DNA from: Leidyana gryllorum EB-2025a | Taxonomy: Eukaryota > Protista > Apicomplexa | DNA: 64,000 nt | Direction: 5' to 3' | Assembly: GCA_048772705.1 (NCBI GenBank) | Contig: JBLWGC010000205.1 | Coordinates: 62,001-126,000 of the forward strand | Shown: piece by piece, positions 1-64,000 of the stretch | Layout: every line of letters begins with the position of its first letter | Position numbering within the stretch: the stretch's first letter is position 1 | Notes under the pieces: model-generated | Told to the model about the DNA's origin: nothing | Database searches by the model: none | What the model saw: the letters and a program-made list of their open reading frames with translations, nothing else | Program-made: the position numbers and the translations under genes

Positions 1-7
1 TTTTACG

Positions 8-567
8 GTGTATGTGGTGACTGAAAGTGGGCAGAATCGCGGATGGCCGATGCCAGCTTGGTTTGATCTGGAGAGTTTGGATCAAAAGGGCACAGAGGAC
101 AAGAAAGGGATCAATGAGTCCGCGGACCGAATTCAAAAGATGATCGATGCCGAGGCTAACGGGAAGGTGTCGAGTCGCCGAATCATCGTTGGAGGGTTCT
201 CGCAGGGAGCTGCAATGTCTTACTACGTCGGTGTCCGAGGTCTGGAGCCCATTGGAGCCATCACTGCCTTGAGCGGGTGGATGCCGATGCGACAGGAGTT
301 GGCCCCCAAGATGGACGCGGAAGGGGAGTCCAGGCCTGCGATTATACACTGTCATGGGACAGGTGAGGTACTTGGCTAGCGTATTTATCAATTTGTCTGT
401 GGTCAACAGCGGATGATATGGTACAGTATGACTTTGGAGCTCAAACAGCAGAGTTGCTCAAGTCGAAAGGTTTCGATATTGAGTTCAAGTCCTACGCCAA
501 CATGAGTCATTCTACTTGTGCCACAGAGTTAGCCGATCTCTTAGAGTTTGTCCTGAGTCATTCTTGA
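8..567 (+). CDS. Acyl-protein thioesterase / lysophospholipase (alpha/beta hydrolase), 5' partial
   Basis: MPAWFD, the GGFSQG nucleophile elbow and LSGW are present. A GT-AG intron at 363-409 joins HGT to ADDMVQYDFG...YANMSHSTCATEL, supplying the catalytic Asp and His. Stop TGA at 565-567. Confidence 0.9.
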
Positions 568-574
568 TGTGAAA

Positions 575-1513
575 ATGGGTGCAACAGAATGTTTATGGAT
601 TTGTTGTTCCAAGCAGAAGGACCCTGAGATGGACAACGATGAATTACTCGTCGTACGACGATCACAGGAGGAGGACTGCAGGTCCGTAGAAGTTCCTCCC
701 CTGGCACTGGATTTACTACTTCAGAACCGAAGTTCCTCCCCCCAGCGACAACTGCAACTCCAATCTTCGTTCGGGGGCGTAGCGCCTACCCCAACGGTCC
801 ATGCAATGATGGCTGACGGTCCCCAAACTGCGCCTTCTTCCGCGCCCAGCGCTGGCATCCATTTCCGACTGCGTAATGTGGAGTTTCCGCCCCAACCCGA
901 TGATATTGATAATAACTCTCCCATGTGGAGTAATGACATCCCCAATCACTTCAAGTCACCACGCGCTCACCAAAGAAGTGCCACCGGCCACACCAGAGTC
1001 ACCTCCTTCCGCACACCACCCCCTCCACCACACCTGCGCCAGAGCTCTCCGGCCGCATCACCCGGCCCAACGCACACAACTGCTGCCAGCCAAGCCCGAG
1101 CCTCATCGCCGCCCCCTACAGACGCCGATGTGGCGCCGCCTTCGTCAAGGCGTTATCGCCCCACCAATCCTCCGTTGCATTCTGCAAGCACAAGCAGCAG
1201 TCTAGAAAGCCGGGTTGCGATGCTCGAAGCCCAATTGGCCGAGCAAACCCATCGCGAAGAGATCTTACAACTATGGGTGACAGATCAAATGAACAAAGAT
1301 CTTGCACGCACGCGAATCGAGGGCTTATGGTCTGCCATCGCTATCAGTACTTCGAAAACCGATGCTTTTCACATCCTCAGCACATTTCTACAAAGCTGTA
1401 ACACCAAACAGGAAGTCAAAGCCGCTCTGGACATCTGCTACAAGCTTGGCGAAGGGCGGCTACGACGGTCAAAACTAGAACAGGAGGAGTTCACACCAGC
1501 ATGGCGAGATTAG
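575..1513 (+). CDS. Hypothetical protein with N-terminal myristoylation/palmitoylation-like motif, Pro/Ser-rich middle and C-terminal coiled coil
   Basis: Intronless ORF from ATG 575 beginning MGATECLWICCSK. Heptad-like segment LESRVAMLEAQLAEQ. Confidence 0.65.
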   Translation: MGATECLWICCSKQKDPEMDNDELLVVRRSQEEDCRSVEVPPLALDLLLQNRSSSPQRQLQLQSSFGGVAPTPTVHAMMADGPQTAPSSAPSAGIHFRLRNVEFPPQPDDIDNNSPMWSNDIPNHFKSPRAHQRSATGHTRVTSFRTPPPPPHLRQSSPAASPGPTHTTAASQARASSPPPTDADVAPPSSRRYRPTNPPLHSASTSSSLESRVAMLEAQLAEQTHREEILQLWVTDQMNKDLARTRIEGLWSAIAISTSKTDAFHILSTFLQSCNTKQEVKAALDICYKLGEGRLRRSKLEQEEFTPAWRD

Positions 1514-1586
1514 TAGAATGAACAAACTGACGAACCATCTGTTATAATATTAGCCCAAATTTTAGACCGGAATCCAAAGAGCGTAA

Positions 1587-2033
1587 ATGCACTTCCGCCG
1601 ACTTCAGCCATCCGATTTGTACGCCCTGAATCGTGCGAACCTCGATGGGTACACCGAAAACTTCGGAATTCACTTCTACAACACCTATCTAACAAATTGG
1701 CCAGACCTATGTATGGCGGCTGTTGCAAACGATGGCACCATTGCTGCATATATGCTCGGGAAATTAGAAGGTGGCAAGGATGATTGGCATGCACATCTAA
1801 GCTGCATTAGTGTTGCTACTGAATTCAGAGGACTCAAGCTAACTGATCAAATGCTGGATCTGATGCAAGAGGTTGCTATCAAGTACAATTGCAAGTTCAT
1901 TGACCTGTTCGTTCGCACCACGAACACAGCCGCCATTGCGATATATGAGAAACAGGGCTACAAAACCGCCAAGCATCTCCCAGGTTACTATTCCGATGGT
2001 TATTCGGCATTGGAATTGCGGAAAGACCTCTGA
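1587..2033 (+). CDS. NAA20: N-terminal acetyltransferase B catalytic subunit (GNAT)
   Basis: NLDGYTENF, YLTNWPDL, YMLGKLEG, WHAHLSCISVATEFRGL, FIDLFVRTTN and YYSDG are motifs typical of Nat3/NAA20. Confidence 0.88.
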   Translation: MHFRRLQPSDLYALNRANLDGYTENFGIHFYNTYLTNWPDLCMAAVANDGTIAAYMLGKLEGGKDDWHAHLSCISVATEFRGLKLTDQMLDLMQEVAIKYNCKFIDLFVRTTNTAAIAIYEKQGYKTAKHLPGYYSDGYSALELRKDL

Positions 2034-2158
2034 TAGTCGCGATTTGACGAGCTTGGAAATGTGTTTGCTGAGTGTGTGCACGGAAAATGACAGAGACGTC
2101 AAGTTATTGAGTGCAGCAAACGCACGGGAAATCCGCACTTGAATTTTGATCTCTGAGA

Positions 2159-2775
2159 ATGGCCCGCGGAAGTATTGCCAAAAAGGCGGCCACGCCAGCC
2201 AGATCAGCTAAGCCCAAAGCCAAGACTGTTCGCAAATCGGTTACAAAAGCTGCTGCCACACCCAAGCCAAAGTAAGTTCGTGCGTGTTTCGAGTTGCGCT
2301 AATTCTGCTTATCAGGCCCGCCAGTCGCAAGCCAGCCACCACTGCTGCTGCCAAGAAGACACCGACAAAGAAGACTACGGTCCGGAAGCCCGCGGCCAAG
2401 AAAACCCCCGTCAGAAAGCCTGCCGTGAAAAAGGCTGCTACCGCGAAGGCTGCAGCCAAGAAACCGGCGACACCCAAACGGGCGGCAACCAAGAAGCCTG
2501 TCGTCAAACGGGCACCTGCTGCTGCTAAAGTGGAGCGCCAAGGGTCCTTGACGAAGGCTGCTTCCATCAAGGAAGAGCCACAGGCTGTTGCCGCTCCGAA
2601 GAAACGGGCAGGTGGGCGAACTAAAACCACCGCGGCCGCCCCCAAGAAAGCCGCAGTCAAAGTGAAGAAGACTGCTCCCAAGAAGAGAACCGCTGCTCCC
2701 AAGAAAGCCACAGCCAAGAAGGCCACGGCTAAGAGAGCAACAGCCAAGAAAGCTCCCAGGAAATCCTCTGCGTAG
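2159..2775 (+). CDS. Histone H1-like Lys/Ala/Pro-rich basic protein (no winged-helix domain evident)
   Basis: ATG 2159 gives MARGSIAKKAATPAR. An intron at 2272-2315 (GTAAGT...TCAG) splices in frame to PASRKPATT. About 190 aa of KKAATAK/PKK repeats with TPKK/TPKR sites. Confidence 0.75.
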
Positions 2776-4326
2776 CTACTTCTTCACTATTTGAATGACG
2801 TCTTCATCCTGGAGCATATGACCTGAAAGCAGAGCCAAAGTTTATTATGCATGTGTGTGGCGCTTAGAACAACGTAGTTCTACTCAGAATTACACCTTAC
2901 CTAACCCGACATGTTGGGGGTTATGTTTCGCACTTCTTCCCCAGACCATGCAGCACTTGAATTCGTTGATCAGGTCGGCATGTAGCTGTCTGACAGCGTT
3001 TCGAATGGAGTTCCCACCTGCAGCAATACGGATGAGAGATCAGTGGAAGTGAGGGCTTGGAAGGAGAGGTGGAAGGCTTTATATGTGCTGCATTAGCTCC
3101 GCGGATGCAGTACAGAGCCAGTGGAGGGGCGGGGCCAGGCGTAGAGGGTATAAAATTACCTCTTTGTGGTGTCAAGATGATTGGATCACTCAGGTCGGGG
3201 AACTCGCCGGGTTTCTTGGTATAGATTCTGCACATCTCGAGCTCAGTCCATATTCGTTCCAGAAGGAGGTCCAAATTCCAGTACTTTTGGGAGGAAATGA
3301 CGACGGACATTGGTCTGAAACGGGGTTAACATTGGGAGGATGTCTGTAGGAGTGCACGCACCTCCGGGCCATTTCATCAACCTCGTCAAGACTGAGCATA
3401 TCGATCTTATTGTAGACATAGAGGCACTTGACGTATTTCCGGTTGCCTTCAATGACATCAATAAGGTCGTCGATCTGAAAGGGAGTATTGGGAAGAGGTA
3501 TTTTGGGGGTTTAAGCTTACGGAGCAGTCTTCATGGAAGAGTACCTCAGCGTGGAATATTTTGTATTCGCTTAAGATACTGTGTACGAGTTTCTCATCGA
3601 CTTTGGTGAGTTTGCAGGTGGCATTGAATGTGAGGCCTCCGCCCTTTTTGACTTTAAAGTTGATGTTGGGGGGTTTCTTGTTGAGTCTGATGCCGACGGC
3701 TTCCATTTCTCGTTCGAGTTTCTGTCTTTGTGCGTCGTCTTTGGTGGCATCGAGCACCATGAGGACGAGATCGGCGCTCTTTCCGACGGCGATGACCTGA
3801 CGTCCACGGCCGCGGCCTTCGCTAGCGCCTTCAATGATACCTGGAAGGTCGAGGAGTTGCAGCTTAGCTTCCTTATAGTCGATGATTCCAGGCACACAGG
3901 TGAGGGTTGTGAATTCATAGGCAGCGACTTCACTCTTGGCGCCGGTTAAATGGGAGAGTAGAGTTGATTTACCCACGGAGGGGAAGCCGATCAGAGCTAT
4001 ACGGGCATCGCCAAACCTTTGGGAGGCGGAAATATGGCAATAATGGGATTGCGATGACTCACTTTTGGACATCAAATCCTTCTCCTTTGGCACCTCCGCC
4101 CTTGCCTCCTTCTAGAAGTTGGGAGCGGAGTTTGGCAAGTTGAGCTTTGAGTCGGCCGATATGGTACTGTAATGGTCGGTTTCTTGAGATTTCTTGGGCG
4201 ATATTTATCTCACCTCAGTGGCTTTGTTCTTCTGAGTTCGAGATATCTCAAACTCGATGTCTTTTATGCGCTACATGTTGAGTGTTTTTAACTTAGGCGG
4301 GTGTGGCTTACCTCCAAAATGCCCAT
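2776..4326 (-). CDS. DRG2: Developmentally regulated GTP-binding protein 2 (OBG family, TGS domain), multi-exon
   Basis: MGILE start, [18 protein letters not shown]-loop, [21 protein letters not shown]-terminal EDVIQIVKK*. Confidence 0.92.
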
Positions 4327-4530
4327 AGTCGAAGGATTTGTCCAAAAAAGAAGCAGAAATATTGAGAGCGATGCGAATGAGTTCGGATTTCTCTCTCTCT
4401 CTCTCTCCCCTCTCCGAATGAGTTCGAGTTTTTCTCTCACTCCTTTCTGAGAGAAAGTGAGTTTGTTGTTGTTAATTATGGTGAACACTATATACTATAT
4501 GGGGGTTTGATGCAAAAAAGAGACTGGTGG

Positions 4531-5916
4531 TCAGAAAAGGCCCTGATCGAACATGGCATCAGCAACTTTGACAAAACCGGCGATGTTTGCTCCTAATTGA
4601 AGGTCGTTGGGGTCGTTGCCGTACTCCTGAGCGTATTTGACACACTGTTTGTAGATGTGTGTCATGATGTCTTTGAGTCTTTGGTCGACTTGTTCGAAAC
4701 TCCAGTTTGTCCGCGAGGAGTTCTGAGCCATCTCCAGACCGGAGACTGCCACTCCTCCAGCATTAGCGGCCTTTCCAGGGCAATAGCGGATTTTGCGATC
4801 TTTGTACACTTTAATGGCATCCGCTTCTGAGGGCATGTTAGCTACCTCGATTACAGCTATGCATTTGTTATCGGCGAGTTTGGTGGCATCTGGGGCTGTA
4901 ATCTCGTTTTGTGTTGCTGCGGGGAACGCCAGATCAGCCTCGACGATACCCCATGGCTTGGCGGCTTCCAGATATTCGGCGCCCTCCAGTTTGCCCTTCA
5001 GCTCACTCAAACGTCCGCGTTGTCCATTCTTGAGGTCTTTGATCGCTTCCAACTGATCTTTGGTGATTCCGTCTTTGAATTTGAGCGTCCCGTTGCTGTC
5101 CGAGACGGTCAGTACAACGGCGCCCAGTTGGAGCAGCTTTTCGACAGTGTACTGGGCGGCGTTCCCGCTCCCACTGACGACGGCCCTCATTCCCTTCAAC
5201 TCGAGCTTCATGTCCTGGAGCATATTTTGCGCAAAGTACACAGCGCCGTAACCCGTCGCTTCGGGGCGGACCAAACTGCCGCCCCAATTCGCGCCCTTTC
5301 CGGTGAGGACTCCGGTGAACTCGTTTCTCATCTTGCGATAGGCTCCGAACATGAAACCGATCTCGCGGGCGCCAGTTCCAATATCCCCAGCGGGAACGTC
5401 GGTGTCGGGTCCAATGTGGCGTGAGAGTTCGGTCATAAAACTCTGACAGAACGATCGAACTTCGAGATCACTTTTGCCCTTTGGATCAAAGTCCGACCCT
5501 CCCTTCCCGCCGCCCATGGGAAGTCCGGTCAACGCGTTCTTCAGTATCTGCTCGAATCCCAGAAACTTCAAAACGCTCAAATTGACTGACGGATGCAATC
5601 TCAACCCGCCTTTGTAAGGCCCAATAGCCGAGTTGTACTCCACTCTGAACCCTCGGTTCACCTGGAGATTCCCCGTCTCGTCAAACCACGGAACTCGGAA
5701 CTGAATCACCCGCTCGGGCTCACTCATCGCCTCCAATGCCACCAGATACTTGGGCTCCTTCTCCAACAAAGGCCTCAAACTCTCAACTATCTCATCCCAG
5801 GCTTGAAGAAATTCCTTCTCCTCTCCATTACGCCGCTCCAGACTCTCACGAACAGACTCTATCGACCGCCCACATCCTCCTTCGGCACACCCCTTCTTCG
5901 AACCGTACACAGACAT
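4531..5916 (-). CDS. gdhA: NADP-specific glutamate dehydrogenase
   Basis: Intronless. GPYKGGLR, GGGKGGSDFDPKGKS, DVPAGDIG, RPEATGYG, VSGSGNAA and PGKAANAGGVAVSGLEM are present. Likely ATG at 5916, because the upstream ORF extension is microsatellite. Confidence 0.96.
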   Translation of the reverse strand: MSVYGSKKGCAEGGCGRSIESVRESLERRNGEEKEFLQAWDEIVESLRPLLEKEPKYLVALEAMSEPERVIQFRVPWFDETGNLQVNRGFRVEYNSAIGPYKGGLRLHPSVNLSVLKFLGFEQILKNALTGLPMGGGKGGSDFDPKGKSDLEVRSFCQSFMTELSRHIGPDTDVPAGDIGTGAREIGFMFGAYRKMRNEFTGVLTGKGANWGGSLVRPEATGYGAVYFAQNMLQDMKLELKGMRAVVSGSGNAAQYTVEKLLQLGAVVLTVSDSNGTLKFKDGITKDQLEAIKDLKNGQRGRLSELKGKLEGAEYLEAAKPWGIVEADLAFPAATQNEITAPDATKLADNKCIAVIEVANMPSEADAIKVYKDRKIRYCPGKAANAGGVAVSGLEMAQNSSRTNWSFEQVDQRLKDIMTHIYKQCVKYAQEYGNDPNDLQLGANIAGFVKVADAMFDQGLF

Positions 5917-5959
5917 CCCCACCGCCAGATTGATCGATAGATAGATAGAGCGATAGGAG

Positions 5960-6082
5960 GACACAGAGTGTGTGAGAGCGCGAGAGAGAGAGTGAGAGTG
6001 ACAGCGCCGGAGAGCGAGAGAGAGATGGAGACAGAGACACGCGCACACACACACACACACAGAGACAGAGACACAGAGAGAG
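5960..6082. repeat. Mixed (GA)n/(CA)n microsatellite upstream of GDH
   Basis: Runs of gagagagag and cacacacac are directly visible. Confidence 0.85.
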
Positions 6083-6247
6083 ACTGTCGATTTATTCTTT
6101 CGGGAGACACCTGATCACATTGAGGAGAGGGTGTGTGTGTTGCGGGTGTGTGGGCTGGTGTGCAGTGGATCGTGAGTTGGTAGTATTGCACATCCCGCAC
6201 ACCCCCCTCTTCGAACGGCAAACTTGACCATTGGTCATTTGGAACAA

Positions 6248-9213
6248 CTAGACTGGGGCCGAGTGCTCAATGGCGGTGGTCGAGGGACCATTGGTTCCGG
6301 TCGCGGGGAAGAGTTGATACCCAGACGGTGTCCATATGTATGCCATTGGGGTGGGGCCTTTGGCCAACATGTTATTAGTGGCAGTGGTGTATTGCCAATG
6401 TCTTTCTGGAAAGTAAGACTCATAGGTCCCCGGGGTGGTCGCCCCATGAAGCATCCCGCTAATCCGTCCGACATTCCCATAAAGGCCCCCAGATCGCCAC
6501 GCTGGCGTCTCAGTCGCCTTTTGAACACGCGATCGACCCCACAAACGGTCGTGAGCTTCTTTGCTCCCCCGACTTCGGAATGCCACACCATCGCTGTTTG
6601 GCACCGTTTGCTCAGTGTATACGATATGGGGATTTGCGTTCGTACCCACGGCTTTCGAAGACGCAGGACTGCCCGCAGCAGTAGCCGAGTAGATAGCCGG
6701 AGCCGCTGCCGAGGCACTCGCCGTGTGTCCCAAACTGGCACTCCGTTCAGGAATCTTCCGGGACGCACTCTGCTGTCGCTTCAACAGAGCGATTAGCTCT
6801 CGTTCGGCAGCGTCCACTCGTTTTCGGAGCCCAGCTTCGACTTCCTTCCCAGCACTCCGCGACATACTCAGTTCGCGCTGAAGCTGCTCAGTACGCACTC
6901 TGCTAATTTCAGCTTCTTCGTGGAGACGGTGCAGTTGGCGCCGCTGTTCATCGACCTGAAGTCGCAGAGTCGTCAGCTCTGTCCCGTGCTTAGAGTTGGA
7001 GCGCTGCACCGCCTGCTCGGCAGCGGCCTTCTGCAACATATCTATTCGGTCTCTCAAGTCCTGGTTTTCTCGGACATATTCCTGCATGATGCGATCACTC
7101 AGTTCTGGTGGTGTCTTGCGTGGGGACGGTCGCGCCTCCGCCGCTGCCAATCGAGCAGACAGAACGTCTAATTCGGCCTTGTGCTTGTTCAATTGATCCT
7201 CGAGAGCTCGAGCTTTGGACTCTTGGAACTCCAAGGTCGTTTGGAGCTGTGCATTGGCGGCCACCAGACTGGCGTTCTCCTTGGATTTGCTCGCGGACTC
7301 TTTCTCCAAATTGTCCACAGTTTGAATCCACGCTTGGGTGATCTGTTTGTCCAGTTCTGATCAGAGTGCAAAATGTGACGACGAGATTGAGTGTGCAAAG
7401 TGCACACTGGGAGTGCTTCCCAGGACTTGCGCGTGGGACAAGGGCAGTGTGCACTTGAAGCATATGATGATTGCTCACCTTCAATTTGCGCTTTGACAAA
7501 AGCCTTCTCCTTCTTGGTTTTGCCGGGTTTGGTGAGATTGTTCCATACGGCATTTTTCTTCCTCAATTGATCAGCTTGAAGTTTGCCAAAGTCTCTGGCG
7601 TTTATTAAGGCCTCAATGTCTTTGATGGCGTTGTGGGCGTTGGCTCGAGCACTGTGTATCTCACTTGCGCTGGGTGGTAGACTGCTCGAGCCGCTGCTGA
7701 GGATTCTGGTTGGATCGTTGGAGGGTGTTTGTTTGGGGGGGGGTTCTGGTAGGTGTAGTTGGGTGTTGTCGTCTGGGGGTCTGGTATCGTCTTGTGCGTC
7801 ACTAAAGTTGTCCGGGGTGGAGGGATGTTTGGGTAGGGCGAGAAGGAGTCTTGTTCGAGGTGAGGGTTCTTTGAGGAGGTTTTTGACGAATTCCTGAGAG
7901 TCGAATGAGTTTGGGGAGGAGTGTTGAGGCGGGGGTTGTTGTGTTGCGACTGGGATGGAGGGTCTGTGGTGTTTGATGGTGCGGGGCGGCATCTTCGGGT
8001 CACGTTGTTGTTTTCTGACATGCTCCAGAGCCCGGTCGACTTCAGATCTTTCGGGGAGATCATCGTCCAGCGTCAGTTCGCGTTTCAAAGCTTCTTCAGA
8101 CGACGACCGGTCCGGCAGGCGACTGGTTCGTACATTGCGTTTGGCGGCGGGGGTGTTGTGCGAAGTACCCGTTCGCTGATTCGTCCCCGTTTGCTGCTTT
8201 CTCTTCGGAACCGGGGCGGCCGTCGAGGCGGGTGGCAGTTTGGCCACGGCGTTCTCTCGCGAATAGTGATCGTCACCGCGAGCAGCACCCAATAGTAGCG
8301 TTGGCTCGGGTGGGGATTGTGCCACCGCTTTGGGGCGCACAATCTCCGGTGGCGACGTGGATTTTGGCTTTGGCTGCGCGACTGAGTTGGAGACGTTTGA
8401 CTCCTCGTCACCGCCGGTTTCTGACTGATCCGTTTTGAGTTTGTCCAAACTTCGTTTTAGAGCTTCACGGTGATTGCGTATCTCTTCTTCGCTATCGGTC
8501 GGAGACTTGGCCTGGCTCCAGATTTGTTGTCGATTCTCGGCTTTGGGCGAGAGTGCATTCATAACGACTGACTTTTTGGGCCCTTCTCGGGGGAGTGACG
8601 CGAGCCGCAGAGAAGACTTGCGGCCGCCTCCCTCTGTACCGCCACTCACACTGTGCCTTGCTGAGCTCAGCTGGCTTTCGGTCGGAGGCGACACAGAGCT
8701 TCGTCTCTGTGTCGGTGACTCTGTCGCCGCCGACGAGTGATGAAGTTGACTGAACCGCTTGCGGGCCTGCGCTGGCCGATCCAGCGCTGTTGCTGCCGAG
8801 AGTGCTTGGAGAGACATGGATCCCGGGTCTCGATCTCGGGGCATTCCGAGAGCCTCGCGCCCATCCTTGAGAGAGTTCTCCCAACTTTCGAGCGTTTGAG
8901 GCGAATGGACAAAAGGAGCGTTGCTCCCGTCGCTACGACGCGATATAACACTGCTGTGGTCGCTGATATTGTGCTTCGGGGGATTCTTAACATCTTCCAC
9001 TCCCCGAGCCAATGTCATTGTGCGCCGTGAGCGACGTCCAAACTCGGTCGACGACGCCGTCACCGGCGGCGAGGCCGTCGCTGGAGGACTCCCGCGGCGG
9101 CGCTGCTGTCCGGGCGCGCGTCTCTGTACGGCTTCCAGAGTGCCCCGACGCTCACTCGTCTGCCGGATCCCAAACGCCGTCTCCCACTCGTCAGCTTTGT
9201 CCTCGAAGCTCAT
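6248..9213 (-). CDS. Large low-complexity/coiled-coil hypothetical protein (at least one intron near 7320-7478)
   Basis: Two long ORFs (7189-9213 and 6248-7318) are separated by a GTGAG donor after KAQIE. The second exon carries a long heptad coiled coil. Confidence 0.65.
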
Positions 9214-9444
9214 ATTTCTGTGGTGCGCGGGCGCAACAGAGAGGGGTACAGAGCAATTTTACGTGGTGCACTCGGCAGCAATAACCGCTTTACATAGCGG
9301 TAGTGGCAAGAACAGTGAGTGTGGTAGGTACTGTTTTATTTAGACAGAGTTAGTTGGTATCGGACAAGCAGTAGTAGTTAGATGCGTATATATGTGGGGT
9401 GGACGCGTGGTGATCATATGTTTCACGGGGCTCCTTCATCAAGT

Positions 9445-9855
9445 TCAAAAGAACTTGGCAAAGGCGGGGTTCGAGCGACTCAGCTCCGAGTGATCGCGGA
9501 TCTCAAACTTCTCGCGGGGGTTGCGGCTCTTGGCAAACAGCGAGGGACTGGCAGCACTGAACAGCGTGCGTGTCTTAACGTTCTCCGAGTCGGGAATAAA
9601 CTTAATCCATCCCTCAGTATTCGCCTTCTCAGCTCTGAAAACCAGCTGACGACCCTCGTTAGGGGGAACGTGACTCAACATCTTCTCCCACCAGTCTCCA
9701 GACGGGGGACCTTCTGCCACCAACTCCCAGGACTCTCCAACCATTCTGAATACCATCCATTGGATACGCTCCAGACCCTTTTTCAGGTCGTTGTCGAACA
9801 ATTGTTTGTCCATCCGCTCGCTGACGGCGGGATCCACTTGAAAGATTGCTTGCAT
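9445..9855 (-). CDS. Divergent ADF-H (ADF/cofilin/twinfilin-like) actin-binding protein
   Basis: 136 aa. WMVFRM strand, FIPDSENVKTRTLFSAASPSL (compare the cofilin helix W.PD.A.VK.KMLYASS) and C-terminal FEIRDHSEL. Confidence 0.6.
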   Translation of the reverse strand: MQAIFQVDPAVSERMDKQLFDNDLKKGLERIQWMVFRMVGESWELVAEGPPSGDWWEKMLSHVPPNEGRQLVFRAEKANTEGWIKFIPDSENVKTRTLFSAASPSLFAKSRNPREKFEIRDHSELSRSNPAFAKFF

Positions 9856-9946
9856 TGTGAATGTATCTAACGTGTCAGATGAAACCGTGTGTCGTGATGC
9901 TCAAACAACATGCACTGAGTGCACATTATTTTGCGACCCTTGTAAA

Positions 9947-12900
9947 ATGGAAGAATTGTCCTATATACCATTACGCAAACTTCCCACCCACATTATCAGT
10001 AATCCAAACCTCGGACGCGATCTCCTCAACACATACAATCCCGCAACCTCCACTTTCGTACATCGCCTAGCAGCCCTTCAATCCGCTGCAGTCCAACGAA
10101 ATGGCCACTTTGCTGCCAAACTTGCTGCTCACGATACCTCACTACTTATCCGCAAAACTGCCCGCGCTGTCGCCGCCAGATGTGCTGACGCAGACCCCTT
10201 GATGCAACTCGCTGACGCCGCCGGACACTGGGAACGTGCGCATCTACTCAAAGAGCTACGCAAACGAAACAGATTCGATGTACTCGATCGCATACTCGAA
10301 ACATTCCGTAACAGAGGCTGTGTTACAGACTTCTTGGATACTATGCCCTATGGCTCCGCAGCCTACGTGCGAGACGTCTATCCCCTCTATCACGGCTGGA
10401 TGTCAAACAAGACGATGACTAGACTGGCCAAGCTGCATCCCGCGTTTGCAATTAACGCACTCACGAAATTAATTCAAGAGGCGAAGCTCATCGACGACAT
10501 CTTGATGCAGCAGTTTCAAGCCGTCCTGCGCGAAACAGGACGCCGTTTACCGAATGAATGCATTGACTTACTGGCTGCCGTGTGTGCGAAAGTCGATCGC
10601 ACACGTTGGCCGGTCCAGTTTGCCTCTGAACATATCACCGCCAAAGTTTTCCTGGACTGGCTCTTGGAGCATCCGGATTTCTTGAAGGACGATGTAAAGC
10701 TCCGAACCAAGTTTTTGAGCCGCTCAATCAGTGCCACCGACTTTGTGGCTAAGGTTGTTGGGACCCCTAAGATCCTCACCGTAAATACCTGGAGCTCAGT
10801 CCACTCGAAGATCATTCGTCGTATATGGGACGCCTTACCGGCTGAAACTCGGTCGGAGACAGTTTTTGCTGTATCCTTTCTGGACAAGCTGCCCCGCGAA
10901 ATCCGGCGGTCCGTCGCTCTGAACATCATTGCGAGACTCGAGAAGTCCACCGACTTGAAAGAACAGGAGAAAGCTGTGGGATACTACCCGTTATTGAGCT
11001 GGAAAGAGGCTATCGCAGGGTTGGAGGCCGATAAGAAAGTGTCTTGGATGAAGACTGGGAGTGATCTTGGTCGACTGATAGCCAAGTGGCCGGAACATGT
11101 GCGAGAAGGATGGACTCTGATGATTCGGAAGTCGAAGAAATCTATCGAAGTAAACAGCGCTTATCACAATGATCCCTGGAAGGCTGTGCAGCACATCAAG
11201 CCACATCTCATAAGCCGCGACATGGTGCTGCAAGCCCAGAAGCTGTTCACTACAGAGGGTGATCATCGGTATGATTGGAGAAGGACCCAGGCTTTGTTGT
11301 ACCTGCGTGGGCAACTGGTTGTGGACTATCCCGATATCGTGTTGGCTTGGGATCGAGGAGCGTTTGGTCAGCCTGGACAGGACTGGAACATTAAGAGTGG
11401 TCGTACTTTTCGGGAGTCTAATGATGGTGGAGAGGTGGATCTTCGAAAATACTTTAGGTTGACGAAATCTGAGTTCTGCACCATTTTCATCGAGAAAGTT
11501 CGGGCACTCAAAGTGATCAACAGTACTGAACGTTCTTTCCACGGCGTTGACGCCAATATATTCCACCTGATGAGGCAACTGAGTCCTATCGCCGATCAAG
11601 TGCCCGAGCTGCTGGTCGAGATGCTCGAGCTTGTTGAGTGGGACAATATGAGCCCATACTCTTTCCAGTATCAGCTGACGCCGGCAGTGGATGCCTGTGG
11701 GAAGAAATTCTGGCACTTCCTGACCGAGAGGCTCAGCAGCGACATGAGACTGCTCCAGATCCCGAGTCTGGCCGATCGATTGGCTCGAGAAGCGCCAGAC
11801 ACTCTGAACAAATACCTCGAGTTGAAAGGACTGATACCCCCCGAATTGTGCGGGAAGAGTGTCAAGGAGACCGTCTTTATCCCCCACCTGGACCCCTCTA
11901 TCCAGTGCAGGTACTGGTCAGTGAAACAGATGGAAGACTACGCTGCGATGTTGGTGGACTATACCTATAAACTCGAGCAGTTACACACCAAATATGCCGA
12001 AGACAGAGCCCTCAAACGAGCCGAACAGGCGGCCTCCCTCGAAGCTGAGATGGCTGAAGGCAACCTTGACGCCGAGGAGGCTGAGGAGGTCGAAGATGAG
12101 ACGATGGAAGACGGCGGCAGTCAGGAGGACGAGGCAATGGCAGAAGGCGAGGAAGATTCTCCCTCTCCATCTCCTTCTAATGACCCCAATGCGATCAAAG
12201 TTGCTGTCGACCCGAATAATCCTTTTACTTGGACTGAGCGTGAACGATATACATTGGGACAGGGGCTGCAGCAGATGATGGAGTGTTTGGCAAAGCTCCC
12301 CGTGTGGGACCCGTATACATTGAAACCGTACATTGACCGGACTCTGGAAGGTACTGAGATGTATCTCATCCGCGAAATCATCAAGTCGTTCGGGAAGATC
12401 GACAACGTCAGTGGGAGGATGATTCTGCAGGAGTATTTGTTAGGCGACCAGGCGCGAATTGCGATTTATGCCATTCGACCTGCTATCAAATCAATGAGGA
12501 AACAAGAGCTTCTGGAGATGTGTAGACAATTAGCCTGGAAGGGTGTGTCGGTGGCCAAAGAGGTGGTGCGTCTGATGGGTGTGGCTCAGCTCACCGAAGC
12601 GCGGGACGAACTAATCTCGAGCTTCCGCAGTGTCGAAGAGGGCAAAAAGATGCACAGAGACGTGCGGATGGCTGTCGTTCGGGCAATGTGGGACTACTTG
12701 TCAGACGAAACCACTTGGGACTTTCTCGACTCCACCCTCAACGACGCCGATATGCGTGTGACTCGCAAAGTCTGTTGGGTCACAACTCACGATGTGCCCC
12801 CATTCTGCATCCAGCGACTCCTAAACTATATCTTCGCGGTCCTCGGGAAAGGCGATATCAAGTTGGTGTCGGGTGTGATGCAACGACTCGCCGAGCGACC

Positions 12901-13787
12901 TATAATGGACATGTCGGGTCAGCTGGTCGGCCGACTGATAGAACACATCGACATCAAAGACGATGGGGCCAGAAATAACTGTCAGAATGCATTGCGTCAG
13001 GCCATGATGCGACTCGAACCGGCCGTTCGCGACGCTTTGGTGAACGATATGTACGAAAGAAGTCTGGAAACAGAGGAGAAAATGGCGAGTATGTGCACCT
13101 TCCTCAAGACTTGGCGATGGATACAAGGCGACAAGGACGAAACCGAGAAGGCGGTCATGCGCTACTTGAAAATGCTCCAGAGGTTCCCGGCTGGCGAACT
13201 CAAAGCGCCAGAGCTCCTCACCGTGATGCAGGACACCACCGCTATTCTGGACTACTTGGATGACCTACGCGCCCGAAACCCCTCGGTGTACCGCTATGTG
13301 GTGTGGAAGCTTGAGCTGCCAAGGTCGTCCAAAGACCGTCTACGGATGTTCCATATGGCCCGCGATCGACAACAGACGCGCCAGCAGAAGCAGCAACAGC
13401 AACAGTCCTCTCCCACCGCTTACGAAGACGAAGCTTTGGTACATTTCCGGCTGTTCCACCTACTGGCATTGGACAATAACGGAGAAACGAAGCTGAAGAA
13501 CACAGCAGAGCTCCTGGAGGAGTATCAAAACATGACTAACTGCCCAGCAATCCAAACATTAGCAATGTTGATTCAAGGTGAGCTCGGGAATTTGGTGGTT
13601 TGGGGGCAGTTTGCTTTGGTTTGGTTCGGTTCGGTTTGGCTTGGTTTGTCTGTGTGCATCGGTTGTTGTGCAACTGAACGGTGTTGCTTTGCGGTTGTGC
13701 ATGATGCAACGTGTGTGTGGCGTGTTTGAAACCCTAGTTGTAGTGTGTGAGGATGAGAAGACTGATGGCGATGAGGAGATGGTTGAG
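9947..13787 (+). CDS. Large alpha-helical (HEAT/ARM-like) hypothetical protein, about 1200 aa; 3' end unresolved
   Basis: Single 3.6-kb exon from ATG 9947 to a donor at 13578, plus a small acidic exon at about 13744-13787. Helical-repeat-like segments GDQARIAIYAIR, VSVAKEVVRLMG and MHRDVRMAVVRAMW. Confidence 0.7.
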
Positions 13788-14277
13788 GTAATATTGGGTG
13801 CTGAGAGCGCGTCAGCTCGAAAGCGGCGTCGAGCGTTGGGGGGTTATCGGAGGATACGGACAGGTTTGCCGTGTCCGAGCCATGTGGTCAGCCGGGTGCG
13901 AGCTCTGCGAAAGCGCGCGTTGCTTTGCAGTGAGTAGTAGTTGTTTTTGGTGTGCAGGGGCACTCGCGGGTGAAGGGGAGTGAATAGGATGGTTTTGTTT
14001 GGGATTGATTGATTGTTGGTGGGCAACTAACTGATAGTTAAGTATGTCTCTTGTGGGCAGCTCAAGGAGGCATCGGAATTAAAGTCCCTTTCATGTCTGC
14101 TTCCCCCTACGACGCTACCGCAAAGAGCCCCAGTTCCGTAAGTGGGGAGTTATCCGATAGTGCAGGGAGCAGAGCAGCCGATCTACTTAGGGAGCGGATC
14201 TGTTTACTTATAATATTCTTTATGGATCTGTTTCTTTGTAGGAGGAAGCTAAAGCAGCACCCGGAGCCAAACGGAGA

Positions 14278-17083
14278 ATGCTGAACGATCGCTCCGGGTT
14301 TCCGGTCGGGACCAACACCGGTTCTTCCGACCGACGACACTGGCAAACGGACAACACAGATTCACCTACCACTCACTGCGCTCGCAACGACCTCCCGCCG
14401 CAGCCGCATCCTGAGGAAGAATTTTCCCGCTCTGGTGAAGCGATGAAACAGGAGCACACAGACAATCACCACCGAATCGGAGGTAAACCCGCACCAATCA
14501 CCCTCACATCCTCCCCCACGCACCTACAAACTCCCAAATTCATCCTCAGGTCGGGTACTGCTGCTACGCAATTTATCGCAAGCAGTGGTGGAACATGACG
14601 TTGAGACTTTCGTGTCACCCTTTACTCGTTCTGCCAACCCAAAGATATATCTCCAGTTCGCTGCTGGCCAGGCCTTTGTCGAATTCGGGGTAAGTTCGGA
14701 TCCCAAATCGGAGTCCGTGCCAGCAGGCTGTGTCACCACACTGTGTCCACACAGTGTGGGGGGCGTGTGGCCTGTGCGAAGTGTGTAAAACAGTGTGCGA
14801 CACCATCTCAACCGATGGAGGGGCCGGTATACCCTTTTCAGAGCACTCTCGGAGCACTTTGGCCCGCCCCGACACTTTCCCATGTCTGTTTCACCAGGCC
14901 TTGCGCCGTTCCTGGTTCAGATCGTTTGAAATGGATGTTTTTGCAGACGCCTCAGGAAGCGAGCGACGCTTACCGCTACTTCAAAGCGCATCCTACGAGT
15001 CTGAAGAGTCAGACGGTCCAGGTTTTCTTCTCCGACCGCGAGTCGGTCACCGCACCCGATGAGAAGAACACAAACTTCCGAGTCTTGCTGGCCACTGTGA
15101 CCAATCTTATGTATCCTGTTGACATTGAGCTGCTTCGGTTCCTCTTTACCCGTTTCGGCCGGGTGCAGAAAGTGAGTCACCGACCCGACAAGCCTTCGAT
15201 TCCACACCCGTGTGTTCAGATAATTTCGTTCTCGAAAGCGAATTCCGCTTCGACATTCCAAGCATTGGTGCAGATGGCTGACCCGCAAATGGCTATGGAC
15301 GCACTCAAGGAACTGCACGGCCGTAATATCTATGACGGATGCAATACGCTCCAGGTACTCTTTGAGATTGTTTGTTTCTCCCATCTCTCTGGCCAGATCC
15401 AACCAAGCCGGCTACCCGAACTGGTCGTTCGGGTGAACAACAGCCGAGCCTGGGATTACACTGTTGCGCCGGAAGGTAGGCTAGGGCTGAGACGGGTGTG
15501 GAAAGTGGACTGCAGGTGTACCTCCTCGTGCTGCAAGTAGTTCGGCCGATGGCCCGAAGTCTAGAACGGTGAGTAATCAGATGCCGTCTCCGGTCTTCTT
15601 TGGCGATATGAAACCCTTTCTTAGTCGCCACACGTTGTACCCCGTGGTGTACCTGATGAAAATCAGATGCCACAGGGTAACAGCAATAATATCGCTGCGC
15701 GTTGCAACAGGTAACTTTGCACTGAGTGTGTGTTCCCCTCATATCCCAGTGTCAGTCCTGGGTTTCACAAAGTACTCGGGATGGCCCGCCTTCCCCGCGA
15801 AGCACGGGAATGGAAGGCGGCATTGCTCGCGCAGTCGGTTATCCCTTCTCCTGTCTTGATAGTCTACAATCTCACTCCTAATGTGGTCACTGTTACTGAG
15901 CTCTTCAATGTCTTTTCACTCTACGGCGTGCTCTTGAGGATCAAAATTCTTCGCGACAAGCCTCACACGGCTCTACTCCAATATTCTGACCCTCTGTACG
16001 CTTCGCTTGCTGCCCATTTCTTGCAGGTAAGCCCACTTTTCTCACTAGTCCCGCCAATTTACTCTTATCAGGGAGCTGCGTTATTTGATGTGGATCCTGG
16101 AATGCAGATCGGTTTCTCTCGCAACGCTGAAGTCAAGTAAGTCTAATCACCGATGTGTGTGTGTGTGTGAGTGTGTGTGTGTGAGTGTGTGTGTGTGAGT
16201 GTGTGTGTGTGAGTGTGTGTGTGTGAGTGTGTGTGTGTGAGTGTGAGTGTGTGAGTGTCTCTCTCCCTGTCCTTTGTCTGACTCTGTTAGCGCTGAGTTT
16301 CGTTTGCCAACACTCACTTTCCATTGCAGACTCTCCTCGACTGTTGGCCCTGACACACTCCGACGAACTCGAGCGTTCCATCCGCAGGAGCAACGGTACA
16401 ATGTGACCGACTATTCCACTCCCGACCTTGTGAGTTCCCAGTAGTGGATAACTCAATCAGACTTTCTGCTCCGCAGCCCAATGAAGTCGAGAAGTTCATT
16501 AGGGCCGCTTGTCCACCCACCTGCACCCTATTTATAGCAAATTTGCGGGAAAACGTGGAAGGTGAGTCAGCACTCTGCGTGTGGGTGTGTGGAGTGTGGA
16601 GTGTGGAGGTGTGTGCTCCACACCCCCACACGCCTCCACACACCAACTGCCACACATCGACTTGAACATGAAACGATTGATTGATGCAGAATTCGAGATT
16701 CGGGAGCTTGTTGGTCAGTATGGGACTATTACTAAGGTTCAGCTCAAAGCTCCAACGGACGGTTCACGACGGCGTTACGCCATGGTGGAAATGGCCTCGC
16801 GCCACGAGGTGAGTTTGATTATGGTTACCGTTATCGCTCGCTTGACTATTAGGCATTATACGCTTTGGCTCACCTTCACAACTCGGCCGTGGACGGACAG
16901 AACATTAAGGTGGCATTCTCGAAGGTAGTGATCTCTGACAATGGAAGTGGTGCGGGAGAGAGTCCGGAAGGGCGTCCCGCGTCCCCAAGCATCCAGGGTC
17001 AGCAGAGTGGAGAGGATAGTTTAGCGGTGCCGGCGGAGAAGCCTGAGCACCTTACGGCAGACGAAGCGACGACTTCGGCTTAG
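14278..17083 (+). CDS. PTB: Polypyrimidine tract-binding protein / hnRNP L family, 4 RRMs, multi-exon
   Basis: RRM1 GRVLLLRNL...QAFVEF. RRM2 VLLATVTNLMYPV...FQALVQ...GRNIYDGCNTLQI. RRM3 SPVLIVYNL...LFNVFSLYG..RIKIL. RRM4 PPTCTLFIANL. Start codon uncertain (14278 or 14443). Confidence 0.88.
16154..16258. repeat. (TG)n/TGAG intronic microsatellite
   Basis: About 105 nt of gtgtgtgtga repeats inside a PTB intron. Confidence 0.95.
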
Positions 17084-17416
17084 ATTGGCCTGCGACATCG
17101 GCGTCTCTGCCTTGACCTCATCACTTACTCACTTACTCACTCTTTCACACTTGGTCTTGTTACACCTGCCACATTACATCACATCACTCACACCATCACA
17201 CCACCTTCACACCTCTCTTCTGAATCTTTCGCTCGCTCGCTCGCTCCTGACCCGCTTTCCCCACATATCGCTGGCTGAACGAATTCCTCGCTCGCTCGCT
17301 TCCTCTAGTTGTCTACACAGCTGTGTGTTTAGCCCCCACGCACTATGGCCGGCGTTCACATCCCAGGCAGCAGTTAATCAAAACAGTTTTCTCTCTTCTT
17401 CGGGGGGCGTAGGTAG

Positions 17417-20400
17417 ATGGACAGAGGTCCTTCTCCCCCGAACAAGCGTTCGAGACGACCTGCGGGTGGCGTCAGTTGTCACCAAGCAACCATCTTGTCG
17501 AGTCTGCAATACATTCTCGATGTCGCTCGCACCTCTGTGGTTGTCCTCGGGTCGGGCGCTCCCATATCGGCCAGCGCCCAGCCCCAGCCGCCGCGTCCCA
17601 CACCCGCCAGTATCATAGAGTGGTGCGCGCGCAGTGCAGATCGACCTTTCACTCACGCAGCGTCCTACCGCCGCTTCCTCCCGAGTGATCTGTTGCCGTG
17701 GACTCCTCATCATGCGAACCATCCGAACCCTTCCTCCGCCGCGGCTGTCAGGAACACGCACAGAGCCTCTATAGTCTCGACGGTTACCGAATACACACCC
17801 AAGTTCCGATCGCCCTGGCCCCACCCAACTCGCACCCGCTTCTGTATCGAGCTCCACGCTCGCCGAGCTCTATTCACGTGTCTCCGAGAAGGTTTCTCCG
17901 CCACACAGTCTCTCTTCCGAGCTTTAGAGTGCTCCTCCCTCCTTTATCAAGCCTACTTTGTACAAAGAGATCGTCCGCATCTTGAGGGCCTCGAACTCTG
18001 GAGGCGCTACTGCCAAGCCTATGGCGCCGGCCTGGAACGCGCGTGCCAGAAATGTAATCAGGACTGCTGGCGCTTGGGACTGGAAGCCCTTATCGATCTT
18101 AAGGCCATTGTCATACCCAATGCCAACCCGGCTGCCAACACTCAAGATCTATATAATCAACTCATGAACTGTCCTGATGGATCTCCCAACATGCCCTCAC
18201 CCGCATTTCAAATCGCATACCTCTTCCTTATATGCCCCATCGTCACTAGAGACACAATGGCCAAATTCCTCGGAGGACATGGACCCAACTCCCTCAATCT
18301 GGTCAACTCAGCTACTCTTCACCTAGCCGACCTCCTAGATTTCCAAGGAATGGATGTTGGTGCAGCTGTCCGGTGAGCATCCGAGCATCGCTGATTATGG
18401 GGGTGTGTCAATGGGAGTGTGTCAATGGGTGTGTCAGTGGGAGTGTGTCAATGGGTGTGTGAACCCGTGACACGGGTGTGCCAGTGGCACGATTGTCAAA
18501 ATTCGTCTGTGTTTCGGTTACTGGTCTCACTCACGGTGGCAGGTTTTATGCTGCGCACGTTCCTATATCGGGAGAATCGCAGGTCATCTATCGGTGTCTG
18601 GATGCCTTTGCTCGCTCGTAAGTGTGACGGCCTCTGATTGGTCGCCGAGGAGTCAAATTAGTAGACAGATTTACGAGTGCGCGGTTGCGGGAGACTTGTA
18701 TGGAGCTGAGGTCGTTCGGCGTCAGCGTTCGCGTTACATTGAGTTCTCTTCTAGCGGATAAAAGTGAGCAACGACTGGAAAAGGTGCCCGATGCCAACAT
18801 ACCTCGCGAGTGGGCGGTGGCACGAGATCTGCAGCAACAACAGCAGCCTATGTAAGCTGAATGGTAGGATCTGTCCAACGCGATCCAGGAGTCGGTCAGG
18901 CCGAATACTCAAACGACTCAAGCTGCAGGGGGGGAGCAGTGGTCGTGACAACTCTTCAGGGACATCTGTCACTTCGGCAACGACTATATTGAATCCATCT
19001 GATATGCCTGTGTACTCAGCGGTGGTTAAACAAGCCCCCGAGGAGACCGGCGGCCAACGCAAAAAGTCCCACTGGTTCCGACGACGGCTGTTGAGTTTCG
19101 GCTCCAGACATGATGATGAGGAACGCGCGACTGAGGGTGTAAGTGACTGTGGCAGCCCTGCGGCTGCTGCCGGGAGGGGCCGTCGAATGGAGATTCCCAT
19201 GAATATGGATCACACCAGTCAAGAGCACGCCATCAGTCCAGCGCTGGAATCGGCTTCAGTCTCAGGGGGCTACGTAACTTGCCGCCACGGGCGCTTGCTG
19301 ATGCGCGATAGCGACATCGAGGGTTTCACAGACGGCATTCTGGTGATCGCTTACGCTTTGGTCATGTTGAACACCTCACGTCATAATGAGGTGTTGATCA
19401 AGAAGCGGAATGCTCAGATCACCAAGCCGAGCTTCAAGCAGATGATCGCGGCAGCCACCAAACTGCGGGTGAGTCCGGGGTTACTGGACAGCTGGTTCGC
19501 CACCTTCTGCGCCTCACCAATGGAAGCCGCTCTTAATCCTCTGTCCGAAGTAAGCGAGTTGCAAATGGCGGGATCATCTCATCGATCGGCTCTGAACCAC
19601 AACTTCAGTTCTATAAGCACAAGGATTTACAGCATCATTTACACGCGTTGAAACATGCAGATCTTGGCCGGTTGGCCTCCACGCCACCAGGTGAACATAC
19701 AATATGCAGGCACACACGTGTGTGCTTCAGCTATTTCTGTGCGCTTGTGTGGTCAAAAGCGGTCACATGCTCGTTACATGTGGGTGGACAGCCGTACTGA
19801 AGCTCTGAGTTGGGCAGGGGTGTTGCACGGTGTCATGTCTCCCAGCTCCAAGCCTGATACACTGGAGCAACTAGTTACTAAGACGAGTGGCCTCGAGCAC
19901 GATCCTGATGAAAAGTGAGGCTACTTGGTGACTCCTCGGTGACATGAGTTTTGTTTGACAGTTCGGTCACCGAAGGCTTTACGACTCCTCGTCCGGCTCA
20001 CACGCGGACACAAACCGCAACACCACAAACTACTGCGTCGACGCCACGCAGTCTGAATGTATCTCATTCTCGTCATCCCACAGCCCCTACAATTAACCGA
20101 CAAAAGTCTCCGAAGCGGAGCACTGACATACGCGCAGTGGAGCTGTCCAGTGTCGCTGCGTTTGCGATTGTAAGAAAGGAATGGGTGGCTTTGATCGGAC
20201 TGGTTGGTTTATACGATAGATTCCCGTCACATACTTACGGCATTTGTCTGCAACATGTTACGAGGAAGGCGAAGTTGTTTCCGCGATGCCACGAGCTCTG
20301 GTGGTAGTACAGCGAGAGGGCCTCAATCACTACACGAGCCTTCTTCAAGTCGTGCATGAAGGGGACGAGTCGGTGGAAATGACGCTGACCAGTCTGCCCG

Positions 20401-21976
20401 AAGCAGAGGTCAATAGTTGGTGCACATACTTCCGGCAGTGAGTGCCGGCATTGTTGGCAGCAATGTTTGTTGGACAGACTGGTTTCACTGAATGCGGCTA
20501 AGAGGGCTGCGGCGAAGCCGATGAATCCGACCTTGCCAGTTGACTGGGATGTATGGCAAAAAGTGGCCGAGTCCCTATTGACAGGGTGGCGAGAAGCCCG
20601 GAAATTGATCAGATCGCAGATCCGCGAGCAGGTACACGATAGTCAAGGTGCCGAAGCCTGGCGGTGAGTTGTTCAGGCGGGTTCCACGGACTTGATTGGT
20701 TCGACCCCTCCTGTAGCCTCTTAGAAGTCTTGGCAATGTTATTGGGCAAATCTAAACGAGTCCGCGCTTGGGACGTCCTCATGACTCCTGATTTCCGGTC
20801 TGATCTGATGAGAGAAGTCTACCACACCCCCGAAAAGGCGGCAGCCGATCCTGCCTATGACCTAATTCACCAAATGGTGAGACAGAGGCGAGACGACCAG
20901 TTCGGCCTGAATGGGGCGAACGGTACCGCGCAAACCTTTGACCATTGACCATTGACCTTTGACCTTTGACCATTGACCTTTGACCTTTGACCTTTGACTT
21001 CCAACCTTCAACCTTCAACCTCCCACCTCCCACCCCACTCCCACTCGCAGTTCACTTCCTCTCCTCCCCGCAGGCAGTCGAAACAGCGCAGCACTATCCG
21101 TTATTGTGGGTTCCATTACGGTCTGCGTGTCGATTTGGAGAGCGGATGATGAGTCCGGTGGAGATGGCGCGTGCATTGGACGCGAGCGGAGGAGTGGAGG
21201 TCGCTATGAGTCGGGGTGACGGTTTGGATGTGGCCAAAGGGACGACGGTGGCCGAGTTTATTCCGACTGGCGGTAAACGGAGCGGTGTGAAAATTGTGGA
21301 GCGGCGCTCGTTGACGGCGAGCAATGGGAAACATCACAGCTCCTCTTCTTCGGTACCGAAATTGAGGGAGAACACCATGTCGTGCATGGCGGCTTGTGTT
21401 CGAGTGGAGGCTTTTCTGCTGCGTCATGGGATGCTGGCGGTGCCGCGAGAGGCTCACTTGCAGCTGTTGGGATGGCTGAGTTTGTTTCTTCCGTTCCAGC
21501 GTGACATTGGATTAGTTGTGGCCGCGGCGGTGTTGGTGGCTCTGGACGAGCAGGCGGATGAGCTCACCGAACACTACGACTTTAGCGATCTCAACAACGG
21601 GACCGATCGATTGTTGACCTACATACCATTGAATGTAAGTACATTGAAATGTGTGTTTGTGTCCGTGTTGGGGTGTCGAGTGACTGTGTGTGTGTATACT
21701 TAGGCTGCGCATTGGCGGGAAATAGGGTTTGACGTGTGGGTGAGTATTGTATCGTGGTACCGGAGTGGGTTTGCTGCGGGTTTACCCGTGTCGATGGTGT
21801 GCGAGTGGCTGTGCAAGGCGGCATACGAGGGTTTCGAGGAGGTCGGATTGAGGATAGTGTGGCACCGAACAATGCAAGATAGTGCAGTGCTGCTGGGTCA
21901 TCAGGACCTCGTAGTTTCTTACTCCTTTCACAGACCGCGGATTGTGGAGCGAGGAGAAATTTTACTGGCAAGATGA
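17417..21976 (+). CDS. Sec7-domain ARF-GEF-like protein with a C-terminal TBC (Rab-GAP)-like segment, multi-exon
   Basis: Sec7 motifs LDFQGMDVGAAVR|FYAAHVPISGESQVIYRCLDAFAR (glutamic finger) and DGILVIAYALVMLNTSRHN. The last exon HWREIGFDVWVSIVSWYRSGFAAGLPVSMVCEWLCKAAYEG resembles the TBC C-terminal subdomain. It could be two genes. Confidence 0.65.
20935..21020. repeat. 7-bp tandem repeat (T/A)TTGACC decaying to TTCAACC, intronic
   Basis: acctttgaccattgaccattgacctttgacctttgacc... is directly visible. Confidence 0.9.
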
Positions 21977-24052
21977 CGGATGTAGATCGAAGCCGACCGC
22001 CTCCGGCGCCGGCACCCGAGTTGGCTACCACCACCCGCTTGGTGACACCAGCTCAGCGCACAGCAATATCCCCAGGAACCTTAACGCCGCCATGGAAACC
22101 CTCCACAGTGCCGTCTCTCTCCACCTGGTCCTCGTCTCACAAGGCAGCACGGAGCAGCTTGGGCACCTCTGTGCCGCCCACGCCCTCCTCGTCGCTCGGC
22201 GGGAAGCCCAGAGCCCCGCCCGCCACCACTGCCGTCCTGCCGACCAGCCGCAGTGGGGGCAGCGCCATGCCGCCGACTGGAGGTCACCACCGATTCGGTC
22301 AAGCGGTCTTCAAGGGAAAGGAACCGCTACCGCCCGACGCACGCGTCCGCAGCGTGACCACTCATGCGGGCCAAGATCAAGTCTTGGCCGAGTATGTCGT
22401 TGAACATGAGATCAAAGTCCCCAAACGCACCACGCGCGAAGATTGGATCGAACGCACATATGTTGTCCCCGAACGAGTTTTAGTCGAAGAGGTCGTCGAG
22501 GAAGCTGCCAGAGTCGTCGAACGCGTCGTAGAAGTCGCCCAACCCGTTGTCATGGAAAAGATCGTCGAGGTCCCGGAATTCGAATACATTGAAAAGGTTG
22601 TCGAAGTCCCCCATAAAATCGTTCAGGAGAAAATCAGAGAAGTACCGCGAGTAGAACTTCAGGAACGAGTCATTGAGGTCCCACGACTCGTACCCAGGGA
22701 AAAAATCGTCAATGTACCCGTCTATGAGTACCACGAATTCCCCGTCGAAAAGATCGTCGAAGTTCCTGAAGTCCGAGAACAAGTTCTCGTCAAAGAGAAA
22801 CCGGTCCCCCGATATGTCGATCGCCCCTTCCCTCAAGAACGAACAGTCCAGGTCGAGAATGTCATTGAGAGACGGACACCTGTTCCCGTTGAAGCAGTCA
22901 CCTATTTGCAACTTCAACTACCCAGAATCAGACCCGTCTATCAACAATTAGAAGTTCCTGTCTACGTACCTCGGTTCATTGAAGTACCCGTTGCCGCCGA
23001 ATTCTGCGATGAGGAGTTCCTGGGTAAGTCTCATATGCATCTCAACAATGGGCGCGAAACACCGAATACCCCCCGTTCACGCATTGTGCAACACGTTGTG
23101 CAACAAGGTGTGCAACTAGGTGTGCAACAAGGTGTGCACTTCAAGTCGGTGCAAACAGACTTGTAGTGGTGGCTATGCTCCCCACTTCGGATTTTGTCTT
23201 CTTTGATTGATTGTTGCGGTTTCTGCAGATAAAGCGGATCGATGTATCCAGGAGGTGTCGAAATTAGTGACCCACCGTGCTGGTGAGGCCGTATCAATGT
23301 GTGCAATGGAGGAGACGGCGGGGCTGGTTCAAGGCTATCAGTTTGACGAGATGTTATGTCAGCAGAGGTTCGCTGAGAATTTTGCACATTGGTGGCAGTC
23401 GAATCAAGTGACTGTTGATGAGATGAGTTTGCGATCGATCTGTCAGACGATAGATCGTGAAGGGGGAATGGTGACGGAAGCGGTCTCGGTAGTGCGGCGG
23501 AGTTCCGTGCCAATGACGGCCAAAGCGACGAGTTTTACGACCACAACGGCAGGCTGTGACTCCAACACTCGCCTAATATCAGCAGCGACAACGTCGCAGC
23601 TGCCGCCTCAGGGCGATGCCTTGCGCCACAGTCGACCGCCGCTGGAGAGCGGGACGGTGTCGACGGAGACTCGGAATTCATTGGGCAGCGGGCACGATGT
23701 GGAGTATCACTTGCAGCAGCACAAGCAGAAGAAGGTCCCGGAGGCGAGGCCCCCCGAGTTTCCGACGATGCAGAGAATTTCTACGGAGGATTTAGGCGCC
23801 CCTTTGCCGCTGAACAATCCTCCGGCGTTCGGGTCGACCAGCAGCGTTGAGAGCGAAGCTCCGGAAGACGAGGAGGAGATTGTGCGCCATACTGAGGCGG
23901 AGGAGCAATTAGGGCACGAGGGCGACCAGGAGGAGGAGCTGCCCGAGATTTCTGTTCTAAACGACGGAGGAGTGCCCGGGAGCGCTCATACCACTCCTTC
24001 CACTGACGGACGGATAGAAAGTAGTGCTTATTGTGAGGAGGCAGCTAGTTAG
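21973..24052 (+). CDS. Alveolin / inner membrane complex (IMC1-family) protein
   Basis: Val/Pro/Glu/Lys repeats EKIVEVP, EKVVEVP and ERVIEVP, plus the family C-terminal motif VPVYVPRFIEVPV. Intron at about 23024-23229. Confidence 0.88.
23085..23138. repeat. 12-bp tandem repeat (GTGTGCAACAAG-like) in alveolin intron
   Basis: tgtgcaacacgt tgtgcaacaagg tgtgcaactagg tgtgcaacaagg tgtgca. Confidence 0.85.
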
Positions 24053-24174
24053 AGCCTTTCTTTACACATAATTTTTCCTTTCGTCTTGATGCAATCCCTT
24101 GAGAGGTGAGCGCCGCCTCCGTCAGCAGAAACACACTATGTACCGCAGAAGTCGGAATGATGATTACCCCCTGA

Positions 24175-25407
24175 ATGACTCCGGCGTGGACGGCTCCGCC
24201 TTCAGTGATGAGGAGCTCGAACCAGAGGTACTGTGCCCAAAAAAGGCCCAAACTTCCCCAATTGCCTAAGCCAATACAGCTCACGTGGATTGAATGGTAC
24301 TGCCGACTGAAAGAGAACCGCTTCTTCGTCGAAGTTGAAGAGGATTACGTCAGAGACGATTTCAATCTCACTGGTAATAAACATTGAAGCTCGTCGTGCC
24401 GAACGACTATACAAATGCTCACCCAATGAGGGCTACCCCTCGCTGGCGAAGCGCTGCAGTGTCGGGTGTCCGATCTCAATTGCATTTGGACCTTCTTGCA
24501 TATCGCCCGCCCCCCTTTCAGGTTTGATGCCTTTGGTCCCTCATTACCACAAGGCGTTGGAGAGAATCCTGTCGGACGGGGAGGACAATGATTTCAGTGG
24601 TCCCGAATCTGGGTCGGAGTCGGAACAGACTTACGATGCCTCAGCGGCTTCCCTTTTCGGATTGATACACGCGCGATACATATTAACAGCCCAGTGAGCA
24701 TTTGGACGTTTCAAAGTCCACTCACTCACTCACTCACTATACTCGCAGGGGTCAAGCGATGATGATGGAGAAATACAAGGAAAGGATATATGGCGTATGC
24801 CCTAACACTAAATGTAGAGACCAACCGGTGATGCCGATCGGACTCGCGGACGCCCCAAAGATGTCTAAAACTCTGTTGTATTGCCCCAGATGCAGAGTAA
24901 GCAGCTCTTCAACAAAGTTCATTCAATACCAATGAACAGGAAATTTACTACCCCAAATGCGCGAGCCTGAGGAATATCGACGGCGCCTACTTTGGAACCA
25001 CCTTTGCCCCTCTCTTCTTCACCCAATATCCCCATCTGGTAAGCTGACTCACTGACTGACTCGCTGACTGACTCGCTGACTCACTGACTGACTCTGTGGA
25101 GTCAGCGTCGTTATGTATGTGTTTGTGTGCGTGTGTGTGTGTGTGTGGCGAGAAGTGTGTGGTACGGTGTGTTTGTGCGGCCCACACAGTGTGTGGCCGG
25201 GTTGGTTAGATTACGCGATCTATTTGTGAGAATTGTGAAAGTTGGATCTCTGTTGATTCTCTTGCGAGTCTCGCTTGTCTGATCTTGTTTGTGCAGGTGG
25301 ATCAGGACAGGTTTCCGGATTACTACATTCCTCGGGTGTTTGGGTTCAAAGTGAGTCCGGAGTGTCGCAATCCTGAGCGCGAAGTGGAGGAGGTCGGTAG
25401 CGGGTGA
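24175..25407 (+). CDS. CKB: Casein kinase II regulatory (beta) subunit, multi-exon
   Basis: WIEWYC...FFVEVEEDYVRDDFNLTG, LFGLIHARYILT, zinc finger CPNTKC...YCPRC, IDGAYFGTTF and YIPRVFGFK. May end at 25503 if a final intron at 25404 is spliced. Confidence 0.92.
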
Positions 25408-25502
25408 GTTTGTTTGTTGTTGAAAAGGTGATTGTGAGATACAAACACGTGCAGAACGGGTGGACGATTGTTGGCGAAAAAGACAACTCAGGCTATTCGG
25501 TG

Positions 25503-28500
25503 ATGTTGGACACTACAGATGAGCAGTACAAAAGGGAGATGGAGCAGAAGCTGGTGATAGCAGACGGAGCAGTGTCGAAGCCTTTGGGGTGTCGTTCGGA
25601 TGCTCCGACCATCACAGCGGGAGGTGTTCGTGGGGGGGGTCACCCAAGTGTCCCGGCATTGCCATTGTACAAGATCAAGCCGATGATAGGTAGTGGCAGA
25701 ATGTGTCGCTTCAACTTTGGTCTGCAAGTCAAGGGGACCGGTCAGTCTCCTGGTTCGCTTTCGGCTAGTTCTAGCAGTTCCTGGTCAGAGGAGAGTCCCC
25801 AGACTGCAGGGCAGGACTTTAACTTGCTCGGCCAGTCATCGTCGAGATCTGCCTCGCCATCACCGGCATCAGCAGAAATCAGTCTCATTAACGCTTCCGA
25901 ACAACAGCAACGACAACAGTACACAGATAGTGAAATCGCACAATTCAGTCCTGCGACTCCCCCGAGTTCGGGTGCTCAGGCGGCGGAGCAGCAGCACATT
26001 GAGATCACCAATGTGGATCTACTCGGATCTTATCGTTTACCGCCCGGCACGACATCCAAAGTGGTGTTGAACCTCGCAGGTACTCCGGCCCCGGAAATGG
26101 GGTGTTCAACCAGTCCGGCTCGCAGTGGCGACGTCAACGGATCGGGCGACTTCTGCCCCTCTTCGGCTATCGAGTCTGTCGGTGATGGTGCCGAGGACGT
26201 CGACCAACAGGGAAAAGAGGCACTGTCTGCTGAGGCACCGTCTTTTGCTGAGGCACCGTCTTTTGCTGAGGCACTGTCTGCTGAGGCACTGTCTTCTGCT
26301 GCCGCAGTGCCCGCGTCTGTCAACAAGACACCCGCGGGAGAACCGGCATATCACCCGTTTCTCAGCAATGAGGTGTACGGTAAACTGATTACGACTCCGT
26401 TACTGCATCGATATCCGTTCCAAGCGTCCACCTTACAGCCGAACCGTCAGTCGACTTTGGAGAAACTGATCGAACAGTCCCGTATGATTCATTTCGGCCG
26501 TCTCCAACAACAGCCGCCGACGACAGAGAACACCACAGTGGTTCCGTACAGAGGAGATGGGACCGCTCGGCTGTTGGATGAGTTGTTCACCGCGCGCGCG
26601 CGAGTGAGAAACTACTTTGACCACACTCAGCAAAAGGTCGACTTGGATCGGGCGTTCGAAACACCGCCGGAGGATCCGTACAAAACTTGTCGCGAGTCTC
26701 CGAGCACTTTGATCTTTGATGCGAGAGAAGTCCTCCGAGACCTGCCGACCTATCAGCACGTGACCAAACACTATCGCGAGATCCTCGCCTACAAACATCG
26801 GCACCCGACCGTACATTTGCCCAACCCCACTCTGCGGGTGCGCAGAGAACAGCTCTTGCGGAGGCCCGACGGCACTCTAATGACTCCCGAGGAATACATT
26901 GAACGCGAAACCCGGGGCCTCCAGCGGGCCCTGAAGGGTTTCGCGACCGCTGAACGGGAGCAGCGATACACTCGGTCCATCGAGAAGGTCGCGGAGAACA
27001 CCATTGTCCCCCTCCAGGCGAAGAGGGAGAAAATCTTCAAAGAAGAGGGATGGGAGGCTCCACAGTATCGAAAGATCCCGAAAATGGCAGCGTTAGGCGC
27101 TGCTGAAGCAGAAGAGGGGGAAGGCGAAGAGAGGGTGGGGACCAATCGTTGTGCGCGTCCCCGATTCAGGTCAAAGTACGAAAACGCGCGAATTGAGGAC
27201 GAAGATATCTCCCATCAGTATATTCCGGACTCTGATGGAGAAGAGGACATTGTGTACTATCAGGAAGACGCGCCCCGCGACTTGAAATTAAAGTACACCA
27301 CCGGTCGTGCGCGGATTCCATACAATCTGTCAGATGTCACGGACGACATTGAATCGGACGAGGAGATCTTTACGCCGCAGAAAGATTGGAGCTCCCGGGC
27401 CCGAGAGAAGATTACGAAATCGATCCGAAACTTTGTGAAGGGGGGGTCGTCGTGTTCGAGTGGGCATTCCGGCGACCTATCGGACCCGGTCGCGTACTTG
27501 CGGCACCTTGAGGTCGCCGCGAAAGAAGCAGTGGACAGAGCCCGCGGGGCTTTGGAGGATAACATCCGTTATGCCAACTTTAGAATCACCAATGACCTGC
27601 GAGACAGAGAGAAGTACGCCTCCCGACGCGACCGGTCTGAATACTTCTTCATGAATTGCCTCCGCATGATGAGGCGAAAAATGCGAGAAATGTTTCAGGC
27701 CGAGAATCCCCATCAGGAACAGTATATCGCGGAACTTGCGGATGCGTACGCCTTTCACGCGCGAGTTCATCAGCGTCAGGCAAGACTCGCAGTCGAACGC
27801 ATTCTGAAAATCGATCGCCGCTTCAAACATCACATACACGAGGCTCTCATGGCCGATCACAAACACTGTTACGCCCTCTGCGCCGCGATGGCAGCCTCGA
27901 TGGCCGCAACCAAACAACGATGCGCGCATGAAAAAGTCTCGGGGCTCACCAGCCAAATTCAGGCGGAACGGGACATCAATAGACTCGCAGAAGAGTACAG
28001 CCTACCGACAGCCAGATTTAAGGTCACCTCCACCGTCCTTCCGCTACCCTCCAGCAGAAAGTGTTTGGACTCAGCGACGGCTAACAATTCAGCCGCGGGA
28101 AAAGGGGCCTTAGGCGGCGTTGGCGGCACCACCAACAGACATTCGCCCAGAAATAACCCGATGATTCAGTCAGCCAACACTCAGCAGCTTCAGGACGGGG
28201 GGGCTTCGGGCAAAAACTCAACCGATACCGCTGTCGACACTCTCGGCGGCAGTTTCAATAGCTGCACGGCACAGCTCAATGACGTTCTCCTCACATCGGG
28301 GTGGTCACCGAGCATTATGACCCACAGACCCGTCGTCCACGACCGGACCATCGAAAACCGGTTCGTGGACACCCGCCGTACCGCCACTGAGCCGTTTAAT
28401 GCCAACTGTGACGCCGACGACGAGTCCGGGATAGTCAGCGGCGCCGATGAGGACACCACCGCCCCCGCCCCCATACAGTCCGAAGATATCAACTTGACCA

Positions 28501-29420
28501 CTGTGATGCCGCCCACCACCATCCCCGAAACCGACCCGGCGGACCTCCCAGAAGAAGAACCGCAGCAGCTTGGTGCTGATAACCGGTCGGAAGAGGCCGT
28601 TGTCAACGAGACGGTCATCGACGGGGTGGCCATCACCGAGGCGGTCGTCAACCAGGCGGTCATCAATGTGTTGGCCGTCAACGGTGTGCCCATCAACGTG
28701 GCCACCATGAACGCGGCAGTCGTCAACCAGGAAGACGTCAGCAATGAACCGTCGCCTCCACCGGCTCCCCTCTTTGGGTCTGCGACTCCCGAATCCTCAG
28801 ATCTCAGTCTGGAGGTTCCCTACCACACTGTCGTCAAACGCCGCCCGAACCGCGGCAAACGACTCCTCGAGTGGTTCAAAAGGAAACTCGTGAGAAGTCA
28901 CCGTCGAGCCGCTCACAACTCCACAGTCGGATTGGATAGAGCCGCGCGCCCAACGCTCAGACTGGAAGCTGATGAGAACCGCTACACACAGTCGTTCAGC
29001 GGTCCCGACCCGTGGTGTTCCGGTGGCTCGCGAGTGTTCCCAGAGGTTCGCGGACTCAAACTCAGAGGAATTGGAGACGTCTCAGAGGTCGACTCGTCGT
29101 CATCTCCGCCTCTCTCCCCCAGAATTAAGCTCGACGAGACTTACTACGCTTCGTCGTCCTCGTGTGACGGGGAATGCGAAGACCCGGCCGAGATTGCCGC
29201 AAAACTTGAAGCCGAAATCAACGCAACGCTCCCCGGATACAAATGCGAAGACCACAACACCACCATACACAGACCCCTCGAAATCCCAACAGAGAGTGAT
29301 GAGCCCACTACTGAAGATATCATAGCTTTCACGCAACCGCCGCCGTGGTTCCCGCCCAGGAACAATGATAAGTCACGGAAAAAACTCCAAGCATTCTTCA
29401 GGAGATGGCGACGATGCTGA
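25503..29420 (+). CDS. Large intronless hypothetical protein (about 1300 aa) with helical core and low-complexity repeats
   Basis: Uninterrupted 3.9-kb ORF with first ATG at 25503. Contains AEAPSF/AEALS repeats and a 5-residue AVVN-type repeat. Confidence 0.7.
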   Translation: MLDTTDEQYKREMEQKLVIADGAVSKPLGCRSDAPTITAGGVRGGGHPSVPALPLYKIKPMIGSGRMCRFNFGLQVKGTGQSPGSLSASSSSSWSEESPQTAGQDFNLLGQSSSRSASPSPASAEISLINASEQQQRQQYTDSEIAQFSPATPPSSGAQAAEQQHIEITNVDLLGSYRLPPGTTSKVVLNLAGTPAPEMGCSTSPARSGDVNGSGDFCPSSAIESVGDGAEDVDQQGKEALSAEAPSFAEAPSFAEALSAEALSSAAAVPASVNKTPAGEPAYHPFLSNEVYGKLITTPLLHRYPFQASTLQPNRQSTLEKLIEQSRMIHFGRLQQQPPTTENTTVVPYRGDGTARLLDELFTARARVRNYFDHTQQKVDLDRAFETPPEDPYKTCRESPSTLIFDAREVLRDLPTYQHVTKHYREILAYKHRHPTVHLPNPTLRVRREQLLRRPDGTLMTPEEYIERETRGLQRALKGFATAEREQRYTRSIEKVAENTIVPLQAKREKIFKEEGWEAPQYRKIPKMAALGAAEAEEGEGEERVGTNRCARPRFRSKYENARIEDEDISHQYIPDSDGEEDIVYYQEDAPRDLKLKYTTGRARIPYNLSDVTDDIESDEEIFTPQKDWSSRAREKITKSIRNFVKGGSSCSSGHSGDLSDPVAYLRHLEVAAKEAVDRARGALEDNIRYANFRITNDLRDREKYASRRDRSEYFFMNCLRMMRRKMREMFQAENPHQEQYIAELADAYAFHARVHQRQARLAVERILKIDRRFKHHIHEALMADHKHCYALCAAMAASMAATKQRCAHEKVSGLTSQIQAERDINRLAEEYSLPTARFKVTSTVLPLPSSRKCLDSATANNSAAGKGALGGVGGTTNRHSPRNNPMIQSANTQQLQDGGASGKNSTDTAVDTLGGSFNSCTAQLNDVLLTSGWSPSIMTHRPVVHDRTIENRFVDTRRTATEPFNANCDADDESGIVSGADEDTTAPAPIQSEDINLTTVMPPTTIPETDPADLPEEEPQQLGADNRSEEAVVNETVIDGVAITEAVVNQAVINVLAVNGVPINVATMNAAVVNQEDVSNEPSPPPAPLFGSATPESSDLSLEVPYHTVVKRRPNRGKRLLEWFKRKLVRSHRRAAHNSTVGLDRAARPTLRLEADENRYTQSFSGPDPWCSGGSRVFPEVRGLKLRGIGDVSEVDSSSSPPLSPRIKLDETYYASSSSCDGECEDPAEIAAKLEAEINATLPGYKCEDHNTTIHRPLEIPTESDEPTTEDIIAFTQPPPWFPPRNNDKSRKKLQAFFRRWRRC

Positions 29421-29559
29421 ATGTGCGTGCCAATCTCAACATATGTATACTCCACCTTTTCGCAGAACACTCAATATCAACGTCTCCAGCTCACCAGCAA
29501 GGATCAAAGCATTCTTCAGGAGATGGCCCCGAAACACTCGAATATAGATTTTTGCATAC

Positions 29560-32187
29560 ATGGATGAGATGACTGAGAAAGAGAATGCACCACGAAGGAT
29601 GACCAGTAATCACAGTGACCCTCCTTCCACCGCAGGACTCTCAGATATTAACAAACTCTTCATCGAACCCGATCAATGGCGAAAGGTCATAGATGATCAG
29701 ATTATCCTCCGCGACCAAACCGAAACAGACCCTTGGCAGTCCGTAGCCGACGCCTGTAAGCAGAAGAAGATCGAATCATCACATCTGTCCACATACGTCA
29801 TCTATATATCCCTCGTCTCTGTTCGTCGGCATTCGTGTGTGTGCCCGTCCGTGTGTACCCGTCCGTGTGTACCCGCCCGTGCGTACCCGTGCCACACACC
29901 CGAACACACACCCCCTCCACACATCCCCACACATCTCCACACACCTATGGCACTGACTGCAGTTCAAAGTCTTATGGAGGAGAATATTAGTCTAAAGCAA
30001 CAACTCGAGCGACAACGCGAGTCTATGACGCTGAGACGGCATCCAAACTATGCTGACGAGGCCTCATGTGTGGGGTCACTTGGAGAGAGAGACTCGCGAC
30101 CCCTGATGCGACACATCCAGGGTTCGAGCTGGACGAGGGTCGAACAGGCTGCTCTCGAAGGGTCTGTCACCAATTGCTCGGCCGAATTCAGAGGTATCGC
30201 TTGATACTCAGAATGTGTCTATCATTACTCTACCTGAACCCCAGTTCAGATGATCAAGTTCCAACGCAAGATCGACCCAGGGCAGCCGCCTATCAGCTCG
30301 ATGACCAGGGGCTGACTGACGTAAGGCTGGGAAAGGGGATCTGTTGAACCAATCTGCAATGACAACAGCTCTCGCGACGGACTACGGCTCACGATCACAA
30401 CAGGATAAACAGTCTATTGGAGAATGTAGTAAGCTTGTGTCTGCGGTTGCGTTTGCGTCTGATGTGGGGTGGCCCCGTGACAATGTGTGTGTGTTCGAGT
30501 GAGTGCGTGTTGGGTGGCAATCATTGTGTGTGTGTTCGAGTGAGTGAGTGAGTGTTGGGTGGCAATCATTGTGTGTGTGGACAGAACCGGCGGATGTCAT
30601 TGTTAGAAGAGTATATTGCGGACTGCGGGGTACCGGTGATGCCAAGACGTGGTCTCAGTGGCAATTTACACAGGTTAAATAGTGACAGTCGGAAGATGCC
30701 GTCTCCGCCGTCACAGTCGCCGATGATTTTGATCGGACACCATCGGCGGATCGATAATCTGAATGCCTCCGAGATGGGTATTGATGAAGAAGAGTTAACT
30801 TCGCAACCCAGCGATGCTTTCTATGCAGCTGCACATCGCCCGCTTCGCCACGATCCGGTCCCCCGTCCACTGCAAAAGCTTTACGAAGTCCGCGTGTGGC
30901 AGCCTTACGACACAGTTCAACCAGAGATCGAGTTGACGCAGCACCCGCTGTTGCCGCCGTCTGATTTGATTGTGAGTGTCAAAGGCAGCGACAAGTTGAG
31001 ACTACTTGAAATCCGCACCGGGCCCTCTGACTTTGCTGATGAGGACTCCGGTTTGAGTGCCGCCCCCACTTTTGGTCACACTGTCTCTCGGATACCTCTG
31101 TCCGGCAATTTGTGTGCGGTTCAGCCACTGCGGACCGATCTGAGATGTCTGCTAGCCTTGGAGACGTCTGAATCGCCTCGAGGCTCCTTTCTCGGGTTTG
31201 GACCCAAAAGCGCTCCAGTGGACCAATGTCGACTCTGTCTGGTGGATTTGGTCACCCAGACGGAGATCACCGCCACTCCGTCCATCGAATCGGCCTCTCC
31301 GCCTATCGTGGTGGGTACCACGGCGTCCTGGCAGACATACTTCTCCTTTCACGCGGGCGAGGGTATCGTCCGCTTTTGGGACGTCCGCTGCGGACGCAGA
31401 CCCATAACCGCCCAAACCGACCTCGGACTCGAAGGAGCTCCAGCCAAAGCTGCTGCATATCATCCCGCGACAAACTCCCTTCTTGTGGCCCACACACGAG
31501 GTACACCTTTGAGGCCGGCACGCACACACACACATTCACTCTTGTCACTTGTCGGCCGCAGGTTTGGTCTCAAAATGGCAGGTCAACTATCCGACGAGGG
31601 GTACTGGGCTGTCATTTAGTGAGAGTTTCCGGTTACCGCACGAGATTGGAGGATTGGCTCTGTTCGAGATGCCCCTTACGGGGAACGTGTCGTGTCCAGC
31701 CGGACCTTCGGGATCAGCTGGCGGGCGAGAGGCCAGTGCCATGTTGGCGGTGACTACGTTGGAGCCGGGCTGTTCCCGTTTGATATTTGTCCCAGTGTAC
31801 AGCGGTGGTCGCGTTGGCGGTGGTACCAAACCTGCTGAGACTTTTGACTCTTTGGTAATCGGGTCAACGCAGCTGAGCTGTACGCCAGCGCTGAATTTCC
31901 AGCCGCCGTTGTTGGCTATTTCGTCTGTGGAGGAAATGGGCGTTTGGAATTTGTCGACCCGAGGGCAGATTGCGGGAACTTCGATATCGTCGGCGGCTGT
32001 CCCGTTGCCGACGACACCCGTAGTTCAACGATCTATCGGCCTCTCTTTGCCTTTCCAGCGCCTGCCGACCTCCAAGCCCGCCGCCGCGGCGGCCGCTTAC
32101 CCGCGGGTGGTAACGAGTATGCGATGGGTGGCTGACAATCGGTTGGCTACAGTGGACTCTTACGGGGTAGTGCAGTTGTGGAGTTAA
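29560..32187 (+). CDS. ATG16L-like protein (N-terminal ATG5-binding helix, coiled coil, degenerate WD40), multi-exon
   Basis: Splicing 29756-29962 gives WRKVIDDQIILRDQTETDPWQSVADAFQSLMEEN, which is ATG16 AFIM-like. WD-type ends GIVRFWDVRCG and RLATVDSYGVVQLWS. Confidence 0.6.
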
Positions 32188-32218
32188 GGGATGTTGTTGT
32201 TTGCGTTTTGTGGTGTTG

Positions 32219-33866
32219 ATGTGCGCTACACGAGACCACCCGCCCCAAGAGAGTTGGACAGCAGCCACAGCTGCCTTAGTAGAACGATTTCTCCTCGAAG
32301 GCGGGGGTGACACCACGCCCGTTGGACCTCAAACCCCGCGACGCCCTGATGACACACCCCCAACAGCACCAGCAGGTCCCAGCAAGAGACGTCGGATGAC
32401 CATCACACCGACAACGGCTCCGAGCACAGACGGAATCGGTATTGATTGGTATCAGCGATACGTCCAGGAGAAGGTGAGACAGACCACTTTCTCTCCGACT
32501 CGTTCCAATTGCGCTAAGTGTAGTCTCGGGCAGACCGCCTCGCAATAGCCAGCAGAAGACTTATCGCGGAAGTTGACAGAATACACAATGTCAGTGAGTC
32601 TCTCGATCCTCTGGAACGAGCGGCTTTCACTCGAGTTCGGAGTCTCAATCAGCAGTCCAATAATCAATCCGCCAACAACGACGCCACTGCCCCCCCTCCT
32701 GCCACCGCTGCCCCCGATGCCCGCCCACAACAACAGTTCCGCCAGCCGTCCCCCCCCTTATCGACCTCGCAACAGATCGCCAGTCTACAGCTCTCATGTC
32801 GAACAATGGCATTATTGCTACAATGGATAGCGGGTAAGCACTTTCTTCTTCAAGTAACAAAAAGTGAGAGAGCCGAGGAACACACAGGCACACAGCCACA
32901 CAGTGTGTGAAGTGTGTGAAGTGGTATTAACTTTGAGGGGGGCTCCTCACGTTGAGCTGTTTTGCAATGCGCTATTCTCATCAGATCGACGGCTATGTGA
33001 GCAATGTGACGACGAGCGATGGCGGGAGCTGATAAAGTGCATTGCTGCGCAGTGTATATCTCTCCTGCCACCGGGTGACACTTGAGAGCATGCGGGTCAA
33101 CGAAAGTGTGTCACAATTGAATATGGCCAGCTTATACAAGCGAACACGCGAGACCACTGATGCTCTGATGGATCGCGGTATGATGAGTCTCACCCGTCGG
33201 GCCATTATAAACAAAGTTGGAGAAGAAGGATTGCGCTACATGTCGAGCGCCGAATGCATCTTTCGAACCAAAATTCGAAATAGGATCTGCGACGGCCTCG
33301 ATCGCGACGGTTTGGAGGGCTATGTGCCGAGTCGGACAGTGATGATTTGGGCCTTTGGTCACAATGAGCTTCTGTGGCCTGTCGCCCACGATTCTGCTAA
33401 TAAGTCATATCGTGTGTGCTACGATGACACGCGAATCCAAGCGTCCTCTGAAGACAATCCCGTCTATCCGGACTTTGACTGGATGCCTCTGAGCCCCACA
33501 GAGCTCGCTGAAAGGGAGCGGTTCCAAGGAGTGCAGCGGCAAGAGATGATCGACCGCTACGGCTCAAACCCCGAACCCTACGGTGACTACTTTAAGGATC
33601 AATTTCGGGCCACCACGGCAGCCGTCCATTCCTCGGCGCAAAGTGTGCAGAGCTCTTTGACATCGAACGCCTCCAAACTCAAAAACGTGTTCAAGAGAGC
33701 TCACAGCCGATTTATGCAAGGATTCGAGAATGGGCTCCAACGAGGTAACCGCCAACCCCGTCCTCCGGAGCCGATGGACTCTCCGCCTCCCCCCACGAAA
33801 CCCCAAAAGTCACCACCAACACTCCACACGGTGCTACTGGTGACCACAGAAGTCACCATTGACTGA
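32219..33866 (+). CDS. Hypothetical multi-exon protein with possible B-box-type zinc finger
   Basis: VCEVCE...ELFC...DRRLCEQCD pattern near 32900-33010. Long terminal exon 33042-33866. Exon structure uncertain. Confidence 0.45.
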
Positions 33867-33891
33867 CGGATGGCAATAATAAATTTTGGCC

Positions 33892-35787
33892 ATGCTGGTC
33901 TATACAGGCGATCACTTGGGCGCCCTGAAGCTCACTAACACCGAGTCAAAGCTCGTCTGCCCCTTAGATGATACCCAATCGACCATTTCGCACCCAAATG
34001 AGGAGTTGGCAGTCAGTGCTATGGAATGGGGGTAAGCAACAATTTCATGTCCCAATGTCATCCCTTCGGCGGTCATCAGAGACGCGGACCAGTCTTTTGT
34101 CTTTCTCGCCCGCAAATACGGTATCCTCGAAGTCATCGACATCAAAGAGAAGGCCTCTGAGAAGCCCATTGTCTTAGCATTGCCGCCAGATCCCCGATAC
34201 CTCAAGCGGATACCGCAATTGGACGACGCCCTCCTGACCATCAGCAGTCAGGGACGGGCTGTCCTCTTTGACTCTGCCACCGTCCGGCAGCTCGTTCCAG
34301 GACGAGTCTTCTCAGACAAAGAGTCGGCGACCACTGCTATTGACTTTCTGTGCTCAGACGCCGACGCCAATTCTGATTGGCGCATGCGACTCCGCCCTCA
34401 GGAGTACTGGGATGCACAGAAATGGCAGTCTCCCTCTACAAAAGTCGAAGTGAAGTCTGAGAAGACTTCCAGTCGCAAGAAGGCGGCACCTCTCGTCAAA
34501 TGGGCCGTCGATTTGGGCAAACAGGTCACTGCGGCTCACGTCTTTGTCCAAGATGACACCACATTCCTAATGGTCGGAGGCAAAAAACATAACCTCCACA
34601 TCTATCGACTCACTCCCTCTGGACTCACTCTCCATTTCAAAGCCAAACAACGCAACTCGTGCCTCAATCTGCCCGTCCCCATCAATATCAAAGCACTCGG
34701 CCAACTCGGAGACACTGCCAAGTTGTATACAGTCGATCATAAAGGCATTCTGAGAGTATACAGCAAACCCTCAGCACCGCCCGCAGACGACAGTCAGCCA
34801 GAGACCCCTCTCTATGTCCTGGAACTCGAGGCTCAGGTCACCCTCCAAGGCAGGTCTGCCATCCATGTGGTTCAACTTCCGGCCCAAGATGACGGACTCT
34901 GGCGTCCAATCAAGTCACAAGTCAAAGAAGAGAGTGCACAAGACACGTGTGCATCTTCTGCGGACGAAGAGAGCAGTGACAGCGATGCAGCCGACGATGA
35001 AAGCGACAGTGAGGGCGAGGGCGATCTCGAGAGGCGGGGAAGGCTGTCTAAGGGGTCTGACTCGGCATCAGACTCGGACTCGGACTCAGACTCGGAAGAC
35101 GAAGAAGACTCCGAAGCGAATGCTGAATCAGACTCGGAGGCTGACGCAGAGAGTGGCCGCGATGGGGATATGTCCGATGGCTCCGTGAGTGATGGATCCA
35201 ATAGAAAGCGGAAGCGTTGTACGGATAACGATGAGGTTCACCGGCTGGTTGTTGGAGACAACAAAGGTGGACTCAATCTGATCGAAGTTCGCTACAAAGC
35301 TCTTTCTGAAGAGATATTGGCGAAGAGACGCAAACGAGAAGAGTTGGCCCCGTTGAGGGAGTTGTATGTGTCGACCATTCGTAAAGAAGGGGCTCAATCG
35401 CACCCCAAGTACCGAATCGGTGGTATCATCTCCGTAAACGACGAGCGGTTACGAGACATTCTCGAAATCAAAGTTGTCTGTGGGTTCCGAGGAATTATCG
35501 GTTGTGTCGAAGGTAAGCGTATTGGTGGGGTGTTGATGACATGTCAATGCGGCTGCAGCATCGTACCTGAGCCTGGATGGCGGGTATGCAGTATTTGGCG
35601 GGTTGGGACGTAGACTGTTCATTTACGAGAAACAGGGGTACCGAAAATGGTCACTCAAGCACAGGGTAAGTGTATCTGCACACACGTGTTCGCGCGGAGA
35701 CATGGTTTTACACACACACAGGTGAATCTGAAGGGTAAAATAACGGCTCTTCTGTTGCCATCGCGACTCGGATGCGTGAAGACCTGA
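33892..35787 (+). CDS. WDR74/Nsa1-like 60S ribosome biogenesis WD40 protein with acidic insertion
   Basis: MLVYTGDHLGALK start, VGGKKHNLHIY...FKAKQRNSCLNLPVPI, LVVGDNKGGL and GFRGIIGCV match Nsa1/WDR74 motifs. Confidence 0.7.
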
Positions 35788-35847
35788 AGCAATTATGGGC
35801 GCATGTGCGTGCACTTGTGACCGAGTGTTGGCAACGAATAGGAAAAG

Positions 35848-36341
35848 ATGGATCCCGAGCAGTCTTCCATCAATGGGACGGGTTCCACTGCGTCGTATAT
35901 GGCGTTTGATTTGGAATACGGCAATCCTTCGGTGCCGAATGGGGGTGTCGAGCCAGAGTTTTGTGAAGAGCCGTTTCACTCAGCTTATCCTCACGACCAC
36001 GTGTTATATACCGACGATGCCCCGCCTCCGCAATGTATTCTAAGTAAGTTGCTCTGTCCACAAACTTGATGTGGTCCCTCGAAACCGCTTCCCACTTCTC
36101 ATCGCCAGATGATGAAGAGGATCAGTTGCGGCGGGTTGGTACCATAGGGGGTCATGCGAAGAAGCGAACATGTAGGCAGTGTGGTCACAAGGAGCCCCTG
36201 CTGACAACGCTTCAGAGCATCAATCTCAAGCTCGCCTATCTGTCAATCCTCTGTTTTGCAGTGAATCCGGTGTGCTGGTGCATAACCATCTTGTTGATCT
36301 TGATGGTCATTATAGGAGGTCATGGGAGCTCTTCACCATGA
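35848..36341 (+). CDS. Small membrane protein with CxxC followed by a hydrophobic Cys-rich segment (LITAF-like)
   Basis: An intron at 36043-36108 joins two ORFs in frame. TCRQCGH is followed by LAYLSILCFAVNPVCWCITILLILMVII. The second LITAF CxxC was not seen. Confidence 0.4.
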
Positions 36342-36423
36342 GAGGAGCGGGGAGGAAGGACCAGACAGTGGGCTGTACGCAATAAGATATGATTGAAGAG
36401 GGACGGAGGTTCCAGTCCTTCTT

Positions 36424-37968
36424 TTATTTGCCACTGAGAAACCGTTGTTTTTCTTCATCGGGTGCTGTCTCGCTTATATGAGCCGCAACATTCACAGCAA
36501 CTTGATCATTATGTGAGGCTTCTATCAGCTCTCTGACTTCCCTATCCAAGTCTTCTGGGTCATTCAGGAAGGCTGCCATTGCAGCAGCTGCATTTGACTT
36601 CCTTCGTGCCTGTGGTTTGGGGGCATCCAGCCCAGTGGCCGGTGCCACAGCCTCTTCCACGCGTTCAACTTCCTCCATGGCCGCATTTGTGGTCTCCTGT
36701 AACTGCTGGTTCCCCCCGCCGGGGGTTTGGTGGGCGTCCCGAACCATTTGAATGAACTGATAGAACCCGGTGACCCAAAGATCGCGATCGCGATCGACTC
36801 GACTCAGCACCATATGTAAGACGGTGGCGCTCTGTCCCTTTTTCTTCTTCTCATACCGGACCACAAATTGGTCTCGAGGGTCTCCGTCCTGCACCATGAC
36901 GGCTCTGATACTGAGAATGGGGATAATGATTTTGGGTGCCTCGCCCTCGGTCAAGGCCTCTTTGCTGCTTCCTCCACACCACACCCAGGCGCCCTGTTTG
37001 GTGGTGGTCGCTCTAAAGTACGCAAACTCCCATCCTACAAGGAGACAACGACACGTAATCATCTCGTCACTCTCTAATGGAGGCGGCTCACTCTGACTGA
37101 TCTCTTCCCGCATCATTCGGAGAGGGCCCTCGATGACTCGGCGGAAAAAGTTGAGACGCTCGGTATCGTTCATAGTGAGAATGGTCTGCGGGCAAAGGGG
37201 CGGAAGATGTGTCCGGTGTCCGGTGTCCAATGTCAACTTACACTGGGGTCGACTTCCTGTCCGTTGAGTTGAGACTGAATTAGTGCCTGTTGCACCAACT
37301 GCGCTTTGCTGGCAAGCGAGGTCCCCAGGAGTGCGGGGGGCAACGGGGCGACTTTGTAAAAGTGGACGCGCAGCTTTGAGGTGTTCTGATTATTCTTCTG
37401 CAGTGTGAGGCTGCAACGTGATGCACCAATTATCGCAAATGGGCATTAAGAGTGACTCACGTGCGTTTCACCGGCCGGTCACCGAGATCGAGTACCACAT
37501 CGACGTCCAACGATCCGATGAGTTCGGAACTCAGAGGTGTCTATTTGGTTCCGTTCGTTACTGATTGGTTCTGTGCCAATTTTCACTCACTTTGGCATAG
37601 AGTTCAATGGTTATGTGGTTGTCTTTCTGTCGGATGTGGAGGGGGAGGCGTTGGTACCAGCCAACTTCCCCAGTGTTTCGGTCCGAAGTTTCGACTTCAG
37701 TTTGGTCTTCGAAGCGTCCGGCTTTGGCGAAGACATATAGAGATTGGCCTTTGGGACAGTTGGCAGCGTTCTGAACATCGACTATGAGATCAAAGGGGTC
37801 GTGTGTGTGACAACCAAATAGTCTAAACCAGTAGCCTATGATTCTGAACTCTGTGGGATGCGGTATCTTCTTTCGAAGAGCGTAAAGGAGGCCCGCCAAA
37901 GTGGCCAGAAGGCCTATGGCGCCAGCCGCTTGTGCTGGGGCCGCCAACAGATCAAGCGGTAGAAACAT
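36424..37968 (-). CDS. RASP/CERLI-like C2 + PH domain protein (rhoptry surface family), multi-exon
   Basis: N-terminal hydrophobic helix, IPHPTEFRIIGYWFRLFGCH motif, C2-like strands, and PH-like C-terminus IPILSIRAV...QFVVRY...RVDRDRDLWVTGFYQFI. Confidence 0.7.
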
Positions 37969-38069
37969 GGCGCGTGTGCATGCCCTTTAGGCTCGTGTGT
38001 TAGGGAGCACACGCGCCACAAAGTCCGTTATCGTTTCTCACGGGACTGAAAGATTTGCCTCCGAGGCGT

Positions 38070-40994
38070 TCAGGCACGACCCCCTCGTCGGGCATATAAC
38101 TGTAAAAGCCGTCGTCGAGTGGCTGTCATTCCGTCAAAGTGCTGCTCATTAAGCTTCCCATGGGTGAGTATCCGTCTGAAGCGAATTTGCGGGAGACACA
38201 ATCTGAGTTTCGACCTACGATACGTTCTCAATGGCCAATTCGATCTCGCGAAATGCCAAATTGTCGTAGATTGATTGTTCGGCCTGTGACAAAATCGACT
38301 TTTCGACACCGGATCTTCTTACCGACAAACAAAAGGCGACTTGACTATTCCTCGCCGCTCGTTCTCGTTGACCTAATTGTGTCCAGAACCAATGATGGAA
38401 TGTCTCTGTCTCGAGAAACGCTTTGTAAAGCGTTTTCAAGCTGTGATGGCCCAATACATTGGTGGTCAAACACTGCTTGCTGCTCACCGATTCGCTGAGA
38501 GCAGCTTGAATATACCTTCAGGTTCCAGAGACTCGACAAATTCGGGCCCAGAGAGCAGCGGGGGAGGGATTATGGGTTGGAACGGATTCTCAATGAGTGG
38601 TCGCAAGTTGTACTGTGGGAAGGAACGGACTATGATTGGCCGTGGCCGGTTGGGAGGGCTCTCACCTCGAGATAGGGATCGAAGGGTTTGAGAAACTCCT
38701 GAGTGAGTTCGAATAGAGAGAGACGCAATGAGGTTTCTTTCTCCTGGCCGGTGGACTTTGGATTTTGCGCTGAACTCAAAAACAGCGCCAAGTCGTTGCC
38801 TTTGAACGAGGGTTTCCGTCCAAACAGCAGATAGCTGATCTGAGTTCGGCCGTTTCCTGAGCCGTCGGCCTCCTCTACGGGATGTGGTGGGAGGCCCCCC
38901 ACAACGGACTCTCGCGACGTTGTGGGCGGTGTGAGACCCAAACGCCCGGTACTAAAGACGACATCACTGGTCACCGATGTTACGCCCGTTTTGGCAATCA
39001 GTGAATTCATCCATTGTGCCATTTGTTGCGTAGGCCCGGCGCCACTGATGGGCCGCGCGACTGTACTTCGGGCCCTAAAGAGTCCGCCGGTCGGAATTCG
39101 GGCGGGATTTGCGGCTGCAGACGACTCCAGAGCCGCGCTCAAAGGCGACGCTGCCGAGTTGACTTGATACTGGTGAGCGTTCAATGCTCTTTCGACAACA
39201 TATACAGAATTCCGAGGGACATCAAGTGCCAAAACCGTCCGACAGGTCACCGACTGACTACGCCTTTATTGTCAGCCCGCGATATATCCGCACACTCACC
39301 AACAGATTCAACACCATTGGGTTTGTTGTGCCCAAAAGCACTCCGGGACGTTTACTCCGCGACCGTAACGGCATCTCGGGCCCACTGCCATACTTTGCCG
39401 TAAACTTGGACGCCGTCGCAAAAGTGCTCAGATCGGGTTCAGCCGCGTCCAACAGTGGTCTACGGCGGCCGCGAAGGCGGCGGAGGCGACGTTTAGGGGT
39501 GTTGAACGAATTTTTACTCACCGACAATCCCCTCTGAAGGTCAACGGGGCGATGAGTGATCGCAGAGCCAACACCACTTTTGAGGCTCGCCGAGCCTCCG
39601 TTGCAAAGACTAATATAGGCTCCGAGCAGATCAGTGCTTCCCAGAGCACCAGAATGCACGGCAGCAAGTCTTCGAACGCTTGGCTCAACGAGACTTCGGG
39701 TGAACACCCAAAGAACCGGGGATCTCTCAACAGCGTCGTCAAGTGATCGTTTGGGATTTGGTAATTGACAGACGCCGTTACGGCCGAATGCTCCGCCAAT
39801 CTCTTCAGTCCCTCCAATATAGAATCCCGGGGATCGGGTTTCGAGCTTTCGCCACTTTCGGGCGCTGTTGTCGTGGCGACGTCTTGAACTGTGTTTTTGG
39901 CTTCCGACACCGGCGGCTCATTGGTCACTTCTGCAACTGTGGGTATCTTTGTGTCGCCGTCCATATCTCCCGTGTCGCTCTCTTCAGCCGAGTAGAAGGC
40001 CTCGTCGGCATCGACATCGGCGTTGACGTCTCGGTTGACGTCTCCGTCTCTGTCTCTGTCTCCCTCGCCGTCTCCGTCTCCCTCGCCTTCTTCTTCGGGG
40101 TCATCCAATCTGTCGACTGCAGGAGGGCGGCTGGACGGTGAGGAGGGCCCCCGGATGATGTCGCACTGGCGTTTCAGTATAACGGCTCACCGGTCGTCAT
40201 CTCGCGTGCTGGAGCTGCCGCCAGCGAGGGGATTGGCTGCAGTGGCAGTGGTGAGAACGGGTGAACTGGCAAACTTGGGCAGGAGGTGGAGGGGTACCGA
40301 GTCGGGTTCGGCACTGTTTTTTCTGCCGCGTGAGGCCTTCTCGCTGGCAGTGTCTCCTGACATTGGTTCCTCGGCGGCGGGAGCGATGGCGGAGAAGCTG
40401 AGGCCGAGAGCCGGTCCCTTGAGGGTGAGGGCGGCTGGGGCAGTGAGGGGATGTTTGGGCCAGGAGAGCGATATGGCCAGGAGGACTTGAGCGAAGAGTC
40501 TGACAGCTTCGTTGGGGGAGGATTTGGACAAGGCGAGATTGAGTTGGCGAGCCAAATCGGTGAAGAAGGCAAAGTGGCACGAAGGAGACACAATGACGAC
40601 AGAGTGTTGTCTCCAATCGCGCACTTTGGAGCCATTGGCTGTAATGGCGAAATGGACGAATCCATAGAACGGTAGACCTAATGGAGAGGGTTGGGGGCAA
40701 AGTGGGCAAAGTGGGGAAAGTGGGCGAGTTACCATCTATATGTAATTGAAAGGCAAAGGTGGTTTCTTTGGGTGTTGCCCTCAATACGTGTCTGTCACCG
40801 GCCGGCAGCGACAATTTGGTCACTTTCTGGGCCTGGTCGGGTGTGAGAGCGTTCAATGGATACGTTGCCGCGAGACTATGGCCCTCGTCCGACAGGAACT
40901 CGACTAAGCACAACGCTTTGATCCATACTGGCAAAGCCGTGTACTTCTGTAGGTAACTAATGACCTCAGGATCGAACAACGAGACCTCGCCCAT
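38070..40994 (-). CDS. DENN domain protein, DENND6/FAM116-like (Rab GEF), multi-exon
   Basis: WIKALCLVEFLSDEGHSLAATYP (uDENN), LWEALICSEPILV...LIAPLTFRGDCRP, LLGTTNP and LTQEFLKPF. Confidence 0.8.
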
Positions 40995-41011
40995 CGGGCG
41001 GCCCAATTTTT

Positions 41012-43228
41012 TCACCCCCAAGTGTCCATCACTAGCTCCCCTCTAAGCCGCTTGCTCTCCAGGATGTGTCGGCCTCGCTCAACACCACCGCGACCACCCA
41101 GACATAACGACAAAGAGTCCATCAGCTGCATTGGCATCGGGAAACTGCGCCCCGCTACGAAAATCAGCGCGTGTTCATCCCCTTCCAACAGAGCCCCGAT
41201 TTCTGGACTGCGCTCCTCCAGCAGATCCTGAATGTACGTCTTCCGGGCCCTCTCGTCCAATCTCGAAAACGCAAAATGAAACTGCGTCGCGTCATTAGCC
41301 ATCAGAGCCCATTCGCGACGAAACAGAAAGTCCTTCTCGGGGTGCCGGAACCCAAAGAACACGTGCTGCCGCAATGCCAATCCCTCAGCACACGCCCGAT
41401 TTTCAAACAACGCTTGACGCAAATATGTCTCCTGTAATAAAGCCCGAATAGGCGCGACTCCCGTACCCGTCGCGAAGAACAAACGCGTTGCTGTGTGCTC
41501 CAAATTCATATCTACCGGTGCTGACTCCAATCTGAACACAAACGACTCCCCCGCCTGACCGAAAAGAGACAACAAGTTACCACCAAAGGAAGCAGAACAC
41601 TTCGACGAACTCACCTTCAGACTCGCCAAATAGGTCGAACAGGTCCCGAGCTTCTTGCGCTGCAAATACGTCGTCTCCTCCTTGATGTTCACACACAGCT
41701 CAACAGTGCTACACGGTGCCGAGGTCGCCGCCAGACGCCGCGCCATATTGGCCAGCTGCGCAGAGTCACCCGACATCCACCGCAAACGCAAACTCAGCTC
41801 GCAAAACGTACGCCACCGAGGACTGCACGCCACAGAGTATCTGCGCGGGACCACAAAAGGTGTCGCAGCCAACAGGAAACGCAGCACAGCCCATTTGCGG
41901 GGCCTCAAACTCTCAGCAAAGTCAACAACGACCTCCGCAATATTACGTCTCTCACTCAGAATGTACCTAACGTACTCTTGCAGAGCGTCCTGAAAAACAG
42001 ATATGTGTGTCACCCGTCTCCACCTACCGGAGTTGAGCCCGCCAACTCGCCCAATTTGTCGCGATGGAGATCCGTTGTGCAGTTACGGGAAAGTTGAGAT
42101 AAGAACGCGCGGGACGGCATACTCCCGGGGTCGAGCACACGCGTAAATATCTCCCGCAGACTTCGTCGCTCTAACATTGAGTCCCGCTTGGTGTCGTGAC
42201 TATTGAGCTCAATGGGAGAAACGATACCGTCCGGGTCGAGATCCAGCGCTTTCAGCATCTCCAGCCCCACCCCAGACATATCTATCGGCCACACACAGAC
42301 CAGATCGCTGGAACTGTACACCGAAGGGAGAGACGCCTGGAGACGTATGATGGTGGATGGATGCCACAACTTTGATAAAGAACCGCTTACAGTAATTAGA
42401 CGCACGTCCTGGAAATGGTCATCGCTCGTCATCCGATCATTCAAAGTAATCATTGCCTCCTGGGCGCCCAGGACATAGTGCAGAGGTTCGGGGTCGGGTA
42501 ACTTGACATTGGAGGGGGCTAAGGGGCTGTTATTGTTCGTGTCGTCAGTCGGCGTGTTCTCCGCACTGATGCCCTCAAAGGCACGTAGTACGTCCGTCAG
42601 CCACACATCGAGCTCGCCGAGGTGACTGAACTCGTGAGAATCGTCTCCCAGCGCCGGAGCCACAAAGGACGCCGCACCCAACACATTCAGGCGTCTCAAC
42701 AATCGTTTGGCAGCAAAATTGAAATACGGATATTTTCGATCTCCCAAGCCGAACAAACCGTACCTGCCGACAGCAAAGGATAGTTAGGTAGTTAGAGTGT
42801 GAACGAAGCGGAGACAGAGAGGGGCGGGCGGGCGAACGGGCGCGCGTTCTCAGCAATACAGAACGTTTTATATATAGACGGCCGATAGTGTTGAAAGAAA
42901 GGGGACACGCAACATACTCGCGAAGACTAGCAGCCGCACGCGGCTGAAACCGCATCAAGTTTGTCCAAAAGGACTTGGCAGTCAGAGGTATCTGTCCCTG
43001 ACCGGCGGTGCTGACTATAAAGATCACTCGGGTGGTGTCTTGGTCAGAAGTCTTGAGCAATACCTCCTCCGGGGTAACATCGGCCAAATCCCGCAGCTCA
43101 AAGCTCAAATTGTGCTTATAAAGCGCCTGACACACATCCTCAGCGAGCCGTCGGGCATGAGAAGCCTCCGTCCCATACAGCACTATCACATCAACTCCCG
43201 TAACTTTGTGTGAGCACCCACTCCACAT
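41012..43228 (-). CDS. NDOR1: NADPH-dependent diflavin oxidoreductase 1 (Tah18/NDOR1), multi-exon
   Basis: Flavodoxin motifs VLYGTEAS, STAGQGQIP and FGLGDRKYPYFNFAAK. FAD/NADPH motifs PRRYSVA, GTCSTYL, ATGTGVAPIR and FFGFR. C-terminal DTWG. Confidence 0.88.
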
Positions 43229-43240
43229 ACTTCTCAACCT

Positions 43241-43971
43241 TCATTTTTTGGAGCTTCGTTTCTTTTGGTGCCTGTTGAAGATCGCCCACTATCATTCGAA
43301 GAACCTAATTCAGACAACTCACTTCCTGCCAGTCTTCTTCAACTTGGCATCAACCATCTTTTCAATCGCCCTTTCAGATGGGATAAAAGCCTTCTTCCCC
43401 GTTTTCGCGATCATCTCCGCTTCCCTCTTATTCAACTCGGCTCTCAGCTCACGAGTAACTGTCGCTCGCTTCTGCCGGTCCTTCTCGGATGCCATACGCT
43501 GCAACCTTTTCTCTGCTGCTCGCCTGTCCTCCTCATCTAACAATCGCTTTTTCTTCACTGCCCTTTTTAGAACCTGCTCTTCCTTTTCCCTCAACTCGTT
43601 CAAGAAGCCATATCGCTCAGCCACTTGACGGGCATTCCCTATCGGTCCAGTCGTTGCCACCAGCCCCCCAAATAAAGAACTCACCTTCCGTCTGAGTCTC
43701 AGCATCAAATCGAGGATCCCGTGGCTCGTATTTCGTGGCATAATTTGGCTTTGGCGGACGCACTGGTGCAGCCGAACTGAACCCCTTCGCCGTCTTCCCC
43801 TTCCCAGTAGCACTGGACCTATTGATCGTTACCTATTCACCACCCCAAACCAACTCACTTTTTCAGCTTTTGTAACTCCTTCAATACATAGTCATCCTCA
43901 TCTTGATCAGCCAAGCCCTTCTTGGCTTTATCAAGCCTTGACAGGGCTTCAATGGTGAGTTTGGAAGCCAT
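43241..43971 (-). CDS. RRP36: rRNA biogenesis protein RRP36-like, multi-exon
   Basis: RDPRFD motif, YGFLNELREKE, EAEMIAKTGKKAFIP and a basic C-terminus. Confidence 0.7.
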
Positions 43972-44009
43972 TCAAGATTAGTGAGGGCTGACCAAAAAAA
44001 TTGTTATGC

Positions 44010-44911
44010 ATGGATAGCCTTCCACAAGATGTCATTATTACCATCCTGATGTTCCTGCCAATAGGAACAATCAGGCGAAGCCTCGTAGGCGTTAGTAAAA
44101 CGATGCAGAAGATTGCGGACGCAAATGTCGTGTGGTAAGATCACCGCCCCATGGGAGAGCACACGTGTGTGCGACTATTCGCCAGGCATCAACTGTACTT
44201 CCGTGATTTCATCGGTGCCCGTCAGCAAATTCGAAAGGCCCCTATCCGTAAACGAAGAAGAACAGAGAGTCGTAGTGACTCTGGTGGACTGAAGAAATCA
44301 CGCATGTGTCCCTTGGGTGCTGTCGCATCGCACCCAGTGGATGGGACGTGTTGGAAATCGTTGTATATGTCACGGCACCACAAGATTAAGGAGAGTAAAG
44401 TCTTCGCTGAAGAGTCGAGCGATGTGCAAAGCGCTATAATGGACTTGGAATTGGCTCAGTCGATGATCATTGAACAGGCGTCTAACCCCGTGTCTGAGAC
44501 TGACGGTAAAGGGGGCAATGGGGATGCTGTGGCAGCGCTGCCGCCGGCGACCCCAGTGCCAGTGCACCAGTGTGGGGAAGCTTGTTGCGAAGCGGTACCG
44601 AACAAAGACTTTCCTGGCGTGTTTGTGTGTCCGATAACGGGTCAGTTGATTGACGCGGCCCGCATCAGTCGGTACCGGGGATTGATGCAGTCTTGGGACG
44701 ACAGGTGGGCTAAAGGGAGGGCGGGAGTGGGAGTAGGTATGATTTTTCCAGAGATAGTTACAATCCGTTCGAGGCGGAGGACGTGGCGGAGGAGGCAGTG
44801 GACGATTGGTCTAAAGGTTTCTTTGGGCGCTGTTTCGCTGACGGGTACAACTGTCTGAGTGATCGGGAATTCGAGTGTCGGTTTGGCACAACAGTGAAGG
44901 GACGTCGGTGA
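44010..44911 (+). CDS. F-box protein, SKIP31-like
   Basis: N-terminal F-box SLPQDVIITILMFLP...VSKTMQKIADANVVW|HQLYFRDF (first exon absent from the ORF track). VHQCGEACCE...VCPITG and C-terminal FGRCFADGYNCLSDREFE. Confidence 0.7.
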
Positions 44912-44936
44912 TCCATGTTACCATAACTTTTCGTGC

Positions 44937-47900
44937 ATGGACTCGCAGCGCAATGATCCTCTGGCCGTGTATAAGGAGTACAAACACCGTTTCAGGAGTC
45001 GATTAAGGAACCAGAAGGCAGAGCGAGCGTCGCGTCTGCATTTGTTGACAATCAGTGGGCAAGAGGTATTGATCACATGGGCGGCCATTCAGCTTATATT
45101 TCATCTCACGACGGGTCTGAATAGTGGCGTGGCAAACGACGGCGCAGTCAGAGGTTATGCGTTTCTCGCTCTGACAGCGGTGCAGTTTCTGGTCTCTTTG
45201 TTGGGTTTCGCTGGTGCCCACTTACTCGGCCAACCTCGAATCGCCTTCTACCTGCTGATCGGTCTCATTCTCTTTAATGCGATATTCCTCCCCATAGCCA
45301 TCTGGTTCCAAGAAGGCGCCTTCGAAGAAGCGACGTGGCTGCACGCATACCAAGTCTTCGCTCTCTCTGGCTACAATTTCCTCCTCCTGTGCAGCCTCTC
45401 CTTCCTCCATTGGATCCTTACTATGATCTGCTTTGCTGTTCGAAAGGATGACCAAGTACTCCGACGGTATATCGTTGAGGCTGCGCGTCTGGGCGTCGCC
45501 CTCAACTCGAATCCTTCCCTTACATCCGCCAAGGTTCTCGCTATCACCGCCATCATCCCTTCAATGACCATTGCTCGTTCCCTCGGCCTCGACAGCCATC
45601 ATCATAACCAACTACACCCTACTCGCAACGCTCAAATTCTCCTACCCCCAATCGCGCAGCACCTACCCTCACCCCATATCAGAAGAGCTGCCGATGCAAC
45701 CAATGAGACGCCCTCCTGGAACTCCACCAACAGGGATGAAAGTATTGTACTCATCACGCTTGACGAATATGCCAAATTACTGGGCCTCCCATGCGCTTGG
45801 GATATGGTGGTCTTCTCTTGTTTTATCGGATATGGACTTCTAATATACCATATCACGTACATAGCCGCTTTTCTCGTTCTACAGTGCCGGAGGTATATCA
45901 AAAAACTCCATCACAGCCATCCACAGCCATATACTTCCCTCCACACGCCCTTCCACCCCTTCACACGCCCCTTCACACACCCCCTATCGGCAGGTCCTTC
46001 GTAACGGCACTCGGAGGGAACTTCCCGGCTCTCTTGAATATGGAGGCTGTGGTGATGAAGTTTGCTGCACAAGAAATCGTCCAATTCCAACGCGTCGCAC
46101 TAAAGTACGGCGGATCAACCTCTTCCGCCGAAGTGGCGGACACTCGCCATCCCGATCTGGCGCGTCTCGTCAGACGAGCGCCCTCCCCTGTGTCATCTCG
46201 CCCATCTTTCCGACGTGAGGCCGTCAGTCGTACTCAAAGATCGATCGTGCTGACAGATCCTGCAGCTGGCGATGATACCTTCCTACCCTCTCCCGGCAGC
46301 ACCCGAAGACTTCTCCTACCAATTCGCAGGGTGGAACAAGTCCAAAGACCCTCAATCTTCCGTGCAGTCTACCACGGACTATCCGTACAGACTGTCTCAC
46401 CTCAACAAGCGCGTTTGTCGTCTCCTCATATCCCAATGTAGGTGATCCTCTCTGTTGGCTTTTGCTTGATCAAAACATCTACCTTGCAGAGGGACTGCAG
46501 CTGATGTGCTCCAGTCAGACAGATCAGTGAATCCTTATGCTGCCCTGATGCTGGACTCCATAGCGGTGGTTCTGGCGCCTGGAGCGGTAAGCACAACACG
46601 CTGATCAAGCCCATTCCTTGAATAATAGCTCGAGTCAGACGAAGATGAGTCCGACCACCATGGCTCCGGAGGGCTGGGTGACGCCGTCACCCGCTTCTTC
46701 AGTGTTCGGCGACGGATCAGCGACGATGCTCTCCTCTCGGAAACTGGCTCTCAGCTTCAAAATAACAGAAGACCATTTGAGCTGGCTTTTGGCGATCGGA
46801 ATGATTCTTTCAGCTCTCAGAGTGATGCAGAGATGTTCCACGCGACGCATCGTTCGTCTGTTTACCAGAGCAGTGCGCAACGTACTATTCGAACAGATCA
46901 ACTCACTCCAAGCCGCAAGTTCATGAAAACTCTCCGGGATGTCAGGGTTTTCATGGCCAATCAGCAGAGTGTTCCGAATACTGCGTCACCACGAGCCGAT
47001 CTGGAGTCCAATGCCAAAGGTTCGGATCTAGACGCCAGGACGACGTCGCTAGTCAGTCACGCCCCCTTGCACTCCGTAAGACCAGCAGTGAATGTTGGAG
47101 TCGGTATGCCTCCGCATCAGGGTGCCAGTGACGCAGATTCCCGGCCCCGATCCCGCAGGACCGTGCTCCGGAATCCTATATCTGACACCAGGTATGAATG
47201 CTTGTTCCGGCGTCTCCGTGTGGGGGCACACACACGTGTGTGCTTCAGAGTGAGTGTGTAAACTTCAACATTTACCCCGTTAGCACCCACTACCTTGGCT
47301 TACGAGGACGCATGGTCGCTCTGACGCAAAAGTTGCGGAAGCGGGTGAGCCTTTGGCGGGCGGCGGCGATGGAACGAAACATGTTTTGCAGACATCGTGT
47401 AGGCGGAAGGGGAAGAATTTGTCGTCGTTCGCGGACTCAGTTGCTCACTCATTCAGTAGCCTCCAAGCTCCACCCCCAGTTCCGTCGTCGACGACGGAAT
47501 TGGGACGAAGCCGTATGTCCCGAAAGACAATGGGAAGTCAGACGGGTCAAAGTCTGCATTCACGTTTGCCTCCGATGAACTGGTCGTCCGGTCGAACGGC
47601 GGAATCGCCGAGTGGATCGGCGTTGGATCAGTTGCAGCATCACCCACACAATCAATCCGCCACGAGGATTTTGTCTTCATATCGTTCTGTGGGTCGTTCG
47701 CCTGATACAGCGTTGACGAACGTGACGACAACGGACGACCGGTCATTCGATGACTTTGGCTCGAGCACGAGCGGGGCTGATTATGACCCAGACGTTGACG
47801 ACATATGGATAGGAGAACAAAGCAGTTCTCGAGGGGGGCAACAATGCGCTCCCTGGTTGCAGAATACGTGGTTAGCTAGAGTGATAAGCCGGTGCAACCA

Positions 47901-50160
47901 GGCGGTAACCCGATTCCTGAAAGCGTTGTTCAACTACATACACTCCGTCTGCCTTGCTCGCGAGATTACGATATTTCCAAGTTCCCGCCGGACGAATATT
48001 GTGAGTGTGAGTGTCCTATTTGATCAGTCGCTCCTCTTTCTGCCTCGCCCTTCCTCCTCTGTTGCTCCCTGTGTATGTGTGTGTGTGTGTGTGTGTGTGC
48101 TGAGCCCTCCCCCACCCCTCGTCTTCCCGAACACCGTGTTTTGAGGCTCGTTGCAGGTGCTGCCGGAACAGTCGGTATTTGGTAACTTTACGAATCGCAA
48201 GTATGAAGGTTGGTACTCGGAATGGTTACAGTCATTCTGTCCGAATCTGATCCACTACATGAGCCGTCCACTGCTGATTTGCACGTTGATTCAGGGCGTC
48301 AACGTGTTGGCCGAGATAATGGCTTTCATACCCCGCGCCGTCCCGGCCCTGAAGGTTCAGGAGGCCCAATGGACTCCGACCGAAGAGACGGACTATGAGA
48401 GTGTCCTCCGACTGGGGGCCGTCTATGTCTCCAACAGACGCTTGGAAGACTGGAATCCCGATATATTGAGGGTAAGGGTGGGATCAAATCAACTGGGCCC
48501 CTCTCTCACATTGTTTTCAAAGCACGTCATAGTATCTACTCTGTCACTGCGCTGTTTCCTGCACATGGCGTTGAACATTGTGATCATTTCGAATATGGAT
48601 TTCTCCAAGAAGTCGACTCTGGGGAGGAGGCTGCAGACGCGGTCGTTACAGGCAGTCCTGGTTCAATACGTATTTGCACTGTTCGATGTGGCGTTCCAGG
48701 CAGTCATTCTGGGCCCTTACACGAGTGCTGGATTCAGAGGACTCCCCAGTACTGTCTACGCCGCGTTTGCCTGCACTCCCATCTACGGTTCGACCTTACG
48801 ACTCGTACCCCTGACCTTTGTGATGTGTATCTTCTTTGCAGCCGTGTGGCTGACCGAAGGCCTTTCCTTTTGGTTGATGAGCATTCTGCTCACCAATTTG
48901 CTCACCAAAATAGCGTTCATGATCGCGGCGCTGGTACTTATCGCCAGGTAAGCCCTTCAAAGTGCCAAGTGTGTGTGTGTGTGGCTGCGTGCCTGTGTGG
49001 CTGTGTGAGTTTGTGAGTGTGTGTGTTACTGATATCGGTGTCGGCACAGAGCATACGACCTGAAGCGGCGACAAATATTCGGGAAATGTGTTCTTCCGTA
49101 TATGATTTATCTCGCGGCGCTCACCGAATGGGTTACGAGCACTGAAGAGAGCCAGAAGCATGCTGGAGAGGTGAGTAAAAGTCTGGGCGTCACGCTGGCT
49201 GATGAGAGTTGGTCGCCGGTTTCTCCCCAATCTTTCCCCTGCCCCCCCAATCGATCCCTTACTTCCCATCTGCCACTGCAGAACGGCTTTTTGTTGACTT
49301 CGGAGGATGGGGGGAGTGACGCGAATAATGACTTCACGCCCCCCGATGGCATTCCCCAGAAGTTTATGAATTGGTCTCAAGATCGGAGTAGAAGCTCACG
49401 CGGGTCGTCTCCCGCTTTCAGTTCCGGTCTGGATGTATCGGGTCGGGTGGCGAGTTTGACGGCGGCAAGCGTTCAGCGTCGCAGGTCTTCGACGACTGTC
49501 CAGCTGAGCAATCAGAATACCCCGCAGACTCTCCAAGTGATAACCCACAATCCCTCTGTCGAGGGTGGCTCACTACGTCACGTACTACCGCGAAGAGCTC
49601 GACGGTCAACGGCTGGTGAAGACAGTCTCCAGCTACTCGACTTCACTTTTGAGAGTGGTTTAGCAGCTGCCAGTTTGAGCTCCGCTGACGAGTATGTGGG
49701 GGCTGGTGGAGATAACGATGGCAACCTCATCGAAGAATTGAGTATGCCCACAGCCGAGGACGATCTTCTGTTACCACGAGATCCATCACTCAACTCACTA
49801 CCCCTCTTGGATGTCGTCTACGAAGCGCAATTAAGCTCGAGGCTTTCTAGCCCAGCACAAAGGGTGTCGGTTGAACCCCCAGACGGAATCAGCACTCTGG
49901 CTCCCGTGGAGACCCCCGTGGCATCGGGCCCTGCGTTGGCCCCGTCTCCTACACCGTTACCTCCTCTGGAGACAGAGCTGGCGCCGCTGGAGTTGCAGCT
50001 TTTCCCAAAAGGGGCCGCTGGCACTCGTAAACAGCTTACTCACCAATTAAGTCTCAGCGACTCGGAAGTCCATGTGAGAGTCAAACCAATAAGAAGTCCG
50101 AGAGCCCGGAAACCCCCCCAGAGGATAAAGGTTCGGATCCCGCTCCATTCGCCCAGATGA
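44937..50160 (+). CDS. Large multi-pass membrane hypothetical protein, multi-exon (possibly more than one gene)
   Basis: Two clusters of hydrophobic helices (about 45060-45900 and 48250-49130) are separated by Ser/Arg-rich loops. GT-AG introns link the ORF fragments. Confidence 0.55.
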
Positions 50161-50620
50161 TCTGAGCGTATCTATGCGCTGGCCCTGCGACAGAGACCTC
50201 CTAGATCGAGACCAGGCAAGGCCAGGCGCCTACCCCAAACAAAATGGAGAATGATATCTAATAAGATGATTGAGGATTGTAAGAATTTGACTATACACCA
50301 CAAGGGAATGCTTTTGAGGACTTGAGGACGGGCGGACGACCAGAGAGAGATTGCTACACACGAGACGAGATCGTTGCACACGAGACGAGACGAGATCTTT
50401 GGTGATGATTGAACATCAGGCCGACCGGTCGGGTCGTGGGACACCGGTCAGGGAGCCGAAAGGCCTCTTACAGCCTTACTCAATTGTGAAATATCCGGTA
50501 GTGAGTGCATGCGTGGAGTGCGCGGTGCATATTATCTTGTCTCCCCTCTTTAGGTAACACACACACACACAGTAGAGACGTGAGCTGTTGGAGGTCGAAC
50601 GTGTTCAAATCGGTATCAAG

Positions 50621-51019
50621 ATGAAACTCGGTGAGATTTAATGTGTTTTGTGATTGAATTGAGGTCGATTGTGCAGGTCAATATCTCTTCGAGCGGATAA
50701 AGCAGGCGGGTGCTGATCACGTGTTTGGGGTCCCGGGTGATTTTAGCATGGCATTGTTGAATGCCGGGCTTAAGTCTAACCTCGAATACATTGGCACGTG
50801 CAATGAATTGAATGCAGCCTACGCCGCTGATGCCTACGCTCGAATTAAGGGTTTGGGTGCGTGTGTGACCACATATGCAGTGGGAGAACTATCCGCGGTT
50901 AACGCTATCGCTGGCGCATTTGCCGAGTCTGTGCCGGTAGTTATGCTTGTGGGGTCTCCGTTGCGTCAGTACTATGAGCATCCGAAGCTGTTGCATCACA
51001 CACTGGGTGACTACAAGGT

Positions 51020-51066
<47 letters not shown>

Positions 51067-52560
51067 TGTGAGTGAGAGAATTGAGCAATATATCTTGGTG
51101 GTTTGTGGGAGTTGCCCAATATATATATATCTCTTCCGTTTGTGCAGATACCTCAAAAGATGTACGAGTCTATAACTGTGGCGAGCTGTTTGTTGGATGA
51201 TGAGAAGACGGCGGTGGCAGAGATAGATCGTGTTTTAGCTGCTTGTTTGCGGGAGAAGAAACCGGTATACATTTCAGTACCGTCTGATATGGCGATGGTG
51301 GATATTGAGCCGCCGAAAGACAAGTTTGAGTTACCTCCATTGGACAAGTCGGACGAGGATACGTTGAAAGAGGCTGTCGATGAGATCATTAGTCATTTGG
51401 CTAAGGCCAAGAAGCCCCTATTGCTTCCCGGAATTGAGTGCATTCGTCGCAACTTGACTGATGAGTTTGCGCAGTTGGTTGACAAGACGAACATTCCTTT
51501 TGCAACGATGATGCTGTGCAAAGGCATCTTGGACGAGGATCACGATCGGTTCATTGGACTCTACAGCGGCGCTCGCTCCCGCACGGAGGTCCAACAGCGC
51601 GTCCAGCAGGCCGATGTGATATTGGTTTTCGGCGAGAAGTACACCGACTTCAACACTGGCGGATTCACGGCCGGCCTCACCCACCAAAACTCCATCTACA
51701 TCGACTGGAACTGTGTTCGAGTCAACAATCACTATTTCCACAACATTTACATCCACGATGTGCTGAAAAAGTTGGTCCAGGAGGCGCCCTCGTTCGATCC
51801 CAACGATCTACCCGTCTCCAAAGGCAAGGATCACTGCGCCCATCGACCAGAACTCGTCTTCAAGAAGGAGGGAAATACAAAGCTCACCATGGACCGCTTC
51901 TTCAAGCGTATGGCCACTCTTTTCAAGGACAAAGCAATTGTAATGGCCGAGACCGGCGCCTCCCTATTCTCAGCCGCTGAAACCAAACTGCCCCACAAAG
52001 CCACCTTCATGACTCAGACGTTCTACGGATCCATCGGTAAGACACACAGAAAACCCCAATTCACTCCACTTCGACCTCAGGATATACTGTTGGCGCCTGT
52101 TTGGGGGCCTGCATTGCTGTCAAGGACAAACCCGATGTCCCTGTCTATCTATTCGTCGGAGATGGCTCCTTCCAGGTCACTGGCCAAGATCTCTCTACAA
52201 TGATTCGCTACGGCTGCAAACCCAACATATTCATCATCAACAACGACGGGTACACCATCGAACGTACCATCTACGACAATGTCTACAACGACATTCAAAT
52301 GTGGAAGTGAGTCCATAGACACCATACTCACACACACACTTACTAACTCCAGATATGCCGACCTCCCAGAGATTTTCGGTGGAACAAAGGGGGCCAAATG
52401 CCAAACAGAAGAAGAATTGGAACGCGCAATTGAGCGTTTCGAGGCAGATAAAGAATCTAGCGCTCGAGTATATGAAATTGTGTTAGACCGCTGGGATTGC
52501 AACAAGCTCCTCATTGCTGCTGGGAAGCTCATGGCCAAAAACAACAAACTCGACCAGTGA
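50621..52560 (+). CDS. PDC: Pyruvate decarboxylase / 2-oxoacid decarboxylase (TPP-dependent), multi-exon
   Basis: MKLG|[51 protein letters not shown] and the TPP motif GDGSFQVT...[10 protein letters not shown]. Confidence 0.93.
51022..51060. repeat. (GT)n microsatellite in PDC intron
   Basis: Perfect GT dinucleotide run. Confidence 0.95.
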
Positions 52561-52596
52561 TGGACAATTTAGAGATTGTGATCAAACAAACAAAGG

Positions 52597-55500
52597 ATGG
52601 ACGGCGGAGTTGAAAAACCTGGATGCCTACCAGCTGGCGATCCGCACAATGTTATGTTGTCACAAGTAGCTTGCCTCACTGCCAGCGACGGGACACCCCT
52701 CATGCCTGGCCAGATGTTGCCCATAAATGTCGGCCCACCTGTAATCCGGCCATATATAGGGGGAGGGGGAGCCGCCCCTAATGCTGCCTCCTCACCACAA
52801 CAACTCCATCTCGCGCCGGAGGACATGCACTCGCCACTCATGCCTTCCCGCTCAACCACCGGCGCCCAGATGGAACTCCGTCGCCCACCGCCCCTCGCCG
52901 CAGCGTCCCTCGGCCTCTCCGACTTCAAGTCTGTCATCCTCGTCCTCCACAAGCTCACTGGACTCGATCGCTCTTTCTTGGGCGAGGTAAGACTCCGCCC
53001 TGTAATAAGATCGCCCACATCTTTCCTTCAAAGCGACGCTTGCTCTGTATGGTGACCTTTGGGTCGAGTCAGGTCCGCACGAGTATGATTTCTGCCCCGT
53101 CAGGCGACTCCGACGAGTTGGTCCTGGGCTTCATCATCAGACTGCCGCTGCCTCCCACACTGGATCAGCCACTAATGTGAGTACCCCTTCATAATAAACT
53201 AAATCAATCTATCGTAATCCAATCTAATACAGTATAAGCATGCAAGACTCCATCTCCAAGGCCATCGTAGCCCAAGGACAGCTCGATCCCGCGACCTTCC
53301 CGCTCAAAGCCGACATTGCTATCAGTGACACACACGTAAGAGCGAGCGCGACCACACGCGTGTGCGTCAGGAGACATATGGTCTTTGCAGCTACATCCCC
53401 GCGGATGCCTCAAGTATCACTTGCAGCTCATCCATCAACCGACTGGATCTGCATCAGTCCAGCGGATGGCAAGCATTCCTCACCCGACTGACCAGCCACA
53501 ACAGTCGCAACATACTCCCGTTATGGCTATTCCGGCAGCTACCACTAATGTGCCCGGGCTTCGTATGCCACCCATGCGGCAGACCTTGTCCCCAGAGGAG
53601 TTTGCACAGGGTCAGACCATGTTGTACCGTCCTCCTGAGGTTTCTCAGCCACCGATCTCGTCATTTCAGATGGCCACTCCACTGGCTTCGGGTATCGGAA
53701 GCATGAGTAGTGGTGGTTTACCACCATTGAATGCCGGTCCTCCGCCGTCCCTGTTGAGCTCGAGTGGGCCACCAGTGATGCCTGGATACCGGGTTGAGAA
53801 CTACGCTGAGTTGGGTAGAGGGGCCATTCCCGCATCCCCTCAGTACGCCTATCCGCCAAACAGCGCGCGTGTGACACGACATGTGGCGGATTCCACTTTT
53901 TCAGAGATATCGTTGGGGCCAACGACACCACCGCGGTATTTGAATCAGGCTTACATTAATTCCATGAACACTCGAGGTTCCATAGAGAATAACACGACGA
54001 GCAGTTGGGACCGTCGTAGTCACCATCGTGCGGCCTCGGAAGGCGTCACGGTGGGGGGGCGACGGGTGTTCACCCAGCGAGGAGGGGTGATGGCTGGATC
54101 AGGTGGGATGACGGTGACTGGAAGCAGCAGTCGTCCGACGGCATTCTCGTCTACGTATCTGAAGCGTGAAGACGGGACTCTCCAGGCAATGCCCCACATG
54201 CGTACGAGTCCACTGGGGGTATCTGTGATAGAGAGACTGGGCCAACCGAACCGCAACAGCGTTGGTTCCATAACCGGCGGCGGTGTGGGAGGAGCGGGTT
54301 CTCGGCGTTCAGTGTTACCGGCGCCGATAACAGTGATGAGAGGCGAAGCGAGTGTGACTTCGACGCTTCCCAAGTTGGGGGACACTCTGCAGATCAGCGA
54401 AATACCGCTTCACATGCTTCAGTGTCCTCCTTTGTGTGAGACGGACATTTCGGAGCTGTTGAGTCGTCTGAGTGTCGGAATGAGTGAAGAAGGAGGGCCT
54501 GCGACGGTGGTTCACCCGTTCCGTTCTTTGAGTATTCGATTGGATTCATTGGATGCGATACTGAGTTCCGGCGGCATTTGTTCATTGATGTTGCGTGAGA
54601 ATGGGATCGATTCGTCTGACATTGTCAAATTGCGGGCCCGGACGGAGGAGGAGGAGGTGACAGGCGGCACGATACCCACTTTGATTATCCCTGTTGACTT
54701 TCACGGACACAACTTGGAGCTGAGGATCACTTTGTTATTGGGCACAGAGTGTGGGTCGGTTGATATTCCTCTCCACGGACTCTTACGTCATGGCCAAGTC
54801 ACCCTCACGGGGGGCGCTGAGCTGACGGGTGGTCTTCTCCGTCATCGTCTGCTCTTCTCGCTGCGGTTTCTGCCGTTGCCAGTGCACGCGCCGGTGTTGA
54901 TGAGGCCCGAGTCCAAGTATTTGGTATCGATAATCCCGAGTCTGTCGGCCTCTTCCACTGGAGGCGGGTTCCAGCATCCCTCCCATCCGGCGTCTCACTC
55001 GGCTGCACAGCTGCAGCACATCACACCAACGGTTGTGGAGCACCACGCCGGGATCGCCACGGGACCGATGGCTCTGCGTAGTGCTCGAAGTGAGAGTGTA
55101 ATGTCGAATGAGGATCAGGGGAGTGTGACTGGGAAGGGCGGGAACTGGAATCATTTGGTGGTGACAGTGCGGTCCATTGACGACTCGGCTAACCCCATTC
55201 CAATGGAAATCGAAGGTGTGACTACGAAGGATTTGTACTGTAAGGTGTCTCTCGGTACCACAACAGCCCTAAGGGCCCGATTCGTCAATTGGAGACAGGA
55301 GGGCAAGAAACTACCCGACTTTGAGTTTGAACATAAAGGCGAACGAGTGCTCAAACTGTCGCTCGTTGGAACCGACCCCAACAGCAAAGTGAACCTCGGA
55401 GTGTGCAGAATCGACCTTCACGCTCTCTCGAGGACCGGAAGGGCGTACTTCCGCGGACGCGTTCCGGTAATAAAGGCAGGGCGGTTGGTGTGACAATAAT

Positions 55501-56271
55501 GTTTTACTCTTGCAGCTGGCGGGCCACGCGTCCTTCCCGAACGCGCCGTTCCTCAATTTGGTGTTCAAGTTTGGCTACAAAGCCACGGACGGGACTGAGG
55601 GAGAGACGATTCCCAGAAACCCCAAAAGTGCGACCTCCTGGCGCCACGCGCTGGAGGGTTGCACACACTTCCAATTCACTATCCATAAGATCTCATCCAA
55701 GGATCTGTCCCTGTTGAGATCGGTGAGTGGGGCAATAGTATCAATTATCATTCGTATTGGAATTGTTGCGCAGTCCTTTTGCATCAGACTGAGCTGCGGC
55801 TCGTTCCGGTACAAGACGACTCGGCTGGAACTGCCGCCTGCCGCCGCTGGAGATAAAATCAATGAGTTCAATGGTCCAATCACTTTGGAGGCTGAAGTAA
55901 CTCCGGAGCTGCTGGACACTCTGGAATTGAAACCATTTGTGTAAGTCTCCCTCCCAAGTGTCTGTCTGGCGGAACCTCACTGTCTTGTCAGGGTGTGTAT
56001 CTATGTCAAGCTGGACAGCCAGGCTGTTACGTCCGGCTCGCACGTGGCGTATCAATTTTTCCGTCTGTCCCCAAGTCACTTTGCCATACCGAGTCCGCCT
56101 CCTCGGTCCTACACTGGGGAACAAGAGGTAACGAACGCTGGCTGTGGTATTGTGGGGAAACACACAATTTTCTCATTGACAGATGACCATTGCTCAGGAT
56201 ATAAGCTCGACGGAGCCCAGGTGTACTATGCAGTACACTATGTTTGCGTCCTCCAAGCGTTAGAACTGTAG
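52597..56271 (+). CDS. Multi-C2-domain-like protein with Pro-rich linker, multi-exon
   Basis: C2-like beta segments SVILVLHKLTGL, HLVVTVRSIDD...DLYCKVSLG...LGVCRIDL. Confidence 0.55.
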
Positions 56272-56388
56272 TCCACGAACCTTCGCGCCCCCGCGGGCAG
56301 TCAGTCCTCTATTTCTTGTGTGATGAATGAGTCTCAGCGTGTATCGACCCCCCAAATGTCGCCACAAATTTTCTCCTCCAGATACAGA

Positions 56389-57354
56389 ATGATGACCTTA
56401 CCTCCTGCATCCGAGCACCACCAGCCGCAGACTCATACGCACTCCCCCACTCAGACTGGAACTTCAGTCATCGGTGTTCGATATAAGGATGGAATCCTTC
56501 TGGCCTGTGACACCTTGGGTAAGAATCGAATCCCCCGCCACCGCCGCCACTATCCTTTTTCAGTCTCCTACGGACACGGCAAACGCTATCAATCCGTCCA
56601 GAGATTCTTTCCTATCGGCAACAATATGGTTTTAACGGGTTCTGGTGATCACTCCGATCTCCAACACATATGTGGCCTCCTCAAAAGTATCAAGTGAGAC
56701 TCGAAATCTCCTCAAATATCCACACAAACGCCATCAGTCTTCGGGACGTTGTCATCAATGACGGCAACAGCATCTCCACGCGGGCGCTCCACAGCTATCT
56801 CACACGAGTACTCTACGAGAGGAGGAACAAAATGGATCCTCTCTGGGGCACATTCGTCCTGGCTGGCAGAGACCGCAATGATTCTTTGTGAGCCAATTGT
56901 CGATCCACCAACACATCCTCAACCCACACAGCTTCTTAGGATCAGCCGATATGTGGGGAACGGCACTTCGCGATGAGCCATATATCGCCACATCTATTTC
57001 GTCGTACATGGCTATGCCTCACCTCCGTCTGGAAGCCCGTCCCGATATGACTGAAGAGTGAGTGACTTCAGTCTCAACTAAGACTCACACTACTCTGCCT
57101 TGCAGACAAGCCCGCTCGCTTCTGATGCGGTGTCTGACTATCGGCGCTGGAGTCGATATGTCTCAGTCCCAGGAAGTCCAGTTCACCAAAGTTAGCTCCG
57201 AGGGCGTTGTTGTGGAGACTCCTATTATTGTAACTCCCAATTGGTACGTTCCATCCCTCCGTTCCCACTCTACATTACCAATCCTCCTCACAGGGACCGT
57301 CAAGACTTTGTCAAGTCGCGCTTAGCTATGCCGCTGTGCTCTTATCCATACTGA
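56389..57354 (+). CDS. PSMB4: 20S proteasome subunit beta type-4 (beta7/Pre4), multi-exon
   Basis: PTQTGTSVIGVRYKDG, DTL.SYG, SGDHSDLQ and YLTRVLYERRNKMDPLW. The last exon ends at TGA 57352-57354. Confidence 0.9.
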
Positions 57355-57471
57355 TGAATGATGAAATGTGTTTCTAATATGGATCGACACAGACAGATTG
57401 ACTCATCGCTCGCTCCTGCCTTTCTTGAACTCGCAACAAATGCTAGCTTTTGAATAATAGGTGCACTTGGT

Positions 57472-60456
57472 TTAGGATGATGGACTGAGCTGATGAAAAG
57501 CGCGACGCAAAAATGACCCTCTCCCAGCCACTCTTTCCGGCGATTGGGCCACTGGTGCTGGCACCGTCTGTAGAAAATCACAATTTATGCTAAGATCCCA
57601 CACATTTACACTGACCTGCGGCTCCATCGGTGGCCCGTCATTTTCCGTGTGAATCGAAGAACTACTCGCTCGACGGATCACCTCAGAGTGTGATAGAGCC
57701 CGCGATATCACTCGTCGCGATCGATCGACGTTCAAATGCCGATGCTGCAAACAACAAAGAGCCAATATTGCTTTGTTCAACATAAACCACGGACATGGAG
57801 ACGGAGACACACACTTGCAGCACACACATGTTATCACACATACACTTCAATCACACAACTCACTGGGTACTCACCAGGGTATATCGGCGTCTGAACGGTG
57901 ACCAATAGCGGTGTATTGGCTCCAATGACAATCCCAAGGCCGTCAAGGCAGTGTACCTGGAAGGTGGGCTGGGGCTCGGAGGGCAAGAGTCCGCCCGGAC
58001 ACTGTCATCGCTCTCGGGTACATGAAAGCCTCCGTGATCCTCGTCCTGTGCCAGGGGAGACACCAGTGGGGGCAGATCGTCATCCAGTAGAGAGCGAAGG
58101 AGAGCCTCGAGCTCCCGAGTGCGAAGGAGGACATCAAAGAGGACCGCGACCAGGAGAATCTGGATGCAGTGCCAGAGGCGGATGATGTGTGTGAGTTCCA
58201 GGAAGCAGATTTGTACATAGGTGGCGAGAGCGTCGGATTCCATGTCATCAGTGACAGCTTCATACCATCCGAAGAGTGACCAGCCAAAGAAGAATGACTC
58301 TCCTCCGTTCCAGGTGAGATAGCGGATGAGATCAGTGATCCATCCGATGATTTTGACTATGTACCTGATACCATAGACAGAGCTTTGTTCCTTCAAAAAG
58401 TCTCGATATGTGTGTCCGGCCTTGACGATTGCCTCTAAGCGTTTGCGTCTGAGGGGATTTTTGTCACCATAGCGAGGCGACTCCCCGGTGGTATCGGCGG
58501 CCATCTTTTGCAGTCGGTTGAGTCGATGTTCAATGGCGACTCCGAAGCCGAGTTCCCGCACCAAACTCAGCTCGACGATTTTCTCTCGGAGCACTCGGGC
58601 GTCGCGAGCGTCAACATCTCTTGGGGGGGAGGGAGTGATGGGCGGAGGAGTGCGGGAGGTTGACTCACCTCATAGCGGCTGCCAGTGTGCAGACTGCTCG
58701 TCGACCATTGCTATTCCCCCACGCGAATTCAGGCAACAAGTGTTGACAGATCACTCGAAGTGATTTCTGATTATGGGAGAGTGACGCGATTGTGGATTGT
58801 GTCTATGGAACTCACAGACAGAACGTGGCTGGCATAGAGACTTTCCCAGGCTTCTTCGGTGAATAGGTGGCGTTCCAACTGTGTGTCGAGGGGTTTGTGG
58901 CAGTCGTTTGGGGCTGCTTACCGCAAAGTCGAGTTCGATGGCTATTTTCTCGGCATTTTCAACGGCTCCAGCGATGGTGCTGAGGATCTCTTTGAGCATT
59001 GTGAGTCTCCGGAAGGTTCTGCATCGAGAGGGAGTGAGCGTTGGAGAGCGAAGAAGTATCGGTGGGTCTCACGTTTCTGACTCAGACTTGACTTGGGTTT
59101 CGAGATCGCTGATACGGTCTGCGAGTGCCAAGAGAGGGGGTTCTGCTTCTTGACGACTGGTGGCGGGTTCGGTTTGTCGAGCTTTGAAGTCCTCTTCCAA
59201 TTCTTGTTCTAATGACTTCATTCTCTCATTAGTCCGGGCCCAGGGGTCGATGGGGTTGTTGGACGAAATGGGAGTTATGGGACAGGTTTGGCTGAAGATG
59301 ACCGTCTCGAGGAGCGCCCGGAGCGGAGAGTTCTTTTCGGAAGCCGCGTCAAAGTGTGTCTTTTCGTGATCTGACCATCGTGTCAGAACGGCTTCAGTGG
59401 CAGTGTGGGCGGGTGTAGACTCGTTGCCGAGGGGCCTCGGAGTGGGGTGGGGGTGATCTATCCAGCGTCTTTTGAGATTCTCCAGTTCTCGGGACATTGG
59501 GGGATTGGAGGGATTGGTATTGGGGGGAGGGTTGAATCGAAACTTGTCGGTGGAGTTGAAAGCAGAGAGGAAGGGGTCGGAGGCGTCGGAGGTCTCGACG
59601 ACCATTGAAGCGTCGGAAGCCGCAGAGGACGAGGAATCGGCATTGTTATTGTCTCCTTCGGCCCGTTGCTGTTGTTGGGCGGCGGTGGTTTGGTCGGCAG
59701 TGCTGCTGCCTCTGACAGATAGACGGGACTCCAATCCCTGCATGAGTGTGGCACCGAAGGCTCTGAATTGTGTGAGGGTACACAGCGGGGCGTCGGCGAC
59801 GGGGTAGTACGAGATGAATTGAACCTTGAGATGTGTCACCCAACAGCCCGGAGACCGCAGTCGGGAGCAGAATTGTCGAAGGTCAAACATTTCAGTCGCT
59901 CGAGAGGGGTCCATGGCCAGAAGGCCCAGGAGACGCCACTCTGAGGTCGGGAAGGACGACGCTCCGAACAAAGCCGCCTTTCTATATATTCCAGCCGTAG
60001 TTTGGAGGGAGGGATCTTTCCGGACCACTTACCCATAGTACGACGAGAAGAGCTCAGTAAAGTGCAGTGAGACAAACTCCACAGAGATTTGCTCTGGCAG
60101 TGCCACAACAAACCACGAAGTCTGGTCACAGGGACCGATCATATAGTCCTCAGACTTGGGGCTCTGCAGGGCGAGTTGAAACGCGGGGCGGAGCTGTGCC
60201 TTACGAGAACACTTTTGACTTTGCTGAGACTGAGTGCGGCCTCAACGATCCGAGCTCCCGAGTCAAAGGACGCAAAGTCATACCGATGTCGGACTTCTGC
60301 ATAGATATGGGGACTGGAAGAGGTCCAATGATATATGGCCTCGGGTCTTTCTTCGACCGCCGCTATCAACGCCCGGCTCGGCGGCTCTGAAGACCCCACC
60401 ACATCGCCAACTGCTGCCAGAACCCCCAGACACCACACAAGCAGCAGCGAAATCAT
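57472..60456 (-). CDS. Mid-SUN domain protein (SLP1/SUCO-like), multi-exon
   Basis: Signal peptide, YDFASFDSGARIVEA, WFVVALPEQI, FPTSEWRLLG and LCTLTQFRAFG, then coiled coil and a C-terminal TM helix. Confidence 0.82.
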
Positions 60457-60485
60457 CCAACCATTTGACTCTTCTGCAAAAAACG

Positions 60486-61553
60486 ATGACGGAACCCATT
60501 GACGTCAACGAAGACGACCTCCTCTTCCTCGTCGAACAGGGGGTTTCCGAAACCAAAGCAAATGAAGCCCTCATAGCCGTCGGTGGCTCAGGCAGTAAGC
60601 TCAAAACCCCCAGTCGTCGCCTTTACTGTCCCCCCCCCTCAGCCACGGAAGCCCTCGACTGGATCAGCGCAACAGCCGCCAAAGAGGCCGAGGCTAATGG
60701 AGGCGAGGCCGAGGAGACAGGCCCGAAGCTCTCCCCCGAGGAGAGAGCGCTCAAAGTGGCAGAGCTGCAGAAACGTATCCGTGATAAGCGGGCTGCCGCC
60801 GAGAAGAAGGCGGCTCAGGAGGCCGAACGCAACCGCATCGAGTCGACTAAACAGTTGATGGAGGCCAAACGAAAGTTCGAAGAGGCCGAAGCACAACGCC
60901 TCGCAGACCAGATTGCCCGCGAACGAGAGGAAAAGAAACAGGCCGAAGCCAGACAACGTGAACTGCTGAAACAAGAGTACCGCGAACGCTTTGGCAAAGA
61001 GGTGAGTTCATCACTTCAATCAGACGTTGGTGACACAACTTTGACTAACTCGACGACTCAATTCGCAGCTCAGTGACGATGTGTTGGCTGAAGAGGCCTT
61101 CAACAAGAAGACTCCGCGGGAAAAGGTGGTCGCGTTGATCGGCATGTTGAAGGCCGAGCTCAACAAAAGCCCAGAGAATAAGACTAAAGTTATCGACTGC
61201 GCTCGGATCTGTCGAATATATTGCGGAAACCTCAAAGACAATCCCACAGACCCAAAGTTTCAGCAAATCAGGTAATCACACTCAAGGTGTGCCACACCAA
61301 ATGTGTGTTTGTTCAGATTGGGGAACAAAGCGTTCAGCGAAAAAGTGGCTCCATTCAGCGATGCCTTACGTCTATTGGACATTCTCGGCTTCAAGAAGAC
61401 GGGTACGTTCATTCATTACTCAACCCGATCGCTAACACGATGATATGATATCTCACAGAGGATGGCGAGTTTCTCAAAATGAACGGAATGCCTGATGGGT
61501 TCCTACTGGGCGAGGCTATAAAGTTCTTGGACTTCCTTCTCCGCCAAGCCTGA
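60486..61553 (+). CDS. UBA + coiled-coil + PUB domain protein (p97 cofactor-like), multi-exon
   Basis: UBA-like LVEQGVSETKANEAL...EALDWI. PUB YCGNLKDNPTDPKFQQIR|LGNKAFSEKV...LDILGF. Confidence 0.82.
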
Positions 61554-61645
61554 CCGACAGACACCGAAGACGCCCTTGAAGGAGGGCGCGCCTACTCCCG
61601 TCTGATTGACTGACTGCACGCTGGTGTCTGTGGAGGGGAGTGGAG

Positions 61646-61700
61646 GCGCCTTTGTTGAGGGAGTCGCCTTTGTTGAGGGAAGCGCCTTTGTTGAGGGAGC
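61646..61700. repeat. 18-bp tandem repeat (CGCCTTTGTTGAGGGA core) x3 between convergent genes
   Basis: gcgcctttgttgagggag tcgcctttgttgagggaa gcgcctttgttgagggag. Confidence 0.9.
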
Positions 61701-61721
61701 CGCTTTTCTCCAGGCCACCGA

Positions 61722-62744
61722 TTAAGCGTCCCAAACACATTTGAGCTCAGAGAGGCTATGGAGGAATTTCTGCCAGAGGAGAGTCTTAGTGGTGCATTTG
61801 GATTGGGGAAGTTGTCCATCTTGTTTGGTCCAGAGGTCATCACAGCACTCATTCCAGAGGCCGAGGGCCTTTGAAGTGAGGCAGCTGGAGGAGTTGGACT
61901 GGGGTCTTAGTTTGTAGAGCCAAAGATTTTTCAAGGACTCCTCGTACTCATTGTATGGTTTGGTGCTCTCCAGTATCTCTGCGGCAAAGAGGTGACAGGC
62001 CGCTTCTTCGAGCTCTTTGTATTCCGCTCTCGTGGTGCAATAGTCTCTGAACGCTCCGTCCATCGCCTGGAAGGCCAAGGAGCGGAGAGCGGGCGTATTG
62101 CGTATGATGAGTCCCCGATTGATGCTCATGAGTGCGTGTATGAGTTCGTGTGCTAAGACAACAGTGGTGACTACTCGTGGGAGGCCTCCGAGGATACAGA
62201 TCTCTTTGATCAATGTGGTTCCAATGTCATCGTTGAGGACATCGAGTGAGCAGAACCCAAAGATGGTATGGGACTGATTCCAGTGTCCGCAAGTGGTGAC
62301 TTTGGGGCCTTTGCCGATGCGTTGGAGTCCCTTTGCTTTCAGTTTGACTGGGATCCGACTGAGTGCCCTTCGTACATCCTTTTCGATTTTGAGAACGTTT
62401 TCCATTTTGCGAAGGATAGTCTCCCGCAAAACGTGTGCTTCTTTGTAATTGCGAACGGGAGCGGTTATCGAACACGAATCGCACACGTAGCCCTGTTCCA
62501 CCACGGATCCGTCGGCCAAATCCTGTTCGTTCATCTTCCTCTCGCAGGCCAAACATATCTCGATCTCTGCACTCGCACAACATGGCCCGATTATTTGATC
62601 CTCCTTCCAATGGGGGTGGACATAGCACTCATAATATGCTGATCCTTCAGTCCCTTTTTGCTTTGGGAGCCTCAACCCACAGACATCACACCAACTCTGG
62701 CGCTCTCGGGGCAATTTCCGGTCAAGTGGCTGAGCCTCGGGCAT
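61722..62744 (-). CDS. DA1-like zinc metallopeptidase (LIM-like Cys/His domain + HExxH)
   Basis: CDVC...HPHW...CLACER...CDSC, then ICILGGLPRVVTTVVLAHELIHA and LEEAACHLFA. Start probably at 62744 (MPEAQ), because the ATG at 62840 lies in the upstream gene's last exon. Confidence 0.8.
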   Translation of the reverse strand: MPEAQPLDRKLPRERQSWCDVCGLRLPKQKGTEGSAYYECYVHPHWKEDQIIGPCCASAEIEICLACERKMNEQDLADGSVVEQGYVCDSCSITAPVRNYKEAHVLRETILRKMENVLKIEKDVRRALSRIPVKLKAKGLQRIGKGPKVTTCGHWNQSHTIFGFCSLDVLNDDIGTTLIKEICILGGLPRVVTTVVLAHELIHALMSINRGLIIRNTPALRSLAFQAMDGAFRDYCTTRAEYKELEEAACHLFAAEILESTKPYNEYEESLKNLWLYKLRPQSNSSSCLTSKALGLWNECCDDLWTKQDGQLPQSKCTTKTLLWQKFLHSLSELKCVWDA

Positions 62745-62796
62745 GGTTCGTGGCCGCGCACCTTTGCTGTCCCCACCAGTGCATGCTGCAGAGTTT

Positions 62797-64000
62797 CTAT
62801 ACGCTTTGAACGACGATGAACTCTTCTTTCGCTTCGACATCGGCCGACTCTGTCCAGCAGTCAGCTTTACCTAAATCGATCATTCTGAATCCACCAAAAC
62901 CCGATACAAATTTACTCACAAGTATAAATCACCACAATACCCCAGAACATTGTGTGATTGAATGCGGGACCGACTTCTCCAGCCTCCAACAGACTGCTCA
63001 GAGTACTCAGAACCTGCATCTCATAGATTCGAGGCCCTTTGCAACTCGGACATGACGGAGGCTTAGCAATGCCCTTGACCAACAGTCTCAATTGCTGTCG
63101 TTCCGGGTCATCGTCCACTCCAGCCGGGGGCGGTGTACCCAACCACAAAGGCTTTCCTCCCCAGTCGTGACGTATTATCTGTTCCGGCGCCACTCGCATT
63201 CTCTTCTCAAACTTTAAGGTCACTTTATCCACTGACGGGTCGCAGTCTGTATCGACCCCACCACTACGATCGACTTTGGCCGCATAGACCTGAGCTGACC
63301 CGCCGATACCGCTCTCAGACACTTTTTTATACGCCACCTCCAATTCGGTGGCTCTCAGATCTGAAACAGACAGAATATCGAGAAAAGTGCGTGTGGAGTC
63401 GAAATCTTACCCAAATCGTCCAGAAGTCCGTTCTCCAGTCCCTCGGGTTGTTGATCCACCTCGAGTGTGTAACACGGTATTTCAGGCACCTCTGAGGGCA
63501 GTCTCACAGCTGTCCACGCCCGTCGCTTTGGTTCCTTGACAGTCGAGACGGGGACCGGAGCTGTTGTGCCGCTCAGACATAGTCCTTTCAACTGGTCCGC
63601 CAACTCAGCTATAGACTCTGTGGGAAAAGAGCTGTCGAAAATGGAGGCGGAAGTCGAAAAGTCAAACGGTGAAGGGAGTTTCTCTCTCGCTGCATCGGTA
63701 TCTTCAGCCGCCGTTGCCGCTTTCTCCGTCGGCTTAACCCGTCCGACTCTCACCACCTTCCACCCTTTCTGACTCAGATGGCACGGAGCATTTCTTCCCG
63801 GCCGCGCTAAACGAGGATCGCCCTCAAACTCCTCCTCCGACGATGACCAATCTGCCGAAGAGACCTCACTGTCACTTTCCGCCCCCCCAGCGCGATGTTG
63901 GGCCTCTCTATCGTCCTCTGCGTCTTCCGATAACGGGACATTGGCCCCACCCTTTGGCTCCTCGTCCGATAACGGGACATTGGCCCCACTCGTCTTTGGC
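62797..64000 (-). CDS. PDCD2-like (PDCD2_C domain; Tsr4-type uS5 chaperone family), 5' partial
   Basis: FEKRMRVAPEQIIRHDWGGKPLW, CPSCKGPRIYEMQV, WGIVVIYT|C. The final exon CKADCW...EEFIVVQSV* ends at 62797. Confidence 0.85.

Follow-up and report, generated by a model that had tools for sequence, protein, structure and literature searches.

Extreme gene packing, probably with overlapping transcripts, in a compact and intron-rich gregarine genome

Kinetoplastid transcription units each contain tens to hundreds of intronless genes and rely on trans-splicing of a spliced leader, and nematode operons are characterized by a distinct class of intercistronic distances and by SL2 trans-splicing. In the microsporidia Encephalitozoon cuniculi and Antonospora locustae, and in nucleomorphs, genes in every orientation are only a few bases to tens of bases apart, their signals are in some cases embedded in the coding sequence of a neighbour, and mono- and multi-gene RNAs occur together. 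For E. cuniculi in particular, 5' UTRs of less than 7 nt have been described, along with transcription overrun and a mixture of mono- and multi-gene RNAs (PMC2803860). Among apicomplexans, Cryptosporidium parvum displays extensive UTR overlap regardless of strand, as well as 201 multi-gene transcripts that occur alongside monocistrons (Xiao et al. 2025 preprint, PMC11761812).

Here we compare these systems with a 64,000-nucleotide stretch of Leidyana gryllorum DNA (the window; positions 62,001 to 126,000 of the 167.7-kb contig JBLWGC010000205.1). This DNA is of ordinary nuclear origin and comes from a eugregarine, an apicomplexan whose GDH is 62% identical to that of G. niphandrodes and 65-70% identical to those of other gregarines. 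The genome (15.5 Mb) is very compact yet intron-rich, with approximately 200 predicted introns per 168 kb (about 1.8 per kb of CDS), most often 40-55 nt long and in some cases 100-260 nt. Coding evidence places about 32 genes in 8 strand blocks of four plus, four minus, ten plus, four minus, six plus, one minus, one plus and two minus genes. An earlier note on this DNA had described the same 8 blocks, including the 10 consecutive plus-strand genes, but had counted about 31 genes, with five instead of six in the fifth block. The count is approximate, as Pfam gives no match for many of the proteins and several ORF pairs are possibly exons of one gene (e.g. 21973-23023 with 23229-24052). Gene models were predicted ab initio from a weak codon signal, which makes the runs statistics below likewise approximate, and several neighbours were merged by the gene finder, so that statistics are given for both merged and curated models. 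Spliced models were searched exon by exon, with exons joined solely for codon-model training.

The plus-strand block of approximately 10 genes (9947..35787) encodes a 1210-aa protein, PTB-like and Sec7-like proteins, an alveolin, CK2 beta, a protein of about 1300 aa and four proteins without a Pfam match. It is followed by four minus-strand genes (36424..43971) encoding RRP36, an NDOR1-like reductase, a product of a gene of about 800 aa and a CERLI1-PH protein, and then by about six plus-strand genes (44151..57325), among them a pyruvate-decarboxylase (PDC)-like gene.

Five stop-to-ATG gaps between tandem plus-strand genes, of 7, 31, 25, 25 and 36 nt, had been listed in the earlier note, and all five were confirmed base by base. 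The shortest lies between the TGA (565-567) of an acyl-protein-thioesterase-like gene and the ATG (575-577) of ORF 575-1513. The last exon of the upstream gene (412-564) corresponds to positions 167-214 of the 217 in Abhydrolase_2, and by this Pfam match the gene appears complete at 567. The downstream ORF (312 aa) had no homologue in a word search and has a low coding score, though it is probably too long to be a chance ORF. At the 31-nt gap, a TAA (32185-32187) precedes the first possible ATG (32219-32221) of gene 32219-33866, whose reading frame is closed upstream of about 32171, which rules out an earlier protein start unless splicing is involved; the following in-frame Met, some 190 nt downstream, could be the true start instead. 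This gene ends in a TGA (33864-33866) that is followed, after 25 nt, by the ATG (33892-33894) of a protein of about 580 aa, with exon 1 at 33892-34031 and an intron at 34032-34079. Exon 2 of this protein is matched by homologues of 578 and 604 aa from their residue 49, and the N-termini of these two homologues, the only ones found, align with exon 1 starting at residue 1, with M1, G6, D7, G10, L12, K13 and L14 invariant across all three proteins. At the level of protein alignment, the start at 33892 is thus confirmed as the conserved first residue of its family. A word search with exon 34081-35511 gave no match, and PDB sequence searches returned low-complexity matches only.

The second 25-nt gap separates a TGA (44909-44911) from the ATG (44937-44939) of a multi-pass membrane-like reading frame (ORF 44937-46004 and on), and neither partner has a Pfam match. 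The 36-nt gap lies between the TGA (52558-52560) of the PDC-like gene and an ATG at 52597-52599. TPP_enzyme_N, _M and _C were matched exon by exon in the PDC-like gene, and its end at 52560 may be genuine, its tail resembling the C-terminus of a bacterial PDC. A sixth tight tandem pair is found on the minus strand, where 17 nt separate the stop (41012-41014) of the NDOR1/Tah18-like reductase, supported by NAD_binding_1 and Flavodoxin_1 matches, from the next ATG (40994-40992). Homology support is absent for four of the five plus-strand downstream starts (575, 32219, 44937 and 52597). However, introns bridging the five gaps would need weak donors (GTCATT, GTATGC, GTAACC, GTGAAG and GTGATG) that score 0.9-3.1 in the gene finder, versus 5.5-7.8 for typical introns, and none of the five gaps is spanned by a credible intron. 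The partners in these pairs are unrelated in function, with the thioesterase, the reductase and the PDC each adjacent to an unknown protein.

Neighbours in the other orientations are packed just as tightly. At 2773..2778 two convergent genes abut with no spacer at all (2775/2776): the TAG of a K/A/P-rich H1-like gene on the plus strand is directly followed by CTA, the minus-strand TAG of a DRG GTPase that has a weak TGS match and a C-terminus we take to be complete from the ending of its family. At 60454..60488 divergent ATGs are 29 nt apart (minus strand 60456-60454, plus strand from 60486). Their spacer contains an A6 run, and the minus-strand product has a signal-peptide-like N-terminus, MISLLLVWCLGVLAAV. 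A further divergent pair, the ADF/cofilin gene (minus) and the 1210-aa ORF (plus), has ATGs 91 nt apart (9853..9949). Overall, the tightest tandem spacers are 7, 17, 25, 25, 31 and 36 nt, the convergent spacers 0, 74 and 77 nt, and the divergent ATG-to-ATG spacers 29, 40, 52, 52, 53 and 91 nt, and very short spacers are therefore found irrespective of gene orientation, as expected of compaction. Since convergent and divergent pairs are unable to share an mRNA, overlapping or ultra-short UTRs are needed in this genome in any case. In this respect the window resembles microsporidian genomes and nucleomorphs, although the L. gryllorum genome is larger and intron-rich, has no AAUAAA peak after its stops, and is known here from DNA alone. 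With C. parvum, a related lineage, it has in common compactness, functionally unrelated neighbours, the lack of a detected spliced leader (dinoflagellate/perkinsid type) and, probably, UTR overlap on either strand.

The distribution of gaps and strands does not support an operon-like organization. A single exponential with a mean of 150 nt describes the 20 curated tandem gaps of the window (KS p = 0.93); 6 of them are 36 nt or less, versus 4.3 expected, and the separate class of short intercistronic distances that identifies nematode operons is absent from them. The median tandem gap (127 nt) is also not shorter than the median divergent gap (53 nt). The curated window has fewer strand runs than expected (8 versus 15.4, z = -2.97). 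A runs test on gene orientation, proposed in the earlier note at genome scale, covered the contig and places this clustering in the window only: the contig's 104 kb of flanking sequence has 25 runs versus 20.8 expected (raw models, z = +1.4), and the whole 167.7-kb contig has 31 runs among about 72 genes versus 36.8 expected (z = -1.4), or 31 versus 32.5 with conservative merged models, though by hand estimate a liberal splitting of the flank models might bring the contig-wide z to about -2. An annotated G. niphandrodes contig has 13 genes in 5 runs, 11 of them on one strand, an annotation too sparse to be informative. The co-oriented run in the window is a local fluctuation rather than a kinetoplastid-like or nematode-like unit. 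It shares with kinetoplastid units the co-orientation of functionally unrelated genes, and with nematode operons the proximity of co-oriented genes. Unlike kinetoplastid clusters, however, the gregarine blocks hold only 1-10 genes, strands in the flanks of the window alternate as if at random, introns are abundant and no spliced leader of the dinoflagellate/perkinsid type was found, and unlike the intercistronic distances of nematode operons, the tandem gaps form a single exponential. In these gaps the earlier note saw no obvious polypyrimidine-AG trans-splice acceptor.

Sequence features around gene ends are compatible with very short 5' UTRs. Upstream of predicted starts, depletion of ATG triplets is confined to the nearest 15 nt or so (4 observed versus 14.8 expected, uncorrected, or about 13 once two positions unable to hold an ATG are removed; farther upstream the ratio is about 1), in a sample of 69 starts that is partly biased by the choice of start, and at all 5 plus-strand tandem gaps an out-of-frame ATG lies no more than 35 nt upstream. 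A search of the 15.5 Mb with the dinoflagellate/perkinsid spliced leader, the one leader type covered, gave a single match with 3 mismatches. E2F-like patterns (GGCGGGAA, TTTSSCGC and related) show no enrichment in the 300 nt preceding starts, with one good site (21712-21723) some 250 nt ahead of the alveolin ATG, whereas in C. parvum E2F motifs mark upstream regions. GCATGC is enriched upstream of starts, in small numbers, and no AATAAA peak follows the stop codons; overall, these searches gave no promoter or poly(A) motif by which transcription signals could be placed. Of 30 divergent starts, 15 have an A/T run within 40 nt, but such runs were rejected as a mark of divergent promoters, since per promoter they are just as frequent in tandem and convergent spacers. 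In related gregarines, GDH transcriptome contigs of 1629-1659 nt for a 1.4-kb CDS imply about 230-260 nt of total UTR, far more than the tight gaps can hold. We did not retain as transcript evidence the RNA-seq contigs of a locust gregarine in which a permease, GDH and a convergent deoxyhypusine synthase are linked, as short-read assembly cannot separate overlap, read-through and DNA carry-over. This gregarine is less compact than L. gryllorum.

Taken together, we consider extreme gene packing with overlapping transcripts, as in other tiny parasite genomes, and not operons, to be the probable organization of this region. From the observed spacers, their independence of orientation and the missing contig-wide strand bias, we infer the following transcript layout. 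Coding sequences lie 0-500 nt apart in any orientation, and most genes would probably be separate transcription units. The transcription start would precede the ATG by several bases to several tens of bases and lie either in the spacer or near the end of the upstream CDS, with the core promoter inside the upstream gene, and the 3' end of the upstream gene would be formed within or past the downstream one. Signals squeezed into neighbours in this way would make adjacent transcripts overlap. Some read-through RNAs with two or more ORFs would be a likely by-product, as in microsporidia and C. parvum. Of the two alternatives offered in the earlier note, promoters buried in upstream coding exons (or, put more broadly, signals and UTRs that extend into neighbouring genes) hold up well, being close to forced by the geometry and suiting the tiny convergent and divergent spacers too. 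Its other alternative, polycistronic mRNAs on a large scale from operon-like directional clusters, is not borne out by tandem gaps that form one distribution no shorter than the divergent gaps, by flanks that are not clustered, or by the spliced-leader search.

Polycistronic expression as the main mode, in which near-zero-spaced co-oriented genes share one mRNA from a single upstream promoter and downstream ORFs are translated from the shared mRNA or its processed products, a mode that has been proposed for about 11% of C. parvum genes, nevertheless merits consideration. Gregarines are close relatives of Cryptosporidium, for which 201 transcripts spanning 2-4 genes without trans-splicing were reported (PMC11761812). 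Separate signals would not fit into the six tight tandem gaps (36 nt or less), co-orientation in the window is significant, and a clear promoter motif was not found before downstream genes. However, the convergent and divergent spacers are equally tight, the tandem gaps are unimodal, the co-orientation does not extend into the flanks, and no dinoflagellate/perkinsid-type leader was found. In addition, the upstream ORFs are full of ATGs, which would put the second ORF out of reach of scanning ribosomes, and even in C. parvum internal monocistrons accompany the multi-gene transcripts, which were seen there by long reads and RT-PCR, whereas the gregarine case is read from its genome. We therefore regard this mode as unlikely. 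It is also doubtful that a sizeable share of the tight tandem genes is expressed from true multi-ORF mRNAs without trans-splicing, exceeding C. parvum, in so intron-rich a genome.

The tight gaps could also be the result of annotation artefacts, with the pairs being exons of single genes with unusual introns, or the true starts lying downstream. The number of predicted introns (about 200 in 168 kb) and the merging of neighbours by the gene finder would fit this explanation, as would the movable start at 32219, the ORF at 575-1513 with neither homologue nor good coding score, and an 'ATGA overlap' at 21973 that depends on an upstream frame that is not coding-like. On the other hand, the bridging 'introns' have weak donors at all five gaps, homologues confirm the start at 33892, and Pfam indicates that the gene ending at 567 is complete, as the DRG and PDC-like C-termini also appear to be, in their case only by presumed family endings. 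Starts moved to the next Met would still leave spacers of 60-220 nt, and the zero-length convergent spacer consists of two stop codons and is unambiguous. Artefact is thus a very unlikely explanation of the tight gaps.

Tight tandem pairs whose ends are defined (33866/33892 and 41012/40994, for example) are suited to 5'/3' end mapping. For annotation, callers that insist on intergenic space or accept weak introns will fuse genes in this genome or misplace their starts. The genome lends itself to comparison with Cryptosporidium, for which polycistronic mRNAs have recently been claimed. Multi-ORF mRNAs, if they are real in this gregarine, would make polycistrony ancestral to the Cryptosporidium-gregarine lineage rather than an oddity of C. 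parvum. If instead the layout is one of packed genes with overlapping transcripts, L. gryllorum would be another independent case of compaction pushing promoters and RNA ends into neighbouring genes, and an unusual one in keeping many short introns.

The five short stop-to-ATG gaps between tandem genes (567/575, 32187/32219, 33866/33892, 44911/44937 and 52560/52597) are exact in position and length, all junctions having been checked base by base, and coding evidence yields about 32 genes in 8 strand blocks, in agreement with the count in the earlier note within the uncertainty of gene splitting. Introns able to fuse the pairs of open reading frames (ORFs) at these gaps all have weak donors according to our gene finder. 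The gene ending at 567 is complete, its last exon spanning positions 167-214 of 217 in Abhydrolase_2, while the pyruvate-decarboxylase-like (PDC-like) gene contains TPP_enzyme_C and has a tail apparently similar to a bacterial PDC C-terminus. For the gene starting at 33892, a full HMMER scan returned two homologues only (P0121 and P0122; 578 and 604 aa), whose residues 49-286 and 49-294, respectively, are matched by exon 2. Because the homologue N-termini, MKVLSGDDCGFLKL and MRILSGDDCGYLKL, align with exon 1 (MLVYTGDHLGALKL) from position 1, the predicted start at ATG 33892 is confirmed by homology; at the other four gaps, the downstream start is just the earliest ATG of the open frame.

The window, with a GC content of about 53%, covers positions 62001-126000 of contig JBLWGC010000205.1, which is 167,655 nt long in a 15.5-Mb assembly. 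Genes were modeled on the stitched whole contig with our own Viterbi gene finder, which covers both strands and treats introns explicitly. These models predict many short spliceosomal introns, about 200 across the contig, with GTRAGY donors and lengths whose mode is 40-55 nt. Introns in and around the PTB-like gene (13578-16689) are unusually long, at 100-260 nt, and are full of GT-rich microsatellites, for example (GTGTGTGTGTGAGT)n at 16137-16329. Pfam labels were assigned exon by exon, and in this search about half of the genes had no Pfam match; Rfam gave no match in the window. Recognizable genes within the window encode a thioesterase of the Abhydrolase_2 family, a GNAT acetyltransferase, an H1-like protein, a DRG GTPase, NADP-GDH (4531-5916, minus strand), ADF/cofilin, a PTB-like RRM protein, a Sec7 protein, an alveolin (IMCp; ATG at 21973), CK2 beta, a CERLI1-PH protein, an NDOR1-like reductase, RRP36, the PDC-like enzyme, a PUB-domain protein, a DA1-like peptidase and PDCD2. 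CK2 beta either ends unspliced at the TGA at 25374-25376 (after FGFKVSPECRNPE) or uses a strong donor, the intron at 25351-25400 then joining the next 1300-aa ORF in frame; the two may be fused, or may be separate genes with about 130 nt between them. Beyond the window, positions 157000-167655 of the contig (L012:1000-9663) contain at least 5 minus-strand repeats, arranged head to tail, of a unit about 2.24 kb long. Each repeat carries a gene of two exons (ORFs of 258 and 353 aa) that has an F-box domain, and the array extends to the contig end.

The NADP-GDH is closest to GDHs from gregarine transcriptomes, with 65-70% identity to those of Gregarina sp. Pseudo and Poly, Protomagalhaensia and Blabericola and 62% to that of G. 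niphandrodes. Given these similarities and the introns, the source is therefore a eugregarine, and none of its close relatives is represented by sequence in the collections searched. Bacterial GDHs (where named, from Planctomycetota, Omnitrophota and others) are about equally similar, at 62-67% versus 62-70% for other gregarines, and the G. niphandrodes protein ranks below a 449-aa match (P0008) and a Sumerlaeota bacterial sequence.

The earlier note had read the strand blocks and near-zero spacers as a sign of polycistronic mRNAs or of promoters inside upstream exons. The window alone has 8 strand runs versus 15.4 expected (z = -2.97), and the flanking 104 kb of the contig has 25 versus 20.8. 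Contig-wide there are 31 runs versus 36.8 expected (z = -1.4, or -0.8 with a tandem gene family collapsed), and with conservative merged models 31 versus 32.5; some flank models may conceal two genes each, in which case a hand estimate puts the contig-wide z as far as about -2. Co-orientation of genes is thus local and at best weak. Within the window, a single exponential with a 150-nt mean describes the 20 curated tandem gaps (KS p = 0.93), and 6 are 36 nt or shorter versus 4.3 expected, so that the short gaps are the tail of a single distribution and no separate class.

Most telling against an operon-like arrangement is that tight spacers are independent of orientation. The convergent H1-like and DRG genes have adjoining stop codons and a spacer of 0 (TAG followed directly by CTA, 2773-2778), the DRG product having what is presumably the usual ending of its family. 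Divergent start codons at 60456/60486 lie 29 nt apart, and five further divergent pairs on the contig are separated by 40-91 nt from ATG to ATG. Tandem spacers are not the shorter ones (median 127 nt versus 53 nt for divergent pairs). Convergent and divergent pairs cannot be co-transcribed, and thus their UTRs and promoters must overlap neighboring genes or be extremely short. With co-orientation local, a single gap distribution, and convergent and divergent spacers equally tight, the operon and polycistron reading is left unsupported.

Upstream of predicted starts, ATG triplets are depleted only over the last 15 nt or so, and an out-of-frame ATG lies within 35 nt upstream at each of the five gaps; together these suggest very short 5' UTRs. 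In related gregarines, the UTRs of assembled GDH transcripts add up to about 230-260 nt, far above the capacity of these spacers. GCATGC (TGCATGCA), an apicomplexan palindrome, is enriched within 300 nt upstream of predicted starts on the contig (13 of 38 strand-counted matches versus 4.3 expected, small numbers), with one copy located 10-15 nt upstream of 37968, where the CERLI1-like gene starts, and an A/T run lies within 40 nt of half of the divergent starts. The canonical poly(A) hexamer has no peak downstream of stop codons, and E2F-like sites show no enrichment upstream of starts. One sequence closely resembling the E2F site of C. parvum promoters (TTGGCGGGAAAT, 21712-21723) is located about 250 nt upstream of the alveolin ATG; the stretch in between appears non-coding, which makes a proposed ATGA overlap of stop and start codons at this ATG doubtful. 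A whole-genome search for a dinoflagellate/perkinsid spliced leader gave a single match with 3 mismatches.

In the annotated G. niphandrodes locus, tandem genes around GDH are separated by 155-460 nt. Locust transcriptome runs SRR5171257 and SRR5171258 (PMC7643970), generated for work on a microsporidian, include transcripts from an unrelated gregarine, namely a GDH 65% identical to this one, an amino-acid permease and deoxyhypusine synthase. Logan contigs from these runs (L015 and L016) join the permease, GDH and the convergent deoxyhypusine synthase, 73 nt away, which would be consistent with transcript overlap in a relative, though short-read assembly cannot demonstrate it.

As tested here, the locus resembles neither kinetoplastid-like units nor nematode-like operons; on DNA evidence, it fits the general kind described for E. 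cuniculi and C. parvum. RACE in E. cuniculi found 5' UTRs below 7 nt, transcription overrun, a mixture of single- and multi-gene RNAs, and signals now and then inside adjacent coding sequences (PMC2803860); unlike microsporidia, the gregarine has an intron-rich genome. In C. parvum, short reads indicate UTR overlap on both strands, and long reads identify 201 transcripts of 2-4 genes (10.7% of genes) that occur beside internal monocistrons, with no spliced leader (PMC11761812). The most economical reading of the layout is that these gregarine genes would form separate, mutually overlapping transcription units, of which read-through transcripts carrying more than one ORF would be a likely by-product.
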